This document shows, in pieces, positions 1 to 64,000 of a stretch of 64,000 bases of DNA. The position numbers and the translations under genes are program-made. The stretch is taken from the NCBI GenBank assembly GCA_028280285.1, contig JANQMA010000026.1, positions 822 through 64,821 of the forward strand. The letters run 5' to 3'. The stretch is from Candidatus Omnitrophota bacterium. GTDB taxonomy: Bacteria; Omnitrophota; Gorgyraeia; Zapsychrales; Zapsychraceae. The notes under the pieces are model-generated. The model saw only the letters and a program-made list of their open reading frames with translations. It was not told where the DNA came from and ran no database searches. How positions within the stretch are numbered: the first letter of the stretch is position 1; every line of letters starts with the position of its first letter.

Positions 1-3000
1 CATTCACAATTATCAGGTGTTTCTGACTGATAGCCATCTAAAGGTTATGCTGGAAAAGGACCTTTTTGCCGCACGCCAGGAAATTGGCGCAGATGTAGCG
101 CACATGGAGGCGGCAGGCGAACTGGTCAGCTCGGAAGAAGTAGCTGCTGTGATCCGTGAAGTGCTTATTCCTGAGATTGAGTACGAGATCAATCATGGTA
201 AAAATTTCGCGACACTCCGTCAGATTTTTAACTCTGTTATTTTGGCCTCTTGGTATAAAGACAATCTAAAGGAGTCTTTACTCGGGAAGGTGTATGTTGA
301 TCAAAATAAGCTTGAAGGAATCAATGACAATGATACGGCCACCAATGAAGCGATCTACAATCAGTATTTAGAGGCATTTAAAGCCGGTGTCTATGACTAT
401 ATTAAGGAAGGGTACGATCCGAGCGCCCAGCAAATGACAGCCAAAAAATACTTCTCAGGCGGAATTGCAGATTTAGTTAGTTTAAAGCGTAAAGATAATG
501 GAGTATTAGGCAAAGATCTTACGGGCAGTGATAGTGCGACTTTAGCTAATCAATTGCGTATTCGAATAGCGAATTTTGAAGTAAACCTTCTTGAGTGGGT
601 TAAAGAACTTACTTCTGGTATTGAGGAAAGGGCAAAACAAAAACATGAAGCAGCTGTCCGTTATCGGGATTTTATTGATACAAAAGAACGGGTTAACATA
701 GAAAAAGGTTTATCAAATTTACCTGAAAAATATGAAAGAGCTGCCAGAGCTTTAATGGAATTACCAAAAGCATATTTTTCACAGAGACAGATTAGAAGTT
801 TACAAACAAGAATTATAAAGTCACCTAGGCGTCAGTTAGAGAGTACAAGTGAAAGCATTGCACAGAGTTTAGAGCTCAAATTAACTAAGTCTATGTCTGC
901 TAATACTGAATATAATTATAACAACATAATACGCTTTGTGTTCAAAGATGTGGTTAGTGGAGCAAAAGCTTTGCATATTATTAGTACTGATATGAGTGGG
1001 AATTATCATGAACAACCTTGGATTAGGCCAAGTAAGGATATTAAATTAGTTGTTGATCTTTTTCGGAGATTTGCTGAGTTACAACCGGATCCCACTACGT
1101 TTAAAAAAGCAGATAATCTTTTGGCGAATTATTTTAACGATGGTAGCGCCACGGCTTGGGCTGCGATAGGTCTTGGTAATACAGAAATTACAGATCCGGA
1201 TTTCTATAGGGAGTTAATGGCAGGAAATCTTAGGCGTGAACAAATTGCCCAAAAGATTTTATATTTTTCAGAGATTGTAGATGAATATGAATCTGTTAAG
1301 CTTGATCGCACGACAGCCGTAACCGAAGATAAACTTATTGGATTTAATGGATTGAGGCCAGCAAGTGTGCTTGATGTGCTTCGTGAGCTAGTTGATATCG
1401 AAAAAATAATAAAAACCAGCGATGCCGCCTCTATTGCAGACATTCCCGATGATGTCATATCTCCTAAAAGGAAACAAGAGCACATAAATAAGCTTAAAAA
1501 AGCTGGTACGCTCGCCAGCAGTGTAGAGAAGCAAAAACTGAGAACTGACACGATTAAGGCTATGCTACAGGATTTTTATGAGTATACTCAAAGGATTTTA
1601 CGTGAGAACGACAAAAAAAGAAGCAGCAATAGTTTGACAACGCTAGGTTATTTTATGCCTGATATAAAGAGCATGGAGTTTCAGTATAATCAAAGTGAGT
1701 ATGAATTAGTAGAACAAGACAACAGTTTAGTTGTTTATTCTCTTGGTGACGAGCGCTCGATTTTACCAAATCAAGATATTACGAGTAATTTGCTTGTAGA
1801 GATTTCTAAGGTATTGAAGCAACGGGCAGACCGCATGACTCAAAAGACAGAAGAGGCTGTTAAAAAATCTTCAGACGAAGAGTGGGAAGAAATTTATAAC
1901 CTTGTTGGTGATGAAAGTGATGCATGGTTAGATTTAGATTCCGCTGAAGGCCAGATGAAAGATGAGGCCTCACTAGACACGCTGCTGATTGATTATAAAG
2001 GTCATGATCCTGAGTTGCGCGATGTGACCAATGTGATTAATGCGTTGCCTAAAAAATATCGTGAGGCAATAGAAGAAGCAGATCGTCCTTCATCTGTTGC
2101 TGATATAATTACGAAAGCTGAATCAGAGGGTTTGGTTGAATTTGCAATAATTACCAAGAGCGATCAGGTACGGCCAGCCATAAGGCGTTTATTTTATGAT
2201 GAAGAGCTGCTGCCAGTTACATCTGCGAGCTTGGCAGTGAATTATACTGGAAAAACTCAAATCACTAAGCGAGTTACTGAAGTGCTTAACGCCGAGGCAA
2301 AAGATGATTCAGATTTTGATCAACAATTAAGGGGAGGACTATTAAAGAGAGAAGTCATTATTGAAAGGGTTATGAATTCTAAACATGCGCCGGATGATTT
2401 GCGCGCAGGAGATAGATATGTTCTTATCGGCGCTGCGATCGATGAGTTGGTCGAACGGGGAAATATGAAAACCAGCGACGCCGCCGCGCTTGGGCAGGAA
2501 ACCGTGGACGAATTTGATGCGGCGGACTTGGATATCGAAAAAGAGGATGATTGGGATGATATCATAAAAGCTGTTCGTCAATTAAAGCCAGGGAAGACAG
2601 AAGAAGGTTTACATGAGGCTATTATGGCGTATATGAAGAGACACCAAAAAATGTTTAAGGTTGATCAGGGAGCATATGAGATGTATGTTCTTCCGCAAAT
2701 GAGTAGGATCTTTGCTGAATTTTATGAAATGGGGGGGATACCCCTGTACATGCTAAAAGGCCTTAAAGATCATCTTGATGAAATTTCAAAGGCACCGACA
2801 AGAGATGAACAGGTTTTTTTCCTAGCTACAGTAACTCTAAATATTTTGGGTCTACATGAATATGATGCGAAGAAGATTTTTTCTGATTCTTCTTTGCCGA
2901 TGCAGGACTCCGGTATTAGCAAAGAAGATAGAATTAATACAATTACCAAAAACTATGACGCACTGAAAGAAAAGGCCCAATTTTTAAGTGTAATTGAATC

Positions 3001-6000
3001 AAGACTTAAAGCTAAAAATAATCAAGGAGATGCGGATGCAGATAAGCTGCTACTTAGGCATCGTTTGTTGACCGATATAATACGGTCTAGTTTAGTTAGG
3101 TTCAGTGTATCTTTAGATCGTATGATTTCTGAGATGCGATTATCACTTGAAGTAGATGAAGAATCGGTTCAGGAAGTGGATCTGCATTATGTGGACTACA
3201 CTCTTCGGGCGATACATTTGACTTTAGACTTTTTAATAACAGATGTAGACAAAGCCGCGCTTGAGCAGACTGATGCGGCGATATTATTAAGTCCTGAGGA
3301 GGAAGAAAGAGCGCTATTATTAACAGCAGCTGAAGATCGAATTAATACGCTTTTGGATGAGCAGTACAAATCAGGAAGTGTAACAAAAGAAATTTATGAA
3401 AAATCAAGGAAAAGCGCCTTTAAAAATTTTAAAGAATGGACAGAAAGCGAAGAGCTGTACCGCTTAGCACCGGGGATTCGCATGGCCAATTTGCAGGCTG
3501 TCCGTGATGGACGTTTTAATGATATCGTGGAGGCTTATCGTCAAGAAATCGCCTTTGGAACAGCAGGTATTCGCGGGAAAGCGGCACTAACTCTGGATGA
3601 ACTTTTTAAAATGAAAGAGGATGGTCCAGCGGCAGCAATTCTTAAGGGAATTAACACAATTAATGATGTCGTTCTTCTACATAAAACAGCCGGTGTTATC
3701 AAATATGCACAGGAGACAGGGCGCACACGTATTGTGCTTGGGTATGATAGCCGCATCGGCGGATCAGAATTTATTGATATGATTGCGCGTTTATTCATTA
3801 AAGCGTCCAAGCCCGAACATGAATTTAAACTTTTTATTTTTGACGAATCGGCGCCTTTTCCAGAGCTGTCTTTTGGTATTACAACAAAAGAAGTTCAAGG
3901 GCATATCGGTATTTTTATATCGGCAAGCCATAACCCTGCGGATTATAACGGATACAAAATTACACTGGAAACAGGAGCCCAATTGAACCAAGAAAATAAA
4001 AATCTTGTATTGGATGCGGTAAATAGAACAACATTTGCAGATATTGTGTTAGCAGATTCACTTGCGGATGCTAAACCTGGACAAATTGTATGGTTAGGTG
4101 GGAAAGAAAGGCTAGAAGATAAGCAGTATTATGGATTTGATTTGATCGATATGCATACATTACATGTTGAACAGGTAAAAAAGTTGATTCTTGATAAAGA
4201 AGCGATCACGCGTGAAGGGCGTAATGTTAATATCGGATTTGCTGCATTTAATGGGGCCGGGCGCAAAGCAGTACCACGTTTGTTGGATGAAACAGATTTT
4301 GATAATGTAAAGGTTGTGTCAAAACTCCAAGAGTTAGACGGGCTTTTTCCTGCCTTTAAATATGGAGAACAACCCGATCCAGGTGACCCAATTGCAGGGG
4401 AAATTGCCGTCAATGAGTTCATTAAGGAGCATGGGCAAGAAGCGTTTGATGAACTAGATCTTCTGGTGGGAACTGATCCTGATTCTGATCGTATGGGCGC
4501 GGTACTGAAAGTCCCTGAAAGCCAACAAGCACAATTTGGAAAATATAGATTAATATCAGCCAATGATGCCTGGACACTCCTTACATGGTACAGACTTATG
4601 AAAAAGAAGGAGATGGGTTTATTAGAAAATCCCGAAAACCATCTTGTTGTAACAACACATGCAACGAGTGATGCGATTGCTGAAGTTGCTGAACAGGAAT
4701 TTGGTGTTGGTTCATATGGAAGAATGTTAGATATGAATAAAAAAGAAGATCGTGGAGATTATTTAAATGGTCAGCGCACATGGGTTGGCTTTACATATGT
4801 CTCAGAGGCTTTTGAGGAAATTTTAAAGATGGGGAAAGTTGCCGAAGGCGGTTATGAAGAATCTAATGGAATGAGTTTGCACGGACACACAAATGATAAA
4901 GATGGAACTTTGGCGGCCATTTTATTTGCGGAAATGGCGGCTTATGCGAAATCAGAAGGAACAACGCTATTTGAAATGCTCGATGAAATTTATTTAAAAA
5001 TAGGGCATTTTGGAACGGCTAACAAACCGTTACCAAGGGTTGGTTCGTTTGAAGGGGCAGCAGGCGTTTCAGAGAAAATTAATATATTAAAGAAAGCACA
5101 AGAGTGGGCGGCTGAAGCAAATAGTCGTGCCGGAACAGATAATCCTTTTATGATTGCCGGCCGTGAGGTTATCGGAGCCGTTGAGTTTAAATCGGGGCGC
5201 ATTGATCATAATCACTATGAAGGCGTACCTGATGAAGGAATTAGATTTTTCTTTAAAGATGAAAACATGAAAGAGGGGGATCATTTTATAAAGAGTAAAA
5301 ATTATGTAATGATTCGCCCTTCCGGTACATCTCAGACATTACGATTCTATACACAACTTCTTAAAAAAGTTGATCGTGAAAATATTGCTCAGCAAAAGCT
5401 GGAAAATTATATAGCGACAGAGCAATTAGCGCTTATGACGCAAAGGCAAATCTTGGGAGATGTTGGTTTGACTAAATATTTTGCAATGGTGGATGCACAA
5501 CTAGCGGAAGTAAGTCTTTCTAATGATAACGCAGCAATTGAAGAGGAAAAAGAAGATGCAGCAAGCTTGGCCGCTGAAGTTGCCTTGAAGCAGCTGGAAC
5601 GGGCCATTGGGGATGATTTTTCCTTTTTTATGAATTATACAGCAAAATTAGAGTATCAAGGTAATGTTAGAAATATTTATTATAACGATAATAGGCCTTT
5701 AGAATTAGAAATGTTAGAAAAAGTTATGCGTCATTATCAGAAATTGTTAATTGACCATGGGTTTTTCGATTTGGAGGTCAAGCGTCTGCGCATTCAAGGA
5801 TTACCGATTGACAATGAAGTCCTTAAGGTAACCCGTCAATCAGAATTTGAGTATGCTATAAATTTAGGCGATAGCAAGCCGGTTAGCATGAGTATTGATG
5901 ATATTCGTTCATTTATTAGACAAGCCCGGGCTAAGCTTCTTAAGAATGGAGATATAAGAAACGGTATTTTAACGCAACTGGCAAAACAATTAAGTAAAAA

Positions 6001-8059
6001 GGGTATTGCGCGTCTAGAGATTCAGCCATTCCTACCGTGGACTTCGGGATGGGTTTTTGAGTCTCATCCTGAGGGTAAGTTTGAGTTGTTGAGAAAGGGC
6101 AAGCCCGTTGAGGTGACGGAAGGGCTGTTGACTCGAATTGCAAACAAAGCTATAGAAGAACTAAACCGTAAAAAAGCTGAGAAGGATTTTAAAAACAAAG
6201 GATTTAAAAAATTACTCGAAGACGCCGCGGCATTTACAAAAGAAGATTTAGCAAGTATCGCCCGTATTTCAACAGAAATTATCTCAGAAGAAAAAATGAA
6301 AACAATTATAGCGAAACTAAAGGCAATTCGTGAATCATCAAGTACACCTTCAGAGCTAAAAGAATCACGTGAAAGTGCTGTGCAAGGAATGCTAAATGAC
6401 TTTCAAGAGTATGCTACGCAGGTTTTAGGCGAAATTAATACCCTAAGAGCGAAAGCAAATCAAGATCCTATTGAGGAATTTATTGGTAAATATGATACAT
6501 TCAATCATGATGGAAAAGATTATCATATTACTATGAACGAATCGCTCACAATTTTTGCTCAACATTGGAATGGTCCATTTCCTCTGGAAAGAGTTACTGG
6601 GGCTTTGTTAAGGGCAATATCAGTTAAACTTACTACTCAGAAAGACAATTTACAGGAGGATGTTAAGGCGTTAAATGCAGAAGCATTGGAAGCTGAGCAA
6701 AGTAAAATTGATGAGTTTCTTGATGATGCGGCATTAACAGTAGTTGAAGCAACGCCTGCCGACGCCGCGGCATTGAATATGGTAGAGAAATTGGCTAAAG
6801 GGCTTAACGGTCAAACAATAGGTCTGTTGACTCTGGATTATGATTCTGATGAGAGTAAAAGATCGGATACTAAAGGACTCGCTGTCTTTGAATTGAATAT
6901 GAAACAAGCAACTTCTATTAATGCATTTATGGAACTTCATGTTGGCGTTGAACGGATCAAAAAAGCCAAAGGTGAGAAGAAAGATACGATGCGTGTGTAT
7001 GTGAATTTGTCAGGACAGATTAAAGAGCAGACTGCTGATGGGATAGAGAGATTTGATGTGTTAGAAATTATTCAGGAAAGAGGTGAAGATCGAAAGATTG
7101 TGGAGGAGTTTGCTCATCAATTAATGGACAGACTTCCTTCCATTGTTGAGTTTGGGAATAGGGTTTTGCAGATTGATTTTGAAAAAAATATTGTTGATAC
7201 GGTAGGTGAGACAGAGCTTAAAGAGTACTTTGCAGAGCGTAAGGCTAAAGTAAAGGTTACACAATATGCCGGTGGACCTGTTATGAGTGTAATATTTGGT
7301 CCTGCCGCACTTGAGCAGGAAGGGCAAGACGGGTCCAATGATTATCTATTGTTTTCTGTATTAGCGAACTCAAAAGTTTTAACAAAAGATGATAAAAACG
7401 CACTTAATTTTACATATACCCGGGTTGATGACTACGTTGATTCAGTAAAGAGAACGCAAGATTTATATTGGGATGTTGTTGAAAAAATAGGTGATCGGTT
7501 AAAAGAAAAAGGGATTCTCAACGCGGAAATGACTTCACTTAAAATGAGGGCACCTGTCCTTGGAAAGTTTAGGGGAAAGACAATTATTTTTAAAGAAAAT
7601 CCGAATAGATTTAACGTTAACCAATATACGGCGCCGTCAACGAAATATGCTTTATTTAGATATGAAGGTGTGAAGGAAGTGATAATGAAGCCTGATGAGA
7701 TTACAGAATCTATGCTTCGTAAGGTAATTAAAGCGGCAAATAAAGCATTGGAAGATCACGCGGCACTTGACCCGCTTGGGGGTATTGATCTTAATCCTGA
7801 CCTTTTGGATCTGCAAATTAAGCGCGACGGCCGCGGTATTCCACTGCCACTTGATCAACAACCGCTTGAAAATATGCAAATTGACGGTTTTCTACCTATT
7901 ATTATTAATATTAATCCAGTTGCCAATTTGCCGCTTCTTTTGGGGCTTCTAGATGAGGATGGAGAGACCAATGAGGCTGAGGCGGATGCCTCTCAATCAG
8001 CGCAACTATATGGAAGAGAAGAACTTAGCTATTTAAGAGAAGGTGACAGCGAATTCTAA
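1..8059 (+). CDS. Giant exported-family protein, paralog A (5' end lies outside the window; >2680 aa) with embedded phosphohexomutase domain
   Basis: ORF is open to the window edge. Codons 2-16 (IHNYQ) continue the paralog alignment 'IYIHN..VFLTDSHLKVMLEKD' seen in 14001..17330, so GTG at 17 is internal. Shares the N-module (NFATLRQIFNSVILASWYKDNLKE...YFSGG) and C-module (GGIDLNPDLLDLQIKRDGRGIPLP...GFLPIIININPVANLPLLLGL) with the next two genes. Stop TAA at 8057-8059. Confidence 0.85.
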   Translation, partial: IHNYQVFLTDSHLKVMLEKDLFAARQEIGADVAHMEAAGELVSSEEVAAVIREVLIPEIEYEINHGKNFATLRQIFNSVILASWYKDNLKESLLGKVYVDQNKLEGINDNDTATNEAIYNQYLEAFKAGVYDYIKEGYDPSAQQMTAKKYFSGGIADLVSLKRKDNGVLGKDLTGSDSATLANQLRIRIANFEVNLLEWVKELTSGIEERAKQKHEAAVRYRDFIDTKERVNIEKGLSNLPEKYERAARALMELPKAYFSQRQIRSLQTRIIKSPRRQLESTSESIAQSLELKLTKSMSANTEYNYNNIIRFVFKDVVSGAKALHIISTDMSGNYHEQPWIRPSKDIKLVVDLFRRFAELQPDPTTFKKADNLLANYFNDGSATAWAAIGLGNTEITDPDFYRELMAGNLRREQIAQKILYFSEIVDEYESVKLDRTTAVTEDKLIGFNGLRPASVLDVLRELVDIEKIIKTSDAASIADIPDDVISPKRKQEHINKLKKAGTLASSVEKQKLRTDTIKAMLQDFYEYTQRILRENDKKRSSNSLTTLGYFMPDIKSMEFQYNQSEYELVEQDNSLVVYSLGDERSILPNQDITSNLLVEISKVLKQRADRMTQKTEEAVKKSSDEEWEEIYNLVGDESDAWLDLDSAEGQMKDEASLDTLLIDYKGHDPELRDVTNVINALPKKYREAIEEADRPSSVADIITKAESEGLVEFAIITKSDQVRPAIRRLFYDEELLPVTSASLAVNYTGKTQITKRVTEVLNAEAKDDSDFDQQLRGGLLKREVIIERVMNSKHAPDDLRAGDRYVLIGAAIDELVERGNMKTSDAAALGQETVDEFDAADLDIEKEDDWDDIIKAVRQLKPGKTEEGLHEAIMAYMKRHQKMFKVDQGAYEMYVLPQMSRIFAEFYEMGGIPLYMLKGLKDHLDEISKAPTRDEQVFFLATVTLNILGLHEYDAKKIFSDSSLPMQDSGISKEDRINTITKNYDALKEKAQFLSVIESRLKAKNNQGDADADKLLLRHRLLTDIIRSSLVRFSVSLDRMISEMRLSLEVDEESVQEVDLHYVDYTLRAIHLTLDFLITDVDKAALEQTDAAILLSPEEEERALLLTAAEDRINTLLDEQYKSGSVTKEIYEKSRKSAFKNFKEWTESEELYRLAPGIRMANLQAVRDGRFNDIVEAYRQEIAFGTAGIRGKAALTLDELFKMKEDGPAAAILKGINTINDVVLLHKTAGVIKYAQETGRTRIVLGYDSRIGGSEFIDMIARLFIKASKPEHEFKLFIFDESAPFPELSFGITTKEVQGHIGIFISASHNPADYNGYKITLETGAQLNQENKNLVLDAVNRTTFADIVLADSLADAKPGQIVWLGGKERLEDKQYYGFDLIDMHTLHVEQVKKLILDKEAITREGRNVNIGFAAFNGAGRKAVPRLLDETDFDNVKVVSKLQELDGLFPAFKYGEQPDPGDPIAGEIAVNEFIKEHGQEAFDELDLLVGTDPDSDRMGAVLKVPESQQAQFGKYRLISANDAWTLLTWYRLMKKKEMGLLENPENHLVVTTHATSDAIAEVAEQEFGVGSYGRMLDMNKKEDRGDYLNGQRTWVGFTYVSEAFEEILKMGKVAEGGYEESNGMSLHGHTNDKDGTLAAILFAEMAAYAKSEGTTLFEMLDEIYLKIGHFGTANKPLPRVGSFEGAAGVSEKINILKKAQEWAAEANSRAGTDNPFMIAGREVIGAVEFKSGRIDHNHYEGVPDEGIRFFFKDENMKEGDHFIKSKNYVMIRPSGTSQTLRFYTQLLKKVDRENIAQQKLENYIATEQLALMTQRQILGDVGLTKYFAMVDAQLAEVSLSNDNAAIEEEKEDAASLAAEVALKQLERAIGDDFSFFMNYTAKLEYQGNVRNIYYNDNRPLELEMLEKVMRHYQKLLIDHGFFDLEVKRLRIQGLPIDNEVLKVTRQSEFEYAINLGDSKPVSMSIDDIRSFIRQARAKLLKNGDIRNGILTQLAKQLSKKGIARLEIQPFLPWTSGWVFESHPEGKFELLRKGKPVEVTEGLLTRIANKAIEELNRKKAEKDFKNKGFKKLLEDAAAFTKEDLASIARISTEIISEEKMKTIIAKLKAIRESSSTPSELKESRESAVQGMLNDFQEYATQVLGEINTLRAKANQDPIEEFIGKYDTFNHDGKDYHITMNESLTIFAQHWNGPFPLERVTGALLRAISVKLTTQKDNLQEDVKALNAEALEAEQSKIDEFLDDAALTVVEATPADAAALNMVEKLAKGLNGQTIGLLTLDYDSDESKRSDTKGLAVFELNMKQATSINAFMELHVGVERIKKAKGEKKDTMRVYVNLSGQIKEQTADGIERFDVLEIIQERGEDRKIVEEFAHQLMDRLPSIVEFGNRVLQIDFEKNIVDTVGETELKEYFAERKAKVKVTQYAGGPVMSVIFGPAALEQEGQDGSNDYLLFSVLANSKVLTKDDKNALNFTYTRVDDYVDSVKRTQDLYWDVVEKIGDRLKEKGILNAEMTSLKMRAPVLGKFRGKTIIFKENPNRFNVNQYTAPSTKYALFRYEGVKEVIMKPDEITESMLRKVIKAANKALEDHAALDPLGGIDLNPDLLDLQIKRDGRGIPLPLDQQPLENMQIDGFLPIIININPVANLPLLLGLLDEDGETNEAEADASQSAQLYGREELSYLREGDSEF
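3389..5420 (+). other. Complete alpha-D-phosphohexomutase (PGM/PMM, PgcA/PGM2-like) domain embedded in the giant ORF
   Basis: All four family motifs are in frame. FGTAGIRG begins at 3551. Phosphoserine loop SASHNP is at 3920-3937. Metal loop GTDPDSDRMG is at 4469-4498. Sugar loop GGYEESNG is at 4847-4870. Phosphate loop IRPSGTSQTLRFY is at 5312-5350. Domain boundaries are approximate. Confidence 0.85.
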
Positions 8060-8094
8060 CAAGGCCACACACTATCCCCCAAACCGTTTCAATC

Positions 8095-8122
8095 TTGAAT
8101 TGGCTTAACAGCATGCTATACT
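8095..8122 (+). promoter_or_regulatory. Putative sigma70-type promoter of giant paralog B (TTGAAT-N16-TATACT)
   Basis: TTGAAT at 8095-8100, 16-nt spacer, TATACT at 8117-8122, about 70 nt upstream of ATG 8193. The identical hexamer pair and spacing recur upstream of paralog C. Confidence 0.4.
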
Positions 8123-8192
8123 TATAACTATAATATTAGAAATTAAGGCATTTAGGTGCTGTTTGTATACTTTTACCAGGGAAGGGGTAAAT

Positions 8193-11100
8193 ATGTCTAT
8201 TAGTTTTAAATCATCCAGTAAATCTCCATTGACTCAGATTACATCCCTATTTGTCGCGTTTATATTTTGTTTTACTTCCGTTATTGCTCCCGGCTCGGCC
8301 CGGGCACAATTTATCCCGACACCGGCTGTCATGCCGGCAGTCGGCAGTATGGTGCAGATTTCCAATGCCTTTGATCCGCTTATTATCAAGGGTCTTACCA
8401 TTCATCCGGAGAATCCTCTGGAGTTTTCATTTTTAGTCGATTTAGGCGATACCAATTATAGCGAAACAAAGATCAAAGATGAGTCGCAGCGGCTGATTAC
8501 CTATTTTATGGCCGGTTTAACGGTCCCTGAAAGCGAGCTGTGGGTCAACCTTTCCCCTTATGAGAATAACCGTATTATTCCCGACAGCCTTGGCCAGACA
8601 GCCATGGGGCGTGATCTTCTCGCGCAAGACTATCTGCTTAAGCAGTTAACCGCGTCTTTAATGTATCCGGAAGATGAACTGGGCGATAAATTCTGGACAC
8701 AGATTAAACAGCGTGTGGAAGCTTTATATGGTCCGGGCGTTGATATCCCGACCAATGTGTTTAACAAGGTCTGGATTATGCCGGAAAGTGCGGAAATCTA
8801 TATTCATAACACCAGTGTTTTTCTTTTGGGTAGCCGTCTTCAGGTTATGCTGGAAGAAGATTATGTGGCGGCGCGCAAGGCCATTGGCGCGGATGTTGCG
8901 CATATGGAGACTGCCGGAGAGTTATTGGGCCATCAAGAGGTAGCGGAGGTTGTCCGTGAAGTGATCCTGCCGGCTATTGAAGAAGAAGTCAACTTTGGCG
9001 AAAACTTTTCTACCCTGCGGCAAATCTTTAATTCGATTATCCTTGCCTCCTGGTACAAAGACAATCTGAAAGAAACGATTTTAGGCCAGATTTATGCCGA
9101 TCAAAACAAGCTTAAAGGGATTGATGAAAACGACAAGCAAACAAATCAGCAGATTTATCAAAAGTATTTAGAGGCCTTTGAAGAGGGTGTTTATAACTAT
9201 ATTAGAGAAGAGTACGATCCGGCTAAGCAGCAGATTATTCCACGCAAATACTTCTCCGGCGGATGGCTTCATGATCAGGCAGCGCTACTCACTCATGAAA
9301 ATACAGTAGTGGAAGGCCAGTACGGCCAACCCCTTGATGCAGCCGTGCTTCAGAATTTTGGCAAGGCTATGACTCCTGAAGTTGTGAGGAAAATGAAACG
9401 AGTTAGGGCTCAATTGGCTCAAGAAAGTGCGAAAACGCATACAGTTGAGTCAATTGCTTACCAACCGCTTTTGTCTAATATTCCAAAGACAATAATTAAT
9501 AATGTGGAGGCTAGCCAACTAACCGATTTATTACAAGAAGATCAAATTAATCTCATCGCCAGAAAAACGCTGCTTGAGCTTATTAATCAGAGGGGTGTTT
9601 TGGATTATGGGATTGATGTTAATGTGCAAGCGGGTGAAGCGATCGATTTTATTTTTAACACAGACATGGATGACCGGATTATGCGTGCCGTGCGCACAGA
9701 ATTGCAATCGGAAGAAGAGTTGAGCACGCAACGCATGCTTGATTTGTTAGATGCATTTAGTGTAGAAGTTACGATTGTTGAAGGTGGTGCTTCTCGTTCT
9801 GAGGAAATGAGTTTGCGTGATTATATTCAAGGTAATCTCCAACATGCCGTTTATTTGGCCCATGCTGTCGGTAATGCGGATGAAAGAGGTGATGAGTCGA
9901 CGCGTGTAAGAAAGCGAAGAGGAATAAGAGAACAATTAGAACGTAGCTTTCCCGGTGTTAGCTCGGTAACTCTTAGAACTATTGCGCGTGATTTGGTTAA
10001 ATTACAAAGGAACAGATTAAATGATGATCATATGTCATTAATCGTACAAGCTGTTTCTGATAAGGTCCAGGCTAAGGTTAGTTTTGATCAGGTATACACA
10101 ACAGATGAATTTTCTTTCCGTGTTAGAAAGCAAGGGCAACTGGAAATCGCCGCGGCACGGGGAAACATTTTTAGTGATGTATCGTGGGGTAGCTTAACAG
10201 TCAATCAGCTAGGCCTTATAGCCCAGGCGGTTGACAATGCTTCGATACAAGATCCCGTCGAACCCGGTACGATTCAACAGCAATCAATGGTGAAAGAATC
10301 CGCTGATTTTAACCGGATTACTTCATATGCGGGGCAATCTTTCCAAAGAGATAATTTGTCTCAATTGATGCGTGAAGCAAGCTTTGTATCAGAGAGCCGT
10401 GAAAATTTTGTTGAGTTAAGAGATCAATTCGAACGCATACGAACGGCGTCAGATCCGCAGGGTAGCATTGTTGGTATTAAGGTTATTGAAAATACTCAGC
10501 CTCTTCAATATGGAGGGGGTTTTGAGCTTGACGGCATAGTATATGTTGAACAAAGCTTATTAGATCATATCGAAAAGAATAATAACCCTTTTAATATGCG
10601 TGAACGTATGTTGCGCAATTTCTTTCGTAAAGGAACTGCCCTTGAGAGAAAAATTGCGGAATATGATGAATTGGTTCAAAAATACGGAGAATCCAGGTTA
10701 AACTTATTTCCGGAAGGCCGTGTCCTACAAAGCTATCGCGATACGCTTTATGGGCAATTACCGGCAGATAAAAATAATACAGAAAGGCTTAATATTATAC
10801 TTGAAAAACACGGATTCAATAATGTTAAAATTACTGAGCCTGATGAAAAAGCGATTGAATTAACTAATATATTAAAGGAACACATTGATATTGCTTTATA
10901 CACAATGGCGATCAATTCGGCGAATAAATTTATTGATTTAAATAAAAATATCCGTATGCATACGGATGATCCTTTATTGGATTCAAATGAGGAGTATGTA
11001 GCTAATTTTTTTGCTTTCGCCGCTTATCCAGCGACTGTTGCGCACTTTATTACTGTTGCCTTAAAAGGAGGCGCGCTGTCCTATTCGGATGATAATATTT

Positions 11101-13742
11101 TTTATGTGTCCAAAGATCAGCTAAAACCAGAGGCCTATCGTGAATATGATAGTCGTTATGATATTACGGAAGCCGTAGTGGAAAATACTATGCAAGGTCT
11201 GGCACGGTTAATGCCCAAAACGACTGAAAGGCAGGGCAAAAATGGAGAAAACATGTTGCTTCCTCTGGCTGAAAAGAATATAGGAGCTAAGCAAATCACT
11301 TTTAATTATATGATTGGGGAGGATCATTGGCTTGCCTTTGCGCGCTATACTGAAGACCATGTGAAAAAAGCAAAGCGAACAATTAATGATCTTGAGAAAG
11401 AAAAAGAGCAATTAAACAGTAAGATAAAAAATGCTGAGGTGCCAGAAGAAAAAGATCAAACGGAGTTTCGAGTAGAAATTAATAGGCGCCTAACAGAGAT
11501 TGATCAAAAAATAGAGCACAACCAGAATATTAAGGCGGGAGGTATTATACCCACCCGTGTAAAGTTGGATGAAGCGGATTTTATGGTTATGGAGGGGTAT
11601 CTGGATTTATTGAAATTATTGCTTGAGAAGGATAAAGAAAGCTTAACAGATCAGCAGGTTGAGGCCATTGAAGTACTCCTTGACCAAAGAGCTCTTTTCT
11701 TAGATGAATTGTCTGATGCGGCTGAGGAAGATAGGAAGTTAGATAACGATGACCCTGAAGATACGCCACATTTGTTTGAAGTATTTAAAAAATATGGTAT
11801 TTCAGAAGTTCCTAAGCTGGACACAGCCGGAAAGATTCATTTATCGGCAAAGGAATTTAAAAAACGTCATCCGGATCAGCCTATTGAAATGAGGGTTGTA
11901 ATTACCAAGCGCGGCAGTATTATGGAAGATAAAATTCGCGATGAGCTTAAAGTTCCACATACTATTAATCCAGGTTTGGACTATCCGGTTTCTTCAACCG
12001 CACTGAGAACTGCGCTTGTGAATATTCCACGTGATAGGTTAGACCGAGGTGAATTGCCTTTTGTATTTATCGATACCGTGGATGAATTATTAGAATCTCA
12101 GAGGAGAGAACATCTTTATTCATTGTTATTGACAAAAAGTGAACCAACCCTAGCTAATGCACTTGAAGTTGTATTTCCTAAAAATCAAGCAAGAAAAGAA
12201 CAGCGGCATACTCAATTAAGAGCAGATCTTCAACAGGCGCTTCAAGAGGGATATTATACCAACAATGTAAATGTTGATGGGCATGTTGAGCCCAAAAACA
12301 ACCGTTCTGTATTGGACATTCAAGTTAATGACGATAAATTTCGTGTTGTCTATAATGTTGTCAATCGTGCAAAGACAAAGGGAAACATAGTTCGATTTGC
12401 TGTTAGCGATCAGAATAATAAAGAAATTAGTCAGACGGAGTGGTCAGAAAAATCTGTTTTAAGTAGTGCCGTAGAAGAATATTTGAAAAGTTATACTGGC
12501 GCTGTTGTTACGACATACTTGCCACTTGAGGAGTTAAGTAAACGTGAGCTTGTCCATCAAAGAGGTAAGGATCTCAATTTTCTTTCCAGCAATGATGGTC
12601 AAATTATGCAATTCATGCAAGAGTTTGCGCAGGAATTCACACATGATACTACTACTGAATCCCGTGAACAAGAATTATCAGAAGACTTTGAGCTTGTTGT
12701 CTTTGACCGCCCACGATTTTTACGTCAAGATGGGCGGATTGAGATTCAATTTACTCATCAAATATTTAATGATCCAGTTAATAAGGCATGGACAGCAGAT
12801 GGATATTTTCAATATATTGATGAAAAAATTGTTTCTGAGCTAAATTGGTTTTTAAGTGATAGGCGACTAAAAGCCGAAGCGCTAAACAATACGTTAACGA
12901 TCAATAAGAATAGAGACGGCATGCCTTACGTTACAATGGAAATTGAAATATCTAAGGTCTCGGCTACTTTGGGGCAAAAAGACAGTGAAAACGAGTCCGA
13001 CGCCCCGACTATGACCAGTGGACAAAGATTATTTGTTGTTAACGAATCGCAGAATAAGGTAAACCAATTTAGTGTAGAGGATATGGATCCTGATTTTGGA
13101 AGGATAAAAAGCACGGCAACGGTACGGTTTCTTCCGTCGAACGGTAACGGTGTTGTCAAGGGTATGGTGAGGTATATTCCTAATCAACGTGATAATTCAA
13201 ATCAAAATGAATTAAATAAATTAAAATTTAAATTAAAAGAAAAATATGTGCAGAATAATGAACAAGAAAAGCGCGATATCGAAGAGGAAATTAAAACACT
13301 TGAGACTAAGCTTAAAGAAAGCAGGGAAAATGTTTTAACAAAACTTGAAAAGGAGTTAAATTCTTTAAACGATGACCTCAATCCCGGAGAAACACAGGAG
13401 TATGATGTTAAACCTTCTCGACTCGTTACCAATGATGGCTTTGAACTAACCATTACGTTGCAGGATAACGCAGCGGTTACAGCCGATCCGGTGGGTGGTA
13501 TTGATCTTAATCCCGAGATGCTTGATCTTCAGATCAAACGCGACGCAAGCGGCATGCCGCTTCCGGTGAGTCAGCAGCCGATTATCAATATGGATATCGA
13601 AGGGTTTGTGCCGGTTATTATTAATATCACGCCTGTTACCAATGTTCCGCTTATGCTGGGTTTAATTAATGAAGGAACGATTGAGGTAGAAGAAGAGCCG
13701 CTTGAGGCCGTTCAGGCCGTCCGGTTTGATGAGTTGAGTTAA
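8193..13742 (+). CDS. Giant exported-family protein, paralog B (1849 aa)
   Basis: ATG 8193 is preceded by GGAAGGGG. Signal peptide ends ...APGSARA|QF. Has the conserved N-module and C-module (GGIDLNPEMLDLQIKRDASGMPLP...GFVPVIINITPVTNVPLMLGL) around a unique ~1400-aa core with coiled-coil stretches. Confidence 0.85.
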   Translation: MSISFKSSSKSPLTQITSLFVAFIFCFTSVIAPGSARAQFIPTPAVMPAVGSMVQISNAFDPLIIKGLTIHPENPLEFSFLVDLGDTNYSETKIKDESQRLITYFMAGLTVPESELWVNLSPYENNRIIPDSLGQTAMGRDLLAQDYLLKQLTASLMYPEDELGDKFWTQIKQRVEALYGPGVDIPTNVFNKVWIMPESAEIYIHNTSVFLLGSRLQVMLEEDYVAARKAIGADVAHMETAGELLGHQEVAEVVREVILPAIEEEVNFGENFSTLRQIFNSIILASWYKDNLKETILGQIYADQNKLKGIDENDKQTNQQIYQKYLEAFEEGVYNYIREEYDPAKQQIIPRKYFSGGWLHDQAALLTHENTVVEGQYGQPLDAAVLQNFGKAMTPEVVRKMKRVRAQLAQESAKTHTVESIAYQPLLSNIPKTIINNVEASQLTDLLQEDQINLIARKTLLELINQRGVLDYGIDVNVQAGEAIDFIFNTDMDDRIMRAVRTELQSEEELSTQRMLDLLDAFSVEVTIVEGGASRSEEMSLRDYIQGNLQHAVYLAHAVGNADERGDESTRVRKRRGIREQLERSFPGVSSVTLRTIARDLVKLQRNRLNDDHMSLIVQAVSDKVQAKVSFDQVYTTDEFSFRVRKQGQLEIAAARGNIFSDVSWGSLTVNQLGLIAQAVDNASIQDPVEPGTIQQQSMVKESADFNRITSYAGQSFQRDNLSQLMREASFVSESRENFVELRDQFERIRTASDPQGSIVGIKVIENTQPLQYGGGFELDGIVYVEQSLLDHIEKNNNPFNMRERMLRNFFRKGTALERKIAEYDELVQKYGESRLNLFPEGRVLQSYRDTLYGQLPADKNNTERLNIILEKHGFNNVKITEPDEKAIELTNILKEHIDIALYTMAINSANKFIDLNKNIRMHTDDPLLDSNEEYVANFFAFAAYPATVAHFITVALKGGALSYSDDNIFYVSKDQLKPEAYREYDSRYDITEAVVENTMQGLARLMPKTTERQGKNGENMLLPLAEKNIGAKQITFNYMIGEDHWLAFARYTEDHVKKAKRTINDLEKEKEQLNSKIKNAEVPEEKDQTEFRVEINRRLTEIDQKIEHNQNIKAGGIIPTRVKLDEADFMVMEGYLDLLKLLLEKDKESLTDQQVEAIEVLLDQRALFLDELSDAAEEDRKLDNDDPEDTPHLFEVFKKYGISEVPKLDTAGKIHLSAKEFKKRHPDQPIEMRVVITKRGSIMEDKIRDELKVPHTINPGLDYPVSSTALRTALVNIPRDRLDRGELPFVFIDTVDELLESQRREHLYSLLLTKSEPTLANALEVVFPKNQARKEQRHTQLRADLQQALQEGYYTNNVNVDGHVEPKNNRSVLDIQVNDDKFRVVYNVVNRAKTKGNIVRFAVSDQNNKEISQTEWSEKSVLSSAVEEYLKSYTGAVVTTYLPLEELSKRELVHQRGKDLNFLSSNDGQIMQFMQEFAQEFTHDTTTESREQELSEDFELVVFDRPRFLRQDGRIEIQFTHQIFNDPVNKAWTADGYFQYIDEKIVSELNWFLSDRRLKAEALNNTLTINKNRDGMPYVTMEIEISKVSATLGQKDSENESDAPTMTSGQRLFVVNESQNKVNQFSVEDMDPDFGRIKSTATVRFLPSNGNGVVKGMVRYIPNQRDNSNQNELNKLKFKLKEKYVQNNEQEKRDIEEEIKTLETKLKESRENVLTKLEKELNSLNDDLNPGETQEYDVKPSRLVTNDGFELTITLQDNAAVTADPVGGIDLNPEMLDLQIKRDASGMPLPVSQQPIINMDIEGFVPVIINITPVTNVPLMLGLINEGTIEVEEEPLEAVQAVRFDELS

Positions 13743-13748
13743 ATTTAT

Positions 13749-13818
13749 TAGATCCTAGATCCTTGATTCTTGATGCTAGATATCCAGAATCTAGAATCCA
13801 GGATCAAGCATCTAGAAT
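13749..13818 (+). terminator. Heptad-periodic hairpin after paralog B
   Basis: Left arm is tagatcc tagatcc ttgattc ttgatgc tagatat. Right arm is ccagaat ctagaat ccaggat caagcat ctagaat. It starts 7 nt after the stop codon. Confidence 0.5.
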
Positions 13819-13911
13819 GTGAATTTTTTGTAACACGTCTTCGCATTTCCCAAAATCGTATAAGTCATTTATCATCAGTAGTTTAGATTTATTCTATCCT
13901 GCGCCCTCCTA

Positions 13912-13939
13912 TTGAATTCCCTCTAATTTACGTTATACT
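13912..13939 (+). promoter_or_regulatory. Putative sigma70-type promoter of giant paralog C (TTGAAT-N16-TATACT)
   Basis: TTGAAT at 13912-13917, 16-nt spacer, TATACT at 13934-13939, about 61 nt upstream of TTG 14001. Same hexamers and spacing as at 8095-8122. Confidence 0.4.
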
Positions 13940-14000
13940 TTTACTACAGTATTTCTGTGACACAGTATTGTTCAATTCTACCAAATAGAAGGAGTTACCA

Positions 14001-17000
14001 TTGAAGTCGCTTAAATCTTTCATCCTATCTAAAGTCATTTCATCGCTTACTATATTAATATTTTTATTAGGTAATATTATTATTCCAACCAATACATACG
14101 CAGAGCAAATTGCCACGCCTGTCTTTATGCCGCCTGTAGGTAGTATGATAGGCGCAAGTGAAATGTATACGCCAACGATTATCAACGGATTAATCATCAA
14201 TCCCGATGATCCACTGCAATTTTCATTCCTTGTCGATGCCGGTGATGCGAATCTTCAAGGCGAGGCGTTTAAAGAAGAGTCGCAACGCTTAGTGAATTAT
14301 TTTATGGCGGGGTTAGCTGTTCCGGAAGATGAGATATGGGTTAACTTGTCGCCCTATGAGAAAAATCGTATTGTTCCTGATGCCTTAGGGCAAACAGCGA
14401 TGGGGCGTGACTTGCTTGCCCAAGATTATTTGCTTAAACAATTTACAGCTTCTCTGATGTATCCGGAAGATGAAATGGGTAAAGCCTTCTGGAAGCGAAT
14501 TAAAGAGAAGGTAAGCACCAAACATGGCATTGATGATATCCCGACTAATATGTTTAGTAAAGTTTGGATCGTCCCAGAAAGTGCAAAGATTTATATTCAC
14601 AATATGACAGTATTTTTAACGGATAGTCATTTAAAGGTTATGCTTGAAAAAGACTATTTAGCGACGCGTGAGGCGGTAGGTGATGATGTATCGCATATGG
14701 AAACAGAGCAGGAGCTTTTATCTTCAGAAAATGTTGCCTCTATCATACGAGACATCATTATTCCTGAAATTGAGCATGAGGTAAATCATGGCAAAAACTT
14801 TGCACCTCTTCGCCAAATCTTTAACTCGGTTATTCTTGCTTCCTGGTACAAGGCGAACTTAAAAGAGTCTTTGCTCGGACAAATCTATATTGACCAAAAC
14901 AAAATCGAAGGCATTAATGACAATGCGCCGGCAACGAATCAAGCGATTTACGACCAGTATCTAGAGGCCTTTAAAGCAGGCGTTTATAATTATGTGAAAG
15001 AAGAGTATGACCCTGCAGCCCAGCAAATGGTGGCGCAAAAATATTTTTCCGGCGGGATCGCAAACGATTTTGCAGCAATGGTTGATAATTCCAAATTACA
15101 AACAGTTGGAAAAATAATGGACGGGTTGGATCCGGCCAACATATCTGATTTGCAGAATAGCAATAGTGGGAGTATTCAAAGAGTAGATGTTGAAGTAAAG
15201 CCTGAAGAAATAAATCTTACTACAGTGGATGCTGCCATTTTAGAAGAAATTTCTTACATAAAAGCACTACTGGAACTTTCCTTTGAAGAAGAAGGTAATA
15301 ATGGTGATGAGGAATTTATTGAGGAAATCATGAGCAGTACATCGAGAATAATTGATTACTTCAAAGGTGCTGAAGAAAAGGATTTTAAATCTGACTATGA
15401 AGAAACTGTCCAACACTTAGTTTGGTGGCTTGGGTTCAAATTGCGTGAGGCTAGCTCTCCTGAGGATGGGTTAAATAAGACAATTCAAGTTAATTTCTTA
15501 CATAAAGGCAATGAATATGAGTACGTAGAAAAAAATGATATTAATAGGTCGATGGTAAGGGTTAAAAGTGACAGTTGGAAGAAGGAAGTTAGTCCAATAA
15601 ATACTCCAAGTCTTGCTGAGAACATCAGTTTACTTGAAGTCATGTTGGCTAGCAGTAGGCGAAACCTTGATACACATGTAAGGCGTCCAGTCAAAAACGA
15701 TGTCATTGAGCGTGTCAGGAAATGGCCTTTATTTGTTTTTGAGAATAACGCCGAAAGAAGATGGGTTCTTGATGCGCTTACAAGGAGACGTAATAAAGAT
15801 ATTAATTTAGGTAGCCTCCAGCTTGACGGCTTTGATGCTATTTTAGACAGAATTATTTCACGCCAACTAAAGGGTCAAAAGCGTAATGTAACCGTTGACG
15901 AAAAGCAAATACTTTTAAATCCTATTAATAACAGAAAAACTCTTTACGGAGGGGCGGATATAAGCAGCATACCTATTTTGGTATTACTTAGTATTGTTGA
16001 AGAGATTTACGAGCTGAAGATGTCTAATGAGGTTATTGAGACTACCAGGAAAAAGATGGAGTCAGTTAAGGATAATACTTGGAATATAGTTCGAAAATTT
16101 ATTGATGAGCAAATGAGCGAATATGAGGATCATGAATTGGTTTGGTCGATATATACGAAACCTGATTCTGATTTTAATACAGAAACAGTGTTGGTTATTG
16201 TTCCAAAGAAAGAAAATATAGATCGAGAAAAATTTAATCGGCAGATTGGTATTTTAAGTGAAGCGATTATTGAAAATGTAAATCTTCCCGAGGGGATAAA
16301 TATATTTAAACAAGGGGATAAAAACGCTTCAGATAAAGATTTATTAATCTTCAGAGAAAAAGAAGATGTTAAATTTACTGATGCTGAATCAGGAGAAATA
16401 TTGGAGTTTTATGAAGGAGTAAAGTTGCGTATTAAGCATGCTCCCGAATTTTTCCAACTTGACGGGAAAGGTAATCAATCAGTATTATCACAAAATGACC
16501 GCGAAAAACGGGCTGTGCGCAATATTACACGTGATTTTTATTTGGATTTACGTGTGGCAGATGAAACAAAAGACGATTTAAAACGGATCGATGTCCATTA
16601 TTATTATGGGCTTTCCTCTGGTCGTCGAGGGGTTGTGCCTATTTATGTAAAACAAGATGAGGATATTAACAATATTGCTGATGCGTTGTTGTTTGGTGTG
16701 CAGAGCCAGGTTAATGAAACTAATTTTTATAGACTTATATTTAATGATGTGCGCAGTACTTTAGTTAGACTTTTTGATGGAGAAAATCAAAAAAGACTTA
16801 ACCAGTTTGATAAAATTATTGCCGAAGCGGTAAAAAAAGGAAAATTTGCAAGCGAAGCAAAAGAAAAAATCTTTAAATGGGGCAGAGAAAATCAGCAGTA
16901 TACAGATAAAGAAGGATTAGAAGAGTTTCTACGTGCGCAATACGCGACTTTTAATATTGATTCAGAAATTATACTTAAGCATCTTCTTGACTCAGACTAC

Positions 17001-17330
17001 TTTTCCCAAATAAAAGATATAGTCCGCGGGTTTGACTTGAGCGCAGATAATGCTCATCTGACACCCGGTGGTATTGACCTTAATACCAAGATGCTTGATC
17101 TTAAGCTTGAGTATGATGGCAGCAATATACTGCCTACCGTGGATCCTGCGGTCTTAAAAGACATCAACATTAAAGGGCTTACCCCAATTATTACGAATGT
17201 GGTGCCGATCAGCAATTTGCCGCTTATGCTCGGGTTTGGTGATGGGCCGGGTTCGGATGACTCCGGGCCCTATACGATGGGGTCTGTTGGCGATCTTTCC
17301 TATCTTAAGTCGCAGGAGTTATATAAGTAA
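14001..17330 (+). CDS. Giant exported-family protein, paralog C (1109 aa)
   Basis: TTG start lies 6 nt after GAAGGAG. Signal peptide ends ...PTNTYA|EQ. The N-module is about 3/4 identical to paralog A by hand count over ~150 aa. C-module is GGIDLNTKMLDLKLEYDGSNILP...GLTPIITNVVPISNLPLMLGF. The core is unique. Confidence 0.85.
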   Translation: MKSLKSFILSKVISSLTILIFLLGNIIIPTNTYAEQIATPVFMPPVGSMIGASEMYTPTIINGLIINPDDPLQFSFLVDAGDANLQGEAFKEESQRLVNYFMAGLAVPEDEIWVNLSPYEKNRIVPDALGQTAMGRDLLAQDYLLKQFTASLMYPEDEMGKAFWKRIKEKVSTKHGIDDIPTNMFSKVWIVPESAKIYIHNMTVFLTDSHLKVMLEKDYLATREAVGDDVSHMETEQELLSSENVASIIRDIIIPEIEHEVNHGKNFAPLRQIFNSVILASWYKANLKESLLGQIYIDQNKIEGINDNAPATNQAIYDQYLEAFKAGVYNYVKEEYDPAAQQMVAQKYFSGGIANDFAAMVDNSKLQTVGKIMDGLDPANISDLQNSNSGSIQRVDVEVKPEEINLTTVDAAILEEISYIKALLELSFEEEGNNGDEEFIEEIMSSTSRIIDYFKGAEEKDFKSDYEETVQHLVWWLGFKLREASSPEDGLNKTIQVNFLHKGNEYEYVEKNDINRSMVRVKSDSWKKEVSPINTPSLAENISLLEVMLASSRRNLDTHVRRPVKNDVIERVRKWPLFVFENNAERRWVLDALTRRRNKDINLGSLQLDGFDAILDRIISRQLKGQKRNVTVDEKQILLNPINNRKTLYGGADISSIPILVLLSIVEEIYELKMSNEVIETTRKKMESVKDNTWNIVRKFIDEQMSEYEDHELVWSIYTKPDSDFNTETVLVIVPKKENIDREKFNRQIGILSEAIIENVNLPEGINIFKQGDKNASDKDLLIFREKEDVKFTDAESGEILEFYEGVKLRIKHAPEFFQLDGKGNQSVLSQNDREKRAVRNITRDFYLDLRVADETKDDLKRIDVHYYYGLSSGRRGVVPIYVKQDEDINNIADALLFGVQSQVNETNFYRLIFNDVRSTLVRLFDGENQKRLNQFDKIIAEAVKKGKFASEAKEKIFKWGRENQQYTDKEGLEEFLRAQYATFNIDSEIILKHLLDSDYFSQIKDIVRGFDLSADNAHLTPGGIDLNTKMLDLKLEYDGSNILPTVDPAVLKDINIKGLTPIITNVVPISNLPLMLGFGDGPGSDDSGPYTMGSVGDLSYLKSQELYK

Positions 17331-17445
17331 TAAAATAAAGAGAGGTTATGTTTGGGCTAGAACACTGAACACTAAGTTATTGCCCTATCCGCACTTTCGT
17401 GTATAATAAACTCACCCTTTAACTTCTACTATTCTTACTAATATA

Positions 17446-18513
17446 ATGATTAATATAGCGATCATCGGCTGCGGATATTGGGGGCCGAATCTTTTAAGAA
17501 ACTTCCAAGATATTGGTAATGTGCAGGTTACGCTTGTCGTGGATTTGGATAATGACCGTTTGGCGTATGCCGCGGAAAAATATCCCAAGATAAGGGTTAG
17601 CAAAGATTACCATGATGCGTTTGCCGGTGACATCGATGCTATTGTCATTGCCACACAGCCGACCAATCATTATCAACTCACCAAAGAGGCACTGGAACAT
17701 AATAAACATGTGCTTGTCGAAAAACCATTGGCCATGTCTGTCAGTGAAGCAGAAGAATTGGTGCGGATGGCCGATGCCCGTGATTGTATATTAATGGTGG
17801 GTCATACCTTTGAATACAATCCTGCTGTACGACTATTAAAACGTGAGATCGATTGTGGTACGATCGGCAAACCTTATTACTTTTATACCCAGCGTCTTAA
17901 CTTCGGTATTGTGCGTCAGGATGTCAGCTCCCTGTGGAGTTTGGCCCCGCATGATATTTCTATTCTCAATTATTTGATTGGAGGTATGCCAGAGCGTGTG
18001 GCGGCCCATGGGTTTGATTTTATCCAACCGCAACTGGCAGATGTGGTGTTTATGGTCTTGCATTATCCGGGGGGTGTCAAGGCACATGTGCAGGTCAGCT
18101 GGCTTGATCCGCGCAAGGTGCGTTCTTTAACGGTCGTCGGCAGTGAAAAGATGATTGTCTATGATGATATGGCCGATAGCAAAATACAGATTTATGATAA
18201 AGGGATCAAGCGTCAGAATATTGATGAGTCATTGGGACCTTATGATGATTTTGGTAAATACCAACTGATTAAATCAGCGGGCGATGTTACTTTTCCTAAA
18301 ATTGATTTTACCGAACCGCTGAGAAGTGAATGTGAAGAGTTTATTGAATGTATTACTGAATCAAGAAGACCCCAGGCGGATGGGCTCAATGGTCTTCAGG
18401 TTGTTTCTGTCCTTGAGGCTGCTGACCGGTCGATTAAAACAGGTGGAGAAGAAGTAGTAATAGAAGAGATAAAAGAAATAAGTGGCACGAAAGCTAGAAC
18501 CTATTACCTATAG
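17446..18513 (+). CDS. Gfo/Idh/MocA-family NAD-dependent sugar-nucleotide oxidoreductase (WbpB/GnnA-like), copy 1
   Basis: N-terminal Rossmann motif IAIIGCGYWGPN and EKPLA motif. Paralogous to 22989..23969 and 40330..41343. Confidence 0.75.
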   Translation: MINIAIIGCGYWGPNLLRNFQDIGNVQVTLVVDLDNDRLAYAAEKYPKIRVSKDYHDAFAGDIDAIVIATQPTNHYQLTKEALEHNKHVLVEKPLAMSVSEAEELVRMADARDCILMVGHTFEYNPAVRLLKREIDCGTIGKPYYFYTQRLNFGIVRQDVSSLWSLAPHDISILNYLIGGMPERVAAHGFDFIQPQLADVVFMVLHYPGGVKAHVQVSWLDPRKVRSLTVVGSEKMIVYDDMADSKIQIYDKGIKRQNIDESLGPYDDFGKYQLIKSAGDVTFPKIDFTEPLRSECEEFIECITESRRPQADGLNGLQVVSVLEAADRSIKTGGEEVVIEEIKEISGTKARTYYL

Positions 18514-18524
18514 ATTCGAACAAG

Positions 18525-19622
18525 ATGAATATTCCCCTCGTCGATCTAAAGACCCAATATAAATCTATTGAACAAGAGATTATGCTGGCGGTTGAAGAAG
18601 TTTTCACGTCGTGCGGTTTTATTGGTGGGCCACATATCAAGCAGTGCGAAGATGATTTTGCGGCGATGTGCGGTGCTGCCTGTGGTGTTGCGACCAGTTC
18701 CGGCACAACCGCGCTTCATGTGGCCTTAGACAGCCTTGGGATCACAGACGGCGATGAGGTGATTACTGTATCAAACACCTTTGCGGCAACCGTTGAGGCC
18801 ATTATCCAAACCGGTGCGACGGTTAAGTTTTGTGATATTGATCGTGATACGTACAATATTGATGTGACCCGAATCGAAGGGCTTATCACCGGTCAAACAA
18901 AAGCGATTGTTCCGGTTCACCTCTATGGGCAGCCGTGCGACATGGATGCGATTCTTGCTCTGGCCGATAAACATAATCTATGGGTGATTAATGATACGGC
19001 CCAAGCCCATCTTGCGCAATATAAAGGCAAGCCGCTTGGATCATACGGGCATTGTGGGTGTTACAGTTTTTATCCGGGTAAAAATCTGGGATGCTATGGC
19101 GACGGGGGAATGGTCATTACCAATGATGCACAGCTTGCAACCAAGATGAGAATGCTGACTAATCATGGAACGAGCAGTAAATATGTGCATGAAATGCCGG
19201 GATACAATTATCGTTTGGATGCTGTGCAGGCGGCTATTCTTAATGTGAAGCTTAGACATATTGTCAATTGGACCAAGCTTCGTCAAAAAGCCGCTGCCTT
19301 GTATACAGAAAAACTGAAAGATGTGGATGTTGTCACGCCATTTATTCAGGACGATATTGCACATGTCTTTCATTTGTATGTTGTACGTGTTGAAAATCGG
19401 GATGAGGTGTTTAAACACATGCAGGATCAGGGGATTGGGGTTGGTCTCCACTATCCTGTGCCTTTGCATCTGCAAAAAGCTTTTGCATCGCTCGGTTACG
19501 GCGAAGGAAGTTTGCCGGTGACCGAAGAGGTGGCGGGCAAAATTTTGTCTTTACCTATGTTTCCGGAGATCACCGAGGAGCAGATTGACTACATTTGTGA
19601 GAATTTGAAAGATAATGTATAG
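18525..19622 (+). CDS. DegT/DnrJ/EryC1/StrS-family PLP aminotransferase (WbpE/ArnB/GnnB-like), copy 1
   Basis: Family-typical N-terminus (IPLVDLKTQY), the GxxxGxYGDGG region, and the C-terminal SLPMFPEIT motif. Confidence 0.8.
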   Translation: MNIPLVDLKTQYKSIEQEIMLAVEEVFTSCGFIGGPHIKQCEDDFAAMCGAACGVATSSGTTALHVALDSLGITDGDEVITVSNTFAATVEAIIQTGATVKFCDIDRDTYNIDVTRIEGLITGQTKAIVPVHLYGQPCDMDAILALADKHNLWVINDTAQAHLAQYKGKPLGSYGHCGCYSFYPGKNLGCYGDGGMVITNDAQLATKMRMLTNHGTSSKYVHEMPGYNYRLDAVQAAILNVKLRHIVNWTKLRQKAAALYTEKLKDVDVVTPFIQDDIAHVFHLYVVRVENRDEVFKHMQDQGIGVGLHYPVPLHLQKAFASLGYGEGSLPVTEEVAGKILSLPMFPEITEEQIDYICENLKDNV

Positions 19623-20562
19623 AGATAAAAAAATAGCCTTAGTTATTCCCTGTTATAACGAAGAAAAGTTGATCAGACCGACGCTTGAAAATGTGCCGGA
19701 AAAAATCGACCGTATTTTTGTCGTCGATGATTGCAGTACAGATAATATGGATGCGGTTGTGCGTGCCTTGGCGGCGGCGGATCAGCGTATTAACTATACG
19801 CGTCACGCAACCAATCAAGGGCCGGGCCAGGCGATTATCACCGGATACAAAAAATCATCGGAGGAAGGATGTGATATCACGGTCGTTGTCGGGGGAGATT
19901 ATCAAATGCCGCTTGAGGAGGTCGACCGTTTTCTTGATCCGCTCATTGACGGCCGTGCCGATTATACCAAGGGCAACCGGTTTTTTGTCTGGGAGAAAAC
20001 GAAGGTCAAGATGCCGAAGATTCGTATTTTAGGCAATATCATCATTACCGCACTGACTAAAATGGCGTCAGGTTATTATAAGATTATGGACGTTGTCGAC
20101 GGGTATACGGCGATTACCAAAGATGCGATTGACCGTGTTGATTGGGATCGTGCATGGAAAAAGTACGGTTATCCAATGGATTTTTTGATCCGTATGAATG
20201 CCTATGGGCTTCGCGTGCGTGATATTCCACGCACGCCGATTTATTTGGAGGGTGAGAGGCAATCACAGATCAAAGGCATGAAGTATGCGCTGCGTGTCTC
20301 CCCTATGCTTGTGCGCGGATTTTTTTGGCGGATGTTTTTTAAGTATATCTATCTTGATTTTCATCCGCTGTTTTTCTTTTATATGCTTGGTCTTTTGTTT
20401 GTCCCGATTGGGCTTGTGCTCGGGTGTCATCAACTATATGCCGAGTTTTTCGGTGGGGGGGCCACAGGGCCCATGTCTATACTTTGTGCGCTGACAACGA
20501 TTACGGGTTTGCAGTTTTTATTATTCGGAATGTGGTTTGATATGGAAGTGGGAAAGGGGTAA
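19615..20562 (+). CDS. Family-2 glycosyltransferase with two C-terminal TM helices (polyprenyl-phosphate sugar synthase, ArnC/GtrB-like)
   Basis: ALVIPCYNEE...VVDDCSTDN GT-A motifs plus hydrophobic C-terminal helices. Overlaps the upstream gene by 8 nt. Confidence 0.7.
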   Translation: MYRDKKIALVIPCYNEEKLIRPTLENVPEKIDRIFVVDDCSTDNMDAVVRALAAADQRINYTRHATNQGPGQAIITGYKKSSEEGCDITVVVGGDYQMPLEEVDRFLDPLIDGRADYTKGNRFFVWEKTKVKMPKIRILGNIIITALTKMASGYYKIMDVVDGYTAITKDAIDRVDWDRAWKKYGYPMDFLIRMNAYGLRVRDIPRTPIYLEGERQSQIKGMKYALRVSPMLVRGFFWRMFFKYIYLDFHPLFFFYMLGLLFVPIGLVLGCHQLYAEFFGGGATGPMSILCALTTITGLQFLLFGMWFDMEVGKG

Positions 20563-20761
20563 AAATTAAAAAATAAAAAAGAAAAAGTAAAAAAGAAAAT
20601 TGAGAATTGAGAAAGAATGAGAATTTAAAAAATAGTATTTGGTAATTGGTAGTTAGTAATTGGTCACAACATGCATTTTTTCCAGTTTAATTTTGATTTT
20701 TAAATTTATTTAATTTTTTAATTTTTACTTTTATTTTTTCATTCTAACTTTTTAATTAGTT
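20563..20761. repeat. About 200-bp extremely AT-rich spacer with purine-strand to pyrimidine-strand switch (compound imperfect inverted repeat)
   Basis: The left half is an almost pure A/G run (gaaaatt gagaatt gagaaag aatgaga). The right half is a T-rich complement (tttttactttt...ttttcattc). The centre carries tatttggtaattggtagttagtaattggt (20636-20664), one arm of the family C element. Confidence 0.5.
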
Positions 20762-21853
20762 ATGGCAGATAATAATCGTCCAAAGAAGATACTCTTTTTT
20801 CTCAACCACCCGGCTCATTTTCATTTGTTTAAGTTTATTATCCGGCGTCTTAGAGAAAAAGACTTTGACGTTATTATTTATATTGTCACCAAAGATGTAC
20901 TGGAAGACTTGGTCAAAGCAGAGGGGTGGGACTATGTTAATCTTTTCCCAAAGGGCAGACGCAGCAAAGTTTTGCCGAAGGTATTGTCGACGGCCCTTTT
21001 TATGCTGTTGACGCAGATCAAATTGTTTCTGAAGCTCCTTTTTAACAGAGTCGATCTTTTAATCGGCAGTGAACGGACCATTACGCATGTAGGGCGGATG
21101 CTTTTTATTCCGTCTTTGTATGTCAACGAAGATGATACGATTTCCATTGATAATTACATCACGTATCCTTTTGCGACCAAAGTCATTGTGCCGGAGTGTT
21201 GCGACCGTAACCGGTGGAATGGCAAAAAGATCACGTATAATGGCAACCATGAACTGGCATATTTAAGGCCTGAGCATTTCACCCCGGATGAAGCGGTGGT
21301 AAGAAAATTTAATCCGGGTATGGAACGGTATTTCATTCTGCGTCTGGTTTCTTTAACGGCCAGTCATGATATCGGCAAACAAGGGATCAATGATGACTTT
21401 GCCCGACGGATTATTGCCACATTAGAAGAGTATGGCAAGGTGTATATCACAGCGGAAAGACCTTTGGCCGATGAGTTTGAGCGCTATCGTCTTCCGGTGG
21501 CAGCCTATGATATTCATCATGTGATGTATTTTGCCGATCTTTTTATAGGAGATAGTTTATCGATGGCGATGGAGGCCTCTGTTCTCGGTACGCCTTCTTT
21601 GCGACTCAATGATTTTGTTGGTATCATCAGTGTTCTGAATGAAATGGATGAGGATTATGAATTATCGTATGGGTTTAAGACAGATCAAAAAGAAGAATTG
21701 ATAGAAAAGCTTAAGGAGCTTTTGGCTCTTCAGGATATTAAGGATGAGTGGCGACAAAAACGCGAGCGTCTTTTAAATGACAAGGATGATGTAGTAGGAT
21801 TTTTTGTTGAGACAATAGAAAAATACGCTAATAATAGAGTAATAAAAAATTAA
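20762..21853 (+). CDS. DUF354-like protein (GT-B/epimerase-like fold, polysaccharide clusters)
   Basis: The N-terminus KILFFLNHPAHFHLFKFIIRRLREKDFDV resembles the DUF354 signature. The context is a glycan cluster. Confidence 0.45.
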   Translation: MADNNRPKKILFFLNHPAHFHLFKFIIRRLREKDFDVIIYIVTKDVLEDLVKAEGWDYVNLFPKGRRSKVLPKVLSTALFMLLTQIKLFLKLLFNRVDLLIGSERTITHVGRMLFIPSLYVNEDDTISIDNYITYPFATKVIVPECCDRNRWNGKKITYNGNHELAYLRPEHFTPDEAVVRKFNPGMERYFILRLVSLTASHDIGKQGINDDFARRIIATLEEYGKVYITAERPLADEFERYRLPVAAYDIHHVMYFADLFIGDSLSMAMEASVLGTPSLRLNDFVGIISVLNEMDEDYELSYGFKTDQKEELIEKLKELLALQDIKDEWRQKRERLLNDKDDVVGFFVETIEKYANNRVIKN

Positions 21854-21920
21854 GTGGTCTGTTGTCTGTGGTCAGTGGTCATAAACTAAAACTGATCACA
21901 GAGCACCGAACACAGAACAC
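21854..21920 (+). terminator. Heptad-periodic hairpin
   Basis: Left arm gtggtct gttgtct gtggtca gtggtca, 10-nt loop, right arm ctgatca cagagca ccgaaca cagaaca. It starts 1 nt after the stop. Confidence 0.55.
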
Positions 21921-21945
21921 AAATGTTTACATTTATAGCTAATTC

Positions 21946-22992
21946 ATGAAGATTATTTCTGTAGTTGGAGCGCGTCCCAATTTTATAAAAATCAAGCCCG
22001 TTTTAGATGCCTTTGCCAAACGTAAAAGCATTAAGTCGATTTTGGTCCATACGGGACAGCATTATGATGCGCTCATGAGCCGTAAGTTTTTTAAGGAGCT
22101 GAATATCCCGAAGCCTGACATTAATTTGGATGCGGGATCGGGAACCCATGGTAAACAGACGGCTAAAATCCTTGAGAAATTTGAGCGTGTTCTTTTAAAA
22201 GAAAAGCCTGACTGTGTTTTGGTTGTCGGGGATGTTAACTCAACATTTGCCTGTAGTTTAGCCGCCAGTAAACTGGGTATTAAAATCGCGCATGTTGAGG
22301 CCGGTAAGCGCAGTTATAACCGGGCGATGCCTGAGGAGATTAACCGCGTTTTAACCGATCAGATATCCGATTATCTATTTGTCCCGAGCGCAGCGGAAAA
22401 GAAAATATTGCGCGGCGAAGGCATTGCCGCCAACAAAATTCATGTTGTCGGGAATGTCATGGCCGACACCTTGCTTGGCCTTAAACGCAAGGCTGTGAAG
22501 ACAAAAGATACGTATGGTGTTCTGACATTGCATCGTCCGCATAATGTGGATGATAAAGCCAGATTTAAGCAAGCGGTCAAAATTATTAACACAATTGCCC
22601 GGAAAACAGATATAATTTTTCCGGCACATCCACGGACGGTTAAACAATTAAAGGCGTTTAAATTAAAGGCAAAGTTGAGCAAGAATGTGAAGATGATTGA
22701 ACCTGTCGGATATAAAACTATGGTTAACCTGGTTGACGGGGCCCAATTTATTTTAACTGATTCCGGAGGGCTTCAGGCCGAGGCGGTGATATTGAAAACG
22801 CCGTGCATCACACTGCGTGATCAAACCGAGTGGACGGAGACGCTTGGCTGGGGTAATACGTTGACAGGCCTCAATGAACGCAAAATTAAAACGGCTGTCA
22901 ATAAGGCCTTGGCAGGCCAAGTAAAGTTTAAAACAATTCCCTATTGGGATGGAAAAAGTGCGGAGCGTATTGCGCGCGCACTGATGAAATGA
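21946..22992 (+). CDS. wecB: UDP-N-acetylglucosamine 2-epimerase (non-hydrolysing), WecB/WbpI-like
   Basis: VVGARPNFIK...HTGQHYD...VVGDVNST...HVEAG.R...PEEINR motif series. Confidence 0.85.
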   Translation: MKIISVVGARPNFIKIKPVLDAFAKRKSIKSILVHTGQHYDALMSRKFFKELNIPKPDINLDAGSGTHGKQTAKILEKFERVLLKEKPDCVLVVGDVNSTFACSLAASKLGIKIAHVEAGKRSYNRAMPEEINRVLTDQISDYLFVPSAAEKKILRGEGIAANKIHVVGNVMADTLLGLKRKAVKTKDTYGVLTLHRPHNVDDKARFKQAVKIINTIARKTDIIFPAHPRTVKQLKAFKLKAKLSKNVKMIEPVGYKTMVNLVDGAQFILTDSGGLQAEAVILKTPCITLRDQTEWTETLGWGNTLTGLNERKIKTAVNKALAGQVKFKTIPYWDGKSAERIARALMK

Positions 22993-23969
22993 TGGACAAA
23001 AATATCGGTATTATTGGTTTAGGGTATTGGGGCAAAAATCTTGTGCGGAATTTTGCCCAGATCGGTGTTTTATATGGTCTCTGTGATATTAATGAAGCAC
23101 AACTGAAAAATTTTTCCGATCAATATGATGTTAGTTTAGCGACGACGAATTCTAGTGATTTAATCAACGACAAATCGGTTAAGGCGGTTGTTATCGCCAC
23201 ACCGGCCGTAACACATTATACCCTTGTTAAAGAAGCGCTTGAGGCGGGTAAGGATGTGTTTGTTGAAAAGCCATTGGCGCTTCATGTCGATGAAGCCACG
23301 GAGCTTAAGCAGCTTGCCGATCAAAAACAGTGTGTTTTAATGGTTGATCATATTTTATTGTATCATCCGGCGCTTAAGAAACTTAAAGAGCTCATTGAAG
23401 ATGGCGCACTGGGAGACTTGCGTTATATTTATTCTAACCGTTTAAACATCGGCCTTTTGCGCAGGGAAGAAAATATTTTGTGGAGTTTTGCGCCACATGA
23501 TATTTCTCTTATTCTTCATTTAACCGCTCAGCGTCCACTGAGTGTTGAGGCATTTGGTGAGGCGTATCTGCAACCCGCTGTTTTTGATACGACGCTTATG
23601 AATTTGACGTTTGATCATAAACTAAAGGCCCATATTTATGTCAGCTGGCTCCATCCGTTTAAAGAACAGAAACTCGTTGTCATCGGCAGTAAAAATATGG
23701 CTGTCTTTAATGATATGGAAAAAGATAATAAGCTGATGCTTTATCCGCATAAGGTTGATTGGGTGGATGAAGTTCCCGTCGCGAATAGAGCGCAGGGAGA
23801 AGCGGTCGCTTTTGATGTAAAAGAACCTCTGCGCGAGGCCTGCTTGCATTTTTGTGACTGTATAAAAACGCGCAGACGCCCGCTGACGGATGGGGATGAG
23901 GCCATTAATGTCTTATCTGTTATTGCCCAGGCGCAAGAATCAGTGCAAAGGAATATACAACATGTCTGA
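22989..23969 (+). CDS. Gfo/Idh/MocA-family sugar-nucleotide oxidoreductase (WbpB-like), copy 2
   Basis: Start is taken at ATGATG 22989, which overlaps the wecB stop by 4 nt. Carries [12 protein letters not shown] Rossmann and EKPLA motifs. The track's 22944 start would be an extension into wecB. Confidence 0.75.
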
Positions 23970-24543
23970 GCAACAATATTTTGTGCATGAATCTTCTTAT
24001 GTGGACGACGGGGCAGTGATTGGCGAAGGCACGTCGATCTGGCATTTTTCGCATGTTATGAGTGGGGCGAAGATCGGGAGAAATTGTAAATTAGGTCAAA
24101 ACGTTGTTATTCATCCGACGGTGGTTATCGGTAATGATGTGAAAGTGCAAAACAGTGTGTCCATTTATGATGGGGTGATTTTAGAAAATAGTGTTTTTTG
24201 TGGGCCGTCATGTGTCTTTACCAATGTCGTCAGCCCGCGTTCGGCTTATCCGAAAGACTTAGAAGAGTATTCTAAAACGCTTGTAAAAAAAGGAGCAACG
24301 ATCGGGGCCAACGCAACAATTGTTTGTGGCGTGACCATTGGGCAATTTGCATTTGTCGGCGCCGGTGCTGTTGTTACCCGTAATGTGCCTGATTATGCGG
24401 TTGTCTACGGCAATCCAGCTATAGAAAAGGGCTACAGATGTGAGTGCGGAGAAAAAATCGATTTTACTGGTAGTGAAGGTGAGTGTCGGGGAAAATGTGA
24501 AAAGAAGTATCAAATTATAGAAGGGGTGGTGGTTGAAAAATGA
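23962..24543 (+). CDS. Left-handed beta-helix (hexapeptide-repeat) N-acetyltransferase (WbpD/WlbB-like), copy 1
   Basis: ATG 23962 ([32 protein letters not shown]...) with hexapeptide repeats. Overlaps the upstream gene by 8 nt. Confidence 0.75.
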
Positions 24544-25646
24544 GTATAGAATTTGTTGATTTAGTTGCGCAGTATAATAAGTATAAAACAGAAATTGATC
24601 GTAGCATTAATGATGTTGTATCCAAAGCCCACTTTGTTATGGGGCCGCAAGTAACTGAACTGGAAGAAAAATTGGCCAATTATGTTGGTGTCAAAAGTGC
24701 GATTGGCTGTGGTTCAGGAACAGACGCCCTGCAGCTTGCGCTGATGGCTTATAATATCGGCCCCGGTGATGAGGTGATTGTGCCGGCGTATTCATTTATC
24801 GCAACGGCGGAAGTAATCACTTTTCTCGGCGCCAAACCTGTTTTTGTGGATGTTGAAAAAGAGACATGGAATATTGATCCTGCAAAAATCAAGGCAGCCA
24901 TTACACCCCATACCCGTGGGATCATTACCGTTAATATGTTTGGCTTGCCGTGTGATTATGATACGGTCAATAAAGTTGCACGTGACGGCAATCTTTTTGT
25001 GATTGAAGATGCGGCTCAATCTTTTGGCGCGGAGTATAAGGGGCAGAAATCTTGCGGTCTGACGGATATTGGATGCACATCGTTTTTTCCTGCCAAGATT
25101 TTGGGGGCCTATGGCGACGGAGGGATGATTTTTACCGATAATGTTGAGCTGGCTGAGAAAATGAAATCTATTCGTATTCATGGCAAGGGGGGCAGTAAAT
25201 ACGACAATATACGACAAGGAATTAATTCCCGTCTTGATACTATTCAAGCCGCGATATTGCTGGTTAAATTTAACCACATGCAAGAAGAAATCACGTTGCG
25301 GCAAAGAATTGCACAAGCTTATGATAATATTCTCCTCGAACATGGTGATTTGCAAATTGCCCCGTCGGATATGCAACATACACGATGTAATTACTGTGTA
25401 TTAACGGCCCAACGTGATGTTTATAAAGAGGCTTTAACGGCCAAGGGTATACCTACACATATCTATTATATTAAGCCTCTTCATTTGCAAGAAGTATTTG
25501 ATAACTTGGGCTATAAACCAGGGGATATGCCGGTGACAGAAGATATTTGCCAAAGAAATCTTGCCCTTCCTATGCATCCGTTTTTATCTAGTGATGATAT
25601 CGCTCTTATCACGCAGACATTTAAAGAAACCAAGTTAGCTGTTTAA
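24540..25646 (+). CDS. DegT/DnrJ/EryC1-family PLP aminotransferase (WbpE/WlbC-like), copy 2
   Basis: Family N-terminus [24 protein letters not shown], and ALPMHPFLS at the C-terminus. Confidence 0.8.
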
Positions 25647-25659
25647 CGACAATTGTTTT

Positions 25660-26703
25660 ATGAAAATTGCCATTGCCTGCGGACTATCTGATCATAAGCT
25701 TTCCAGTATCTTAAAGCCTTTATCCGCGTTGGGTTTTATCGACGGGATATCGTTAATCCGCCATAAAAAACTTGATTTTCCCGGCATTGTCTCACTTGTC
25801 CCCCCGGTCATTATCCGAAGCATTTTACCTCTAAGAGAAGTGTGCAGATGTGCCGTCCTCTTTTATTTGTGTTTAGCCAAAAAGGTTGATTATCTGGTAG
25901 GGATTCATTTTCGTATGCATTGTGTTTATGTGGGGGTGTTAGGGTGCGTGTTTAATCTTCCTTATTGCATGATGATTATTGAAGATCCGAAAAAATATCA
26001 TGGCAGTGCGATATTCCGGTATTTCGTGCAAAAGGCAGATAAAGTTAGCGTGCGTGGGGAAATCTCGAAGCAGTACCTGATTAACCAATGCAAAGCTGAT
26101 ACTAATAAGATATTTGTTCTTCCTGATGTCATTGATTTAAATGGCAACATCACCGGGGAGAAAGAGTATGATTTTATTTTTATCGGCAATATGGTGCAGG
26201 AGAAGCGGCCTGATGTGCTCATCGATATTTTTGATGCTCTTAAAAAAAAGGGATTGTCTTTTAAAGCCGCTATTCTGGGGCAGGGACCTTTAGCCAATCA
26301 GGTTCAGAAAAAAATAAACACCTGCGCCCTTGAAAGTCATGTTGAGTTTTTAGGTCATCAAGACAATGTTTTTGATTATTTAAAGAGGAGTAAATATTTA
26401 CTTATGACGTCTCAAACGGAAGGCCTGCCTGTTGTTATTTTGGAAAGTTATAGTTGTGGTGTGCCGGTGATTGTGCCGGATATTGCCGATATTTCTGATG
26501 TGGTTCAAGATGGGCAAACAGGCTTTGTGGTTGAGCGTTTAGATTTTGATCAGTATTGCGCTGTCTGCGAAAAGGCACTTAAGGACGATAGCGTTTATGA
26601 GACTTTAGCTAAAGGTGTTTGTGATTTTAGGATAAAAAATTCACAAAGGTATACCCAGCAAGAAGTTACAGATATTTGGCAGGGCGCTCTAAATAAGAGT
26701 TGA
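25660..26703 (+). CDS. GT-B glycosyltransferase (family 4/1-like)
   Basis: C-terminal TSQTEGLPVVILESYSCGVPVIVPD motif (E-x7-E type). Confidence 0.65.
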   Translation: MKIAIACGLSDHKLSSILKPLSALGFIDGISLIRHKKLDFPGIVSLVPPVIIRSILPLREVCRCAVLFYLCLAKKVDYLVGIHFRMHCVYVGVLGCVFNLPYCMMIIEDPKKYHGSAIFRYFVQKADKVSVRGEISKQYLINQCKADTNKIFVLPDVIDLNGNITGEKEYDFIFIGNMVQEKRPDVLIDIFDALKKKGLSFKAAILGQGPLANQVQKKINTCALESHVEFLGHQDNVFDYLKRSKYLLMTSQTEGLPVVILESYSCGVPVIVPDIADISDVVQDGQTGFVVERLDFDQYCAVCEKALKDDSVYETLAKGVCDFRIKNSQRYTQQEVTDIWQGALNKS

Positions 26704-26787
26704 ACTCACATATCTTCACATATATAATACACACCTCAAAGAAGCGACAGCCCCTAATTTATTACTATTAATATAAAGGAGTTACAG

Positions 26788-27108
26788 ATGCCAGCGCTAC
26801 AATTAAAAGAAGATACGTTTGAGACAGAAGTATTAAAGTCGGATATACCGGTCTTGGTTGATTTTTGGGCCGAGTGGTGTGGGCCGTGTAAAGCCATTGC
26901 TCCGGTTGTGGATGAGTTGGCCGATGAGTTAAGCGGTAAGGTCAAGATTACCAAGCTTGATGTTGATTCAGCCCAAGAACTTGCGATGAAATATAATGTT
27001 ATGTCTATTCCAACGATGATGATTTTTAAAAGTGGTGAGCCGGTTGACCAGCTGGTCGGCGCGCTTCCTAAGAATCAGATACTTGAAAAGATTAATGCGA
27101 ATTTATGA
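26788..27108 (+). CDS. trxA: Thioredoxin
   Basis: WAEWCGPCK active site. 106 aa. Confidence 0.9.
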   Translation: MPALQLKEDTFETEVLKSDIPVLVDFWAEWCGPCKAIAPVVDELADELSGKVKITKLDVDSAQELAMKYNVMSIPTMMIFKSGEPVDQLVGALPKNQILEKINANL

Positions 27109-27452
27109 TAATCGAAATTGTTAAATCCAAAATTGCCCACGCAACGATTAAAGAAGCGAACCTTCATTATGAAGGCAGCATCACGATCGATACGGACTTG
27201 CTCGACCAAGCAAATATTATTATCGGAGAAAAAGTGCAGGTGCTCAACATCAATAATGGAGAGCGCTTTGAAACCTATGTGATTGAAGGGGAAGCAGGCT
27301 CCGGCCAGATTTGTTTAAACGGTCCTGCCGCAAGGCTTGGTCTCGTCGGTGATAAAATTATGATTATCAGCTATTGCATGGTTGAGCGAGAAAAGGTAAG
27401 TTCAGTTAAACCGGTTGTTCTTAATCTCGATGATAACAATCAAGTGCGATAG
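27105..27452 (+). CDS. panD: Aspartate 1-decarboxylase
   Basis: KSKIAHATIKEANLHYEGSITID with the Gly-Ser self-cleavage site. 115 aa. Confidence 0.9.
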   Translation: MIIEIVKSKIAHATIKEANLHYEGSITIDTDLLDQANIIIGEKVQVLNINNGERFETYVIEGEAGSGQICLNGPAARLGLVGDKIMIISYCMVEREKVSSVKPVVLNLDDNNQVR

Positions 27453-27489
27453 AAACATATCTAATCGTAATTACTAACTACCAAATAAA

Positions 27490-27996
27490 ATGTCCCAACT
27501 CAAAATACGCCTATATGGAGATCCTTGTCTTCGCCAAAAATGCGACACCGTGACGGATGTCGGTTCTGCCGAGAGAATGTTAATCCAATCAATGATTCAA
27601 ACAATGCACGCGCATAAAGGCATTGGTCTAGCCGCTCCTCAGGTTGGCATTAACCGGCGGATCCTTGTTATCGATATTAATGACGGGCAGGGGCCGCTGG
27701 CCATGATTAATCCTACAATTGTTAAGACAAATCGTTATGCGGATATGGAAGAAGGGTGTTTGAGCATACCCAATGTCCACATTGTCGTGGAGCGTCCTTA
27801 TGAAATTATTGTGCGTTATACCAATGCCGATAACAAAGAAGAGGAAAAACGTTTTACAGAGCTAATGGCGCGCGCAGTTCAGCATGAAATGGATCATCTT
27901 GATGGGAAACTGATAGTGGACTATGCGTCTGATGAGGAATTGGATAAGTATAGAGATAAACTGGAAGAAATAAAAAAGCAGGCCAAAAATAATTGA
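27490..27996 (+). CDS. def: Peptide deformylase
   Basis: GIGLAAPQVG, EGCLS and HEMDH motifs. Confidence 0.9.
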   Translation: MSQLKIRLYGDPCLRQKCDTVTDVGSAERMLIQSMIQTMHAHKGIGLAAPQVGINRRILVIDINDGQGPLAMINPTIVKTNRYADMEEGCLSIPNVHIVVERPYEIIVRYTNADNKEEEKRFTELMARAVQHEMDHLDGKLIVDYASDEELDKYRDKLEEIKKQAKNN

Positions 27997-28000
27997 TATA

Positions 28001-28069
28001 AGGTTTCGGGTTTTAGGTGTTAGGTTTTAAAAAACAGACCTAACACCCAACACCTCAAACCTTACACCT
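28001..28069 (+). terminator. Heptad-periodic hairpin, family A (aggtgtt / aacacct)
   Basis: Left arm aggtttc gggtttt aggtgtt aggtttt. Right arm cagacct aacaccc aacacct caaacct tacacct. It starts 5 nt after the def stop. Confidence 0.55.
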
Positions 28070-28072
28070 AAT

Positions 28073-28981
28073 ATGACAAATAAAACTGCCAATATTTCAC
28101 ACAAGCTTCCAAGTTGGTTCAAGCAAGAACTGCCCGACATGGATAAAATCCGTGCAATGAAGGGCATGTTCCGTAAGTCCAAACTCCATACGGTTTGTGA
28201 AAGTGCTTTGTGTCCGAACATGGGCGAGTGCTGGGGTGCCGGCGTTGCGACGTTTATGATTCTCGGGGACATTTGCACGCGCGCCTGCCGTTTTTGTGCG
28301 ATTAAAGCAGGTCGGCCGCTTGCGGTTGATCCTAATGAACCGCAGGAAGTGGCTGAGGCCGTCAAACAGCTTAATCTGCGTTATGTTGTGGTGACATCTG
28401 TTGCACGGGACGATCTTCCCGATGAGGGAGCTGAGCAGTTTTATCAAACTATCACAGAGATCCGCAAATTAATGCCACAGACCAAGATCGAGGTATTGAT
28501 TCCGGATTTTTCCAACAAGATGCAAAGTATAGAACGTCTCATCGCCGCACGGCCTGATGTGGTGAGTCATAATATTGAAACGGTACGCCGTTTATCTGAA
28601 TATGTGCGTTCTAAAGCTTTGCATGACCGTTCACTTAAAGTATTGCGTAACTTTAAACGTATCGCCCCGGATATTATTACCAAATCGAGTTTTATGGTGG
28701 GGATGGGAGAAGAGCACGATGATATTGAAGCTGTGATGAAAGAGCTGGTGGAGGCCGGTGTTGATATTTTAACGATTGGTCAATATCTTCGTCCGACGGG
28801 GCTTAAGCGGCACATTCCGGTTGAGAAATTTTATACACCATCGGAATTCAAGTTTTATAAAGAGTTTGGTGAGCACACAGGTTTTAAATATGTCGAAAGC
28901 GGGCCTAAGGTGCGCAGTTCATTTATTGCCGAGGAAGGTTACCGTCGGTGTATTCAGATTTTGGAGGCAGCTTATTCATGA
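28073..28981 (+). CDS. lipA: Lipoyl synthase
   Basis: CESALCPNMGECW and radical-SAM CTRACRFC cysteine clusters. Confidence 0.9.
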   Translation: MTNKTANISHKLPSWFKQELPDMDKIRAMKGMFRKSKLHTVCESALCPNMGECWGAGVATFMILGDICTRACRFCAIKAGRPLAVDPNEPQEVAEAVKQLNLRYVVVTSVARDDLPDEGAEQFYQTITEIRKLMPQTKIEVLIPDFSNKMQSIERLIAARPDVVSHNIETVRRLSEYVRSKALHDRSLKVLRNFKRIAPDIITKSSFMVGMGEEHDDIEAVMKELVEAGVDILTIGQYLRPTGLKRHIPVEKFYTPSEFKFYKEFGEHTGFKYVESGPKVRSSFIAEEGYRRCIQILEAAYS

Positions 28982-29970
28982 CAGAAAAAATTAAAGGTGT
29001 TTTATCATTTATTTTGCGGTTCGGCTTAAGCGGACTTCTTTTGTGGTGGTTGTTCACCAAGATTGATACAGAGAAGACCATTGCCGTTTTAAAAGAGGCT
29101 GATCCGTTTTTTATCGGATTGGCTATCGCTGTATTTTTCGTTAACAATGCGATACTTATTTGGCGTTGGTTTGTTTTCATTGATGCTTTGGATTTAAAGG
29201 CCAAGGCGTTCGACATTATCCGTTATTATTTGTTTGGTTTGTTTGGTAATCTTTTTTTACCAAGTGCAGTGGGAGGCGACATTATTAAAGCGGTCGGGTT
29301 GTGTAGCCAAAGTGATCAGAAGCCGCGAGTGGTGGCCTCGATTCTCCTCGACAGATTATCGGGTTTTGTCGGGTTGGTTATCCTGGCTGTTGTGACCTAT
29401 TGTGTTGGATATAAACTTGTTAATGATCCGAGTTTAATGAAGTTTATCATTATTTTGGCTGTCGGGCCGTGTACGCTTGCGGTGGTTCTTTTTAATGAAA
29501 CGATTTTTCCTTTTGGATGCAAGGTTTTTGGATTTTGGCCGAAGCTTAAAAACGCTTTGATTACTATGCACGACGATATTCAAATGCTTAAAGGCAAACA
29601 AGCCCAAGGCTGGTTCGCGATTTTTCTTTCTGTTTTAGGGCAGTTTATTTTTTCCATTTGTTTTTTTCTTATTGCCCGGGCCCTTCATCAGGATGTTAAC
29701 TTAATTCACTTTTTAATCTTTGTGCCGATGATTTGTGTTGTGTCATCGCTGCCGTCTATCGGGGGACTGGGTGTGCGTGAAGTCGGCGCGGTGTATCTGT
29801 TTTCCAAAATCGGTATCGCCGAAGGAGTTTCGGTTAGTATTTCTCTTATGGTTTTTCTACTTATGGTATTAGTTGGTATTATCGGCGGAATATTTTATGT
29901 CACTACAGTATCTTCTGGACGGTTACAATCTGATTCACAAGATGGCAAATCTCAGCTCAAAGAAGCTTGA
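28978..29970 (+). CDS. Polytopic membrane protein, UPF0104/lysyl-PG-synthase-TM-region (flippase-like) family
   Basis: ATG 28978 overlaps the lipA stop. Multiple TM helices and the LPSAVGGDIIKA motif typical of the family. Confidence 0.55.
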   Translation: MTEKIKGVLSFILRFGLSGLLLWWLFTKIDTEKTIAVLKEADPFFIGLAIAVFFVNNAILIWRWFVFIDALDLKAKAFDIIRYYLFGLFGNLFLPSAVGGDIIKAVGLCSQSDQKPRVVASILLDRLSGFVGLVILAVVTYCVGYKLVNDPSLMKFIIILAVGPCTLAVVLFNETIFPFGCKVFGFWPKLKNALITMHDDIQMLKGKQAQGWFAIFLSVLGQFIFSICFFLIARALHQDVNLIHFLIFVPMICVVSSLPSIGGLGVREVGAVYLFSKIGIAEGVSVSISLMVFLLMVLVGIIGGIFYVTTVSSGRLQSDSQDGKSQLKEA

Positions 29971-30364
29971 GGAGCAAAGAGCGGGGCTTATCCGCTATAT
30001 TGAACTTAAAAGCCCCCAAGGCAATAATTCTGTAACCATTGTTTTTGATGGAAAAGAAGATGTTTATTCGCCTGCCGTTGATTCGAAGGTCAGAATTATT
30101 TATACGAAGGGTGAGTCGGCGGATGAGAAGATCAAGAAGATGGTTAAGGCCTCTTCTCAGGTCAAGTCGATTGTTGTGGTGACTGATGACCGGGACATTC
30201 AATATTCGGTGAGAGCCGCCGGAGCTAAAATAAGCAGCGTACATGATTTTTTACATCAAAAACCAGCTCCCAAGTCGGGCCGAAGCCGTAAGGTGTCCAG
30301 AGAGTCTGAGCAAAAAATCAATGAAGAATTGAAAGATATCTGGCTAAAAGATAATAATGAATGA
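29897..30364 (+). CDS. YacP/Rae1-like NYN (PIN-like) domain protein
   Basis: MSLQYLLDGYNLIH... and VVTDDRDIQ motifs. The start is uncertain (29873 or 29897); either one overlaps the upstream gene. Confidence 0.6.
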   Translation: MSLQYLLDGYNLIHKMANLSSKKLEEQRAGLIRYIELKSPQGNNSVTIVFDGKEDVYSPAVDSKVRIIYTKGESADEKIKKMVKASSQVKSIVVVTDDRDIQYSVRAAGAKISSVHDFLHQKPAPKSGRSRKVSRESEQKINEELKDIWLKDNNE

Positions 30365-30431
30365 TAGGAGGTGTTAGGTTGTAGGTGTTGGGTGCTAGTA
30401 TACTAAAACCTAAAACCCAGAACCTAACACC
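30365..30431 (+). terminator. Heptad-periodic hairpin, family A
   Basis: Left arm aggtgtt aggttgt aggtgtt gggtgct, then loop, then right arm taaaacc taaaacc cagaacc taacacc, followed by tttt. It abuts the stop codon. Confidence 0.6.
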
Positions 30432-30454
30432 TTTTATCATTTTCTTTTACTACT

Positions 30455-31225
30455 ATGTCTACTATTATTTCTCATATTACCAATACTATCCTTGCCATTG
30501 GTGAATCGTTTTGGTTTTTGGTTGATGTTTTGCGTAATATTTGTCTCGGACGCATACGCATCGGTGAAGTCCTTAAGCAGATGTATGAGCAGGGGATTCA
30601 ATCGATTATTATTATTGCGTTGACATCACTGGCTTCGGGTGTGGTGCTTGCTTTGCAGAGTTCGGTTGTGTTGGAGCGTTTCGGGGCCAAGGAATTTATT
30701 GCACCGCTGGTTGCCTTATCTTTGGTGCGTGAACTAAGTCCTGTCTTTACAGCGCTTATTTTTTCCGGTAAGGCCGGGGCGCGGATTACCGCCGAGCTTG
30801 GGGCAATGAATGTTAACAGCCAAATACTTGCCACACGCACGATGGGGGTGGATCCGATTGAGTTTTTGGTCCTACCGCGGTTTCTGGGATGTTTTTTGGT
30901 GCTTCCGGTTCTAACGGTTTTTTCGGAATTAGTCGGGATATTCGGCGGGTATATGATCGGTGTTTATGAGGCGAATGTGCCATCAACCTTTTATATCAAT
31001 CAGACGATTGATTCGATTCGTTATGTGGACTTTTTCAGCGGGTTTTTCAAGGTATTCTTTTTCTCGATATTGATCGGATGGACGTGTTGTTTTCAAGGAT
31101 ATGTGGCGCGTGGCGGATCACTGGGGGTTGGGCGTTTTACGACAAAAGCAGTTGCGTTTTCCTATATATTTGTCATAATTTCAAATACATTGTTAACCAA
31201 GTTAATTTTGGTCTATTGGGGATAA
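30455..31225 (+). CDS. mlaE: MlaE-like ABC transporter permease
   Basis: 256-aa polytopic protein with MlaE-type layout, in an operon with an ATPase and an MCE protein. Confidence 0.75.
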   Translation: MSTIISHITNTILAIGESFWFLVDVLRNICLGRIRIGEVLKQMYEQGIQSIIIIALTSLASGVVLALQSSVVLERFGAKEFIAPLVALSLVRELSPVFTALIFSGKAGARITAELGAMNVNSQILATRTMGVDPIEFLVLPRFLGCFLVLPVLTVFSELVGIFGGYMIGVYEANVPSTFYINQTIDSIRYVDFFSGFFKVFFFSILIGWTCCFQGYVARGGSLGVGRFTTKAVAFSYIFVIISNTLLTKLILVYWG

Positions 31226-31226
31226 A

Positions 31227-31565
31227 ATGAATAATAAAGTATGTACCACAATTACCGCCCTATTCTGTATTTTTACTATTTTGACTATGATTTCATGTCA
31301 AACGACTACAAGTAGAAGGCATTTGGACCGCAGTTATCCCTTTGAGGCTATTGAAGCGGATTGGATTGTAAATGGTGAGCCGATAGAGTTTGAAGGAGAA
31401 CAATGGTATCCTCAGGATGGTATCGAAGTCTTTACAGATCAGGAAATGCATTTGCTTGGTGAGTATCGTGATGTTCAGTTTTTTGTCGATAAAGTGGATG
31501 TGCGGCCGTTTGCGCGGCTCTATACGAAGTTTGATAATAATAAGTTCCGTTATTATAAAAAATGA
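31227..31565 (+). CDS. Small lipoprotein of unknown function inserted in the mla operon
   Basis: Signal peptide with lipobox LTMISC. Tightly packed between mlaE and mlaF, with a 4-nt overlap with mlaF. Confidence 0.5.
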   Translation: MNNKVCTTITALFCIFTILTMISCQTTTSRRHLDRSYPFEAIEADWIVNGEPIEFEGEQWYPQDGIEVFTDQEMHLLGEYRDVQFFVDKVDVRPFARLYTKFDNNKFRYYKK

Positions 31566-32281
31566 TCATTGAAGTCGATAATCTTCACAAATCATTTAAG
31601 GGCCAACCGGTGCTTGACGGTGTTTCATTTACGGTCAATGCAGGCGAAACACTGGTGATTCTTGGGGAGAGTGGCACGGGCAAAAGCGTTCTTTTAAAAC
31701 ATATGATTGGTTTGCTTAAACCCGATCGTGGTTCAGTGAAAATCGAAGGCGAAGAAATCACATCTCTTCGGGAGAAGAGGCTGCTTAAGATCAGGCAGAA
31801 GATGGGATATATGTTTCAGGAAGGGGCCTTGTACGATTTTATGAATGTCTATGAGAATATTGCCTTTCCGCTGCGCGAGCATACCGTCCTGAGTGCTGAA
31901 GAAATCAGCGCTAAAATTTATGAATTGCTTGAGTTGATTGATTTAAAAGATGTGGCGTCTAAGTATCCATCGGAGTTGAGCGGCGGGATGAAAAAACGTG
32001 TCGCGCTTGCGCGGAGTATGGTTTTGGGTTCGAAAGTACTTTTTTGTGACGAGCCGACTTCCGGACTTGATCCGATCCGCAGTAGGGATATTTCGGATCT
32101 TATCAAGCAGGTGAGCCGTGAGAAAAAATGCACGACGATTATAACATCACATGATATGAAGAACTCATTTCGCATTGCCGACAGGTTGCTTTTACTTAGA
32201 AATGGTAAGATAGTTTTAATGGGGAAGGAGGAGAACTTCGTTAATTCTTCCGATTCATTCGTCAGGGAGTTTGTTGATTAG
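31562..32281 (+). CDS. mlaF: MlaF-like ABC transporter ATP-binding protein
   Basis: Walker A GESGTGKS, signature LSGGMKKRVALAR, Walker B LFCDEP. Confidence 0.8.
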   Translation: MIIEVDNLHKSFKGQPVLDGVSFTVNAGETLVILGESGTGKSVLLKHMIGLLKPDRGSVKIEGEEITSLREKRLLKIRQKMGYMFQEGALYDFMNVYENIAFPLREHTVLSAEEISAKIYELLELIDLKDVASKYPSELSGGMKKRVALARSMVLGSKVLFCDEPTSGLDPIRSRDISDLIKQVSREKKCTTIITSHDMKNSFRIADRLLLLRNGKIVLMGKEENFVNSSDSFVREFVD

Positions 32282-32294
32282 AACTTGAGGTATA

Positions 32295-32363
32295 GTACTT
32301 AGGACATAGGACTTGGGACTTAGGGTGCCAACCTCCAGGTCCTAAGTCCCAACGCCTAAGTAC
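32295..32363 (+). terminator. Heptad-periodic hairpin
   Basis: Left arm gtactta ggacata ggacttg ggactta. Right arm ccaggtc ctaagtc ccaacgc ctaagta. Confidence 0.55.
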
Positions 32364-32376
32364 AATAAAAATAACT

Positions 32377-33048
32377 ATGACTAACAACGATTTTATCAAA
32401 CGATTTTCGGCCGGTGTTTTTCTTATAGCCGGTGTTGTGATGATTTTTATGTTTATCGCAACGCTCGGTAGAGACAAAGGTCTTGCGCGGGATAAATTTC
32501 AAGTAACTGTTCTTTACCGCAATATTGGCGGTCTAGTTATTGGTGCGCCCACACGGCTTGCCGGGGTTAATGTGGGGAGTGTGACCGAAATTGCTTTTCT
32601 TGATGAGGAAATAGAGGGTAGACAGGTTAAAATAGTTCTTAATATTTTCAACCGATATAAAAAGCAGTTTGCTCAGGGACTTGTTTTTGCGATCCGTACC
32701 GAAGGTGTGTTGGGATCAAAGATTGTTGAAATTTATCCGGTCGAAGGAGCTCCGGCTATTGATATTACACGCCCGGTATTGGGTAATGATCCGATTGACG
32801 TTCAGGATCTAGCCAAGGAATTTTCTCAAGCGGCCGAAGCATTCACTAAAACAGCCCAAGAGATGAGCCGTATTGACATGTTTGAATTATCAGAGGTAAT
32901 GATTGAATCCTCGCGCGCGCTTCTGGAGACATCCAAAGGGATTAATGGCATTTTAGATGAAATGGAAGATATAACCATTAAGTCGAAAAGAATGTTTGAC
33001 CGTATTGAAGAAAAGGTCATTAATGATGAACTGTTTAAAGTGTTTTAA
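32377..33048 (+). CDS. mlaD: MlaD-like MCE-domain protein
   Basis: N-terminal TM helix followed by the MCE core (VLYRNIGGLVIGAPTRLAGVNVGSVTEI). Confidence 0.7.
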   Translation: MTNNDFIKRFSAGVFLIAGVVMIFMFIATLGRDKGLARDKFQVTVLYRNIGGLVIGAPTRLAGVNVGSVTEIAFLDEEIEGRQVKIVLNIFNRYKKQFAQGLVFAIRTEGVLGSKIVEIYPVEGAPAIDITRPVLGNDPIDVQDLAKEFSQAAEAFTKTAQEMSRIDMFELSEVMIESSRALLETSKGINGILDEMEDITIKSKRMFDRIEEKVINDELFKVF

Positions 33049-33059
33049 AAGGGGAGATT

Positions 33060-33353
33060 ATGTTTGTCTTAAGTAATTTTATTGTGGCCATAGCCAAGCT
33101 TGTGAATATTTTTTTAACGATCATGTATTGGCTTATTTTGATCCGGGCGCTCATTAGCTGGGTGAACCCTGATCCGTATAATGCGATTGTGCAATTTTTG
33201 CATCGCACGACCGAACCGATATTGCAACCGGTCAGACGCATGCTGCCGCCAATGGGGATTGATATTTCGCCGATTATTGTTTTTATTGCTATTATTTTCT
33301 TGCAGTCTTTTTTGGTTAGAACGCTTTATGATATAGCGCATAGCTTGCGCTAA
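33060..33353 (+). CDS. YggT-family membrane protein
   Basis: 97 aa. ALISWVNPDPYN...TEPILQPVRRMLPPMGIDISP pattern. Confidence 0.7.
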   Translation: MFVLSNFIVAIAKLVNIFLTIMYWLILIRALISWVNPDPYNAIVQFLHRTTEPILQPVRRMLPPMGIDISPIIVFIAIIFLQSFLVRTLYDIAHSLR

Positions 33354-33481
33354 GGCCTATTCAGTCCTAAAAAAAGGTTGCAAAACAGTCCCATAGAGGG
33401 TAATATTCGTAGTTTGGCTACGAAAGTTATATAAAAATAGATAGCCAATATGTAGAAAAAAGAGGTAAAGAGGTATTATAT

Positions 33482-33561
33482 AAACATTTTAAAACATTAA
33501 ACTTTAAACACTTAACAGATTTATTTCCAAACAGTTTAATGTTTATTGTTTAAAGTTTGAA
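33482..33561 (+). terminator. Heptad-periodic hairpin, family B (aaacatt / gtttaat)
   Basis: Left arm aaacatt aaacttt aaacact. Right arm gtttaat gtttatt gtttaaa gtttgaa. Confidence 0.45.
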
Positions 33562-33593
33562 TTTATCTCTATTATTAAGATAGGAGCAAAGTG

Positions 33594-33875
33594 ATGTTCG
33601 ATAAAATGAAAGAAATGATGGAAATGAAAAAGCAGGCCGATACGATCAAGAAGACTCTTGATAAGGATCTGCTAACGGTAACAGATGTACGTGGCATCAA
33701 AATCGTTATAAATGGTTCGCAAATGATTCAGTCGATTGAGATTGAGGAAGGTTTTCATAAAAACTCATCTCGTGAGCGTTTGGAAAAAGATTTTATGCGG
33801 GCTGTCAATACAGCGATCGGTAAATCACAAAAGGCAGCTGCTAAGAAAATGCAAGGCATGATGCCGGGATTTTAG
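33594..33875 (+). CDS. ybaB: YbaB/EbfC nucleoid-associated protein
   Basis: About 93 aa with the family layout (MKEMMEMKKQ...VINGSQMIQSIEIEE...). AGGAG lies 7 nt before ATG 33594. GTG 33591 is an alternative start. Confidence 0.7.
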   Translation: MFDKMKEMMEMKKQADTIKKTLDKDLLTVTDVRGIKIVINGSQMIQSIEIEEGFHKNSSRERLEKDFMRAVNTAIGKSQKAAAKKMQGMMPGF

Positions 33876-33909
33876 TCAAAATTGTTCAATAATTAATAAA
33901 GGAGATAAA

Positions 33910-34143
33910 ATGCCGTACGATAAGTCACTTGACATTGAGTCATTTAAAGAAACAAAAGAATGGGAAGAAACACGAATCTCTGTTGGGGTTTTTTCATATA
34001 ATGAAGGAGCTAAAAAACTACAGTTATCACGTGAAAATCTGGGTTCAACCGGTGAATGGCGCTTTGCCAAATTGGGGCGTATGAACAAAGAAGAAGCACA
34101 AGAAATTGTTCCGATTATGATGAAGGCCATTGAGAATATGTAA
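33910..34143 (+). CDS. Small conserved-looking hypothetical protein (possible YdbC/PC4-like fold)
   Basis: 77 aa. The resemblance to YdbC-type ssDNA-binding proteins rests on pattern only (VFSYNEGAKKLQLSRE...GEWRFAKLGRMNKEEAQEI). Confidence 0.3.
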   Translation: MPYDKSLDIESFKETKEWEETRISVGVFSYNEGAKKLQLSRENLGSTGEWRFAKLGRMNKEEAQEIVPIMMKAIENM

Positions 34144-34145
34144 TG

Positions 34146-34218
34146 TAGGGAGTAGGGAATAGGGCATAGGGAACAGTGTTACACTTACTGTTACCTAACC
34201 CCTAATCCCTATTCCCTA
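34146..34218 (+). terminator. Heptad-periodic hairpin
   Basis: Left arm tagggag tagggaa tagggca tagggaa, then loop, then right arm ttaccta accccta atcccta ttcccta. It starts 3 nt after the stop. Confidence 0.6.
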
Positions 34219-34232
34219 AATAAGGAGCAAGT

Positions 34233-34706
34233 ATGGACGATATTTATGTAACACGTGAATTTTTTCATAAACTTAATGATAATCTTGAGAAATTGAAAAA
34301 AGACAGCATTAAGATTGCCGGTCAAATAGAGGAAGCTCGCCTTTTGGGGGATTTAAAGGAAAATGCTGAGTATCATGCGGCGAAAGAGGCGCAAGCCCAT
34401 AATGCGGCCCGCCAATCAGATTTAGAAGATAAAATTTCACGTGCCAAAATTATCGAAGATCAAAACATACCGTCCGATAAAATATATATCGGGGCATATG
34501 CGACGGTTCAAGATTTGAAAAGCAAAGAAGAAATTGTCTACATGCTTGTTTCGGCTGAAGAATCTGATTTCGAAGCCAATAAGATATCAATTTTGTCTCC
34601 CATTGGAAAAGGTCTTCTGGGTAAAGCCGAAGGCGAAGAGGTTGAAATTGATGTTCCTGCCGGCAAAATTAATTATAAGATTTTAAAAATTGAGCGACCA
34701 AGCTAA
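34233..34706 (+). CDS. greA: Transcription elongation factor GreA
   Basis: ARLLGDLKENAEYHAAKEAQ motif and a C-terminal FKBP-like domain. 157 aa. Confidence 0.85.
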   Translation: MDDIYVTREFFHKLNDNLEKLKKDSIKIAGQIEEARLLGDLKENAEYHAAKEAQAHNAARQSDLEDKISRAKIIEDQNIPSDKIYIGAYATVQDLKSKEEIVYMLVSAEESDFEANKISILSPIGKGLLGKAEGEEVEIDVPAGKINYKILKIERPS

Positions 34707-35381
34707 ATGCTTTCGGTTATCATCCCTGTCTATAATGAAGAAAGGACCGTATCAGAAGTTATTGATAAGGTCCTTTCTTCTAGCCTGCCTACGAAACTTT
34801 CTTTAGAGATTATTGCCATTAATGACGGTTCAACTGACGGGACACGTGCTATTCTTGATAACATCAAGTATCCGCAGCTGCGCGTTTTTCATCAGGAGAC
34901 CAATCGGGGAAAGACGTCAGCTGTTAGAAAGGGGATTTTTGAAGCAAAGGGTTCATTGATCATTATCCAAGATGCCGATCTAGAATATTCACCGGTTGAT
35001 TATGCCGCTATTATTCAGAAAATGGATGATACTGGTGCAGAGGTAGTGTACGGCTCCAGATTTCTAGGAGAGATCAAGGATATGGCGCCGATCAATTGGA
35101 TGGCTAATCGCATATCGAATATTGTCTTTAACTTAAAGTTTAAAACGAATATTACAGATATTAATACATGTTTTAAATTATTTAAAGCGGATGTGCTTAA
35201 ACAATTAACCATTGAGTCTGATCATTTTGGTTTTGAAACCGAGGTTACCACCAAGCTAATACGGCAGGGAGTAAGGATCATCGAAACGCCCATTTCTTAT
35301 CATGCGCGCACCAAAGCCGAAGGTAAAAAAATCGATTGGGCTAAGGCGGTGCAAATGTTTTTAGGGATGTTTAGATATTAA
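34707..35381 (+). CDS. Family-2 glycosyltransferase (soluble, Dpm1/polyprenol-phosphate glycosyltransferase-like)
   Basis: SVIIPVYNEE...AINDGSTDGT...IQDADLEY GT-A motifs. Confidence 0.7.
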   Translation: MLSVIIPVYNEERTVSEVIDKVLSSSLPTKLSLEIIAINDGSTDGTRAILDNIKYPQLRVFHQETNRGKTSAVRKGIFEAKGSLIIIQDADLEYSPVDYAAIIQKMDDTGAEVVYGSRFLGEIKDMAPINWMANRISNIVFNLKFKTNITDINTCFKLFKADVLKQLTIESDHFGFETEVTTKLIRQGVRIIETPISYHARTKAEGKKIDWAKAVQMFLGMFRY

Positions 35382-35395
35382 ACTAGGAGGCTAGT

Positions 35396-36328
35396 TTAAT
35401 ACGGTTTTAAGCTGATCCGGGCGAGCTGCTCGCTGAAAGTTAAACGGCCCAGTTTTTTTGACTTATCTATTTCTGCTTGAATTACCGCAGCAGCTTTTTT
35501 CTTATCGACTCTATTTAGAATTTCTTTCATCATCACAAGTGTATCAATCTGATAAGGATTTTGAACAAGAATCTTCTGGGCGATCTTAACCGCCTGGTCG
35601 CCTTTGTTGTTTTTTAAGGCGATTTGAGCCAGGGCATAATTATAAAATGTTTCTCGTTTAGGGTCTATTTTTTTGCCGAGATTAATATGCTGCACTGCCC
35701 GGGGTGTTTGATTTAAAGTAAGGTAGCATTTAAGTAGGAGTGCATTTGCGTTTTGTTTGGCAATGAGTAGTTCATTTTGTAACTCTTTAGGGCCCGTGAT
35801 GCCTGCAGTCTTTAAAACAGGTCCATAAATCATAGGAGAGTGTAGGGTTTTTAAAATGGTTGATTTTTCATTGGCCTGCATAGCCAGTGTTAATGATTGT
35901 GCGGCAAGGTCGTATTTTTTTTCTTTGTGGTAAATAATACCTGCATTATAGTGTGCCCAAAACCAATCGGGATATTTTTTGCTGACGTGGTTATAGGCTT
36001 CTAGGGCTTTTTGATGTTGTCCTAAAGCTGCATATGTGGCGCCGAGCAGACCCCATGCCGCAGTCATATCGGGCCTGAATTCAATGGCTTTTTTGTAATA
36101 AAAGTTAATTTGGTTGAGCGTGCGTGGATTGATATTTTCGTCATTATGTTCCAATATCGATAATAGATGATGATAATGATAAGGCTTTGGAATAGATGCA
36201 TTTAATGTCCGGACATGATAGGCATTTTTGATTTTTTGATTATCCGTCAGCAGATTACAGCAAACAAATACGGCGATATACAGTAGAAGGACTCTAGTAA
36301 TAAAAGGTTTTATTTTTTTAAGCATCAT
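35396..36328 (-). CDS. TPR-repeat protein with N-terminal membrane anchor
   Basis: Hydrophobic N-terminus followed by repeated A..Y/W..G...Y TPR-like units. Last gene of the minus-strand operon. Confidence 0.6.
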   Translation of the reverse strand: MMLKKIKPFITRVLLLYIAVFVCCNLLTDNQKIKNAYHVRTLNASIPKPYHYHHLLSILEHNDENINPRTLNQINFYYKKAIEFRPDMTAAWGLLGATYAALGQHQKALEAYNHVSKKYPDWFWAHYNAGIIYHKEKKYDLAAQSLTLAMQANEKSTILKTLHSPMIYGPVLKTAGITGPKELQNELLIAKQNANALLLKCYLTLNQTPRAVQHINLGKKIDPKRETFYNYALAQIALKNNKGDQAVKIAQKILVQNPYQIDTLVMMKEILNRVDKKKAAAVIQAEIDKSKKLGRLTFSEQLARISLKPY

Positions 36329-38408
36329 GTCTTTTTCTTCGGCAGCAGTGAATATAGTATCCCAAAGTACAGATGAATATAATCCAGAGTATTATTTTCA
36401 ATCCCATTAATTGGGGGTTTATGTATCTTAAGGTGATAGTGTTTTGCCCTGCCGGGGCTAATACCCCTTTGAAACTCAAATTGCTGCGCAAAATTTCGGT
36501 TTCTTGACCGTTAATATAGGCTTTCCAGTCTTTATGGTAAGAATCAGTGTAAATAATGAATTTCTCAGACGGAAAATCAGTTGTGAAGGTTATATAATTA
36601 GGAGAAAAATCAATTACACTAAACTCCTTGGAATCCTCTGTGATGACGTTTGCATTGGCAGGGGCAGAGGGATTGATCAAGCGGTTGTTTGTATCTTTTG
36701 ATTCGACAAAAGCTATATTGGAAAAATTTTGCATACTTTTTTCAATGGCAGAAAAATTATTGAAACCAGGCGTGATCAACTGTGTATTGTCATAAATGAA
36801 AATTAGATGATTGGCATAGTTTTTAAATATACTCGGTGTTATGTGGGCATACATGCGATTGACCGAACGAGTCGCCACGTAGGTGACTAGTTTGTCGTTA
36901 ATATCAATACTTCTTTTATAGGAGAAGTCTAAATTAAGTGGCGGATAGTTTATGCGCTGCTTTCTTTGGTAGTTTTGGCTTAAATGAAGGTAAGGATTGA
37001 GTGCCGGGATGATAATGAGTAATGAGAAGAGAGTCAAGAAAATTGGTTTGTGGGGGTGTAGTTTTTTAAGAATGCAGGATATAAGAAGCAGAAATATTAA
37101 AATAGAACAAATAAACAGCAGCCAGTTGACATTGTCGATTGATGTAAGAAAAAAGATAAATGTAAAAAATCCTAATGTTGTAGATATGATATGGTAAATT
37201 TTCTTTTTTTGGTCTTCGCTATCATAAAAAATTATCTGCCTCGCAAGGGACGTGCCGAATAATATAATCAATGGCAGCAGGCCTAACCAAGTAAAAAAGA
37301 TCGAGTTTCTAAAAAGTTTGAAAAAGAAGACGTGTTTATACAAGAAAGGATAGACAGGTGTCGCGTTATTCAGACCGATCATATAAATTAAGACAATCCA
37401 CAGGGCCCAAAAGATATGTTGACGCTTCAGGCGGTTAAATATCCCGGCAAAAAAACAGATTATGATAAAAGCCGGTATATAGATGCGGTCTAAACTTATA
37501 TGTAAGAAATTGGTAAACATATTTTCAACAATAAAAGGAAGGACAATGCCTCCGGCAGAAACAGACTGTTCTGTGACTTGCAGCACATTAGTGTCGCTGA
37601 CAGCACCATGCCTGACAGCTAAAGCCAATTCGGACTTTCCGGAGAGCAGCATCAGAACACCCGGCGTGAGAGATGCGATAATCAGAAAAATGCATATAAG
37701 GCTTAACAGTTTATGTTTTACGATAAAGGCGAGATACTTTTTAAGAATCAAACAAAATTTATGCCAGTAGACAATGATAAAGCTTATTAAAAAGGTGAGG
37801 AAGATCGTTAGAAAATAGAACGGTATATATGTGCTTAACAAGATCATGAGACAAAAGACCGCACCAATCAAATGCTGTTTTTTTGTTTTTTCTGTAAATG
37901 AAACAAGAAAATAAAAGAAGCCGGTCATCGGGGTGAAGACCAGAATGATAAAGGAATTGAATATTTGTGTTCCCATCGATGAGAAGAGTAGCGCAGAAAA
38001 GGCGATGTAGGCCAGAACGTTATTTTTAAATATTTTTTTTGCTAACAGAAAAAAGAATACTGTCCCAATAAAGAAATATAGTATCTGAAAAACCATGTAT
38101 ACAGGCGGAAACGGCAACCCTATTTTGTAGAACAGAACGAGCACTAGATAGAGCGGATTTAAATCGTTAAAGCGTCTTAGGAAAAAGTCATTTGGCAGTC
38201 CATATTCCCACAAATGACTCCAGAAAGGGAATGTGCCTTTAGAGAGGCCGGTGACAAAGTATTGAATATGGTAAAAATAAGAAAAGGCATCTCTTTGTAG
38301 AGGTGCCCAAAAGGTAATAAAGGTGTAAAATACGGCACACCATATGCAAAATAAAACTATCATAAATAAAAAAATATGGCGGCTGGATTTTATCTGTTTA
38401 TGACTCAT
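36318..38408 (-). CDS. Large polytopic membrane protein (YfhO/GT-C-like) with C-terminal soluble domain
   Basis: 696 aa. More than 12 hydrophobic segments followed by a ~200-aa hydrophilic tail. 11-nt overlaps with both neighbours. Confidence 0.4.
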   Translation of the reverse strand: MSHKQIKSSRHIFLFMIVLFCIWCAVFYTFITFWAPLQRDAFSYFYHIQYFVTGLSKGTFPFWSHLWEYGLPNDFFLRRFNDLNPLYLVLVLFYKIGLPFPPVYMVFQILYFFIGTVFFFLLAKKIFKNNVLAYIAFSALLFSSMGTQIFNSFIILVFTPMTGFFYFLVSFTEKTKKQHLIGAVFCLMILLSTYIPFYFLTIFLTFLISFIIVYWHKFCLILKKYLAFIVKHKLLSLICIFLIIASLTPGVLMLLSGKSELALAVRHGAVSDTNVLQVTEQSVSAGGIVLPFIVENMFTNFLHISLDRIYIPAFIIICFFAGIFNRLKRQHIFWALWIVLIYMIGLNNATPVYPFLYKHVFFFKLFRNSIFFTWLGLLPLIILFGTSLARQIIFYDSEDQKKKIYHIISTTLGFFTFIFFLTSIDNVNWLLFICSILIFLLLISCILKKLHPHKPIFLTLFSLLIIIPALNPYLHLSQNYQRKQRINYPPLNLDFSYKRSIDINDKLVTYVATRSVNRMYAHITPSIFKNYANHLIFIYDNTQLITPGFNNFSAIEKSMQNFSNIAFVESKDTNNRLINPSAPANANVITEDSKEFSVIDFSPNYITFTTDFPSEKFIIYTDSYHKDWKAYINGQETEILRSNLSFKGVLAPAGQNTITLRYINPQLMGLKIILWIIFICTLGYYIHCCRRKRHDA

Positions 38409-39756
38409 GATTGTTTGAAAACATCACTTTAAAATTAAAAAATAATACCGATGGCAGAAGATAGAACATAATACGCTTAAGCGTAAATGTCAATCGCCAC
38501 GCTAAATCAAAATTGATTGTCGTTAAGTAGATTATGATAATTACACCACAATAACCTAAAAAGAAAAGCGTGAATAATATATTTTTTTTATCAAAGTATT
38601 GCCTGATCGACAAAATAAACATGGCCAGGATTAAGATCCAAATATAAGCCCATTGCGGGTGTATCAGTTGCACGAGAAATGCTTTTAGAATTAATAGAAG
38701 TCCGTTGAGATTCAAAAATTCATATTCGACATTACTTGCAAATAAAACAATATCGGGATTTTTAGGCGTGAGAAACAGTTTAAATGATGCTGTGATAGCG
38801 GCGATGGCTGCATAGGCCACCATTAGATATATTATGTGTTTCAGATGTTTTTTGTCTTTGAGTTGACGGATCACTAGATGAAGAGTCATGAGCGCTATCA
38901 GGATAAGGCTTAGGACAATGCCTTCATTTTTGGTAAATGTCATAAGCCCTAAAAAGATACCGGTTAAAAGACACAATCGCGGATCTTGATGTTTGAAGTA
39001 AAGCGCTATGCTGAGAAAAGAGGCGAGCAGATAAAAGGCCAGGAGAATATCTGCATATTGTGAGGTCGATAATAAGATGTAATAGGGATTGCCTAACATA
39101 AGAATAGCGGCCAATAAAGCTATTTCTCGTCGGATAAATTGTTTGAGTCCTGTAAATAAAAGCAGACCTGTTGAGCCGGATAATACAATGGCTGTTATGA
39201 AGGGTATTTTATTTATACTGGTTTTGGCAAAGGACAAAAGCCATGTATTGATGCAAGACAGCAGTAAAGGATAGTCCGGCTGTGCGTGCCAATGGATTTC
39301 TGTAAATATACTTTTCCACTCTTTGCCGCCCAACAGCATGAATTTTGTTTTCATATTCCATAAAGCCCAGCCGTCCCAGCCCCCATAAGGATAGCGTGCA
39401 GCAAGTAAGCCCACACAGGCCGTTAACGCAATAAACACGATCAAGGCAAAGTAGTCAAAGACGGATTTATCTTTTATCTGCATTATTATGTCTGTGAATG
39501 TATTTTTGATATGGTTACGGTCAATGATAATAAAAGTTATGAGTATCAGGATATGCAATGCGATCAAAAAAAAGGGGGAATAGTGGCCAAATCCTAATAA
39601 TGTTAAAAATGTCAGTAGTCCGGATAAACCAAGCCCAAGGCCTAGGGCCAGCGCGCATTTTAACCCAATGCTGATGATTTTAGATGTGCCGGTGATTTTT
39701 TCAATGAGTAAAAACCCGATAAGGCTTGAAATGATATAGGAAAGCGCTAATGTCAT
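38398..39756 (-). CDS. Polytopic membrane protein, ArnT/PMT-like (GT-C fold) glycosyltransferase candidate
   Basis: 452 aa and highly hydrophobic. The call rests on architecture and operon context only; no catalytic motif was verified. Confidence 0.4.
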   Translation of the reverse strand: MTLALSYIISSLIGFLLIEKITGTSKIISIGLKCALALGLGLGLSGLLTFLTLLGFGHYSPFFLIALHILILITFIIIDRNHIKNTFTDIIMQIKDKSVFDYFALIVFIALTACVGLLAARYPYGGWDGWALWNMKTKFMLLGGKEWKSIFTEIHWHAQPDYPLLLSCINTWLLSFAKTSINKIPFITAIVLSGSTGLLLFTGLKQFIRREIALLAAILMLGNPYYILLSTSQYADILLAFYLLASFLSIALYFKHQDPRLCLLTGIFLGLMTFTKNEGIVLSLILIALMTLHLVIRQLKDKKHLKHIIYLMVAYAAIAAITASFKLFLTPKNPDIVLFASNVEYEFLNLNGLLLILKAFLVQLIHPQWAYIWILILAMFILSIRQYFDKKNILFTLFFLGYCGVIIIIYLTTINFDLAWRLTFTLKRIMFYLLPSVLFFNFKVMFSNNHES

Positions 39757-40172
39757 TTGATTTTTATCGCAATGGTTTTACCGTGTTTGTTGATATAAAG
39801 GGGTTTAAGTTTGTGTTGTTGCAAAATGGCCACCAGGGCTTCTTTGCTGGTTGTGCTGATGATGTTTACTGTGTGTGTTTGGCCAAGATCAAGAACGATG
39901 GGGGCCAGGGCATACTGGGCCATCAGAAATTCGCCATCATTTTTTTCAGAAGAGACGTCCTTATTGGTGAGATAGCCGGCTATTTTAAGGCTCTTGAGTT
40001 TGTCTTTCAGGTCTAGAAAAGCGGCCCCGGGGTAGGGCTTGTCATTACTCCAATTTTTCCTAACTTTAATGATTTCAGGTGTTAATGTATAAAACGAAAT
40101 AATAGTAAGAATAATAGCACTGCAGAGCACACAAAACTGCAGGACTTGGGTATATCTTTGGGTCAATTTCAT
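39753..40172 (-). CDS. Small membrane-anchored hypothetical protein
   Basis: 139 aa with one N-terminal TM helix. First gene of the minus-strand operon, with a 4-nt overlap with the next gene. Confidence 0.45.
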   Translation of the reverse strand: MKLTQRYTQVLQFCVLCSAIILTIISFYTLTPEIIKVRKNWSNDKPYPGAAFLDLKDKLKSLKIAGYLTNKDVSSEKNDGEFLMAQYALAPIVLDLGQTHTVNIISTTSKEALVAILQQHKLKPLYINKHGKTIAIKIK

Positions 40173-40329
40173 AAGAATGTAACGGGTTGGATTTCAGATA
40201 TTTGCAAGAATTATACTATATTGCCCTTTAAATAGAAATAAAAACTTTGAAATTAATACTAATAAAGTATAATAATGGCTGTAAACTTCATAAACACAAC
40301 TTTTTCCCAATCCCATCAAAGGAATAAGA

Positions 40330-41343
40330 ATGGTTAATATTGGTATTATCGGCTGTGGTCATTGGGGGCCGAATCATATACGCGTGTTTACTCAGCTTAA
40401 AGGGTGTGAGGCGGTTATCTGTAGTGATTTGGACGCAGAGAGGCTTGCCAAAATGAAGGCCGTTTATCCCGACATTGAAACAACACAAGATTATAAGCCA
40501 GTGTTTGAAAATGACGATATTCATGCGGTGTGCGTATCGACCCCAACTAATACGCATTATCAAATAACCAAAGAAGCGCTTCAGGCAGGCAAGCATGTGT
40601 TGTGTGAAAAACCATTGGCATTAACATACGAAGAATCCAATGAGTTATACCAGTTGGCTCAAGAGGTGGACAAAATTTTGATGGTGGGCCATGTTTTTCT
40701 GTTTAATGCAGGGATATTGTGGCTTAAAGAATTTATTGATAGCGGTGAGCTGGGCGATGTACAATATGCTTACGCTACACGTACTAATTTGGGTCCGTTT
40801 AGATATGATGTGAATGCATTGTGGGATTTGGCGCCACATGATATATCCATTTTCAATTTTTTATTTAATGCCCCACCCTTTAGCGCATCCGGGCGCGGAC
40901 ATAAATGTTTGGGTAACACGTTAGAAGATCTGGCCTTTGCCGCGCTTAATTATGACAATAATGTTGTGGCGCACCTTCATGTCAGCTGGCTGGATCCTAA
41001 AAAGGTGCGGCAAATAACGGTTGTTGGGGATAAGAAGATGGTTGTGTGGGATGATTTGGATGGGGAAGGGCCGATTAAGGTGTATGATAAATATGTCGAG
41101 AAAACATCACGGTTTTACGAAACGTACGGGGAGTTTCAATTACTGTCCAAAGAAGGAAGTATTACAATTCCCAAGATCCCATCACAAGAACCGCTGAAGG
41201 CGCAAGGCCAATTTTTTCTTGATTGCATTAATGCAAAAGAATCGGTTGAAAAAGTCGACGGGCATAAAGCAGGCGACGTGATTAAAACACTGATAGCGGT
41301 ACAAAAGTCGATGGATAGCGATGGGAAGACTTTGACTTTGTAG
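40330..41343 (+). CDS. Gfo/Idh/MocA-family sugar-nucleotide oxidoreductase (WbpB-like), copy 3
   Basis: IGIIGCGHWGPN Rossmann and EKPLA motifs. Clearly paralogous to 17446..18513. Confidence 0.75.
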   Translation: MVNIGIIGCGHWGPNHIRVFTQLKGCEAVICSDLDAERLAKMKAVYPDIETTQDYKPVFENDDIHAVCVSTPTNTHYQITKEALQAGKHVLCEKPLALTYEESNELYQLAQEVDKILMVGHVFLFNAGILWLKEFIDSGELGDVQYAYATRTNLGPFRYDVNALWDLAPHDISIFNFLFNAPPFSASGRGHKCLGNTLEDLAFAALNYDNNVVAHLHVSWLDPKKVRQITVVGDKKMVVWDDLDGEGPIKVYDKYVEKTSRFYETYGEFQLLSKEGSITIPKIPSQEPLKAQGQFFLDCINAKESVEKVDGHKAGDVIKTLIAVQKSMDSDGKTLTL

Positions 41344-41356
41344 ATAAGGAAGATGA

Positions 41357-41857
41357 ATGGAATATTTCAAACATGAACAAGCTATAGTTGATGATAAGGC
41401 TCAAATCGGCCGTGGAACACGTATTTGGGCGTTTTCCAATATTCAAGAAGGTGCTGTTGTCGGAGAGGATTGTAACTTGTGCGACGGATGTTTTATAGAA
41501 GGCGGGGCGGTTGTCGGGAATAATGTAACGGTTAAACATCATGTTTCGATTTTTGATGGGGTGACGATTGAAGATGATGTTTTTATCGGATCTAATATTG
41601 CGTTTATCAATGACAGGTTTCCGCGCAGCAAGGCGCATGATATTGAGTGGGACAAGACATTGATCAAACAAGGGGCGTCGATCGGCACTAATGCTGTTGT
41701 ATTAGGTGGTATTACCGTCGGGCGCTATGCCTTTGTCGGGGCCGGCAGTGTGGTAACGCGTGATGTGCCTGATTATGGGCTTGTTTACGGTAATCCGGCT
41801 CAATTGCATGGGTATGTGACCAAAGACGGAAAGCGCACAGACCAGCCACCTGAGTGA
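41357..41857 (+). CDS. Left-handed beta-helix N-acetyltransferase (WbpD-like), copy 2
   Basis: Hexapeptide repeats. Colinear with 23962..24543 but lacks its Cys-rich tail. Confidence 0.7.
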   Translation: MEYFKHEQAIVDDKAQIGRGTRIWAFSNIQEGAVVGEDCNLCDGCFIEGGAVVGNNVTVKHHVSIFDGVTIEDDVFIGSNIAFINDRFPRSKAHDIEWDKTLIKQGASIGTNAVVLGGITVGRYAFVGAGSVVTRDVPDYGLVYGNPAQLHGYVTKDGKRTDQPPE

Positions 41858-41863
41858 TAAATT

Positions 41864-41977
41864 TTATTCGGTTATAGTTACGGTTGCGAAGCCCGCTTCG
41901 TATGTTCGTTTAACGGTTGTCGTCATAAAACACGTTTAACGTAACCAAAAGCCGATACGGGCATCGATACCGAATAA
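41864..41977. repeat. Long imperfect inverted repeat with TTATTCGG...CCGAATAA ends (family D-related)
   Basis: ttattcgg at 41864-41871 pairs with ccgaataa at 41970-41977. Inner pairing is cggttgcgaagcccg with cgggcatcgataccg. The arm resembles 45191-45221 and 55389-55418. Confidence 0.35.
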
Positions 41978-42015
41978 CGAATGACATAACCGGATTATTG
42001 ATAAACTGAAAAAAT

Positions 42016-42750
42016 ATGTCCAATAGAATTCTAGTAAGCCCGATAGCGTTCAATGAGAATGTTAAGTTAAAGAGTGTTATCGACCGTTTTTTGACATCGC
42101 GTTTTTATGGACAGGCCGATTATTTGGTGATGGATGATTGTTCTGATGACGGCACTTCGGCCATTGTGGCAGAATATGCAGCGCAAGGTGTTAAGACAAT
42201 CCGGCATGATCAACGCAGCGGTGTCGGCGCATCGATTCGCACGGTTATTCAATATGCGCGTGAGCACGGTTACACTATTTTGGTGATTATGGCGGGCAAT
42301 GATAAAGACAATCCGGAAGAAATTTCTGCTCTTGTGGATCCGATCGTTAAGGAAGACTATGATTTTGTCCAGGGTTCGCGTTATTTAAAAAAAGATGGCG
42401 TCGGAGGAGATATGCCGTTTTACCGTAAGATTGCAACACGCATTCATCCGCTTCTTATGCGTGTTATTACCGGTAAAAAAGTTACCGATACAACTAATGG
42501 TTTTCGTGCATTTAAATTGTCTATTTTCGACGATGATCGTATTAATATTGATCAAACATGGCTTAATCAATATGAATTAGAGCCGTATGTTTTGTATAAA
42601 GTATTAAAATGCGGATACAAATGTAAAGAGGCGCCGGTGACAAAAATATATCCATCTAGATCTTTAGGCTATACAAAAATGAAGCCTCTTGTCGGATGGT
42701 GGAGTATTTTAAAGCCGCTGATTTATTTAGGGTTAGGGATTAAAAAGTAA
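42016..42750 (+). CDS. Family-2 glycosyltransferase
   Basis: LVMDDCSDDGT and GT-A core. 244 aa. Confidence 0.6.
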   Translation: MSNRILVSPIAFNENVKLKSVIDRFLTSRFYGQADYLVMDDCSDDGTSAIVAEYAAQGVKTIRHDQRSGVGASIRTVIQYAREHGYTILVIMAGNDKDNPEEISALVDPIVKEDYDFVQGSRYLKKDGVGGDMPFYRKIATRIHPLLMRVITGKKVTDTTNGFRAFKLSIFDDDRINIDQTWLNQYELEPYVLYKVLKCGYKCKEAPVTKIYPSRSLGYTKMKPLVGWWSILKPLIYLGLGIKK

Positions 42751-42771
42751 ACCATAACAAAGGATATTATT

Positions 42772-43044
42772 ATGAAAAAACTGTTTCTTGTTGTTTTGTG
42801 TTTAAGTGCCGTTGGATGTGCAGACATGTCGAAAGAGGGAATTAAGTTTAGAGAATATTTTATGCAGCCACGTAATTTTATTAATGATCCGCATTTTGCT
42901 GATTATAAAGCCAAAAGAGATGCGATTGAAAGTATGTATTTAAGTAAAGAGATTGATTATGTCGAATATACACGGCGTATGGAAGACTTAGAGAATAAAT
43001 ATACCGCCGAGGTTCAGGCGAGGGACTATAAAATTCATAATTAA
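42772..43044 (+). CDS. Small lipoprotein, unknown function
   Basis: MKKLFLVVLCLSAVGC lipobox. Confidence 0.5.
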   Translation: MKKLFLVVLCLSAVGCADMSKEGIKFREYFMQPRNFINDPHFADYKAKRDAIESMYLSKEIDYVEYTRRMEDLENKYTAEVQARDYKIHN

Positions 43045-43046
43045 TC

Positions 43047-43787
43047 ATGCGACTATTCGGTAAAAATCCAGTTATAGAGCGCTTACGTTCTGACCCGCAA
43101 AGTATCCAAAAGATTTATATTGAAGAGGGAACAAGCGGGGCGGCGTTAGTGCGTAAAAAAGCTAAACAGCATAATATCCCTGTTATGACGGTCAATGCGT
43201 CTAAAATGATTAAAATGGCGCGTCATAAAAACACACAGGGTGTTATGAGTGTCATCACGGGCTTTGAATATGAAGACTATGACGACTTGCTGGCCAATGC
43301 GCTTAAAAACAAGCGTTGTCCCATATTTTTAGACGGTATCACCGATCCTCAAAATCTCGGGGCTATGATTCGTAGTGTGGCCTGCCTCGGCAAATTCGCG
43401 ATTGTCTTACCAACACATGATTCGGTGGGTGTGACCGAAACAGTTTTGCGTATTGCCTCCGGCGGAGAGAACTATGTTCCTATTGCGCAGGTCGCTAATA
43501 TCAACAAGGCACTACGCAAGGCTAAAGATTTAGGCTTTTGGATTATTGGTTCGGTTGTTGACAATGGTGAGGTTCTGGGGGAGGCGAGTCTTCCTCTGCC
43601 TAATGCGCTCGTGATCGGCTCAGAACAAAAAGGTATCCGTGAAGTTATTTTGAAAAACATTGATGTTAAGGTGACCATTCCTATGTCGGCACAGACATTA
43701 TCATTTAATGCATCGCATGCCGCAAGTATCCTATGTTATGAAATCACAAGGCAAAAAAAAGAGCACAAAAAAGAAAAAAGCAAATAA
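43047..43787 (+). CDS. rlmB: SpoU/TrmH-family 23S rRNA 2'-O-methyltransferase (RlmB-like)
   Basis: N-terminal substrate-binding domain followed by SPOUT motifs (DGITDPQNLGAMIRS, LVIGSEQKGI, IPM...SLNASHAA). Confidence 0.75.
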   Translation: MRLFGKNPVIERLRSDPQSIQKIYIEEGTSGAALVRKKAKQHNIPVMTVNASKMIKMARHKNTQGVMSVITGFEYEDYDDLLANALKNKRCPIFLDGITDPQNLGAMIRSVACLGKFAIVLPTHDSVGVTETVLRIASGGENYVPIAQVANINKALRKAKDLGFWIIGSVVDNGEVLGEASLPLPNALVIGSEQKGIREVILKNIDVKVTIPMSAQTLSFNASHAASILCYEITRQKKEHKKEKSK

Positions 43788-44361
43788 TACATACGTTAAT
43801 GCATTAAACTTTTTCGCCGAGGCCGGACTTCTTAAACATGTAAAAAGAAGCGGGTGGTGGGTGGCAGGCATCAAGGATCCGGAAAGTGTCGCCGAGCATT
43901 CTTTTCGTTGTGCGATTATTGCGTATTATTTAGCGCATTTGGAATGTGTTGATGCCAGCCGCACAATGCTTATGGCACTTTTCAATGATATCCATGAGGC
44001 GCGGATTAATGATTTGCATAAAATGGGACACTATTATATCGATTTTAGAGATGCTGAGAAAAAAGTATTTGCCGATCAAATATACAGGTTGGATCCTTCT
44101 GTTCAAAAAGATATGACACATTTCAGAAAAGAATATGAAGCACAAAAAACTAAAGAAAGTATAGTCGCGCGTGATGCGGATGTGTTGGAATGTTTGCTGC
44201 AGGCTAAAGAATATGTAGATAACGGGTATACAAAGGCAAAGAAGTTTTTTCAAAAAGCGCCGGATTTTTTACACACAGTTTCGGCTAAAAAGATATGGAA
44301 GGAAGTTAAAACCTGGGACAGCGGCAGCTGGTGGGAAGAGGTTGTGAAATTTGAGCGATGA
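43738..44361 (+). CDS. HD-domain phosphohydrolase (YfbR/5'-deoxynucleotidase-like)
   Basis: LKHVKRSGW...ESVAEHSF...NDIHEARINDL HD motifs. The start is uncertain (43708 or 43738); both overlap rlmB. Confidence 0.6.
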   Translation: MKSQGKKKSTKKKKANNTYVNALNFFAEAGLLKHVKRSGWWVAGIKDPESVAEHSFRCAIIAYYLAHLECVDASRTMLMALFNDIHEARINDLHKMGHYYIDFRDAEKKVFADQIYRLDPSVQKDMTHFRKEYEAQKTKESIVARDADVLECLLQAKEYVDNGYTKAKKFFQKAPDFLHTVSAKKIWKEVKTWDSGSWWEEVVKFER

Positions 44362-44370
44362 CCTTGCTCA

Positions 44371-45180
44371 TTGATTGGCAAAAAACAGACTATGGTTTTT
44401 TTTCGTTTTTATATTTTTTTCATTCTTGTTCTTTTGATAATGGCGCAAGGATGCGCCTCTTTCGGCACGTATAACCCAGCGACGGGGAAAAAAGAGTTTG
44501 TCGCCGTGTCAACGCGTCAAGAAATCAGTATGGGCGCGACCGTTCACAATCGGCTCAAACAGAGGATGACGTTTTCGAATGATCCTGTGAAGTTAAGCCG
44601 GCTTGAAAAGATTGGTCAGCGCGTGGCCCTTGTCTCCGATAGACAGGATTATATATATCAGTTTTATTTGGTTGAAGACGAGACTTTAAATGCCTTTACC
44701 ACGCCGGGGGGCAATATTTATTTTAATACCGGGCTTATGGAAAAATTAGAAAATGATGATCAGGTTGCCTTTGTCATCGCACATGAGATCGGGCACTGTG
44801 CCGCTAAACATGTGGCGAAAAAATATCAGGCGGCGCTCGGTTATGATTTAATCGGGTCGATCATTCTTGATCAAGTTTCGGGAGGAGGCTATGCCAAAAG
44901 CCTGGCATCGCTCGGTTCCGATGTTCTGATGAATTTGGTGTTTTCAGCCTACAGTCGTAAGGATGAACGCGAGGCGGATCTTTTAGCCGTTAAATATTCT
45001 TACCTTGCCGGGTATGACCCGGAAGAAGGGGTTAAGACGTTCATTATCTTGAAGAAACATTCTAAGGGAACAATGGTTCCGCATATGTTGCGTTCTCATC
45101 CCGACTTACTGGAAAGGATTGAAAATGTGGAAAAAGAAGCGAAAAGGGTCAAATTAGAATACGGAAAATTTTCAAAATAA
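44371..45180 (+). CDS. M48-family zinc metallopeptidase lipoprotein (BepA/YcaL-like)
   Basis: Lipobox MAQGC and zinc motif AHEIGHCAAKH. TTG 44371 or ATG 44392 could be the start. Confidence 0.75.
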   Translation: MIGKKQTMVFFRFYIFFILVLLIMAQGCASFGTYNPATGKKEFVAVSTRQEISMGATVHNRLKQRMTFSNDPVKLSRLEKIGQRVALVSDRQDYIYQFYLVEDETLNAFTTPGGNIYFNTGLMEKLENDDQVAFVIAHEIGHCAAKHVAKKYQAALGYDLIGSIILDQVSGGGYAKSLASLGSDVLMNLVFSAYSRKDEREADLLAVKYSYLAGYDPEEGVKTFIILKKHSKGTMVPHMLRSHPDLLERIENVEKEAKRVKLEYGKFSK

Positions 45181-45190
45181 GGTAAACTTA

Positions 45191-45221
45191 TTATTCGGCT
45201 CGAGTTAGCCGCTTGCATTGG
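45191..45221. repeat. Solo arm copy of the family D element
   Basis: ttattcggctcgagttagccgcttgcattgg matches 55389-55418 (ttattggttcgagttggccgcttgcattgg) at 28 of 31 positions. Confidence 0.6.
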
Positions 45222-45251
45222 AATACTACCTGACAAACTGGTGGAGTTATT

Positions 45252-45566
45252 ATGAAACGTATCGGTGTTGCCGCGAGTAAGATCGCAAAAGATAATTATT
45301 GGTTGTACTACTTTTATGTGATTTTGATCTCCCTTATGTTGTCTCTGCTGCTTTTTCTTGTGGTGGGAATGGTTGTTATCTTTGCCATTGCGGTTTTAAC
45401 ATATGTTGCTACCGAGCTTATGGGCTATGATTTTGCTGAAAAGCGCAATACTATCGTGACCATTTGTATGGCGACACTCACGGTGGTGATTCTCTTATTT
45501 AATGTTTTTTCCATACTGTGTAATATCAATTTTTCAAAAGAAAGTGACAAAAAGGTAGAAAATTAG
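45252..45566 (+). CDS. Small membrane protein, unknown function
   Basis: 104 aa with three hydrophobic helices. Confidence 0.4.
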   Translation: MKRIGVAASKIAKDNYWLYYFYVILISLMLSLLLFLVVGMVVIFAIAVLTYVATELMGYDFAEKRNTIVTICMATLTVVILLFNVFSILCNINFSKESDKKVEN

Positions 45567-45610
45567 GAAATATTTCCTTATGATCGAATTGTCTAATGGA
45601 AGGATAAAAA

Positions 45611-45961
45611 ATGGGCCAAAATGTTGTTGATTTAGATGAATTAAAAGAGCGCGTTCAAAACGATACTGAGCTTTTGCTTGAGTTGTTTGATATTTTTACA
45701 GAAGACTATGAGCCAAAGCGCAAGCAATTGGAAGCAAGCCTTTCGGGGGGTAATTTTGAAGAGGTTAGAAATATTGCGCATTCACTTAAAGGAGCCTCCG
45801 GGAACATATCTGCCAAAGATCTACGTGAAAAACTAATCATTTTTGAGGAAATGGGCGCAAAGAACGATGCGCAAGGTTTCGAAGACTTATTAAAAGAGCT
45901 CGATGCTTCTTACGCAGAGTTAGTTGTGCGGATTACGGAAATCAAAAAAGATTTAGCATAA
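45611..45961 (+). CDS. Hpt (histidine phosphotransfer) domain protein
   Basis: AHSLKGASGNISA motif with the phosphorylatable His. 116 aa. Confidence 0.75.
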   Translation: MGQNVVDLDELKERVQNDTELLLELFDIFTEDYEPKRKQLEASLSGGNFEEVRNIAHSLKGASGNISAKDLREKLIIFEEMGAKNDAQGFEDLLKELDASYAELVVRITEIKKDLA

Positions 45962-45986
45962 TAGACCCTTCCCTGGAGTTATCACA

Positions 45987-46691
45987 ATGTCCTCAATGAC
46001 GATAGCGATCGGCCTCTGTATTATCACGGTTATTTGTTTAGGTATTATCTTTATGATGCCTGATGAAAAGTCTATGGCGCAGAAAAGAAAACAAGAAAAG
46101 GCCGAAAGACGCCGTGAGAGGAAACAAGAACAGCAGACATCGCACAAAGATTGGGAAAAAACCGCTCGGCGCTATCAATCTCAACTGCACCAAGTCAAAA
46201 ATGAATTAGAGTCCCATGCTCAGCAGATACGTGAGCTTCAAAAACAGCTTTTAGCTGAGCAGGTTAAGACAGAAAAAATTAAAGAAAAATATAATAAAGT
46301 AAAAGAGTGGATTGCCAAAAAAGAAAGTGATGTCGGTAAAAAAGAAAAAGGAATGACGGATATCAAACAGGAGTTAAAAAAGGTTCAAGATCTTTATAGT
46401 GATGAGCATGTTAAAAATATTCATCTGCAAAAGCAACTGGATGAGCTTAAAAAAGAGCATGAATTAACCGTTGAACAAAGACGCCTGGCTGAAAATGAAA
46501 GCGCGACCCTCAAGGCGAAAAACGACATCCACCGTCAAGAAATAGCTCATCTCAAAAAGGACATCGCGATCTTAACCAAAAAAAAGAATGACGAAACCTT
46601 TGTGGCGCGGTCTGAGTTTTTAAAACTCGAAAAAGAATTAAAAGAAAAAAATAAAGAAATAGAACGCCTTAATCGGCAAAAAGAAAGTTAA
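45987..46691 (+). CDS. Membrane-anchored coiled-coil protein
   Basis: N-terminal TM helix followed by a K/E/Q-rich heptad-like sequence. Confidence 0.5.
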   Translation: MSSMTIAIGLCIITVICLGIIFMMPDEKSMAQKRKQEKAERRRERKQEQQTSHKDWEKTARRYQSQLHQVKNELESHAQQIRELQKQLLAEQVKTEKIKEKYNKVKEWIAKKESDVGKKEKGMTDIKQELKKVQDLYSDEHVKNIHLQKQLDELKKEHELTVEQRRLAENESATLKAKNDIHRQEIAHLKKDIAILTKKKNDETFVARSEFLKLEKELKEKNKEIERLNRQKES

Positions 46692-46742
46692 AGGGGTCAG
46701 AGCATTTTTTCATTCATGATGAAAAAATGCTCTGACCCCTTT
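46692..46742 (+). terminator. Canonical intrinsic terminator (perfect 22-bp stem, 5-nt loop, T-run)
   Basis: aggggtcagagcattttttcat (46692-46713) pairs perfectly with atgaaaaaatgctctgacccct (46719-46740), followed by tt. Confidence 0.85.
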
Positions 46743-46749
46743 AGGAGAT

Positions 46750-47916
46750 GATAAGATCCGCTTTGCTGAAAGAACAAATTGGGATTTCACCCCCAATGAA
46801 ATATCTGCACTTATTGACCGTTACAAAAAAGAAAAGACAGCCTATATCGATTTAACGGTCTCTAACCCTACGGAATGCGCATTTTCTTTTTATTCAAAAC
46901 ATTTATTAGGGCCATTCACGGCCATTGATAATCTCACATATCATCCAAGCTCCTCAGGGCTCGATGCTCCGCGCGCCGCAATTACTCAATACTATCATGA
47001 CGACGGTTATACTGTTGATTGTGAGCGTATTATTTTAACCGCGTCAACCTCGGAGAGCTATTCGTATCTTTTTAAGCTTTTATTAAATCCGGACGAAGAG
47101 GTATTGTGCCCTCAGCCAAGTTATCCATTATTTTCCTTTTTAGGTGATGTCAATGATGTACGGATGGTACCGTACAGATTAACCTATGCTGCGTCTTGGC
47201 GCATTGATTTCGATTCCTTGGAAAACAGTATTACAGATAGTACGCGTGCGGTTTTGTTGGTCAATCCGAATAATCCGACAGGGTCTTTTATTAAAAGAGA
47301 CGAAATCGAACGCCTCAATGGCATATGCCAAAAACATAATTTGGTGATTATGAGTGATGAAGTATTTAATAATTATGCGATTGATGATGAAGAAAAATTG
47401 TCACTTATAAATAACACAGAGGTGCTCACTTTCGTTTTAAGCGGGCTGTCAAAGGTATTGGCTTTGCCACAGATGAAATTGGCCTGGATTATTATGAATG
47501 GTCCGCACGATCAGATGAAAGACGCTTACAGCCGTCTGGAAATGATCGCCGATACATATTTGTCTGTCAGCACGCCTGTTCAAAATGCCTTGGTGCATTG
47601 GCTGTCATTAAGGAAAGAAATTCAAAATGACATACGCAATCGAATTGAAGACAATCTTGCAATTATCGAAAAATTACTGGATAATCATATATCCACACTG
47701 CTTAAATTTGAGGGTGGGTGGAGTGCGGTATTAAGGTTTAACGGCCTAACTGATGACTTTGCTTACAGGTTGCTTGATCAACACAAGGTCTATATCCATC
47801 CCGGTTATTTTTATGATTTTGATGAGGCGAGCTATTGTGTGCTAAGCTTATTGACACCGACGAACATATTAGCAGAGGGATTGGAGAGAATACTCAAATG
47901 TCAAAATGGAGGATAA
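46750..47916 (+). CDS. Class I/II PLP-dependent aminotransferase; true start codon unresolved
   Basis: The frame is open from 46723 and encodes a family-typical N-terminus (KIRFAERTNWDF...IDLTVSNPT...). PLP lysine is in SGLSKVLALPQMKLAW. No ATG/GTG/TTG occurs before TTG 47104, which lies inside the conserved VLCPQPSYP motif. Confidence 0.65.
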   Translation, partial: DKIRFAERTNWDFTPNEISALIDRYKKEKTAYIDLTVSNPTECAFSFYSKHLLGPFTAIDNLTYHPSSSGLDAPRAAITQYYHDDGYTVDCERIILTASTSESYSYLFKLLLNPDEEVLCPQPSYPLFSFLGDVNDVRMVPYRLTYAASWRIDFDSLENSITDSTRAVLLVNPNNPTGSFIKRDEIERLNGICQKHNLVIMSDEVFNNYAIDDEEKLSLINNTEVLTFVLSGLSKVLALPQMKLAWIIMNGPHDQMKDAYSRLEMIADTYLSVSTPVQNALVHWLSLRKEIQNDIRNRIEDNLAIIEKLLDNHISTLLKFEGGWSAVLRFNGLTDDFAYRLLDQHKVYIHPGYFYDFDEASYCVLSLLTPTNILAEGLERILKCQNGG

Positions 47917-48318
47917 ATGATGACTATGCGCAAAGTGTTGGTCGCTGATGACGAGGAGGAAGTATTGGAAATCATGGCCAAAAAGGTTACCCTGGAGGGT
48001 TATTGTGTCATCGAGGCGGCTGACGGCCAAGAGGCCTGGGATAAGATTAAGGAAGAGAATCCGGATATTATTGTGCTTGATTTGAATATGCCGCGTATGC
48101 ATGGCTTTGAAGTGCTTCAACTTATCCGGGAAAATCCGCTCTCTAAAAAATGGCAGCCGGTGATTATTGTCTCAGCTCAAAATGAACTCGCGGACATACA
48201 AAAAGGATATTCACTTGAGGCTGACCACTACATTGCTAAACCCTGTTCCATGACCGATATTGTGAAAGCCATTAAATTAATGGAAAGTTTGATCCCACAG
48301 AGAGTGAGTGAAGAATAA
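47917..48318 (+). CDS. Single-domain response regulator (CheY-like receiver)
   Basis: VLVADDEEE, VLDLNMPRMHG (phospho-Asp) and YIAKP motifs. Confidence 0.8.
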   Translation: MMTMRKVLVADDEEEVLEIMAKKVTLEGYCVIEAADGQEAWDKIKEENPDIIVLDLNMPRMHGFEVLQLIRENPLSKKWQPVIIVSAQNELADIQKGYSLEADHYIAKPCSMTDIVKAIKLMESLIPQRVSEE

Positions 48319-49116
48319 ATGAAAATATTAGTGATACTTGTTAGTTTTTGCTTCGCGTTTTTTCTTTATGTACGGTATTTAGAGAAAAAGACGATATTTT
48401 ATCCGGATAAGAATATTGAAATGATTCCGACGGATTATCATTTAGAGTACGCGGATGTTCACTTTCTATCGGGTGGGAACAAGCTCCATGGATGGTGGAT
48501 TCCAAAAGACGGCGCCACGCACACAATCATTTATTTGCATGGCAATGCAGGCAATATTTCCGGAAGGCTTGAAAAAGTAAGCATTTTAAATGCCCTTGGT
48601 GTTAATGTCTTTATTTTTGATTATCGCGGCTACGGGTTGAGTGAAGGCTCTCCTTCGGAAGAAGGGCTGTATGAAGATGCCGATGCGGCCTATGATTATC
48701 TGATTCAGGAAAGAAAGCTTGATCCGAACAGTATTGTAATCTATGGCGCTTCGTTGGGTGGGGCCCCGGCTGTTGATTTAGCCTCAAAAGTTGATTGTGG
48801 GGCGCTTATTCTAAATTCAACATTTACCTCTGGCGTTGATATGGGCAAACATATCTATCCGTTTATTCCATCGTTTTTGGTTAATATCAAATTAGATTCG
48901 GTGAGTAAAATCAAAAATATAACGGTACCAAAATTATTTATTCACAGTGTGGATGATAAAGTCGTTCCATTTGTGCTGGGGGAAAAATTATTTAACGCAG
49001 CCGCTGAACCGAAAAGATTCGAACGCATGGTCGGCGATCATGTCAATGCGCATTTTTATGAATATGACCGGTATAAAAAAGTTTTAGGTGATTTCTTAAA
49101 AGGCCTTGCCATATGA
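48319..49116 (+). CDS. Alpha/beta hydrolase (BEM46/ABHD13-like) with N-terminal anchor
   Basis: LHGNAGNI and nucleophile elbow GASLGG. Hydrophobic N-terminus. Confidence 0.7.
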   Translation: MKILVILVSFCFAFFLYVRYLEKKTIFYPDKNIEMIPTDYHLEYADVHFLSGGNKLHGWWIPKDGATHTIIYLHGNAGNISGRLEKVSILNALGVNVFIFDYRGYGLSEGSPSEEGLYEDADAAYDYLIQERKLDPNSIVIYGASLGGAPAVDLASKVDCGALILNSTFTSGVDMGKHIYPFIPSFLVNIKLDSVSKIKNITVPKLFIHSVDDKVVPFVLGEKLFNAAAEPKRFERMVGDHVNAHFYEYDRYKKVLGDFLKGLAI

Positions 49117-50312
49117 AAAATTTTTTGAGGGTCAAGGGAACAAAAATTTATGACGGCCGTAAACAGGCTGTCTCACTACGGGGGGTTAATCTCGGCGGAT
49201 GGCTTATGATGGAAGCGTACTTCATGCATTCGCCTAATACGGCCGAGCAGCTTTTTAAGAAGAATTTTGTCAAACATCTTTCCCCTTCGGCTCTTAAGAG
49301 TTTTGAAAAGTCGTTTAGAGATAATTTTATCCGTGAAGCTGATATTAAAACAATCAAATCGCTTGGTTTTAATTGTATGCGTGTGCCGTTTAATTGCCGT
49401 TTAATTGAAACAAAGCCGTACAGTTACAGTAAGACAGGACTTAGTTATTTGGATAGGGTTGTCGCTTGGGCGCGCAAATACAAAATATGGGTTATTTTGG
49501 ATTTGCATGCCGCCCCTGGGGCGCAAAATAACGATTGGCATGGCGACAGCCTCGGGCCGGCGGATTTGTGGGCCAAGGAGTCTAATCGCAAACGAGTCTA
49601 TGCGCTTTGGCAGTTTATTGCCAAACGCTACAAAGAGGAAGAATGGGTTGCCGGATATGATGTCCTCAATGAATCGGTGACAACGAACACTAAGTTACTC
49701 AATAGTTTTTACAAAAAGGCAATAGAAGCGATCCGCGCAGTGGATACAAAACACATCCTTTTTATTGAAGGTAATAATTGGGCGACAGATATTAAATGTT
49801 TAGATGAATTTGATGATGATAATTATGTGTTGAGTATTCATAATTATGAGCCGCTTGATCTCACCTTTAATTTTGTCCCGTTTCTTAAGTATCCCTTAAA
49901 ATCTAAAAAACGCACGTACAATAAAGCTTTGCTTAAAAAACATCTCGATCAGTATGTGAAGATTTCGAAAAAACGTAATGTTCCCATCTATGTGGGAGAG
50001 TTTGGCGTGCATTACAGGAAAAATACATGCGGGGAGATTGATTGGCTTACAGATGTTTTGGATTTATTTAATAAAAATAATTTTCACTGGACATATTGGA
50101 CGTACAAGGCGGTCAAACACTACATGTTTCCCGACGGTATTTTTAGTTATTATGAAAATCCTCCTTGGGTGAACCGTCCGGGGCCTGTCACCGGATGGAA
50201 TACCTATTACCTGCATTGGCGTAAGTCAAAAGCCGCTATGATCCGTTCTTGGCGCTCAAAGGAGTTCAAAGAGAATAAACTTACCCTAAAAGCATTAAGA
50301 AATCATGTCTAA
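49113..50312 (+). CDS. Glycoside hydrolase family 5 (no signal peptide seen)
   Basis: RGVNLGGW, acid/base DVLNES, and nucleophile YVGEFG. Confidence 0.7.
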   Translation: MKNFLRVKGTKIYDGRKQAVSLRGVNLGGWLMMEAYFMHSPNTAEQLFKKNFVKHLSPSALKSFEKSFRDNFIREADIKTIKSLGFNCMRVPFNCRLIETKPYSYSKTGLSYLDRVVAWARKYKIWVILDLHAAPGAQNNDWHGDSLGPADLWAKESNRKRVYALWQFIAKRYKEEEWVAGYDVLNESVTTNTKLLNSFYKKAIEAIRAVDTKHILFIEGNNWATDIKCLDEFDDDNYVLSIHNYEPLDLTFNFVPFLKYPLKSKKRTYNKALLKKHLDQYVKISKKRNVPIYVGEFGVHYRKNTCGEIDWLTDVLDLFNKNNFHWTYWTYKAVKHYMFPDGIFSYYENPPWVNRPGPVTGWNTYYLHWRKSKAAMIRSWRSKEFKENKLTLKALRNHV

Positions 50313-51084
50313 AAAAATAACAAGCGTAGCCAATACGCATATTAAACAGTGTGTGGCGCTTCGCAAAGCCCAGGTCCGCAAAAAACAGGGTGTCACGTTG
50401 GTTGATGGGATTAAAGAGCTCAATCATGCTGTTAAGGGTGGCGTGCGTATTGAGGAAATCTATGTGCTTAATGCAAAGGCGCGAGGGCTTGCGCCGCTCA
50501 TCAAGAAAGCTCAATCTGTTTTTGAAATAACCGAAGCTGTGTATGAAAAGATTGCCTATGGTGCGCGCGGCGATGGGGTTGTCGCTATTGTCAGACCAAA
50601 AATTTATTCACTTAATAATTTAAATTTAAACCAAGACGCGTTGTGCATTGTTTTAGAAAATGTGGAGAAGCCCGGTAATCTTGGGGCGATTTTAAGAACA
50701 GTTGACGCAGCCGGTGCCCACTGTGTGTTTGTTTGCGATCAGCAGACAGATATTTTTAATCCGAATGTTGTTCGTGCCAGTTTAGGAACGGTATTTACAA
50801 CTAAGGTGATTAGTATATCATCGGATGAATTGATTGATTATTTGAAAGCGCATAAAGTTAGTGTTTGTGCGACGACTCCTGATGCTGCGCAAGTGTACCA
50901 TGAAGCTGACTTAAGTGGGGCCAAGGCCATTGTTATGGGAGAAGAGCATAAAGGTTTAACAGATAAATGGCTTAAAGCAGCGGATGTGAAGGTTTCTATT
51001 CCGATGGGAGGCACTGTTGATTCTTTGAATGTTTCTGTCTCAACGGCGGTTATTTTGTATGAAGCTGTTAGGCAGCGTGGATAA
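50305..51084 (+). CDS. SpoU/TrmH-family RNA 2'-O-methyltransferase, second copy
   Basis: LENVEKPGNLGAILRT, VMGEEHKGL and IPM.GTVDSLNVSV SPOUT motifs. Confidence 0.75.
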   Translation: MSKKITSVANTHIKQCVALRKAQVRKKQGVTLVDGIKELNHAVKGGVRIEEIYVLNAKARGLAPLIKKAQSVFEITEAVYEKIAYGARGDGVVAIVRPKIYSLNNLNLNQDALCIVLENVEKPGNLGAILRTVDAAGAHCVFVCDQQTDIFNPNVVRASLGTVFTTKVISISSDELIDYLKAHKVSVCATTPDAAQVYHEADLSGAKAIVMGEEHKGLTDKWLKAADVKVSIPMGGTVDSLNVSVSTAVILYEAVRQRG

Positions 51085-51099
51085 TGAAAAACAATTTTT

Positions 51100-51158
51100 A
51101 AACAATAAACTTTAAACATTAAACAGGCTTGTTTAATGTTTAGTGTTTAAAGTTTAAT
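51100..51158 (+). terminator. Heptad-periodic hairpin, family B
   Basis: Left arm aaacaat aaacttt aaacatt aaacagg. Right arm gtttaat gtttagt gtttaaa gtttaat. Confidence 0.55.
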
Positions 51159-51166
51159 CAAATAGT

Positions 51167-51889
51167 ATGACCAAAATAAGACTACAAGTTTTCCTCTCCC
51201 GCAATGGCGTTTGTTCCCGCCGGGAGGCCATGGGACTTATTAAGGAAGGCCATGTTTCGGTCAATGGTCAAAAACAGGCGGAGCCGTCTTTTGCGGTTGA
51301 TCCGGATAAAGATAAAATTTGTTTTAAGGGAAAAGTAATTGAAACAAAACAATTAGAGTATGCACTTTTTCATAAACCACAAGGATATGTGACAACCAAG
51401 GCCGATCACGGTAGTCAGAAAAATATTTACAAAATTCTGCCGAACAAGTATAAACATTTGCTGCCTGTCGGGCGTTTGGATAAAAATACAGAAGGTTTGC
51501 TGTTATTGACCAATGATGGTGATTTGGCCTTTGCTTTAACGCATCCTAAGTTTCATGTCGATAAGACATATTTTGTTATTGCCAAAGGCGATGTAGAGCT
51601 AAAAACCATCAGCCGTTTGGAAACGGGTGTTGTGATTGAAGGCGGCAAAACGGCACCGGCGAAAATAAAAGAAGTTAGAAGTAAGGGGCGTGATACGCAT
51701 TTGAAAATAACCATTCATGAAGGCAAGAAGCGTCAAATACGACTTATGTTTGAGGCCGTGGGGCATAAGGTGAAATATTTAAAACGGTTAACCCAGGGGC
51801 CTATTGGATTGGGTTCATTGCCGGTTGGTAAGACGCGTGAACTTGATCGAAAAGAGATCAAGGCATTAAAGGCCATAAGCCATAGGTAA
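51167..51889 (+). CDS. rluB: Pseudouridine synthase, RsuA/RluB family
   Basis: N-terminal S4 domain (RLQVFLSRNGVCSRREA) and catalytic GRLDKNTEGLLLLTNDG. Confidence 0.75.
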   Translation: MTKIRLQVFLSRNGVCSRREAMGLIKEGHVSVNGQKQAEPSFAVDPDKDKICFKGKVIETKQLEYALFHKPQGYVTTKADHGSQKNIYKILPNKYKHLLPVGRLDKNTEGLLLLTNDGDLAFALTHPKFHVDKTYFVIAKGDVELKTISRLETGVVIEGGKTAPAKIKEVRSKGRDTHLKITIHEGKKRQIRLMFEAVGHKVKYLKRLTQGPIGLGSLPVGKTRELDRKEIKALKAISHR

Positions 51890-51949
51890 TAGGTTTTAGG
51901 TGTTAGGTGCTAGGAGACTAAAACCTAAAACCCATAACCTAACACCCCG
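51884..51949 (+). terminator. Heptad-periodic hairpin, family A
   Basis: Left arm taggtaa taggttt taggtgt taggtgc tagg. Right arm ctaaaac ctaaaac ccataac ctaacac. The first heptamer contains the rluB stop codon. Confidence 0.6.
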
Positions 51950-51967
51950 ATCTACAAATTACAGCAT

Positions 51968-53911
51968 ATGATTAGTTTAAATAATATTTCGATGGGATTC
52001 ACCGGGCGTACGCTTTTTCAAGATGTGACGCTTAGCATTTTTCCGAAAGAGCGGATTGGCCTAACCGGTCCCAATGGAGCGGGGAAGACGACATTATTTT
52101 CGATTATTCTCGGGGAGATGGAATCAACGACCGGTAATGTGCAGATTCAAAAGAATATTAACATCGGTTATCTGCCGCAGGAGGCCAAATTTAGCTCCGA
52201 GCAGACGGTGATGGAAGAAATTACTTCGGGTGATGCGCGTATCAAAAATCTCTTAACCGAAAAACATAAACTCGAAGATCAAGGGGAGGCGGCAAGTGAT
52301 CGTTATGGTGATATTTTATCCAAGCTTGAGCAACTCGGGATTTATGAGCTCGAACATAAGGCAGAGAAAATTCTGGCCGGATTAGGGTTTAAAGAGAGTG
52401 AATTTCACAAACCTGTTGTCGAACTTAGCGGCGGCTGGCAGATGCGCACGCTTCTCGCCAAACTCTTAACGTATTCTTATGATCTGCTTCTTCTCGATGA
52501 GCCGACCAACTATCTTGACTTGCATGCCACACTTTGGCTTAAGGATTATTTAAAAAGTTATCAAGGCGCCTATGTCTTGATATCCCATGACCGCGTCTTT
52601 CTTAATGATGTCACCAATTACACAATCATTTTAGAGCAGAACAAGATGACCAAGGTCAAAGGAAATTACGAGCAGTATGAAGAGCAAAAGGCAACGGAAC
52701 AAAAGTCGCTTGAGAAAAGGAAAAAGGTGGTTGATAAAAAACGTCAACAGCTTGAGCGGTTTACCCAGCGATTTCATGCCCAGCCGAACCGTGCTTCAGC
52801 TGTTAAGAATAAACAGAAGATGATCGAAAAGCTTGAGAATATCGAACTTGATCGGGAAGTGGTGAGTGTCGGTGATTTTTCTTTTGAAGATGTGCCAACG
52901 AGCGGTTATGTGGTGGCGACCGGGCAGAACTTACATAAGGCTTATGGTGAAAAGGTGGTGTATCAAGGTTTGGATCTTGAAATCACACGCGGGCAGAAGA
53001 TTTGTTTGGTTGGACCGAATGGCGCCGGGAAATCGACACTGCTTAAGATGCTTGCCGGGATTATCAATCCCGATCAAGGCAGTGTGAAATTAGGCCATGA
53101 TGTTAAACGTGGTTATTTTTCACAAACGCGACTGGATGTGCTTCAACCGAATCGCAATGTACTCGAAGAATTAACTTCGGCCACAACCAAGAGTATTCCG
53201 GCGACAAAACTCCGTACACTGCTTGGGCTTTTCAGTTTTCATGGGGATGATGTATTTAAGCTGGTTAAAGTCTTATCAGGCGGTGAGAAGTCGCGGTTGA
53301 TTTTAGCTAAGCTTCTCATTAATCCGCCTAACTTTATGCTTTTGGATGAGCCGACAACACATCTGGACCTTGATGGGGTTAAGGCGCTGACCGGCGCGTT
53401 CCAAAAGTTTGAAGAGACCATGTGTTTTATCAGTCATGATCTTTATTTTATTAAGGAAGTGGCTGACCATATTATTGAAGTTAATGAGGGTAAGATCAAA
53501 ATCTATCACGGCGGTTTAGATTATTACTTGTATAAAAAAGAAGGTAAGGATTTTAAGGATTTGAAAAAGAGTAAGTCGTCGGCGTCAGCCTCAGCGGTTG
53601 TTGCGGCAGATAAGAAAAACAAAAAAAAGGCCAAGGCTAATCCAAAAGTCGATAATCTGTATCAAAAGCATAAAGAGGCCAAGAAAAGACTATCACAGAT
53701 TAAAAAAGAAATTTCTAGTTTAGAAAAGGAAGCAAAGGAGCTTGATACCGAAAGTTATGTGAAGGCCAGGCAGATGAGCGATACGTACGGGAAAGATCCG
53801 AAGATAATCAAAGAGCTTGGTGTACGGCTTAAGGAAATCCAAACGCGTCTGCGGGAGATTGAAAGCCGGATTAAAGAATTGGAACAGGAAAAACGTGGGA
53901 TCAGCAGATAG
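51968..53911 (+). CDS. ABC-F family ATPase (two ABC domains, no TM domain; Uup/EttA-like)
   Basis: Two Walker A motifs (GPNGAGKTT, GPNGAGKST) and two signatures (LSGGWQMR, LSGGEKSR). Basic coiled-coil tail. Confidence 0.85.
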   Translation: MISLNNISMGFTGRTLFQDVTLSIFPKERIGLTGPNGAGKTTLFSIILGEMESTTGNVQIQKNINIGYLPQEAKFSSEQTVMEEITSGDARIKNLLTEKHKLEDQGEAASDRYGDILSKLEQLGIYELEHKAEKILAGLGFKESEFHKPVVELSGGWQMRTLLAKLLTYSYDLLLLDEPTNYLDLHATLWLKDYLKSYQGAYVLISHDRVFLNDVTNYTIILEQNKMTKVKGNYEQYEEQKATEQKSLEKRKKVVDKKRQQLERFTQRFHAQPNRASAVKNKQKMIEKLENIELDREVVSVGDFSFEDVPTSGYVVATGQNLHKAYGEKVVYQGLDLEITRGQKICLVGPNGAGKSTLLKMLAGIINPDQGSVKLGHDVKRGYFSQTRLDVLQPNRNVLEELTSATTKSIPATKLRTLLGLFSFHGDDVFKLVKVLSGGEKSRLILAKLLINPPNFMLLDEPTTHLDLDGVKALTGAFQKFEETMCFISHDLYFIKEVADHIIEVNEGKIKIYHGGLDYYLYKKEGKDFKDLKKSKSSASASAVVAADKKNKKKAKANPKVDNLYQKHKEAKKRLSQIKKEISSLEKEAKELDTESYVKARQMSDTYGKDPKIIKELGVRLKEIQTRLREIESRIKELEQEKRGISR

Positions 53912-53998
53912 TATTCTTCGCTCAGACAAACGCTGCGCTACCTTTTTCTATGGAAAAAGGTATGCACCGTAACTCGCTCGGGAATACTATCTGCTAAT
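53912..53998 (+). terminator. Imperfect hairpin after the ABC-F gene
   Basis: Outer stem agtattc...gaatact. Inner stem taccttttt-ctatgg-aaaaaggta. No clear T-run. Confidence 0.35.
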
Positions 53999-53999
53999 C

Positions 54000-54305
54000 A
54001 TGTCGTTAAAATTTTTCTACGAGCGACTAGCAACGATCAACCAGCAACTAAATATGAAACTAAAACTCGACCTCCATGACATCTATTCCAACGGCCGCAA
54101 GCTTGAGCAGGCGCTCATCGATGTTATGCAGGATGCGCAGGATAAAAGAGCGAAGGTGGTTGAAATTATTCCCGGCAAAGGATCCGGGCAGCTCAAAAAA
54201 TATGTGCTGAGATTCCTTGAGAAGAATTACAAAAACGTTTATCATAGGATAGAAAAAGATGATAAAAACTGGGGGCGTATCTTTGTTCACTTTCGCTGGA
54301 AATAA
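54000..54305 (+). CDS. Smr-domain protein
   Basis: KLDLHD...VEIIPGKGSGQLK pattern of Smr/MutS2-C domains. ATG 54054 is an alternative start. Confidence 0.6.
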   Translation: MSLKFFYERLATINQQLNMKLKLDLHDIYSNGRKLEQALIDVMQDAQDKRAKVVEIIPGKGSGQLKKYVLRFLEKNYKNVYHRIEKDDKNWGRIFVHFRWK

Positions 54306-54693
54306 AAATAGTACCTGGCACTATTTATTGATGATCGCGGTTATTTTTGTCTCGGGCTGCTCGGTCACACAAAACCTCGAAGAGATCAAGACCTTACAAT
54401 CTGTGGCCAAAAGCCAAGAGCAAATAGAACAGGATATTGCCGCGGATGATAAGGTCTTTGCCACGATGATGGCCGAATATCAGTACAATCAACTGGCTGA
54501 ATACAAAACCCGGGATGATATTGTCAAAGCCTTTGGTGAGCCGGAAGGCCGCTGGGATATTAAGGAAGACAATCTTACCACCAAATGGCTTTACCGCGAG
54601 GCCGCCGACTTTTTCAAATCCGCCAAGCTCTATCTTTACTTCGATCATAACGAAAATCTCATCAAAATCGAATTCGTCCCTGTGCCACAATAA
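54259..54693 (+). CDS. Lipoprotein, unknown function
   Basis: Lipobox FVSGC. The start is uncertain (54259 or 54331). Confidence 0.45.
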   Translation: MIKTGGVSLFTFAGNKNSTWHYLLMIAVIFVSGCSVTQNLEEIKTLQSVAKSQEQIEQDIAADDKVFATMMAEYQYNQLAEYKTRDDIVKAFGEPEGRWDIKEDNLTTKWLYREAADFFKSAKLYLYFDHNENLIKIEFVPVPQ

Positions 54694-54705
54694 TTTCTTT
54701 CACTA

Positions 54706-55347
54706 ATGAGTAAATCGTATCAAAAAATCTACGACATCTTGTACGATCACTACGGTCCGCAGCATTGGTGGCCCGGGGATACACAGATCGAAATCATCGT
54801 TGGGGCGATTCTAACGCAAAATACGAATTGGAAGAATGTCGAGAAGGCCATCATTAATTTGAAGGATAACGGCGTTCTCACGGTGCCGGCGCTTAAGAGC
54901 ATTGCTGTCGACTCTTTGGCCGAATTTATCCGGCCGGCCGGGTATTTTAATGTGAAGGCCAAGCGTCTTAAGAATTTTATTCACTTTGTCTACGCGGAAT
55001 ATGATGGTGACCTAAAGATGATGGGCAAAGAGACGTTTGACGTTTTACGCCCTAAACTCCTCGCCGTCAACGGCATTGGGCAGGAGACGGCTGATTCGAT
55101 TTTACTCTATGCCTTTGACAAACCAATCTTTGTCGTCGATACCTACACCAAACGCATTTTGACCCGGCATCATTTGGTTCCGGAGGATATTGACTATCAT
55201 GGCCTTCAGGAGGAGTTTATGGCGGCTTTAGAGCCTGATGCGAAGCTGTTTAATGAGTATCATGCGCTTATTGTGCGCGTGGCTAAAGATTTCTACCAAA
55301 GAAAATCCAATGGGGCGGACTCTCCGCTGAATGTATTATTTGATTAA
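54706..55347 (+). CDS. Endonuclease III-related HhH-GPD domain protein
   Basis: HWWPGDTQIEIIVGAILTQNTNWKNVEKA and LLAVNGIGQETADSILLYA (HhH) motifs. Confidence 0.7.
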   Translation: MSKSYQKIYDILYDHYGPQHWWPGDTQIEIIVGAILTQNTNWKNVEKAIINLKDNGVLTVPALKSIAVDSLAEFIRPAGYFNVKAKRLKNFIHFVYAEYDGDLKMMGKETFDVLRPKLLAVNGIGQETADSILLYAFDKPIFVVDTYTKRILTRHHLVPEDIDYHGLQEEFMAALEPDAKLFNEYHALIVRVAKDFYQRKSNGADSPLNVLFD

Positions 55348-55388
55348 TCTCGTATTTTTGTGTAATATGGTCACGTAATTAGGGAGTC

Positions 55389-55504
55389 TTATTGGTTCGA
55401 GTTGGCCGCTTGCATTGGATTGTTGAGTGACTGAAATCGTCTTCTAAAAGGTAAACGATTTCCGGAACGAAACAACCAATGCAGAAGCCCAACGAGAACA
55501 ATAA
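55389..55504. repeat. Rod-like long hairpin I (family D), nested stems
   Basis: Outer arm ttattggttcgagttggccgcttgcattgg... pairs with ...ccaatgcagaagcccaacgagaacaataa. Inner perfect stem is gaaatcgt (55433-55440) with acgatttc (55455-55462). Confidence 0.6.
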
Positions 55505-55512
55505 TTAAGGCT

Positions 55513-55630
55513 CTCGGGGTTCTGTATTGTATTGCTCCACTTTTGGGATTTCGTTCACTTGGCAAATCGAGCAAAGCGAGATTAATAAACGAAATCAATC
55601 GTTACGCAATACAATACAACCGGCCTCGAG
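55513..55630. repeat. Rod-like long hairpin II, nested stems
   Basis: Outer arm ctcggggttctgtattgtattgc pairs with gcaatacaatacaaccggcctcgag (13 bp perfect). Inner perfect stem is gatttcgtt (55547-55555) with aacgaaatc (55588-55596). Confidence 0.6.
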
Positions 55631-55649
55631 CCGGAAGTTTATTCACAAC

Positions 55650-56912
55650 ATGACAACAATACTTCTAATAATTTCCATTCTTAATTTAGCTCTTATTGCT
55701 GTTCTTATCTTTAAACGCTCGGCCCAAAACGGGGGCGAGTTGCGCTCATCCCTTGATGCGCTGGATAAAAATCAACAACGGCTTGAAGGTATTATTAGAG
55801 AAGAACAGCAGAAGAATCTTAATACATTCTCTGAATCGCTTTTCTCACGCTTGAATGATGTCAACAATGCCAGTAAGAACCAACTGGATTCTTTCTCCAA
55901 ACAGCTGGCCCAGCTGACCCAACTTAATCAGGAAAAATTGGAACAACTCCGTTCGGCTATCGATAATCAACTCAAAGGGTTAAGGGATGATAATAGCCAA
56001 AAGCTTGAGAAAATGCGCGAAACGGTCGATGAAAAACTTCAGTCAACGCTTGAGAAACGTTTAGGCGAGTCTTTTCAAATCGTCAGCGAACGGCTTGAGA
56101 AAGTCCATCAAGGTTTAGGCGAAATGCAAAATCTAGCCTCCGGCGTTGGGGATCTGAAGAAAGTACTAACCAATGTTAAAACACGCGGCACATGGGGTGA
56201 GATTCAACTTGGTAATTTATTGGAAGAACTCCTCACACAGGATCAGTACGAGCATAATGTAATCACCAAAAAAGGTGGTCGTGATTCGGTCGAGTTTGCG
56301 GTTAAGCTGCCGGGGCGTGATGAAAAATATGTGTACTTGCCGATCGATGCGAAATTTCCTAAAGAAGATTATGAACGCCTGCAGTCAGCGCAAGACGCCG
56401 GTGATGTGGCCCAAATAGAAGAGGCAGGCAAGGCCATTGAAACACGCATAAAGCTTGAAGCCAAAAAGATCCGCGACAAATACATCGATCCGCCGCACAC
56501 AACCGACTTTGGGATTTTGTATTTGCCGATTGAAGGATTGTTTGCCGAAGTGGTGCGTCGTGACGGACTTGCTGATCTTCTGCAAAGGGAATACCGTATT
56601 AATATTGCCGGCCCGACGACCATTGCGGCGATGCTTAATAGTCTGCAGCTTGGCTTCAGGACATTGGCGGTGGAAAAACGGGCGAGTGAAGTTTGGACGC
56701 TGTTGGGTAAAGTTAAAACAGAGTTTGGTAAATTTGGCGGACTGCTTGAAAACACGCATAAAAAGCTAGAAACAGCCAGCCGTGAGATTGAAAAAGCGGC
56801 GAGCAAATCACGGACCATTGAACGCAAACTACGTGATGTCCAGGAACTTCCGGCCTCCAAACCGGCTGAGCTGATTGAGTCGAGTATGGGAGATTTTGAT
56901 GAGGAGGATTGA
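55650..56912 (+). CDS. rmuC: DNA recombination protein RmuC
   Basis: ATG 55650 gives an N-terminal TM helix (MTTILLIISILNLALIAVLIF), a long coiled coil and a C-terminal RmuC nuclease-like region. The track's 55527 start lies inside hairpin II. Confidence 0.75.
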   Translation: MTTILLIISILNLALIAVLIFKRSAQNGGELRSSLDALDKNQQRLEGIIREEQQKNLNTFSESLFSRLNDVNNASKNQLDSFSKQLAQLTQLNQEKLEQLRSAIDNQLKGLRDDNSQKLEKMRETVDEKLQSTLEKRLGESFQIVSERLEKVHQGLGEMQNLASGVGDLKKVLTNVKTRGTWGEIQLGNLLEELLTQDQYEHNVITKKGGRDSVEFAVKLPGRDEKYVYLPIDAKFPKEDYERLQSAQDAGDVAQIEEAGKAIETRIKLEAKKIRDKYIDPPHTTDFGILYLPIEGLFAEVVRRDGLADLLQREYRINIAGPTTIAAMLNSLQLGFRTLAVEKRASEVWTLLGKVKTEFGKFGGLLENTHKKLETASREIEKAASKSRTIERKLRDVQELPASKPAELIESSMGDFDEED

Positions 56913-57582
56913 TTGTTTCGGCGATGATGTGCTTGCGGCCATTACAGATGTGTCGACGGATTTTAAACTTACACCCGAGGACAATGATTTAAACGACACG
57001 CAGCGCACCTTTCTTAAAAATAATTTAAATCTAGATGATGTGGTTAATATCCGTCAGGTGCATGGCAACAGAGTTGTCTACGCACAAAGTAGTGATCAAC
57101 CGATCGAAGAGGCGGATGCCCTTATCACCGACAAAACAAATATTCCTATTACAATCCGCACCGCTGATTGTGTGCCGGTATTTATGTATGATCCGGCCCA
57201 TCATGTTATCGGTATTGTTCATGCCGGCTGGCAGAGCACGCATAAAAAAATTGTACAAACGACACTTGATATGTTAAAAGAGAAATTCGAAACTGATCCA
57301 AAAGATGTTAAGGTTTACATTGGTCCCTGCATTCGTAAAACAAGTTTTGAAGTAGGGCCTGAGTTTAAAGAGTATTTTCCGGATGAATATGAAGCTATTG
57401 ACGGTCAGGGGTTTGTTGATGTTGCCGAGGCGAATAAAAATCAGCTGCGTAGCCTAGGTGTTGTGGATAAAAATATTGAAGATTGTGGGGAAGATACGTA
57501 TACTGATAGCAATTGGTTTTCATTCCGCCGAGATGGTGAAGCCGCCGGGCGGATGCTGCATGTGATGATGCTTAAGGGTTGA
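56899..57582 (+). CDS. pgeF: YfiH/PgeF-family (DUF152, laccase-domain) protein
   Basis: RQVHGNRVV, TADCVPV and HAGWQ motifs. GGGAG lies 6 nt before ATG 56899. Confidence 0.75.
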   Translation: MRRIDCFGDDVLAAITDVSTDFKLTPEDNDLNDTQRTFLKNNLNLDDVVNIRQVHGNRVVYAQSSDQPIEEADALITDKTNIPITIRTADCVPVFMYDPAHHVIGIVHAGWQSTHKKIVQTTLDMLKEKFETDPKDVKVYIGPCIRKTSFEVGPEFKEYFPDEYEAIDGQGFVDVAEANKNQLRSLGVVDKNIEDCGEDTYTDSNWFSFRRDGEAAGRMLHVMMLKG

Positions 57583-57607
57583 GGGTAATTGAGTAATATG
57601 GAAAAAT

Positions 57608-57688
57608 GTAATTAGTAGTTAGTAATTGGTAATTGGTGGCCAATGTAGAATTTAGCTGACTAATTACTAAATACCAATTACCAAATAC
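57608..57688 (+). terminator. Heptad-periodic hairpin, family C (gtaattg / ccaatta)
   Basis: Left arm gtaatta gtagtta gtaattg gtaattg. Right arm ctaatta ctaaata ccaatta ccaaata. Confidence 0.55.
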
Positions 57689-57724
57689 ATTTGTACAGAT
57701 TAATATCTAAAACAAGGAGCAGGT

Positions 57725-58042
57725 ATGTACATTGTGGTTTATGTAACAGCTAAAAGCACTCGAGAAGCCAATAAAATCGCAGAAGCGTGCGTTAAAGAAA
57801 AATTAGTCGCTTGTGCGAATGTTTTGACCGGAATGAATTCGATTTTTTGGTGGGATGGCAAGATTAACCGCGAAAAAGAAGTTTTAGTTGTTATGAAATC
57901 ACAGAAAAAGCTTTTCAAACGGATTATGGCAACCGTTAAGAAAAACCACAGCTATATTGTCCCCGAAATTATAGCTCTTCCAATTGCCGACGGTAATTTA
58001 GAGTATTTTAACTGGATTCGGCAGTCGACCAAGGTTAGTTAG
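57725..58042 (+). CDS. cutA: Divalent-cation tolerance protein CutA
   Basis: 105 aa. KLVACANV...S.FWWDGKI...E pattern. Confidence 0.8.
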   Translation: MYIVVYVTAKSTREANKIAEACVKEKLVACANVLTGMNSIFWWDGKINREKEVLVVMKSQKKLFKRIMATVKKNHSYIVPEIIALPIADGNLEYFNWIRQSTKVS

Positions 58043-59528
58043 TTTCAGCCTCTTGCCTTTGCCGGGCAATAAGATCTTCCAAGTTAGCTTTTGCTCTAAG
58101 TGACGCGAGATATTGCTCAAAAGAAGCCGTGCGTTTTTGTGCAAGCAGTTGTTGCATAATCTTTTCTTTTTCTTCCACAAAGCCGGCCGGATCCGCACTT
58201 ACGTGACTGTCCAAATGAAGAATGTAAAATCCTGTTTCTGTTGAAACGATGCCGCTGATTTTATTGGTCTGACTGAGACGAAACGCAGCGTCTTGAAAAG
58301 AAGAAGAAATACCAATCTTGGGTAAATACTGCCCACGCAGAAATTCGGGCGTTTGTTTGATCTCTAAGCCAAGTTCTTCGGCGGCTTGACTAAAGTCGGT
58401 TGTTGCTGCGTACTTTTCTTCGAGAGAAGCCAAAGTTTTTTCAGCCTCGTTTTTGGCAATGTCTTTGGCGTTTATGCGGCGTACTTTATCCGCCACTTTT
58501 TCTTGAGCTTCCTCATATTCAGGCACGTAAGCCTCACGGCTTTCGGCTAATTTGATCAGCAAAACGCTTTGGCCTGATTGAATAGGAGGAAGGATATCGC
58601 CTTTTTCTAACTGAAAGATTTGGTTGAACACATCAAACGACCAACCGAGTGTCAGGTTTGGCTCTTCACGGCTAAAAAATCCGCTTGTTTGAATAGTAAG
58701 GCCGTTGTCTTGAGCCACAGCGGCGAGATCTTTTGATTCGAATGCCTTTTCATAGATCGTACTGGCTTTGTCGAATATTGCGTCGTTAACCGTTTGTGCG
58801 TCATCCCCATCTTCGATTAAATCAAATTTTACAAATTCAACGTTTATGCTGTAAGGCACGAGAAACTCTAGCTGGTTGTCGCTGTAATATTGTCGGGCTT
58901 CCTCTTCGGTATAAGAAGACTGGTCTTTGTAATTTTCCGGAGTGAAGAAGAGATAGCTGATTTGCACCTTTTCATTTTGTTTTTTAAAGACGTCTAAAGC
59001 TTCTTCTTCGGTTATTGCAATATCTTTGGTTGTTTGGGCGATGACTTTGGACATTTTGATTGAATCGCGAATACTTTCTTCAAAGTTACGCGGTTTCATC
59101 TCAAAAACATAACGGACAACATCGTTATAAAGAGGAGTGTCGAATTGGCCATTACGCTGGAAAAATTCATAATTTTGAATGGTGTCAACGATTTCTTGGT
59201 TTTTGACTTTGATCCCTAGACGGTCCGCTTCCTTAAGGACGATGAGCCGGTCCCAGGTTTGTGCTTCAAAATTAAGGTAGGGACGGACTTCATTATATTT
59301 ATCGCCGTAGCGGATAATGCTTTGCACGCGCACATCGGCCAAAGCTTTTTGATAGTCTTCAATACTTACCTTTTTGCCGAATATTTTTCCTGCGTAATTT
59401 GCACTGCCGGGATTAGTGTCATTGAGTAGATAGGCGGTTCCAAAAATACCGAATGATAAGATGATGATGACCGCGATAAACCAGATCAGCTTTTTCATTA
59501 CACCTTTTTTACGTAATAATTTAAGCAT
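58035..59528 (-). CDS. PpiD/SurA-like periplasmic chaperone / parvulin-type PPIase with N-terminal anchor
   Basis: The start MLKLLRKKGVMKKLIWFIAVIIILSF has GGGAG 5 nt upstream on the minus strand. SurA-N-like region and a C-terminal parvulin-like segment (ISGIVSTETGFYILHLD). Confidence 0.65.
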   Translation of the reverse strand: MLKLLRKKGVMKKLIWFIAVIIILSFGIFGTAYLLNDTNPGSANYAGKIFGKKVSIEDYQKALADVRVQSIIRYGDKYNEVRPYLNFEAQTWDRLIVLKEADRLGIKVKNQEIVDTIQNYEFFQRNGQFDTPLYNDVVRYVFEMKPRNFEESIRDSIKMSKVIAQTTKDIAITEEEALDVFKKQNEKVQISYLFFTPENYKDQSSYTEEEARQYYSDNQLEFLVPYSINVEFVKFDLIEDGDDAQTVNDAIFDKASTIYEKAFESKDLAAVAQDNGLTIQTSGFFSREEPNLTLGWSFDVFNQIFQLEKGDILPPIQSGQSVLLIKLAESREAYVPEYEEAQEKVADKVRRINAKDIAKNEAEKTLASLEEKYAATTDFSQAAEELGLEIKQTPEFLRGQYLPKIGISSSFQDAAFRLSQTNKISGIVSTETGFYILHLDSHVSADPAGFVEEKEKIMQQLLAQKRTASFEQYLASLRAKANLEDLIARQRQEAETN

Positions 59529-59635
59529 TTGTACTCCCTTATATAAATATATGAATAGTTTCAACGATTATACGATTGCCTTTGTGATTTGACAAGGCGT
59601 TTTTGCCTGCAGCTTCGCTGCAGCGATAAATTCGC

Positions 59636-59664
59636 TTTACATTTCCAATACCCATGGCTATAAT
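59636..59664 (+). promoter_or_regulatory. Putative sigma70 promoter for hisG (TTTACA-N17-TATAAT)
   Basis: TTTACA at 59636-59641, 17-nt spacer, TATAAT at 59659-59664. This leaves a leader of about 130 nt before ATG 59804. Confidence 0.45.
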
Positions 59665-59803
59665 ACGCTCTGTTTTATTAATGAGCCTTCAACTTATGAA
59701 GCCAAAGGCGAACATAAGTTTTTAGGCGAATTAATCCCGAGTTGCTGTCTTTAGCTGTTAGCAACGAGGGACCTAGTATAATATTTATAAATACGAGAGA
59801 TTT

Positions 59804-60685
59804 ATGACCGCAAAGAAGTTGAAACTAGGGTTACCAAAGGGCAGCCTTCAAGACGCAACGATCAAAGTCTTTGAACGAGCAGGGTTTAGGATCTATGTCT
59901 CGGGACGTTCTTATTTTCCGTCCATTGATGATGTCGAGATTGAGCCGGTTTTGTTAAGAGCCCAAGAGATGGCGCGTTACGTGGAAGAAGGGGCCTTGGA
60001 TTGCGGGATTACCGGGGCTGATTGGGTGTCGGAAAACAATTCAAAGGTTAATGTCCTTTCTAATTTAGTATATGCTAAGCAGAGTTCGGTGAAAGTCCGT
60101 TGGGTCCTTGCAGTTCCGGAAAAGTCAAAAATCAAAACGGCAAAAGATTTGGGTGGTAAAAAGATTGCAACGGAAGTGGTTAATATCACAAAGAAATATT
60201 TGCGTGATCATAAAGTAAAGGCTGAAGTCGAATTCAGCTGGGGTGCCACAGAAGCAAAGGTGGCCGACGGGTTGGTTGATGCGGTTGTTGAATTAACTGA
60301 GACTGGCAGCAGCTTACGTGCACACAAACTAAGGATAGTTGATACGGTGGCCGAGTCCATCACACAATTTATTGCGAATAAAAAAGCCACCAAAGATGCG
60401 TGGAAGAAGAAAAAAATGGATCAATTGTCAATGCTGCTCGAAGGAGCGATTGCGGCGAACAATATGGTGGGCCTTAAAATGAATGTGCACGAAAAAAATT
60501 ATGAAAAAGTGTTAAGTGTTTTATCATCACTGGAAAACCCGACGGTGTCGCCTCTCGCGAAGCCCGACTGGGTCGCGATTGAAACAGTCATTGACGAAGG
60601 TACAGTGCGTAACATTATTCCGCAACTGAAAAGTGCCGGAGCGACGGGGATTATTGAGTACCCATTGAATAAGTTGATATACTAA
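59804..60685 (+). CDS. hisG: ATP phosphoribosyltransferase, long form
   Basis: [23 protein letters not shown]-terminus. 293 aa including the C-terminal regulatory domain. Confidence 0.85.
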
Positions 60686-60698
60686 AATAAAATTGATT

Positions 60699-60775
60699 AA
60701 ACTTTAAACAATAAACATTAAACTGTTTGGCAAGATGTGAGTATATTGTTTAATGTTTAAAGTTTATTGTTTAAA
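60699..60775 (+). terminator. Heptad-periodic hairpin, family B
   Basis: Left arm aaacttt aaacaat aaacatt aaactgt, then loop, then right arm gtttaat gtttaaa gtttatt gtttaaa. Confidence 0.55.
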
Positions 60776-60808
60776 AATAATCCAAAACATTATCAGTCAG
60801 GTTACAAT

Positions 60809-60910
60809 ATGCCTTGCGGTAAAAAAAGAAAAGCCAGAAAAATTAGAACACATAAGCGTAAAAAACTACGCAAATCTATGCGTCACTTAAAGAAACGTAA
60901 ATCGCGTTAA
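60809..60910 (+). CDS. 33-aa highly basic protein, bS22-like (AURKAIP1/COX24-type) small ribosomal protein candidate; absent from the ORF track
   Basis: Hand translation gives MPCGKKRKARKIRTHKRKKLRKSMRHLKKRKSR*. This matches my recollection of the MPxGKKRK..K..THKRKK.LRK.RH pattern of bS22-type proteins. Confidence 0.55.
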   Translation: MPCGKKRKARKIRTHKRKKLRKSMRHLKKRKSR

Positions 60911-60959
60911 TTCTTTACTTTCCTTGCATCAAATCGCCTACAGGGTGAACAGGAGTGAC

Positions 60960-61964
60960 ATGTTGGATAAAAGCAGACAAAAGTTAGTGGGCATTCTCAT
61001 TGCAATGATGCTCGTCGTTGCTTATCCAAAACAGGTGTGTGCCTTTGCATTCCAAGATCGCGTAGCTACCGCCAAGAGCCTTGCGCATTACATGACAGGC
61101 CAGATTTATGATCTTCTTGGGGATCCTAAACGCGCTGCCATGGCGTATAAGGCGGCGTCTCAGTTTGATCCTTCCAGCTATTTAATTCGTCTTCGTCTTG
61201 GCGTTGATTATGCCCGGCTTAATATGTTGGGAGCCGCCGTTGAAGAGCTTAATATGGTCGGTGAGCTCAATAAAGACGAACTGCAGTCACACTATCTGCT
61301 TGCCCTTATTTATTCTTCGACACGACAGTTTGATAAAGCCGCGGAAGAATACGAGTATATTCTAACCACATTTTCTGAGTCAGACCCGAAGAATATCGAG
61401 ATCCATGGGTATCTTGGTCAGCTTTATTATTCTCAAAAAAAATATGATCAGGCCTTAAAACAGTTTGAACAGATTTATGCCTTGGAACCGGAGAATGCCG
61501 ATATTATGTATCTTCTAGGCTCTCTGTATATTGAAACCGGAAGAAGTGAAGAGGCATTTGAGATCTTAAATAAATCTATTAAAATTAACCCTAATCACGA
61601 CGGTAGTTTAAATACTTTGGCCTACATGTATGCCGAAGAGAACCGCAATTTAGATGAGGCGCTTGAGTATGTCAAACTGGCGATTAGTTTGTCCCCTGAC
61701 AACGGGGCCTATATCGATACCTTAGGATGGGTTTATTTTAAGAAAAAAGAATACAAAAAGGCTTTAGAGGCTTTGGAAGATGCCAATGCATTACTTAAGG
61801 ATCCTATCATACTTGATCATCTCGGTGATGTTTATATGAAGTTGAACAAACCTGATAAAGCGATCGAAAATTGGGAAGCTTCGTTAAAACTTAAGCCCGC
61901 TCAAGAAGAAGTTACGCGCAAGTTAAACGAGGCCCGCAACAACAGTGCCCACCGTACCGAATAA
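60960..61964 (+). CDS. TPR-repeat protein with signal/anchor sequence
   Basis: ATG 60960 follows AGGAG. Hydrophobic N-terminus followed by about 7 TPR units (A..Y......P.N...L..LG.VY). Confidence 0.65.
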   Translation: MLDKSRQKLVGILIAMMLVVAYPKQVCAFAFQDRVATAKSLAHYMTGQIYDLLGDPKRAAMAYKAASQFDPSSYLIRLRLGVDYARLNMLGAAVEELNMVGELNKDELQSHYLLALIYSSTRQFDKAAEEYEYILTTFSESDPKNIEIHGYLGQLYYSQKKYDQALKQFEQIYALEPENADIMYLLGSLYIETGRSEEAFEILNKSIKINPNHDGSLNTLAYMYAEENRNLDEALEYVKLAISLSPDNGAYIDTLGWVYFKKKEYKKALEALEDANALLKDPIILDHLGDVYMKLNKPDKAIENWEASLKLKPAQEEVTRKLNEARNNSAHRTE

Positions 61965-61972
61965 CGACAAAC

Positions 61973-62902
61973 ATGAACACCCTCACCCTCAAGTCCCCGG
62001 CTAAAGTCAATCTCTATTTAGAGGTTCTCAACAAGCGCGCCGACGGCTTTCACTCGATTGAGACAGTTTTTGAGAGACTTGATTTATGCGATGAAATAAC
62101 CTTTAAAAAGACGGCCAAAGATGGTATTACGATCAAATGTGCACATCCGCATGTCCCCTGTGGGCCTAAGAATTTGGTCCATAAAGTGGCCGTCCGGATC
62201 CAAAAAGATTTTGGTATTAGTGCTGGCGTAACCGTAACGATTAAAAAAAATATCCCGGTGGCGGCCGGCCTGGCCGGGGGCTCCAGTAATGCGGCAACGA
62301 CTCTTTTGGCTCTTAACCAGTTGTGGAATATAGGTTTAAGTAAATCCCAGCTTGATCGCTATGCAGCTGATCTTGGGAGCGATATTAATTTTTTCCTTAA
62401 TAAAGCCAGTTTTGCCCTTGGCACCGACCGTGGCCAAGTGATCCAAAAGCTTAATATTAGACGGAAATTGTGGCATATTGTGGTTGTCCCCAAGGTTAAA
62501 GTTTATGCGAAAGATGTCTACCAAAGCCTGTCCATTTCACCTGCCTCAGATGCTGTAACTACCCGTCAAACCAGGAGGTTAGGATCCAAAGCGGAAGGTG
62601 TCACGAATGTGTTGACAAAGAAGAAGCAAGGTGTTAATATTCTAATCCATCATTTGGAAAAAGGCAGTCCTTTGCACATTGCGCAGGGGATGAGCAATGA
62701 TTTACAGCAGGTGGTTATCGGTCTTTGTCCTAAATTAGAGAAATTGCAGAAGAAGCTTAAGTCATTGAATGCTAAGGGGGTTATGGTTTCAGGAAGTGGC
62801 CCTGCGGTGTTCGGCTTAACTGATTCTCAAAAAGAAGCGCAGGAAATAAAACGTATTTTAACCAAAACGTATAGCCAGGTCTACGTAACGAGAACTCTTT
62901 AG
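61973..62902 (+). CDS. ispE: 4-diphosphocytidyl-2-C-methyl-D-erythritol kinase
   Basis: SPAKVNLYLEV..KRADGFH and the GHMP motif PVAAGLAGGSSNAA. Confidence 0.85.
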   Translation: MNTLTLKSPAKVNLYLEVLNKRADGFHSIETVFERLDLCDEITFKKTAKDGITIKCAHPHVPCGPKNLVHKVAVRIQKDFGISAGVTVTIKKNIPVAAGLAGGSSNAATTLLALNQLWNIGLSKSQLDRYAADLGSDINFFLNKASFALGTDRGQVIQKLNIRRKLWHIVVVPKVKVYAKDVYQSLSISPASDAVTTRQTRRLGSKAEGVTNVLTKKKQGVNILIHHLEKGSPLHIAQGMSNDLQQVVIGLCPKLEKLQKKLKSLNAKGVMVSGSGPAVFGLTDSQKEAQEIKRILTKTYSQVYVTRTL

Positions 62903-62916
62903 AAAGAGGGGCGCCT

Positions 62917-63288
62917 ATGGAAGTGACAGAAGTTCGTGTCTTCCCAAAGGAAGGACAGGATAAAAAGTTAAAGGCATATGCAACAATTACGTTTGAAGAT
63001 GCGTTTGTTGTCAGAAACATTAAGGTTATAGAAGGTTCGAATGGACTTTTTATCGCTATGCCGTCGCGTAAAAATAAAATTTCGTGTTTAAGTTGCGGTT
63101 TTAAGAACGAAATCGGCAGCAAATTTTGTAATCAATGCGGTGTGAGGATTAATGAAGAAAGAGATCTCTCCGCAATCGATGTTAAGAACGAACATCGGGA
63201 CATTGCGCATCCTATCACGCAGCAATTTCGCGACTATCTACAGCAAAAAATCCTTAGTGAGTACAGTCGAGAAGTCGCTTCTGTATAG
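62917..63288 (+). CDS. spoVG: SpoVG-family protein with a zinc-ribbon insertion
   Basis: MEVTEVRV...KAYATITFEDAFVVRNIKVIEGSNGLFIAMPSRK and RDIAHPIT match the SpoVG core. A CLSC...CNQC insert sits between them. Confidence 0.8.
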   Translation: MEVTEVRVFPKEGQDKKLKAYATITFEDAFVVRNIKVIEGSNGLFIAMPSRKNKISCLSCGFKNEIGSKFCNQCGVRINEERDLSAIDVKNEHRDIAHPITQQFRDYLQQKILSEYSREVASV

Positions 63289-63340
63289 GGTTTAGATAGT
63301 TTTTCTGCTTAACCGGTAGAAAATTTCATATTTAAACGAA

Positions 63341-63411
63341 TGCCCGGTGGTGTAATGGTAGCACACGAGAATTTGGATCTCGTTGTCTAGGTTCGAGTCC
63401 TGGCTGGGCAG
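63341..63411 (+). tRNA. tRNA-Gln (anticodon TTG)
   Basis: Hand-folded cloverleaf. Acceptor TGCCCGG/CTGGGCA (U1-A72). D arm GTGT-AATGGTA-GCAC. Anticodon arm CGAGA-ATTTGGA-TCTCG. T arm CTAGG-TTCGAGT-CCTGG. No encoded CCA. Confidence 0.85.
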
Positions 63412-63429
63412 TTTATGTTGTCTAAGTAA

Positions 63430-63505
63430 GCGAGCATGGATGCTCGTTGCTGGTCGCTCGTCGCTCGCAAAAATCGAGCATCAAGCATCAAGCATCGAGC
63501 AACGA
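63430..63505 (+). terminator. Heptad-periodic hairpin after tRNA-Gln
   Basis: Left arm tcgttgc tggtcgc tcgtcgc, loop caaaaa, right arm tcgagca tcaagca tcaagca tcgagca. Followed by aaaaaa then ATG. Confidence 0.5.
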
Positions 63506-63509
63506 AAAA

Positions 63510-64000
63510 ATGAAAGATTTGCAAACAATCATATTAGCAGCGGGTAAAGGAACACGCATGAAATCAAGTGTTCCGAAAGTCCTGCACAGTGTTTGCGGTA
63601 AGCCGGTGATCCAGTATGTCTTGGATATTACCAAATCAGTCGGCTCTTTGAAAAATTATGTTGTGCTGGGTCATAAGGCCGATGAGGTGGCCACGCATCT
63701 TCCTCAGGAAGCGGTGATTGTAAAGCAGAATAAATTGCTTGGCACCGCCGATGCGGTGAGAACAGTTGAGAGTAAATTGAAGTCTTATCGGGGGCATGTG
63801 TTGATCCTTTGTGGGGATACGCCGCTTTTAAATAAGGTGGTTATCCGCGAGCTGATTCGTAAGCACAAAAAGACCAATGCCTCGGCCACAGTTCTCACAA
63901 CCGTTGTGCATGATCCACAAGGGTATGGGCGTATTATCCGTGATGAAAGTGGTAATATGATTGCTATCCGTGAAGAAAAAGATGCCGCTGGATTTGAAAA
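63510..64000 (+). CDS. glmU: Bifunctional GlmU (UDP-GlcNAc pyrophosphorylase/GlcN-1-P acetyltransferase), 3'-truncated by window edge; absent from the ORF track
   Basis: Hand translation gives MKDLQTIILAAGKGTRMKSSVPKVLHSVCGKPVI..., containing the LAAGKGTRM nucleotidyltransferase signature. Open to the end of the window. Confidence 0.8.
   Translation, partial: MKDLQTIILAAGKGTRMKSSVPKVLHSVCGKPVIQYVLDITKSVGSLKNYVVLGHKADEVATHLPQEAVIVKQNKLLGTADAVRTVESKLKSYRGHVLILCGDTPLLNKVVIRELIRKHKKTNASATVLTTVVHDPQGYGRIIRDESGNMIAIREEKDAAGFE

Follow-up and report, generated by a model that had tools for sequence, protein, structure and literature searches.

Between the genes of a 64-kb stretch of DNA (the window), assigned to the chromosome of a Candidatus Omnitrophota bacterium, lie imperfect hairpins with arms built of degenerate 7-mers, and the locus raises the question of what these elements are, how they came to lie there and what they may do in the mRNA. 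All 12 hairpins listed in the original prediction have the architecture described for them, in which degenerate 7-mers repeated in tandem are followed by a short loop and an array of complementary 7-mers, and the 7-mers were quoted correctly. With Tandem Repeats Finder, period-7 arrays are recovered at 12 of 12 sites, on both arms at 10 and on a single arm at 30365 and at 32295. The 7-nt quantisation is strict, with a conserved core and one or two variable positions per unit. Under a strict test that demands at least 17 of 21 self-matches at lag 7, the window holds 17 segments, compared with a mean of 0.05 and a maximum of 1 in 20 dinucleotide shuffles; the same test at lags 4-6 and 8-12 yields 0-1 segments, so that period 7 alone is enriched. 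With a looser threshold, 27 of the 29 period-7 segments of the window fall within elements. The window is 94% coding, and the elements account for 27% of its non-coding DNA (a 6.2% share). Two of the elements, 34146-34218 and 51884-51949, recur with 0 mismatches in an independent Logan assembly made from the same run, and the elements are therefore not an assembly artefact. The sample is 64 kb of one genome, and statistics on copy number and orientation are correspondingly small.

Table 1. Heptamer elements of the window, with predicted minimum free energy (MFE, kcal/mol) and z score against shuffled sequences.
Position	Type and unit	Placement	MFE	z
13749..13818	Hairpin, TAGATCC/complement	6 nt past stop of 1859-aa ORF; following ORF 182 nt downstream	-27.4	-5.0
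20558..20757	Atypical 13th element; long A-rich (TAAAAAA/AATTGAG) vs T-rich hairpin		-30.4
20635..20664	Solo array, GGTAATT x4, one arm only	Within loop of 20558..20757
21854..21920	Hairpin, GTGGTCT	Directly after stop at 21853; right end 25 nt before next ATG	-25.1	-4.0
28001..28069	Family A (AGGTKTT) hairpin	Peptide deformylase/radical-SAM gene junction; 4 nt past stop, ends 3 nt before ATG	-28.6	-5.9
30365..30431	Family A hairpin	0 nt past stop	-30.6	-4.9
32295..32363	Hairpin, TTAGGAC	Between ABC ATPase and MlaD-like genes	-38.1	-7.5
33482..33561	Family B (AAACWTT) hairpin	128 nt past YggT-like ORF, ~30 nt before ybaB	-14.2	-2.8
34146..34218	Hairpin, TAGGGAA	Stop 2 nt upstream; conserved AAGGAG Shine-Dalgarno of greA downstream	-44.1	-7.3
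51100..51158	Family B hairpin	Between SpoU methylase and RluB-like genes	-20.9	-6.0
51884..51949	Family A hairpin	Overlaps and supplies stop codon of RluB-like gene	-23.5	-3.3
57584..57688	Family C (GGTAATT) hairpin		-21.9	-3.3
60696..60775	Family B hairpin	~10 nt past hisG stop; next ORF 148 nt downstream	-19.8	-4.2
63430..63505	Hairpin, GCTCGTC; weakest fold	18 nt past tRNA-Gln; ends 3 nt before ATG of next ORF	-28.2	-1.9

As Table 1 shows, the list of 12 was incomplete, having missed the atypical hairpin, which occupies an entire 199-nt spacer and has clear period 7 on its left side only, and the solo array in its loop. The hairpin given as 57608-57688 is present, but its left boundary was misplaced, the array beginning 1 nt past the stop at 57582. 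All 12 listed elements fold as a single long imperfect hairpin (MFE -14 to -44 kcal/mol; z -1.9 to -7.5 relative to shuffled controls), and for 8 of them none of 200 shuffles folds equally well. The predicted pairing in several registers shifted by 7 is seen as well: complementarity between the arms reaches 0.73 in the best register and falls to 0.64-0.67 at +/-7 and 0.53-0.59 at +/-14, with ~0.27 at other offsets. Both strands are equally structured, with a summed MFE of -322 kcal/mol on the + strand vs -316 on the - strand, and the paired positions comprise 283 Watson-Crick, 15 G·U and 16 A·C pairs.

The primary sequences had been said to differ widely, and at least 8 unrelated 7-mers do occur among the elements; this holds only in part, however, as at least three paralogous families are also present. 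The family A members 30365-30431 and 51884-51949 share 86% identity over 63 nt, loop included, and in family B 33482-33561 and 60696-60775 are homologous and inverted relative to each other, again with the loop. A 32-nt stretch around the solo array (~20634-20665) matches the family C hairpin in reverse complement, at 30 of 32 positions of its right arm (57657-57688). Judged from these similarities, several elements are dispersed paralogous copies at distant loci. The inverted family B copies could reflect a flip-flop of the loop instead of insertion in both orientations. Neither a transposase or other mobilising enzyme nor a target-site duplication is seen in the 64-kb window.

With respect to the genes, the placement is less uniform than was proposed. 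Just 6 of the 12, and not most, begin 0-7 nt after a stop codon or overlap it, and the others mostly begin 10-25 nt away; of two outliers, 63430 lies behind a tRNA gene and not a coding gene, and 33482 is far removed from its upstream ORF. The ORF downstream of 63430-63505 was read by eye as glmU-like. In 9 of 12 elements, 3-36 nt separate the end of the right arm from the start codon that follows, and the elements are gene-5' elements as much as 3'-end elements. The folds mostly leave the downstream start regions unpaired.

Comparison with the nearest relatives reveals that the same junctions are empty there, with gene overlaps or 2-20-nt spacers within conserved operons. In a 74%-identical relative, the SpoU/RluB junction is a 2-nt gap vs 82 nt in the window, and the RluB/ABC-F junction is a 4-nt overlap vs 78 nt; the C-terminal tail of RluB, at the 51884-51949 site, differs in this relative. 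The NYN/MlaE junction measures 8 nt in relatives, and in relative L002 the 30365-30431 site is an 8-nt spacer and the ABC/MlaD junction (32295-32363) a 6-nt spacer. At the 28001-28069 site, def and the radical-SAM gene overlap as TAATG in relatives, and the 77-aa ORF and greA (34146-34218) are separated by 18-20 nt; the greA Shine-Dalgarno sequence is kept downstream of the insert in the window. The density of period-7 segments is 0.05 per kb in relatives vs 0.39 per kb in the window, about 7-fold lower, in agreement with the proposed lineage specificity. A few independent heptamer hairpins do occur at other junctions in relatives L003, L011 and L015, one of those in L003 lying between convergent genes. 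Since the junctions are empty in relatives, the elements are lineage-specific additions within apparently co-transcribed units and not operon-end terminators. The comparison shows recent additions in the few nucleotides that separate a stop codon from the ribosome-binding site or start codon after it, with flanking genes that are apparently co-transcribed in the relatives.

The original prediction knew of no described class with heptad-periodic arms, but such elements have been published as the short tandemly repeated repetitive (STRR) sequences of cyanobacteria (PMC2670836) and for Xanthomonas (PMC4692102); the elements here are of the same kind, in a new phylum, and not a new class. STRR are 7-bp hairpin-forming repeats between cyanobacterial genes, for example the co-directional hupS-hupL (PMC2670836). 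As in heterocystous cyanobacteria, the window has tandem degenerate 7-nt units of many unrelated sequences, mainly intergenic, and some STRR arrays likewise form hairpins with their complement between co-directional genes. The differences are the host phylum, Omnitrophota, the classical STRR units, which are never tandem in the window, and a local density above that of the STRR samples. Nearly every array of the window is in a tight hairpin, whereas arrays in the Nostoc samples are mostly solo or widely spaced; 50 kb of the N. punctiforme plasmid pNPUN01 (L042) contain one tight hairpin, with GAGTAAT arms (44814-44886), and three wide inverted pairs. The GGGAATC/GGGGAYT repeats of Xanthomonas and Nostoc are also intergenic heptamer arrays. 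Of those in Xanthomonas, 70-75 cases consist of two GGGAATC arrays that converge on opposite strands and are able to form stem-loops or cruciforms (Rehm et al. 2015, PMC4692102). Among close species the sites persist but the arrays change in length (PMC4692102). The TAGGGAA unit of 34146 is one mismatch from GGGAATC, and its left arm carries the sole G-quadruplex motif of the window; while Xanthomonas has one dominant G-rich unit, most of the 8 or more units here are unable to form G-quadruplexes. TAACTGA repeats, found in marine Beggiatoaceae, some Cyanobacteria and Bacteroidetes (MacGregor 2015, PMC4679880), resemble the elements in that they too are intergenic heptamer arrays lying within a few nt of start codons, their unit contains stop codons, and a post-transcriptional role has been proposed for them. 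Unlike the elements, they repeat one unit in direct orientation, with inversion in only one of 170 sets (PMC4679880), and tandem TAACTGA was not found in the window.

How, then, did the palindromes arise? A DNA-level origin, as opposed to a selected RNA helix, is suggested because the strands are equally structured, G·U pairs equal A·C pairs, shifted registers are near-best and paralogous copies exist. We favour, as on balance the probable explanation, STRR-type heptanucleotide-repeat palindromes of DNA-level origin that are tolerated within operons and have a REP-like effect on the RNA. Replication slippage in 7-nt steps, plausible as originally proposed given the degenerate arrays and multiple registers, would generate and maintain the arms together with intrastrand template switching that copies one arm onto the other. 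In one case the switch may also have copied the adjacent stop-codon region, the 30365 palindrome reaching 7 bp into that of its upstream gene. Copying or mobility between loci would spread the elements, which would survive only where they do no harm. By folding on itself, the insert is predicted to loop out of the polycistronic mRNA, so that the stop codon stays near the start codon that follows. The most likely RNA effect would be to hinder 3'-to-5' exonucleases and/or to offer a site of double-strand processing or pausing by which expression within the operon is modulated. In such action the elements would resemble REP/BIME, REPIN, SMAG and Correia/NEMIS, which likewise are imperfect palindromes scattered through the spacers of co-transcribed genes and are transcribed as hairpins. 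REP is known to stabilise the mRNA upstream of it, and RNase III cleaves Correia elements. REP families, however, are united by one consensus headed by GTAG/CGTC and have links to RAYT transposases, whereas the arms here are internally 7-nt periodic, without a common consensus and with no RAYT seen; the predicted REP-like character holds in that the elements are dispersed intergenic imperfect palindromes.

Several other readings were weighed against this one. Integron attC-like recombination sites behind gene cassettes are, like the elements, imperfectly palindromic, variable in sequence and situated directly behind the stops of same-strand genes, and GTTAGGT and ACCTAAC of family A match the core motifs GTTRRRY and RYYYAAC. 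The motifs lie in the wrong arms, however, and none of the 13 elements has the canonical arrangement; the neighbours are housekeeping genes in synteny conserved across the phylum, not cassettes, and an integrase is absent from the window. The probability of this reading is negligible, and it is refuted for practical purposes. A protein that reads 7-nt units, such as a cold-shock-domain or OB-fold RNA chaperone, or a DNA-binding protein such as gyrase or IHF as at REP/BIME, could instead open or close the hairpin as a switch. The strict quantisation and conserved unit core would fit such binding arrays, as would the example of CspB, of which one molecule binds each unit of heptamer repeats (reviewed in PMC4679880). 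We regard this as highly improbable: the units differ completely between elements, which makes a sequence-specific binder unlikely, and a candidate protein was not found in the window. Factor-independent, U-tract-less or leaky terminators or attenuators punctuating operons are improbable too. Like intrinsic (Rho-independent) terminators, the elements are long stable hairpins directly 3' of stop codons; a T6 run lies 5 nt downstream of the 13749 element, and the convergent-gene hairpin of L003 would suit a terminator. Nevertheless, none of the 12 passes a terminator-like scan or has a T tail of terminator type, in line with the T-run said to be lacking from most. The 25-35-nt stems carry regular mismatches, are mostly AT-rich (family B reaches just -14 to -21 kcal/mol) and lie inside operons. 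No promoter-like site was found between an element and the next gene. Six elements sit at junctions of conserved operons where the genes of the relatives overlap or lie 2-20 nt apart, leaving no room for a promoter, which speaks against termination as the general role; efficient intrinsic termination is unlikely.

Finally, the elements may be RNA structures under selection, namely intercistronic or 3' stem-loops for mRNA stabilisation, RNase III uncoupling or translational coupling, the heptamer make-up being merely an easy route to such hairpins. Equivalent roles, in transcript stability or translational coupling, have been proposed for STRR arrays (PMC2670836). We consider this reading rather unlikely, as a sense-strand signature is absent from both the pair counts and the strand energies, no register is preferred, the same operons work in relatives without the elements, and positions differ among lineages. 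On the other side, all elements fold well above shuffles, and Shine-Dalgarno and start regions stay free. The share of the scarce non-coding DNA that they take up in a 94%-coding genome might also argue for selection. Starts at or just after stop codons extend to long spacers: in the three long spacers the element adjoins the upstream stop (1-10 nt past it by array starts), which may point to a 3'-end-directed function or target instead of mere tolerance.

All 12 elements that the original prediction described as hairpins with heptamer arms hold the sequences reported, the 7-mers quoted are correct, and periodicity and folding bear out the overall observation at every site. Tandem Repeats Finder finds period-7 arrays at all 12 sites and in both arms of 10; at 30365 and 32295 (elements are named by their start in the window) a single arm is listed. 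In a lag test that counts a segment when at least 17 of 21 positions match themselves, the window contains 17 lag-7 segments versus an average of 0.05 (never more than 1) across 20 shuffles that preserve dinucleotides, so the period-7 signal passes the shuffle check that the prediction had named. Lags 4–6 and 8–12 give 0–1 segments in the same test. The units run head to tail and are degenerate at few positions. A thirteenth element, an atypical A-rich/T-rich hairpin, occupies the whole spacer 20558–20757, and a solo GGTAATT array (20635–20664) lies within its loop. At a looser threshold, 27 of 29 period-7 segments fall in these 13 elements within non-coding DNA. The window is 93.8% coding and 6.2% non-coding, and the elements account for 27% of the non-coding part, at dispersed, mainly intergenic loci (13 per 64 kb in this single window). 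An assembly artefact is ruled out by the Logan assembly, built independently from the same sequencing run (SRR20820735), which is identical over 34146–34218 and 51884–51949. Heptamer hairpins do break short-read assemblies: two Logan contigs stop exactly within elements of family B (window positions 33531 and 51097).

Filled and empty sites were compared at six junctions, as listed in the table. Element 51884 provides the RluB stop codon and replaces the C-terminal tail that RluB has in the 74%-identical relative, and ABC-F matches that of the relative exactly over its first 30 residues. At the greA junction, the element lies exactly between the stop codon and a retained AAGGAG Shine-Dalgarno. 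At the level of sequence comparison, these sites show that elements have been gained at stop/start junctions of co-transcribed housekeeping genes. Period-7 segments number 0.05 per kb in the relatives (24 loci, 377 kb) versus 0.39 in the window. Three loci of relatives carry heptamer-arm hairpins of their own: 30 nt after greA and between convergent genes (L003), 3' of a radical-SAM gene (L015), and immediately after a stop codon (L011). The low density and the few hairpins in relatives indicate a phenomenon that exists within the phylum and has expanded in the lineage of the window. The elements had been called lineage-specific, which agrees with the empty junctions and with these densities. 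The proposed comparison of syntenic spacers thus gave filled versus empty sites at six junctions, with the relatives' own hairpins lying elsewhere.

Heptamer-arm elements predicted in the window, and spacing at six gene junctions in the window and in Omnitrophota relatives
Feature	Window coordinates	Family (unit)	Relative	Spacing in relative	Spacing in window
Element 13749	13749–13818				
Element 21854	21854–21920				
Element 28001	28001–28069	A (AGGTKTT)			
Element 30365	30365–30431	A (AGGTKTT)			
Element 32295	32295–32363				
Element 33482	33482–33561	B (AAACWTT)			
Element 34146	34146–34218				
Element 51100	51100–51158	B (AAACWTT)			
Element 51884	51884–51949	A (AGGTKTT)			
Element 57608 (array from 57584)	57608–57688	C (GGTAATT)			
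Element 60696 (listed from 60699)	60699–60775	B (AAACWTT)			
Element 63430	63430–63505				
SpoU/RluB			L030/L031 (74% identical)	2-nt gap	82 nt, element nearly throughout
RluB/ABC-F			L030/L031 (74% identical)	4-nt overlap	78 nt, element nearly throughout
NYN/MlaE			L002	8 nt	90 nt
ABC/MlaD			L002	6 nt	95 nt
def/radical-SAM			L003, L005	overlap TAATG	76 nt
77-aa ORF/greA			relatives	18–20 nt	89 nt

The surrounding genes are ordinary chromosomal ones, including genes for polysaccharide synthesis, def, an mla-like operon, ybaB, greA, SpoU and RluB-type RNA modification, ABC-F, rmuC and hisG. Proteins related to the MlaE-like one come almost exclusively from Candidatus Omnitrophota MAGs (63–79% identity), and gene order around its gene is shared with Omnitrophota relatives over about 8 kb. 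Giant proteins are known from Omnitrophota genomes, and three consecutive giant ORFs (17–8059, 8163–13742 and 14001–17330) encode 2680, 1859 and 1109 aa, the latter two without any match in Pfam. Several relatives have a (TTAGTCT)n array within a coding sequence (L011 10773–10830, L015 3969–4025, L023 648–705, L007 874–930), where it codes for the hydrophobic core of the signal peptide of a lipoprotein (MRVFGLLSLVFSLLFLAGC); the gene is the orthologue of window ORF 31227–31565, which has a lipoprotein-like N-terminus without the TTAGTCT array. Every 2-kb bin of 1–64000 has a positive GC skew (+0.02 to +0.25, and at least +0.09 in all but two), the + strand carries all but about five genes, and the entire window probably lies on one leading-strand replichore. 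With nearly all genes on the + strand of what is probably a single replichore, orientation relative to transcription and to replication is inseparable within the window.

Since nearly all genes lie on the + strand, a spacer at the 3' end of one gene is also at the 5' end of the next. The original prediction that most elements begin 0–7 nt after a stop codon, with one overlapping it, proved too strong, as just 6 of 12 begin 0–7 nt after a stop or overlap it; 33482 lies 128 nt from the YggT-like ORF upstream, and 63430 comes after tRNA-Gln. The right arm ends 3–36 nt upstream of the next start codon in 9 of 12. Three spacers are long (those after 13742, 57582 and 60685), and even there the element is 1–10 nt from the stop by array starts, or 6–25 nt by the coordinates first assigned. 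This proximity to the stop hints at a 3'-end-directed function or an insertion target, and it keeps a functional reading alive. A role in termination, which had also been suggested, is unlikely. No element is called in the terminator-like scan, which finds no GC-rich stem with a U/T tract among them and agrees with the T-run having been reported as largely absent; no promoter-like sites were found between an element and the next gene. Furthermore, genes that overlap in relatives are co-transcribed, which makes efficient termination at these junctions unlikely, and in annotation heptamer hairpins should not be taken as operon boundaries.

Other spacers differ in kind. The sequence at 46692–46742, directly after a gene ending at 46691, had been named a classical perfect terminator; it does form a perfect palindrome of 23 bp (−37 kcal/mol, z −10.5), but its terminator-like call is on the minus strand only, and with just TTT following on the plus strand its terminator status is not clear-cut. 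At 35381–35396, convergent genes lie 14 nt apart, and the gap holds neither a hairpin nor a terminator-like site. The 158-nt spacer 41858–42015 is taken up entirely by a long hairpin (−44 kcal/mol) of unique sequence. Fifteen further spacers were folded (most longer than 70 nt); about half hold a stable hairpin, heptamer-based or not, and several are weakly structured.

Each of the 12 elements folds as one long imperfect hairpin, with MFE values of −14.2 to −44.1 kcal/mol and z of −1.9 to −7.5, and for 8 of them none of 200 shuffles folds as well, in line with the folding check that had been proposed. The arms can pair in several registers shifted by 7, as predicted. Mean arm complementarity is 0.73 in the best register, 0.64–0.67 at offsets of ±7, 0.53–0.59 at ±14, 0.42–0.48 at ±21 and about 0.27 at the remaining offsets; the small lead of the best register is partly a selection effect, because it was picked as the maximum. 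That 7-shifted registers pair nearly as well argues against one specific conserved helix. Summed over the elements, MFE comes to −322 kcal/mol on the sense and −316 on the antisense strand. The best registers contain 283 Watson-Crick, 15 G·U, 16 A·C and 59 other mismatched oppositions, and an A·C opposition is a G·U on the opposite strand. Neither the MFE of the two strands nor the G·U and A·C counts give a sense-strand RNA signature, and neither RNA strand shows sign of being the selected one. At the Rfam gathering score tRNA-Gln alone passes and none of the elements does; their sub-threshold matches are generic miRNA-precursor hairpin models at 25–29 bits versus thresholds of 55–105. Stops in all three sense frames occur in 8 of 12 elements versus 5.7 expected, which is not compelling as a signal, and the excess in left arms alone (5 versus 0.85) is trivial because a stop triplet lies inside the 7-nt unit. 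The left arm of 34146 (34148–34171, GGGAGTAGGGAATAGGGCATAGGG) is the sole canonical G-quadruplex motif in the 64 kb.

The primary sequences had been described as differing widely. There are at least eight unrelated units, but some elements are homologous. Elements 30365 and 51884 share 86% identity over 63 nt, loop included; 33482 has an inverted homologue in 60696, again with the loop, and 51100 groups with these two; and a 32-nt stretch around the solo GGTAATT array is the reverse complement of 57657–57688 at 30/32. Homologous elements at separate loci imply that copies move or are copied between loci, and the inverted orientation could alternatively reflect flip-flop of the loop within a palindrome. 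The palindrome of 30365 (30355–30445) runs 7 perfect bp beyond the arrays (AATGATA/TATCATT), and AATGATA includes the stop codon of the upstream gene, among its last codons. Such an extension is expected when one arm serves as template for the other, and it suggests that the palindrome arose in this way. Taken together, the register, strand and palindrome results favour generation and homogenisation at the DNA level, and speak against a helix kept by compensatory selection. The elements would be generated by 7-nt slippage, intrastrand template switching and copying between loci; the idea that polymerase slippage favours heptamers comes from the literature (Mrázek et al. 2007, cited by both PMC4679880 and PMC4692102). 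A bolder proposal, which we think improbable, is that one unrecognised active DNA process, a dedicated enzyme or a polymerase/primase property with a 7-nt footprint, makes the heptamer-quantised palindromes of Omnitrophota, Nostocales, Xanthomonas and Beggiatoaceae, seeding them at stop codons, mirroring them by template switching and copying them to new junctions. If true, operon junctions would be remodelled by a new kind of element that expands itself without a transposase.

No transposase is found among the 28 Pfam-matched of 38 scanned ORFs (about 60 in the window), and a search for target-site duplications and conserved flanks gave nothing convincing, the flanks being merely AT-rich. A non-7-periodic repeat, TTATT(C)GGYTCGAGTTRGCCGCTTGCATTGGA, occurs in the spacers 45191–45222 and 55388–55419 (about 30/32, same orientation), the latter copy within a long hairpin at 55348–55526 (−61.5 kcal/mol). 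The family A right arm matches nine heterogeneous metagenome loci, which are uninformative on copy number in this organism; one of them (L033) is probably a telomere-type repeat. The metagenome contigs L036, L037 and L040, reached through this right-arm motif, are themselves rich in period-7 arrays (5–8 per 13 kb), and L040 has two long hairpins of G/T-rich versus C/A-rich heptamers (1268–1359 and 1442–1572).

REP-type hairpins protect upstream mRNA from 3' exonucleases, and "REP-like", as the elements had been called, is fair as a functional analogy. Considerations of their mode of action draw on what is established for REP and Correia elements rather than on data from this organism. By this analogy, the most likely RNA-level effect would be shielding of the upstream mRNA from 3' exonucleases, and the long imperfect duplex might possibly also serve as a processing or pause site. 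In a polycistronic mRNA, a self-complementary insert would fold as a self-contained domain, leaving the downstream start region largely unpaired and the stop and start close together. We propose that inserts are tolerated at formerly coupled junctions because such self-folding keeps the stop near the start.

REP and REPIN sequences have one conserved 20–40-nt palindromic consensus with a GTAG or CGTC head, occur in many copies and are associated with a RAYT (Y1 HUH) transposase gene; the window differs in having at least eight unrelated units and families of 2–3 copies. MITEs are IS-derived and have terminal inverted repeats flanked by target-site duplications. Filled versus empty sites give no clear duplication here, with relatives at 74–79% protein identity and exact borders that cannot be set. 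Integron attC sites have an RYYYAAC 5' arm and a GTTRRRY 3' arm and lie beside mobile cassettes and an integrase; an attC reading is rejected, as their canonical arrangement is present in 0 of 13 elements and the neighbours are housekeeping genes in conserved synteny. Arrays of heptanucleotide repeats, known since 1990, are over-represented in many bacteria. The classical units of the short tandemly repeated repetitive (STRR) sequences, STRR1–3, are reportedly CCCCAGT, TTGGTCA and CAACAGT (Mazel et al. 1990). No tandem copies of STRR1–3, TAACTGA, GGGAATC or GGGGATT were found in the window, and the arm consensus nearest to an STRR1–3 unit is 2 mismatches away.

The original prediction knew of no described class with heptad-periodic arms; such repeats are published in filamentous cyanobacteria and Xanthomonas. 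STRR of filamentous cyanobacteria are usually 7-bp repeats for which a role in transcript stability or translational coupling has been proposed, and their arrays can pair into a hairpin between genes (PMC2670836), as an array and its complementary array do in the window. In Xanthomonas, GGGAATC forms 70–75 cases of two convergent, stem-loop-capable arrays, whose length differs between species at conserved sites (PMC4692102). The paired convergent arrangement is common to the window elements; the G3 unit and G4 motif of the Xanthomonas type recur only in 34146 (TAGGGAA, one mismatch from GGGAATC). Beggiatoaceae, some Cyanobacteria and Bacteroidetes have direct repeats of TAACTGA a short way upstream of start codons (PMC4679880), and heptamer repeats near start codons in Nostoc 7120 are implicated in regulation (bioRxiv 10.1101/2022.06.06.494920). 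A cyanobacterial origin of the window is ruled out by the presence of greA and by its Omnitrophota relatives, which also set it apart from STRR as a feature of only heterocystous cyanobacteria; this is a difference in taxonomic range, not in architecture.

The window elements are of the STRR-type heptanucleotide-repeat kind, in a phylum that is new for such repeats; in the literature searched, we found no report linking Omnitrophota and heptamer repeats. Compared with known heptamer repeats, the hairpin form is unusually consistent and insertion at operon junctions is clearly evidenced. Omnitrophota are ultra-small, uncultured bacteria with compact genomes, and the phenomenon is extended here to a phylum where the elements form a quarter of all non-coding DNA. 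With operons conserved phylum-wide and empty sites in close relatives, the locus is unusually clean, good comparative material for the old question of the origin and role of heptamer repeats; it overturns nothing established.

Nostoc plasmids were examined with the same lag-7 test. The first 50 kb of N. punctiforme pNPUN01 contain 9 period-7 segments, with one tight heptamer-arm hairpin between same-strand genes (GAGTAAT arms, L042 44814–44886) and three wider inverted pairs; the second 50 kb contain 0 arrays and no hairpin, and 50 kb of pCC7120alpha contain 3 solo arrays and no hairpin. With 9, 0 and 3 arrays per 50 kb, density in these plasmids is patchy. In pNPUN01, a small 'four helix bundle protein' gene (L042 1554–2005) has inverted AGGAGTC/GACTCCT arrays on either side, as does the spacer before the neighbouring upstream gene (959–1088), and from its sequence the array-flanked gene looks like a cassette bounded by heptamer arrays.

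Follow-up and report, generated by a model that had tools for sequence, protein, structure and literature searches.

What fills the gap upstream of rmuC in this genome? In the 64,000-nt stretch of contig JANQMA010000026.1 (Candidatus Omnitrophota) that we analyzed, which we call the window, the HhH-GPD (endonuclease III-like) gene ends with a stop codon at 55345-55347, and a 302-nt spacer runs from there to rmuC. A sequence-only reading of the window had noticed two adjacent long inverted repeats in this spacer and had offered three explanations: a pair of structured noncoding RNAs, a repeat of the MITE or REP kind, or a regulatory 5' leader of rmuC. The inverted repeats are present, and everything that was said about the sequences of their arms and stems holds. 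The questions are whether these structures belong to the DNA or to an RNA, whether other genomes have them at this site, and how they arose.

The palindromes upstream of rmuC

Element I lies at 55389-55504 on the plus strand (116 nt). Its outer arms (55395-55418 and 55476-55499) are 24 nt each and are 75% complementary without gaps, and they extend inward (55420-55440 and 55455-55475) to include the perfect stem GAAATCGT/ACGATTTC. Element II also has the arms and the stem that were described, with 13 perfect base pairs between 55523-55535 and 55606-55618 and a perfect inner stem of 9 bp (GATTTCGTT/AACGAAATC), but the original bounds of 55513-55630 can be improved. Given its fold and its alignment to element I, element II is better placed at 55505-55636 on the minus strand (132 nt). 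Within the TCGAG-type arm of element II is a short GC-rich palindrome, CCGGCCTCGAGCCGG (55620-55634, not assigned to a strand), which resembles the core of a REP. The same palindrome, with a 5-bp stem and the tail AAGTTTATTC, is the only terminator-like site that was called here; it is weak and is called on both strands. There is no run of T 3' of either of the large hairpins.

The sequence-only reading had raised the concern that the folds might be no better than those of shuffled controls. Instead, z is about -6.8 for both elements, and none of the 200 shuffles did as well. Folded as RNA, element I has a minimum free energy of -45.0 kcal/mol (shuffle mean -22.6, z = -6.85) and element II has -44.7 kcal/mol (shuffle mean -22.3, z = -6.81). 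Their minus strands, also folded as RNA, have z = -5.4 (I) and z = -6.2 (II). Overall, the z of the hairpin is about -6 to -7 for element I (about -6.2 to -6.9 for its plus strand) and from -4.4 to -6.8 for element II. As single-stranded DNA, the two strands of each element are equally stable (-26 and -26 kcal/mol for I, -21 and -21.5 kcal/mol for II), and nearly all of the pairs in the stems are Watson-Crick. Because the stems are Watson-Crick, the folding is far beyond that of shuffled sequences, and the DNA folds are equal on the two strands, we conclude that I and II are palindromes at the level of DNA and are not due to chance. We also considered a strand-specific bias in G-U pairs as a sign of RNA, and we rejected it, as no consistent asymmetry was found among I, II, and the other hairpins in the window.

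Judging from their alignment, I and II are homologous but diverged copies of one element, in opposite orientations. We refer to this element as family D. The global alignment of element I (plus strand) to the reverse complement of 55505-55644 has a score of 45, compared to 11.6 +/- 4.8 for the null (z = 7.0, with 0 of 500 shuffles scoring as high), while the alignment of I and II in the same orientation does no better than background (z = 0.8). I and II meet tail-to-tail at 55504/55505, and this junction is itself palindromic (CGAGAACAATAATTA / TAATTAAGGCTCTCG, 80% complementary). One type of arm, TT..GG[CT]TCGAG..GCCG[CG]TTG[CT]ATTG, is on the left in I and on the right in II. A second type, TTA..G.TCTCG..GG[GC]TTCTG[CT]ATTG, is on the right in I. 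If we include a solo arm that is described below, then there are five arms, with pairwise identities of 65-91%, or 74-91% if one short alignment of 17 positions is excluded. The arms differ in whether they have a core palindrome: it is clear in the solo arm (CGGCT-CGAGTT-AGCCG, 5 bp), and one arm of II has it too (CCGGC..GCCGG), but the left arm of I has just a weak version, and the TCTCG-type arms have none. When we built a hidden Markov model from I and the solo arm, its best match outside of the training sequences was the right arm of II, but this match was weak (E = 0.33). So it is the full-length global alignment that carries the homology of I and II.

The consensus structure of I and II (minus strand) has 28 predicted pairs, of which 7 are changed on both sides. 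In its outer rod, 4 of the 20 pairs are changed on both sides and none is broken. By this comparison, the ability to form a hairpin has been maintained while I and II diverged by about 35%.

To see whether other genomes have these elements upstream of rmuC, we compared the window to three syntenic relatives: L082/L083 (from ENA), whose RmuC is 92-94% identical to that of the window and whose other proteins are 61-91% identical; L084 (from Logan), whose RmuC is 74-76% identical; and L085 (from Logan), which is collinear with the window from 36 to 55.6 kb, with proteins that are 49-86% identical. (In GTDB genomes, the closest RmuC proteins are from Candidatus Omnitrophota MAGs and are 55-70% identical. 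The identical protein is recorded just for one NCBI contig and for a Logan assembly of SRR20820735.) The gene order Smr, hypothetical, HhH-GPD, RmuC is kept in all three relatives, and the spacer between HhH-GPD and rmuC is exactly 54 nt in L082, L084, and L085, versus 302 nt in the window. The excess of 248 nt corresponds to 55389-55636, which is I (116 nt) plus II (132 nt). Because the spacer is 54 nt in three relatives and the excess is equal to I plus II, the comparison indicates that the block is a lineage-specific insertion that is absent from the orthologous site in these relatives. Among 44 other rmuC loci (mostly from Omnitrophota), most of those whose alignment extends to residue 1 have a short upstream spacer, so a long structured leader is not a feature of rmuC.

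The sequence-only reading had also suggested looking for target-site duplications beside the copies, and we found none that are convincing. The 248-nt block is preceded by AGTC and followed by GTTT, which do not form a direct repeat, and the sequences on either side of I alone are mutually complementary instead of directly repeated. Element II (on the minus strand) and the solo arm do have the 5' flank TAAAC in common, which may be a target preference or may be part of the element.

The block is next to rmuC itself, whose true start is, from homology, the ATG at 55650. Homologs of RmuC align from residue 1 of the protein that begins there (55650-56912, plus strand; 420 aa, intact; E = 1.7e-75 to Pfam RmuC). 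An independent gene caller, given an identical contig from Logan, also began rmuC at this ATG and did not call any gene within the spacer. It had been suspected that the ORF at 55389-55598 (minus strand) and the TTG start at 55527 were artifacts, and we agree: neither has a match in Pfam, and both the homologs and the gene caller begin at 55650.

Upstream of the insertion, and overlapping the HhH-GPD stop codon, is the promoter-like motif TTGATT-N17-TAATAT (55340-55368, plus strand). Besides the end of the HhH-GPD gene, the window, L082, L084, and L085 share TTGATT, a 17-nt spacer that ends with TTTGTG, and TA[ATG]TAT. Although the motif matches the consensus at just 8 of 12 positions, which is under the threshold of a simple promoter scan, its conservation makes it a plausible sigma-70 promoter. 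Further downstream is a Shine-Dalgarno-like sequence, AGGGAGTC (55381-55388, plus strand), which is 262 nt from the ATG of rmuC and whose AGGGAG is found in the window only. L082 has the similar sequence TAATAGGAAATTC immediately before the ATG of rmuC, and 55381-55388 is probably the ancestral ribosome-binding region. On the other side of the block, the last 13 nt before the ATG (GTTTATTCACAAC, 55637-55649, plus strand) resemble the GTTTGCATTTCT that precedes rmuC in L085. These 13 nt are likely a remnant of the ancestral 5' UTR, as the lengths also suggest: 41 + 13 = 54 nt, which is the length of the spacer in all three relatives. The site of the block is thus between the conserved promoter-like motif with the SD-like AGGGAG and the start codon of rmuC.

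Given the conserved promoter-like motif, I and II are probably co-transcribed with rmuC as an accidental long 5' UTR. The predicted fold of the whole leader has a free energy of -106 kcal/mol (z = -6.9), and in this fold the base of hairpin I includes GGCUCUC, which is paired to the SD-like region. Near the gene there is only a weak GGAAG, 12 nt 5' of the start. Because the old SD-like sequence is now 262 nt away and is paired in the predicted fold, and just the weak GGAAG is nearby, the insertion likely has accidental effects on rmuC.

We also noticed some other features around rmuC and elsewhere in the window. In the closest relative (L082, 1852-1854, and L083, 85-87), rmuC contains an in-frame TGA where the window has CTT, which encodes leucine. 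Two independent assemblies from ENA agree on the TGA, and the product of the gene caller is therefore only 329 aa. This could be a pseudogene, a shared error, or perhaps recoding. At 60809-60910 of the window is an extremely basic ORF of 33 aa (MPCGKKRKARKIRTHKRKKLRKSMRHLKKRKSR), which is below the ORF-length cutoffs that we used. It is conserved at 69-83% of DNA positions in about 17 other rmuC loci from GTDB (mostly from Omnitrophota), about 5.4 kb downstream of rmuC, and we presume that it may be a bS22-like ribosomal protein. Finally, 17-17330 of the window contains three very large ORFs of 2,680, 1,859, and 1,109 aa, and the 1,109-aa ORF has no match in Pfam.

A solo arm and the search for more copies

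The sequence-only reading reported that the left arm of I recurs by itself at 45191-45221, and this copy is real. The solo arm (45186-45242, plus strand) is of the TCGAG type and lies between the gene for an M48 peptidase and a 104-aa ORF. Its ungapped alignment to the left arm of I has 22 identities in 23 positions (blastn within the window, E = 2e-5), and an alignment with one gap has 29 identities in 32 columns. The spacer between these genes is 71 nt in the window, versus 10 nt in L085 and 11 nt in L086, so the solo arm is also in inserted sequence, at an unrelated junction that is 10 kb away. It has no partner, and we read it as a truncated copy, or singlet. All five of the arms are intergenic. 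Across the roughly 70 kb of the source genome that is visible to us (the window and contig L090), there are two loci of family D with five arms.

We searched for further arms with blastn, with nhmmer, and with an HMM of the arms, and found none in the window, in 5.6 kb of additional sequence from the same genome (L090), in the relatives, or in 1.17 Mb of sequence from other Omnitrophota, including 80 Omnitrophota rmuC loci. The exact 22-mer TCGAGTTRGCCGCTTGCATTGG has no occurrences in GTDB representative genomes, JGI metagenomes, or IMG/VR; because the source genome is absent from these collections, this says little about the copy number. A pattern for the arms of element II, TGTATTGTATTGC-N55-85-GCAATACAATACA, has three matches in JGI metagenomes (L087-L089), but we rejected these as unrelated, as they are low-complexity palindromes of (TGTAT)n with interiors that are unlike element II. 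Collections of phages and plasmids, searched in distant mode, gave no match to family D. We also compared the window to the covariance models of Rfam 15, as the sequence-only reading had suggested. No family matched the locus: at the gathering score, the only hit in the whole window was a tRNA-Gln, and 55200-55800 had no hit even at E <= 10.

Logan provides more information about the copy number. Contig L001 (from SRR20820735) is identical to 51097-57691 of the window and runs through both I and II. Within a Logan assembly, each 31-mer is distinct (PMC12424806). From this uniqueness we infer that there is probably no other copy that shares 31 nt or more exactly with I or II, so family D is either old or low in copy number.

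About 36 genes of the window were scanned against Pfam, and there was no transposase and no RAYT among them. Those that were scanned are all housekeeping genes (sugar-nucleotide, glycosyltransferase, thioredoxin, PanD, Def, LipA-like, Mla, GreA, HisG, SpoVG, and others). Nor did we see, within the window, an insertion sequence whose ends match those of family D.

An inverted repeat at 41864-41977 was also thought to be related to I and II. The repeat exists, as a nested 135-nt hairpin (41864-41998) between the genes for a hexapeptide transferase and a GT2 protein, and it is inserted as well: this junction is 159 nt in the window versus 0 nt in L085. The proposed kinship is not supported. The 8-mer TTATTCGG occurs 7 times in the window versus 3.3 expected, and 6 of 100 shuffles reach 7; the local alignment of this hairpin to the solo arm has p = 0.013, uncorrected; and the HMM of family D arms does not detect it. 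Given the weak alignment and the unremarkable count of the motif, we do not count it as a member of family D. On both sides of the hairpin are the 7 nt TGATAAA (41856-41862 and 41999-42005), a direct repeat that could be a target-site duplication, and a 13-mer from its right end recurs at 61955-61967.

Hairpins at other gene junctions

Family D appears to be part of a wider invasion of the gene junctions in the source genome. We compared junctions across a 15-kb stretch that is collinear with L085 and at sites that are covered by L082 and L086. At least 8 junctions in the window have hairpin insertions where the relatives have 0-54 nt: 41858-42015, 45181-45251, 46689-46743, 51085-51166, 51890-51967, 53912-53999, 55389-55636, and 57583-57724. 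These relatives, at about 55-90% amino acid identity, have no hairpins at the same junctions. Furthermore, an all-versus-all comparison of 3 kb of spacers from the window gave 19 matches of at least 30 bits, versus 0 in five shuffles. For example, 57 nt at 30365 and at 51890 are 91% identical, and 32 nt at 33440, 51085, and 60686 are 100% identical. In all, there are at least four palindromic families that are dispersed in the window, and family D is the longest and the least repetitive of them. The palindromes at junctions are of several kinds: those whose arms have a period of seven, perfect palindromes that begin at the stop codon of the preceding gene, and family D, which is complex.

In the first kind, the arms are made of tandem heptamers (for example, TTTAAAC/AATAAAC, TAGGTGT/TAGGTTG, TAGATCC, TGGTAAT, GGGAATA, GAGCATC, and TGGTTGT), and many of the heptamer units contain TAA, TAG, or TGA. 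These hairpins are at 13751-13815, 20630-20665, 21854-21920, 30360-30441, 32304-32361, 33499-33558, 34153-34218, 51098-51157, 51890-51945, 57605-57700, and 60697-60775 in the window and at 2690-2755 and 4966-5040 in contig L090 from the same genome. Several of them form dispersed families, such as the repeats of 57 nt and 32 nt above. The order of the heptamers and the loops vary among the copies, and at the sites that are covered by L082 or L085, all of the heptamer hairpins are absent from those genomes. We take them to resemble the STRR heptamer repeats of cyanobacteria. The Logan contigs L001 and L090 start or end inside heptamer hairpins (at 51097, 57691, and 60749 of the window). Because the Logan assembly, which is built from short reads with k = 31, breaks within these hairpins, such repeats fragment the assemblies of this organism.

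Other hairpins adjoin coding sequence. Between the genes for an ABC-F protein and an Smr protein is a nested 101-nt hairpin (53899-53999). The final 13 nt of the ABC-F coding sequence (ATC AGC AGA TAG; I-S-K/R-stop is conserved in the relatives) make up its left arm. Its right arm adjoins the ATG of Smr and is an inverted copy of the ABC-F end; it keeps ATT, like L082, where the coding sequence now has ATC. From these sequences, the hairpin looks like an inverted duplication of its flank or the extension of a palindrome by template switching. A perfect 25-bp palindrome (46689-46743) begins exactly at the TAA stop codon of the upstream gene. The aminotransferase gene downstream of it has one intact frame from 46756, which is 53% identical to L085 over 380 aa, and this frame has no ATG, GTG, or TTG before 47104; a nearby ATG (46748) is in another frame. 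The gene may have an unusual start codon, or there may be a frameshift or an error in the sequencing beside the palindrome.

With so many unrelated palindromic families at junctions, we considered whether a new process might lie behind them: either an undescribed mechanism that inserts or extends hairpins, or a system of intercistronic insulators that is selected for by the host. We think that this is unlikely.

The origin of family D

How, then, did I and II come to be upstream of rmuC? In our view, family D is probably a dispersed and palindromic mobile repeat, similar to a REPIN, that is non-autonomous and depends on the formation of hairpins by a single strand. We are less certain that a RAYT-type enzyme, specifically, is involved. 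Among the three readings that were offered at the outset, the mobile repeat is supported by the insertion, by the inverted homologs, and by the second locus, while the conserved pair of noncoding RNAs and the regulatory leader of rmuC are not supported.

Each copy, of about 116-132 nt, has two inverted arms of about 35-50 nt around a short spacer, and so resembles a REP doublet that forms a hairpin. The pair was inserted after this lineage split from its known relatives, either by two insertions or by one insertion and then a local inverted duplication, and at a site with the promoter and old ribosome-binding region of rmuC on one side and the start codon on the other. The hairpin would be a property of the DNA element, and is probably needed for its mobilization as single-stranded DNA. 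The mobilizing enzyme would be encoded elsewhere and, because there is no target-site duplication, is most likely of the IS200/IS605-RAYT kind. The gene would have been left with a leader of about 275 nt that has two stable hairpins and a weak replacement for the ribosome-binding site.

Some of our results do count against a mobile repeat. Just two loci are visible in about 70 kb, and neither a transposase nor a RAYT is among the genes that were scanned. The conserved 22-mer had no match in the collections that we scanned (which lack the source genome), and the passage of L001 through I and II suggests a family that is old or has few copies. Also, apart from the solo arm and one arm of II, the arms have no clear core palindrome of the REP type. 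And the tail-to-tail pair could stem from a local inverted duplication instead of a second transposition.

REPINs are doublets of REP sequences that form hairpins and are mobilized by RAYT tyrosine transposases (Bertels and Rainey 2011, PMC3116915). As in REPINs, a family D element has two inverted repeat units around a spacer that form a hairpin of about 100 nt; family D is strictly extragenic, with singlets as remnants; and its clusters could form by insertion beside an existing element, with no target-site duplication (PMC3116915). On the other hand, family D has no sequence similarity to any described REP, its arms are longer (about 35-50 nt) and come in two distinct types, not all of the arms have a clear core palindrome, the family is probably low in copy number or old, and no RAYT gene is among the window genes that we scanned. 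REP-RAYT systems have units of 20-60 bp, each with an imperfect palindrome at its core; they have tens to hundreds of copies in a genome, and their single-copy RAYT gene (a Y1 transposase) usually has the repeats on its flanks. To our knowledge, no REPIN system has been described in the Omnitrophota.

Two other groups of bacterial repeats are worth comparing. In Neisseria, the Correia elements (CREE/NEMIS) are palindromes of about 100-150 bp that lie between promoters and start codons, and transcripts of the downstream gene include them as long hairpin leaders. Their terminal inverted repeats are 26 bp long, they duplicate a TA target, and they have hundreds of copies that are nearly identical. 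Family D is likewise a palindromic repeat between a promoter-like motif and a start codon, and it is probably co-transcribed as well, but we saw no 26-bp terminal inverted repeats, no TA duplication, and no near-identical copies, and it has no sequence similarity to the Correia elements. The ERIC/IRU and RUP/BOX-type repeats of enterobacteria and streptococci, which have dozens to hundreds of conserved copies per genome, are imperfect palindromes as well; they measure about 107-127 bp and are found in core operons, in intergenic regions that are transcribed. Family D also consists of imperfect palindromes that are present or absent at orthologous sites in related species, but the sequences are unrelated and the phylum is different.

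The main rival to a mobile repeat is that the palindromes grew in place, by template switching or by fold-back copying, with II as a local inverted duplication of I and without any transposition. This would fit the absence of target-site duplications and also the arrangement of I and II, which are adjacent and inverted with a palindromic junction (CGAGAACAATAATTA / TAATTAAGGCTCTCG). Two of the other hairpins could have formed this way: the right arm of 53899-53999 is an inverted copy of the end of the ABC-F coding sequence, and the palindrome at 46689-46743 starts exactly at the upstream stop codon. But growth in place cannot account for the solo arm, which matches the left arm of I at 22 of 23 nt from an unrelated spacer at a distance of 10 kb. 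Also, the window has other hairpin families whose copies are clearly dispersed, and most of the inserted sequence has no local template in the window. So we consider it quite unlikely that family D arose in this way.

A dedicated function as RNA is disfavored because the block is absent from the relatives, because it has both orientations of the element, and because its helices are symmetric with respect to strand. We considered a lineage-specific 5' leader of rmuC, an attenuator, a processing site, or a pair of small RNAs. Transcription with rmuC is probable, given that the promoter-like motif upstream is conserved in four genomes, and the predicted leader is very stable, as described above (-106 kcal/mol, z = -6.9). 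Due to G-U pairs, the extended stem of I gains 15 kcal/mol on the plus strand relative to the minus strand, but the core helices are equally stable on both strands. There is a small GC hairpin and then a T-rich tail before the ATG of rmuC, yet this terminator-like site is weak and is called on both strands. The pairing in I and II has been kept despite the divergence of about 35%. Nevertheless, the block is missing from every relative that we examined, rmuC leaders elsewhere in the phylum are mostly short, nothing in Rfam matches at E <= 10, and a single putative transcript would contain the element both ways around, with a further half copy ahead of an unrelated gene. A functional RNA therefore seems very unlikely to us.

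Is family D instead a classical MITE, that is, a deletion derivative of an insertion sequence with a DDE transposase, which moves by cut-and-paste via its terminal inverted repeats? We find this very improbable. The absence of a direct repeat around the I+II block or around I alone speaks against it, as do the flanks of I, which are complementary to each other, and the lack of an insertion sequence with matching ends in the window. This is despite a suitable size (116-132 nt), terminal inverted repeats (TTATT.. / ..AATAA, with the arms TTATTGG.. / ..CAATAA), and intergenic locations at more than one locus. The doublet, the singlet, the cluster, the extragenic locations, and the absence of direct repeats all fit a REPIN better than a MITE of the DDE type, which would be expected to leave direct repeats. 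An integron attC site, a retron msr-msd, an IS605 omega-RNA, and a LexA box were dropped, as the partner gene or the defining motifs are lacking.

Overall, family D appears to be a new repeat family, of the selfish or neutral kind found in bacteria, from an under-studied phylum, and not a conserved regulatory RNA. For annotation, this means that rmuC should start at the ATG at 55650 and that the ORFs inside the hairpins are spurious. The striking structure upstream of rmuC would be a lineage-specific insertion of a repeat, and there is no need to pursue it as a riboswitch. If our favored explanation is correct, then REPIN-like repeats are documented in the genome of an uncultured member of the Omnitrophota, and the locus is a clean example of how a gene may stay intact even though such an element has separated it from its original ribosome-binding site. 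The junction hairpins that are absent from relatives are possibly more interesting than family D itself, and they account for the break points in short-read assemblies of the source genome. If there does prove to be a new hairpin mechanism or an insulator system, then family D would be its most complex product, and these would not be ordinary families of MITEs.

Follow-up and report, generated by a model that had tools for sequence, protein, structure and literature searches.

A conserved 33-codon gene downstream of hisG in Candidatus Omnitrophota is likely to encode the ribosomal protein bS22

The stretch of DNA analysed here, 64,000 nucleotides long with a GC content of 41% and referred to below as the window, carries a very short open reading frame (ORF) between hisG and a gene for a TPR-repeat protein. 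The features of this locus are:

59804–60685, + strand: hisG, encoding a long-form ATP phosphoribosyltransferase (Pfam HisG and HisG_C); the upstream neighbour of the ORF in 27 of 27 carrier loci
60695–60782, + strand: A/T-rich hairpin (MFE -26.1 kcal/mol, z -2.9)
60799–60801, + strand: weak Shine-Dalgarno-like AGG, read from the sequence, 7 nt 5' of the ORF's ATG
60809–60910, + strand: bS22-type ORF, with ATG at 60809 and TAA at 60908–60910; translation MPCGKKRKARKIRTHKRKKLRKSMRHLKKRKSR and stop (33 aa)
60960–61964, + strand: TPR-repeat protein gene (Pfam TPR families), with AGGAG before its ATG at 60960; the conserved downstream neighbour
61973–62902, + strand: ispE-like GHMP kinase gene, part of the hisG-bS22-TPR-ispE arrangement

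An earlier note on this DNA had described a hyper-basic ORF of 33 codons that opens at the ATG at 60809, between the hairpin that follows hisG and the TPR gene, and both its coordinates and its translation proved correct. The peptide contains 11 Lys and 8 Arg (58% basic residues, pI ~12), and no second ORF resembling it is found elsewhere in the 64 kb of the window. The start codon is ATG in all 28 copies of the ORF, that is, in the window and in the 27 related loci described below. The AGG upstream of it may function in ribosome binding; in most relatives the Shine-Dalgarno sequence is clearer than in the window, reading AAGGAG, GGAGG or AAAGGG at 5–12 nt upstream of the ATG. A start at the upstream in-frame TTG at 60767 (47 aa) was rejected, since that extension is not conserved and the ATG-started frame alone is; an overlapping ORF in the +2 frame at 60753–60890 (45 aa) was rejected because it is not conserved among relatives. 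The earlier note had also called the ORF unannotated and easily missed by automated annotation. Gene callers do in fact find it, and what is missing is a functional name: public data already include a gene call for an identical 33-aa peptide (MFT7539016.1), named 'hypothetical protein', and the Candidatus Omnitrophota homologue MBF0123528.1 bears the same name.

The hairpin following hisG is a copy of an intergenic repeat that also occurs elsewhere in the window; conservation of the bS22 locus does not extend to it. The arm of this A/T-rich palindromic repeat, TTTAAACAATAAACATTAAAC, occurs as inverted pairs at 33489–33554, 51097–51151 and 60695–60782, and as a 21-mer it has 7 matches in the window at no more than 3 mismatches, vs 0.02 expected. 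All three copies lie in intergenic spacers and can be aligned to each other. No T-run follows the repeat stem on the + strand, and the element looks REP-like or terminator-like. That the 'hisG hairpin' regulates the bS22 gene was rejected, since the repeat is dispersed and the measurable gap between hisG and the ORF in relatives (6–55 nt) is too small to hold it. Between the ORF and the TPR gene no terminator-like site was found, so co-transcription of the ORF with the TPR and ispE genes is likely, with translation probably starting at the ORF's own ATG.

To describe the conservation of the ORF, we used two sets of relatives. A word-indexed protein search, with the 47-aa upstream-extended frame as query, returned six 33-aa homologues, one of them identical to the window peptide; their contigs all show the order hisG - 33-aa ORF - TPR - GHMP kinase (ispE), with ispE followed in the longer contigs by glmU - prs - rplY. 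Separately, 80 hisG loci from genome collections were checked for an ORF after hisG, and 27 related loci were seen to carry a 28–33 aa version directly after it. All loci with Candidatus Omnitrophota in their title are carriers, as are five of the nine with a Planctomycetales/Planctomycetia label; a bS22-type ORF after hisG is absent from all Acidobacteriota, Nitrospirota and other loci among the 80 scanned. In the carriers the consensus MPCG(K/R)KRK..KI.THKRKK..R..RH lies a few to ~140 nt 3' of hisG, and one variant reads MPNLKKKRRKKIAKHKRKK. Downstream of the ORF, TPR homologues were counted in 26 of the 27 carriers and ispE homologues in 21; a second tally has TPR and/or ispE in 24. The hisG protein of the window has its closest relatives, at 59–80% identity, in Candidatus Omnitrophota MAGs, which places the window in that phylum; the identity of Acidobacteriota and others to it is similar or lower.

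The 33-codon ORF is a real gene under purifying selection at a fixed genomic position. Among its 25 distinct DNA versions, 14, 11 and 26 of 27 columns vary at the first, second and third codon positions, respectively, and the summed pN/pS comes to 0.20, synonymous sites being close to saturation. In the ORF, the window and its closest relative (L008) differ by 9 synonymous and no non-synonymous changes. Peptide identity stays at 52–100% across the loci while that of hisG drops from 89% to 59% and that of the TPR protein from 64% to 26%. A chance ORF could in principle arise in an A-rich intergenic stretch of a 41% GC genome, where Lys and Arg codons happen to stay open for 33 codons, and the ORF is indeed short, rich in AAA and AGA codons and devoid of any Pfam or NCBIfam match. 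Yet the frame is kept in 27 loci while the flanking DNA cannot be aligned between relatives, variation is concentrated at third positions, the ORF's frame is the only one free of stops in all 25 versions, and the similarity to bS22 described below lies at z ~10 above composition. Coding signature, frame conservation and the shuffle test thus refute a chance origin, to which we assign practically no weight. The earlier note had left conservation in relatives as a check on its reading, and the outcome is favourable: frame and position after hisG are both retained in the 27 loci.

Some of the labels and loci in this set deserve comment. Several MAGs labelled 'uncultured Planctomycetales/Planctomycetia' have the Omnitrophota gene order around hisG. 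The 3.1 kb contig L008 (JGI Ga0535658_0108940 / NCBI MFT7539016.1), which encodes the identical peptide, was deposited under the MAG label 'Lysobacterales bacterium'; it has a hisG with 89% identity to that of the window and all other close relatives are Omnitrophota, and it is probably a mis-binned contig or belongs to a mislabelled MAG. At L043 (4867–4890) the TPR gene directly follows hisG with no bS22-type ORF between them; in that lineage the gene has been either lost or moved.

We compared the 33-mer with all PDB chains using phmmer. Exactly three sequences were matched and all are bS22: 8fmw_V from Borrelia burgdorferi (E 3e-5), 7jil_5 from Flavobacterium johnsoniae (E 8e-4) and 9i5v_10 from Porphyromonas gingivalis (E 0.011), the last deposited as 'AURKAIP1/COX24 domain-containing protein'. 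The alignment to each chain is gap-free from residue 1. Since basic peptides can match by composition alone, the query was shuffled 5000 times with its composition preserved; none of the 5000 shuffles reached the real score against the three chains, which corresponds to z = 10.7, 9.9 and 8.7 in the order given above. The non-basic landmarks M1, P2, G4, T14, H15 and H26 are identical in all three chains, and C3 and I12 are also present in Borrelia, so that the ORF reproduces the bS22 register M-P-x-G-[KR]-K-R-K ... K ... T-H-K-R-K-K ... R-H from residue 1. Its 33 residues and 58% Lys+Arg likewise agree with a stand-alone bS22 ORF of ~28–33 residues and more than 55% Lys+Arg. Finally, a profile built from the window ORF and 63 metagenomic homologues, without any PDB sequence, retrieved only the three bS22 chains from the PDB up to E = 1 (6e-14, 2e-12 and 1e-11, the first and last being Flavobacterium and Porphyromonas, respectively). 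Judged by sequence, the window ORF is in the same family as three bS22 proteins validated by cryo-EM. Together with the lineage-wide purifying selection and the conserved position, these matches support what the earlier note had proposed, and we put at roughly 0.88 the probability that the ORF encodes bS22, a small-subunit ribosomal protein of Candidatus Omnitrophota.

The closest of these counterparts, B. burgdorferi bS22 (bb0822; PDB 8FMW chain V), is identical to the ORF at 19 of 28 positions without a gap, including MPCG, I12, THKRKK and RH. It matches the window ORF in its very small size and basic character, and only the cryo-EM work brought it to light, the genome annotation having lacked it (PMC10618245). 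It was also the single ribosomal protein of Borrelia that mass spectrometry failed to detect (PMC10618245), and peptides made up almost wholly of K and R are unsuited to tryptic proteomics. It differs in having 28 aa, a GUG start and the end ...RHKK, compared with 33 aa, ATG and RHLKKRKSR in the window, and in belonging to Spirochaetota rather than Omnitrophota. The proteins of F. johnsoniae (Fjoh_1533, PDB 7JIL chain 5) and P. gingivalis (PDB 9I5V chain 10) are identical at 18–19 of 30 positions in the same register and were also once annotated as hypothetical proteins (PMC7797042, PMC12123416). Residue 3 is S or N in these two but C in the window, as in many Bacteroidota, and their C-terminus is NRHKKKK whereas that of the window is MRHLKKRKSR. 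The gene context differs as well, being HU-TPR-bS22-RNase E/G in Bacteroidota and hisG-bS22-TPR-ispE in the window. By contrast, the 'S22' of E. coli (Sra/RpsV, a stationary-phase ribosome-associated protein) is of an unrelated protein family and has in common with the ORF only its small size and the historical name S22.

The earlier note had further suggested a profile search against the bS22/AURKAIP1 family, and here the ORF itself gave nothing: a Pfam and NCBIfam hmmscan produced no match even at E <= 10, and the ORF reaches neither the 34-bit cut-off of NCBIfam NF047430 (ribo_bS22, an actinobacterial equivalog) nor the 23-bit gathering threshold of Pfam PF08213 (COX24_C; DUF1713; AURKAIP1/mS38). 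As a control we ran four sequences, namely the bS22 proteins of Borrelia, Flavobacterium and Porphyromonas and a further bS22 sequence of the M. smegmatis type, its identity being backed by its own matches. The cryo-EM-validated Borrelia and Flavobacterium proteins have no match in Pfam or NCBIfam, and P. gingivalis bS22 scores 11.8 bits to PF08213, where the threshold is 23, and nothing to NF047430. The M. smegmatis-type sequence reaches 62.6 bits with NF047430 and an E of 4e-12 with PF08213. Since the curated libraries miss validated bS22 proteins, the null result does not bear on membership of the ORF in the family and is no refutation. Among 64 family members 31 match PF08213 weakly, all below threshold with a best E of 0.0087, and it is the sole family to recur. 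NF047430 and PF08213 describe the actinobacterial and mitochondrial type and barely graze the MPxG subtype; MPxG...THKRKK bS22 is at the edge of the PF08213 model.

The relation to the actinobacterial type, as described in the literature, is one of shape and position rather than of detectable sequence. The earlier note had attributed the pattern MPxGKKRK..K..THKRKK...RH to Bacteroidota and Actinobacteria; it does fit Bacteroidota, and Spirochaetota in addition, but not Actinobacteria, as the score of the ORF against M. smegmatis-type bS22 is what composition alone would give (z = -0.4 against shuffles) and hhalign gives no alignment between the family profile and M. smegmatis bS22. Actinobacterial bS22 (M. 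smegmatis MSMEG_0945), mitochondrial mS38/AURKAIP1 and eukaryotic eL41 are like the window ORF in size and charge, and they have an rRNA pocket and a bent-helix shape in common with MPxG-type bS22 (PMC10618245, PMC7797042, PMC12123416, PMC10081302). The two bS22 types have been treated as structural and positional counterparts (PMC7797042, PMC12123416), and their convergence has been raised as a possibility (PMC12123416).

AlphaFold2, run with the family alignment, predicts two helices (residues 4–23 and 25–32) interrupted at residue 24 (mean pLDDT 89). The ORF peptide would thus be a single bent alpha-helix, the shape that has been reported for bS22 (PMC10618245). When the model was compared with the PDB by Foldseek, 0 matches were returned, as expected for a single helix of 33 residues, and the window contains no rRNA, 16S included. 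In Borrelia, bS22 occupies a pocket of 16S helices h2, h27, h44 and h45 and contacts 23S H68 (PMC10618245). The Flavobacterium and Porphyromonas proteins are placed between h44 and h45, with their C-terminal lysines reaching 50S H70, and form an extra intersubunit bridge beside the decoding centre and the aminoglycoside site (PMC7797042, PMC12123416, PMC13000457). By homology, the Omnitrophota product would be a highly basic, kinked alpha-helix of 33 residues inserted beside the decoding centre, in the 16S pocket of h2, h27, h44 and h45. Its basic C-terminal tail would extend to H68/H70 of 23S rRNA, providing a further intersubunit contact, and its roles may include stabilising h44/h45, bridging the subunits and shaping the aminoglycoside pocket. 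The last ~7 residues in the window (LKKRKSR) differ from the solved bS22 proteins: after R25-H26, loci with a hisG identity of at least ~66% have L-K-K-R and three variable residues, vs KK(KK) in the solved proteins. The contact with the 50S subunit may therefore differ from theirs, and if there is a lineage-specific twist it is probably in this contact.

How firmly such a protein is held by the ribosome can be read in more than one way. A true bS22 homologue might be bound loosely or conditionally, only in 70S or initiation complexes, and not be a constitutive 30S protein. In F. johnsoniae, isolated 30S subunits lack bS22 density and 70S initiation complexes show it, for which a requirement for IF3 or the 50S subunit was suggested as the reason (PMC13000457). 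Furthermore, bS22 is non-essential in M. smegmatis, where its deletion is tolerated and raises sensitivity to kanamycin (PMC10081302). Borrelia bS22, on the other hand, is among the essential-gene candidates of a transposon library and has an abundant transcript (PMC10618245), and no sequence feature separates a constitutive from a conditional mode. We consider conditional binding in Omnitrophota rather unlikely; it refines the identification as bS22 more than it contradicts it.

Another alternative is that the ORF encodes a conserved basic micropeptide that merely resembles bS22 and has no ribosomal role, acting instead as a nucleic-acid-binding or nucleoid-associated protein, or as a leader or regulatory peptide for TPR-ispE. 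The gene neighbourhood gives it some substance. Outside Omnitrophota the bS22-type gene is placed after an HU (Bac_DNA_binding) gene (loci L089–L093), as HU-bS22 in candidate division TA06 and one unassigned contig and as HU-TPR-bS22-RNase E/G in Bacteroidota; within Omnitrophota it is tightly linked to non-ribosomal genes, the position after hisG being seen in Omnitrophota-type loci only. Ribosome binding in this lineage is something we infer by homology, and the loss of F. johnsoniae bS22 from isolated 30S subunits (PMC13000457) is also compatible with a peptide of another kind. Nevertheless, the family has been built, in the same register, into the cryo-EM density of three ribosomes from two phyla (PMC10618245, PMC7797042, PMC12123416), and a leader peptide would not keep 52–100% amino-acid identity phylum-wide while its neighbours fall to 26–59%. 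A non-ribosomal micropeptide is for these reasons very improbable, and bS22 remains the preferred reading of the ORF. The TPR neighbours of bS22 in Bacteroidota and Omnitrophota resemble each other no more than TPR repeats generally do.

We also asked how widely the family is distributed. An exhaustive phmmer search of the 33-mer against 1.84 billion representatives gave one match only at E <= 1e-3; since in so large a database significance is out of reach for a query of 33 residues, this single match is no evidence of rarity. A profile search of a 5.8-billion-protein collection found at least 1261 clusters (90% identity) at E <= 0.01 among the best 8000 candidates scored. None of the bS22-type clusters has a precomputed Pfam domain. 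Source names for them are few and read 'hypothetical protein' in Lewinella, other Bacteroidota, candidate division TA06 and Candidatus Omnitrophota, and occasionally 'AURKAIP1/COX24 domain-containing protein', in Thermoflavifilum and Sediminibacterium (Bacteroidota). The MPCG N-terminus occurs in 175 of 210 sequences retrieved, Bacteroidota included; being common to several phyla, it is not diagnostic of any one. The suggestion of the earlier note that the gene is a useful phylogenetic marker does not hold up for this family, which offers 33 low-complexity residues and an MPCG shared by Bacteroidota, Borrelia and TA06. The only feature to recur specifically is the RHLKKRxxx tail, in the closer relatives within Omnitrophota; together with the hisG linkage it provides a useful local signature.

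The Borrelia study predicted that bS22 would turn up elsewhere (PMC10618245), and our literature search found no paper that mentions bS22 together with Omnitrophota. Identification of the ORF as bS22 would add Omnitrophota to the lineages with a protein of this type, for which the earlier basis was ribosome structures from Actinobacteria, Bacteroidota and Borrelia. It would bring a new phylum to a known ribosomal-protein family, filling an annotation gap rather than revealing new biology, and would leave our knowledge of how ribosomes work unchanged. The gap itself is considerable, as Pfam and NCBIfam are blind to the MPxG...THKRKK subtype and more than 1000 protein clusters stay 'hypothetical'; a dedicated profile made from the alignment of the ORF family would close it. 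Moreover, a protein that bridges the subunits near the decoding centre and the aminoglycoside site would matter for modelling translation, and any antibiotic sensitivity, in uncultured Omnitrophota. MPxG-type bS22 now has members throughout Omnitrophota as well as in Bacteroidota, Spirochaetota and candidate division TA06. It is conceivable, though we hold this only tentatively and with the odds somewhat against it, that it is an old and widespread bacterial ribosomal protein, lost in model lineages such as Proteobacteria and Firmicutes and systematically under-annotated, and that the lengthened RHLKKRxxx tail of the closer Omnitrophota relatives makes a lineage-specific intersubunit contact.

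Several minor observations were made along the way. In two metagenomic sequences of 48 aa (P0008 and P0009) the N-terminal half of bS22 is tandemly duplicated, e.g. MPSGRKRLRQKMATHKGVY-MPSGRKRLRQKMATHKRKKRLRKNRHKKK, which may reflect either misassembly or a genuine internal duplication. Downstream of ispE, at 62917–63288, the window encodes a 123-aa SpoVG homologue in which the 82-position Pfam model is stretched over 117 residues, implying an insertion of ~36 aa that contains a weak double zinc ribbon (DZR) match at residues 57–79, and SpoVG homologues (59–73% identity) are found 3' of ispE in five relatives. At its other end the window carries three consecutive giant ORFs on the + strand, at 17–8059, 8163–13742 and 14001–17330 (2680, 1859 and 1109 aa), and in relatives, too, ORFs exceeding 1600 aa precede hisG.
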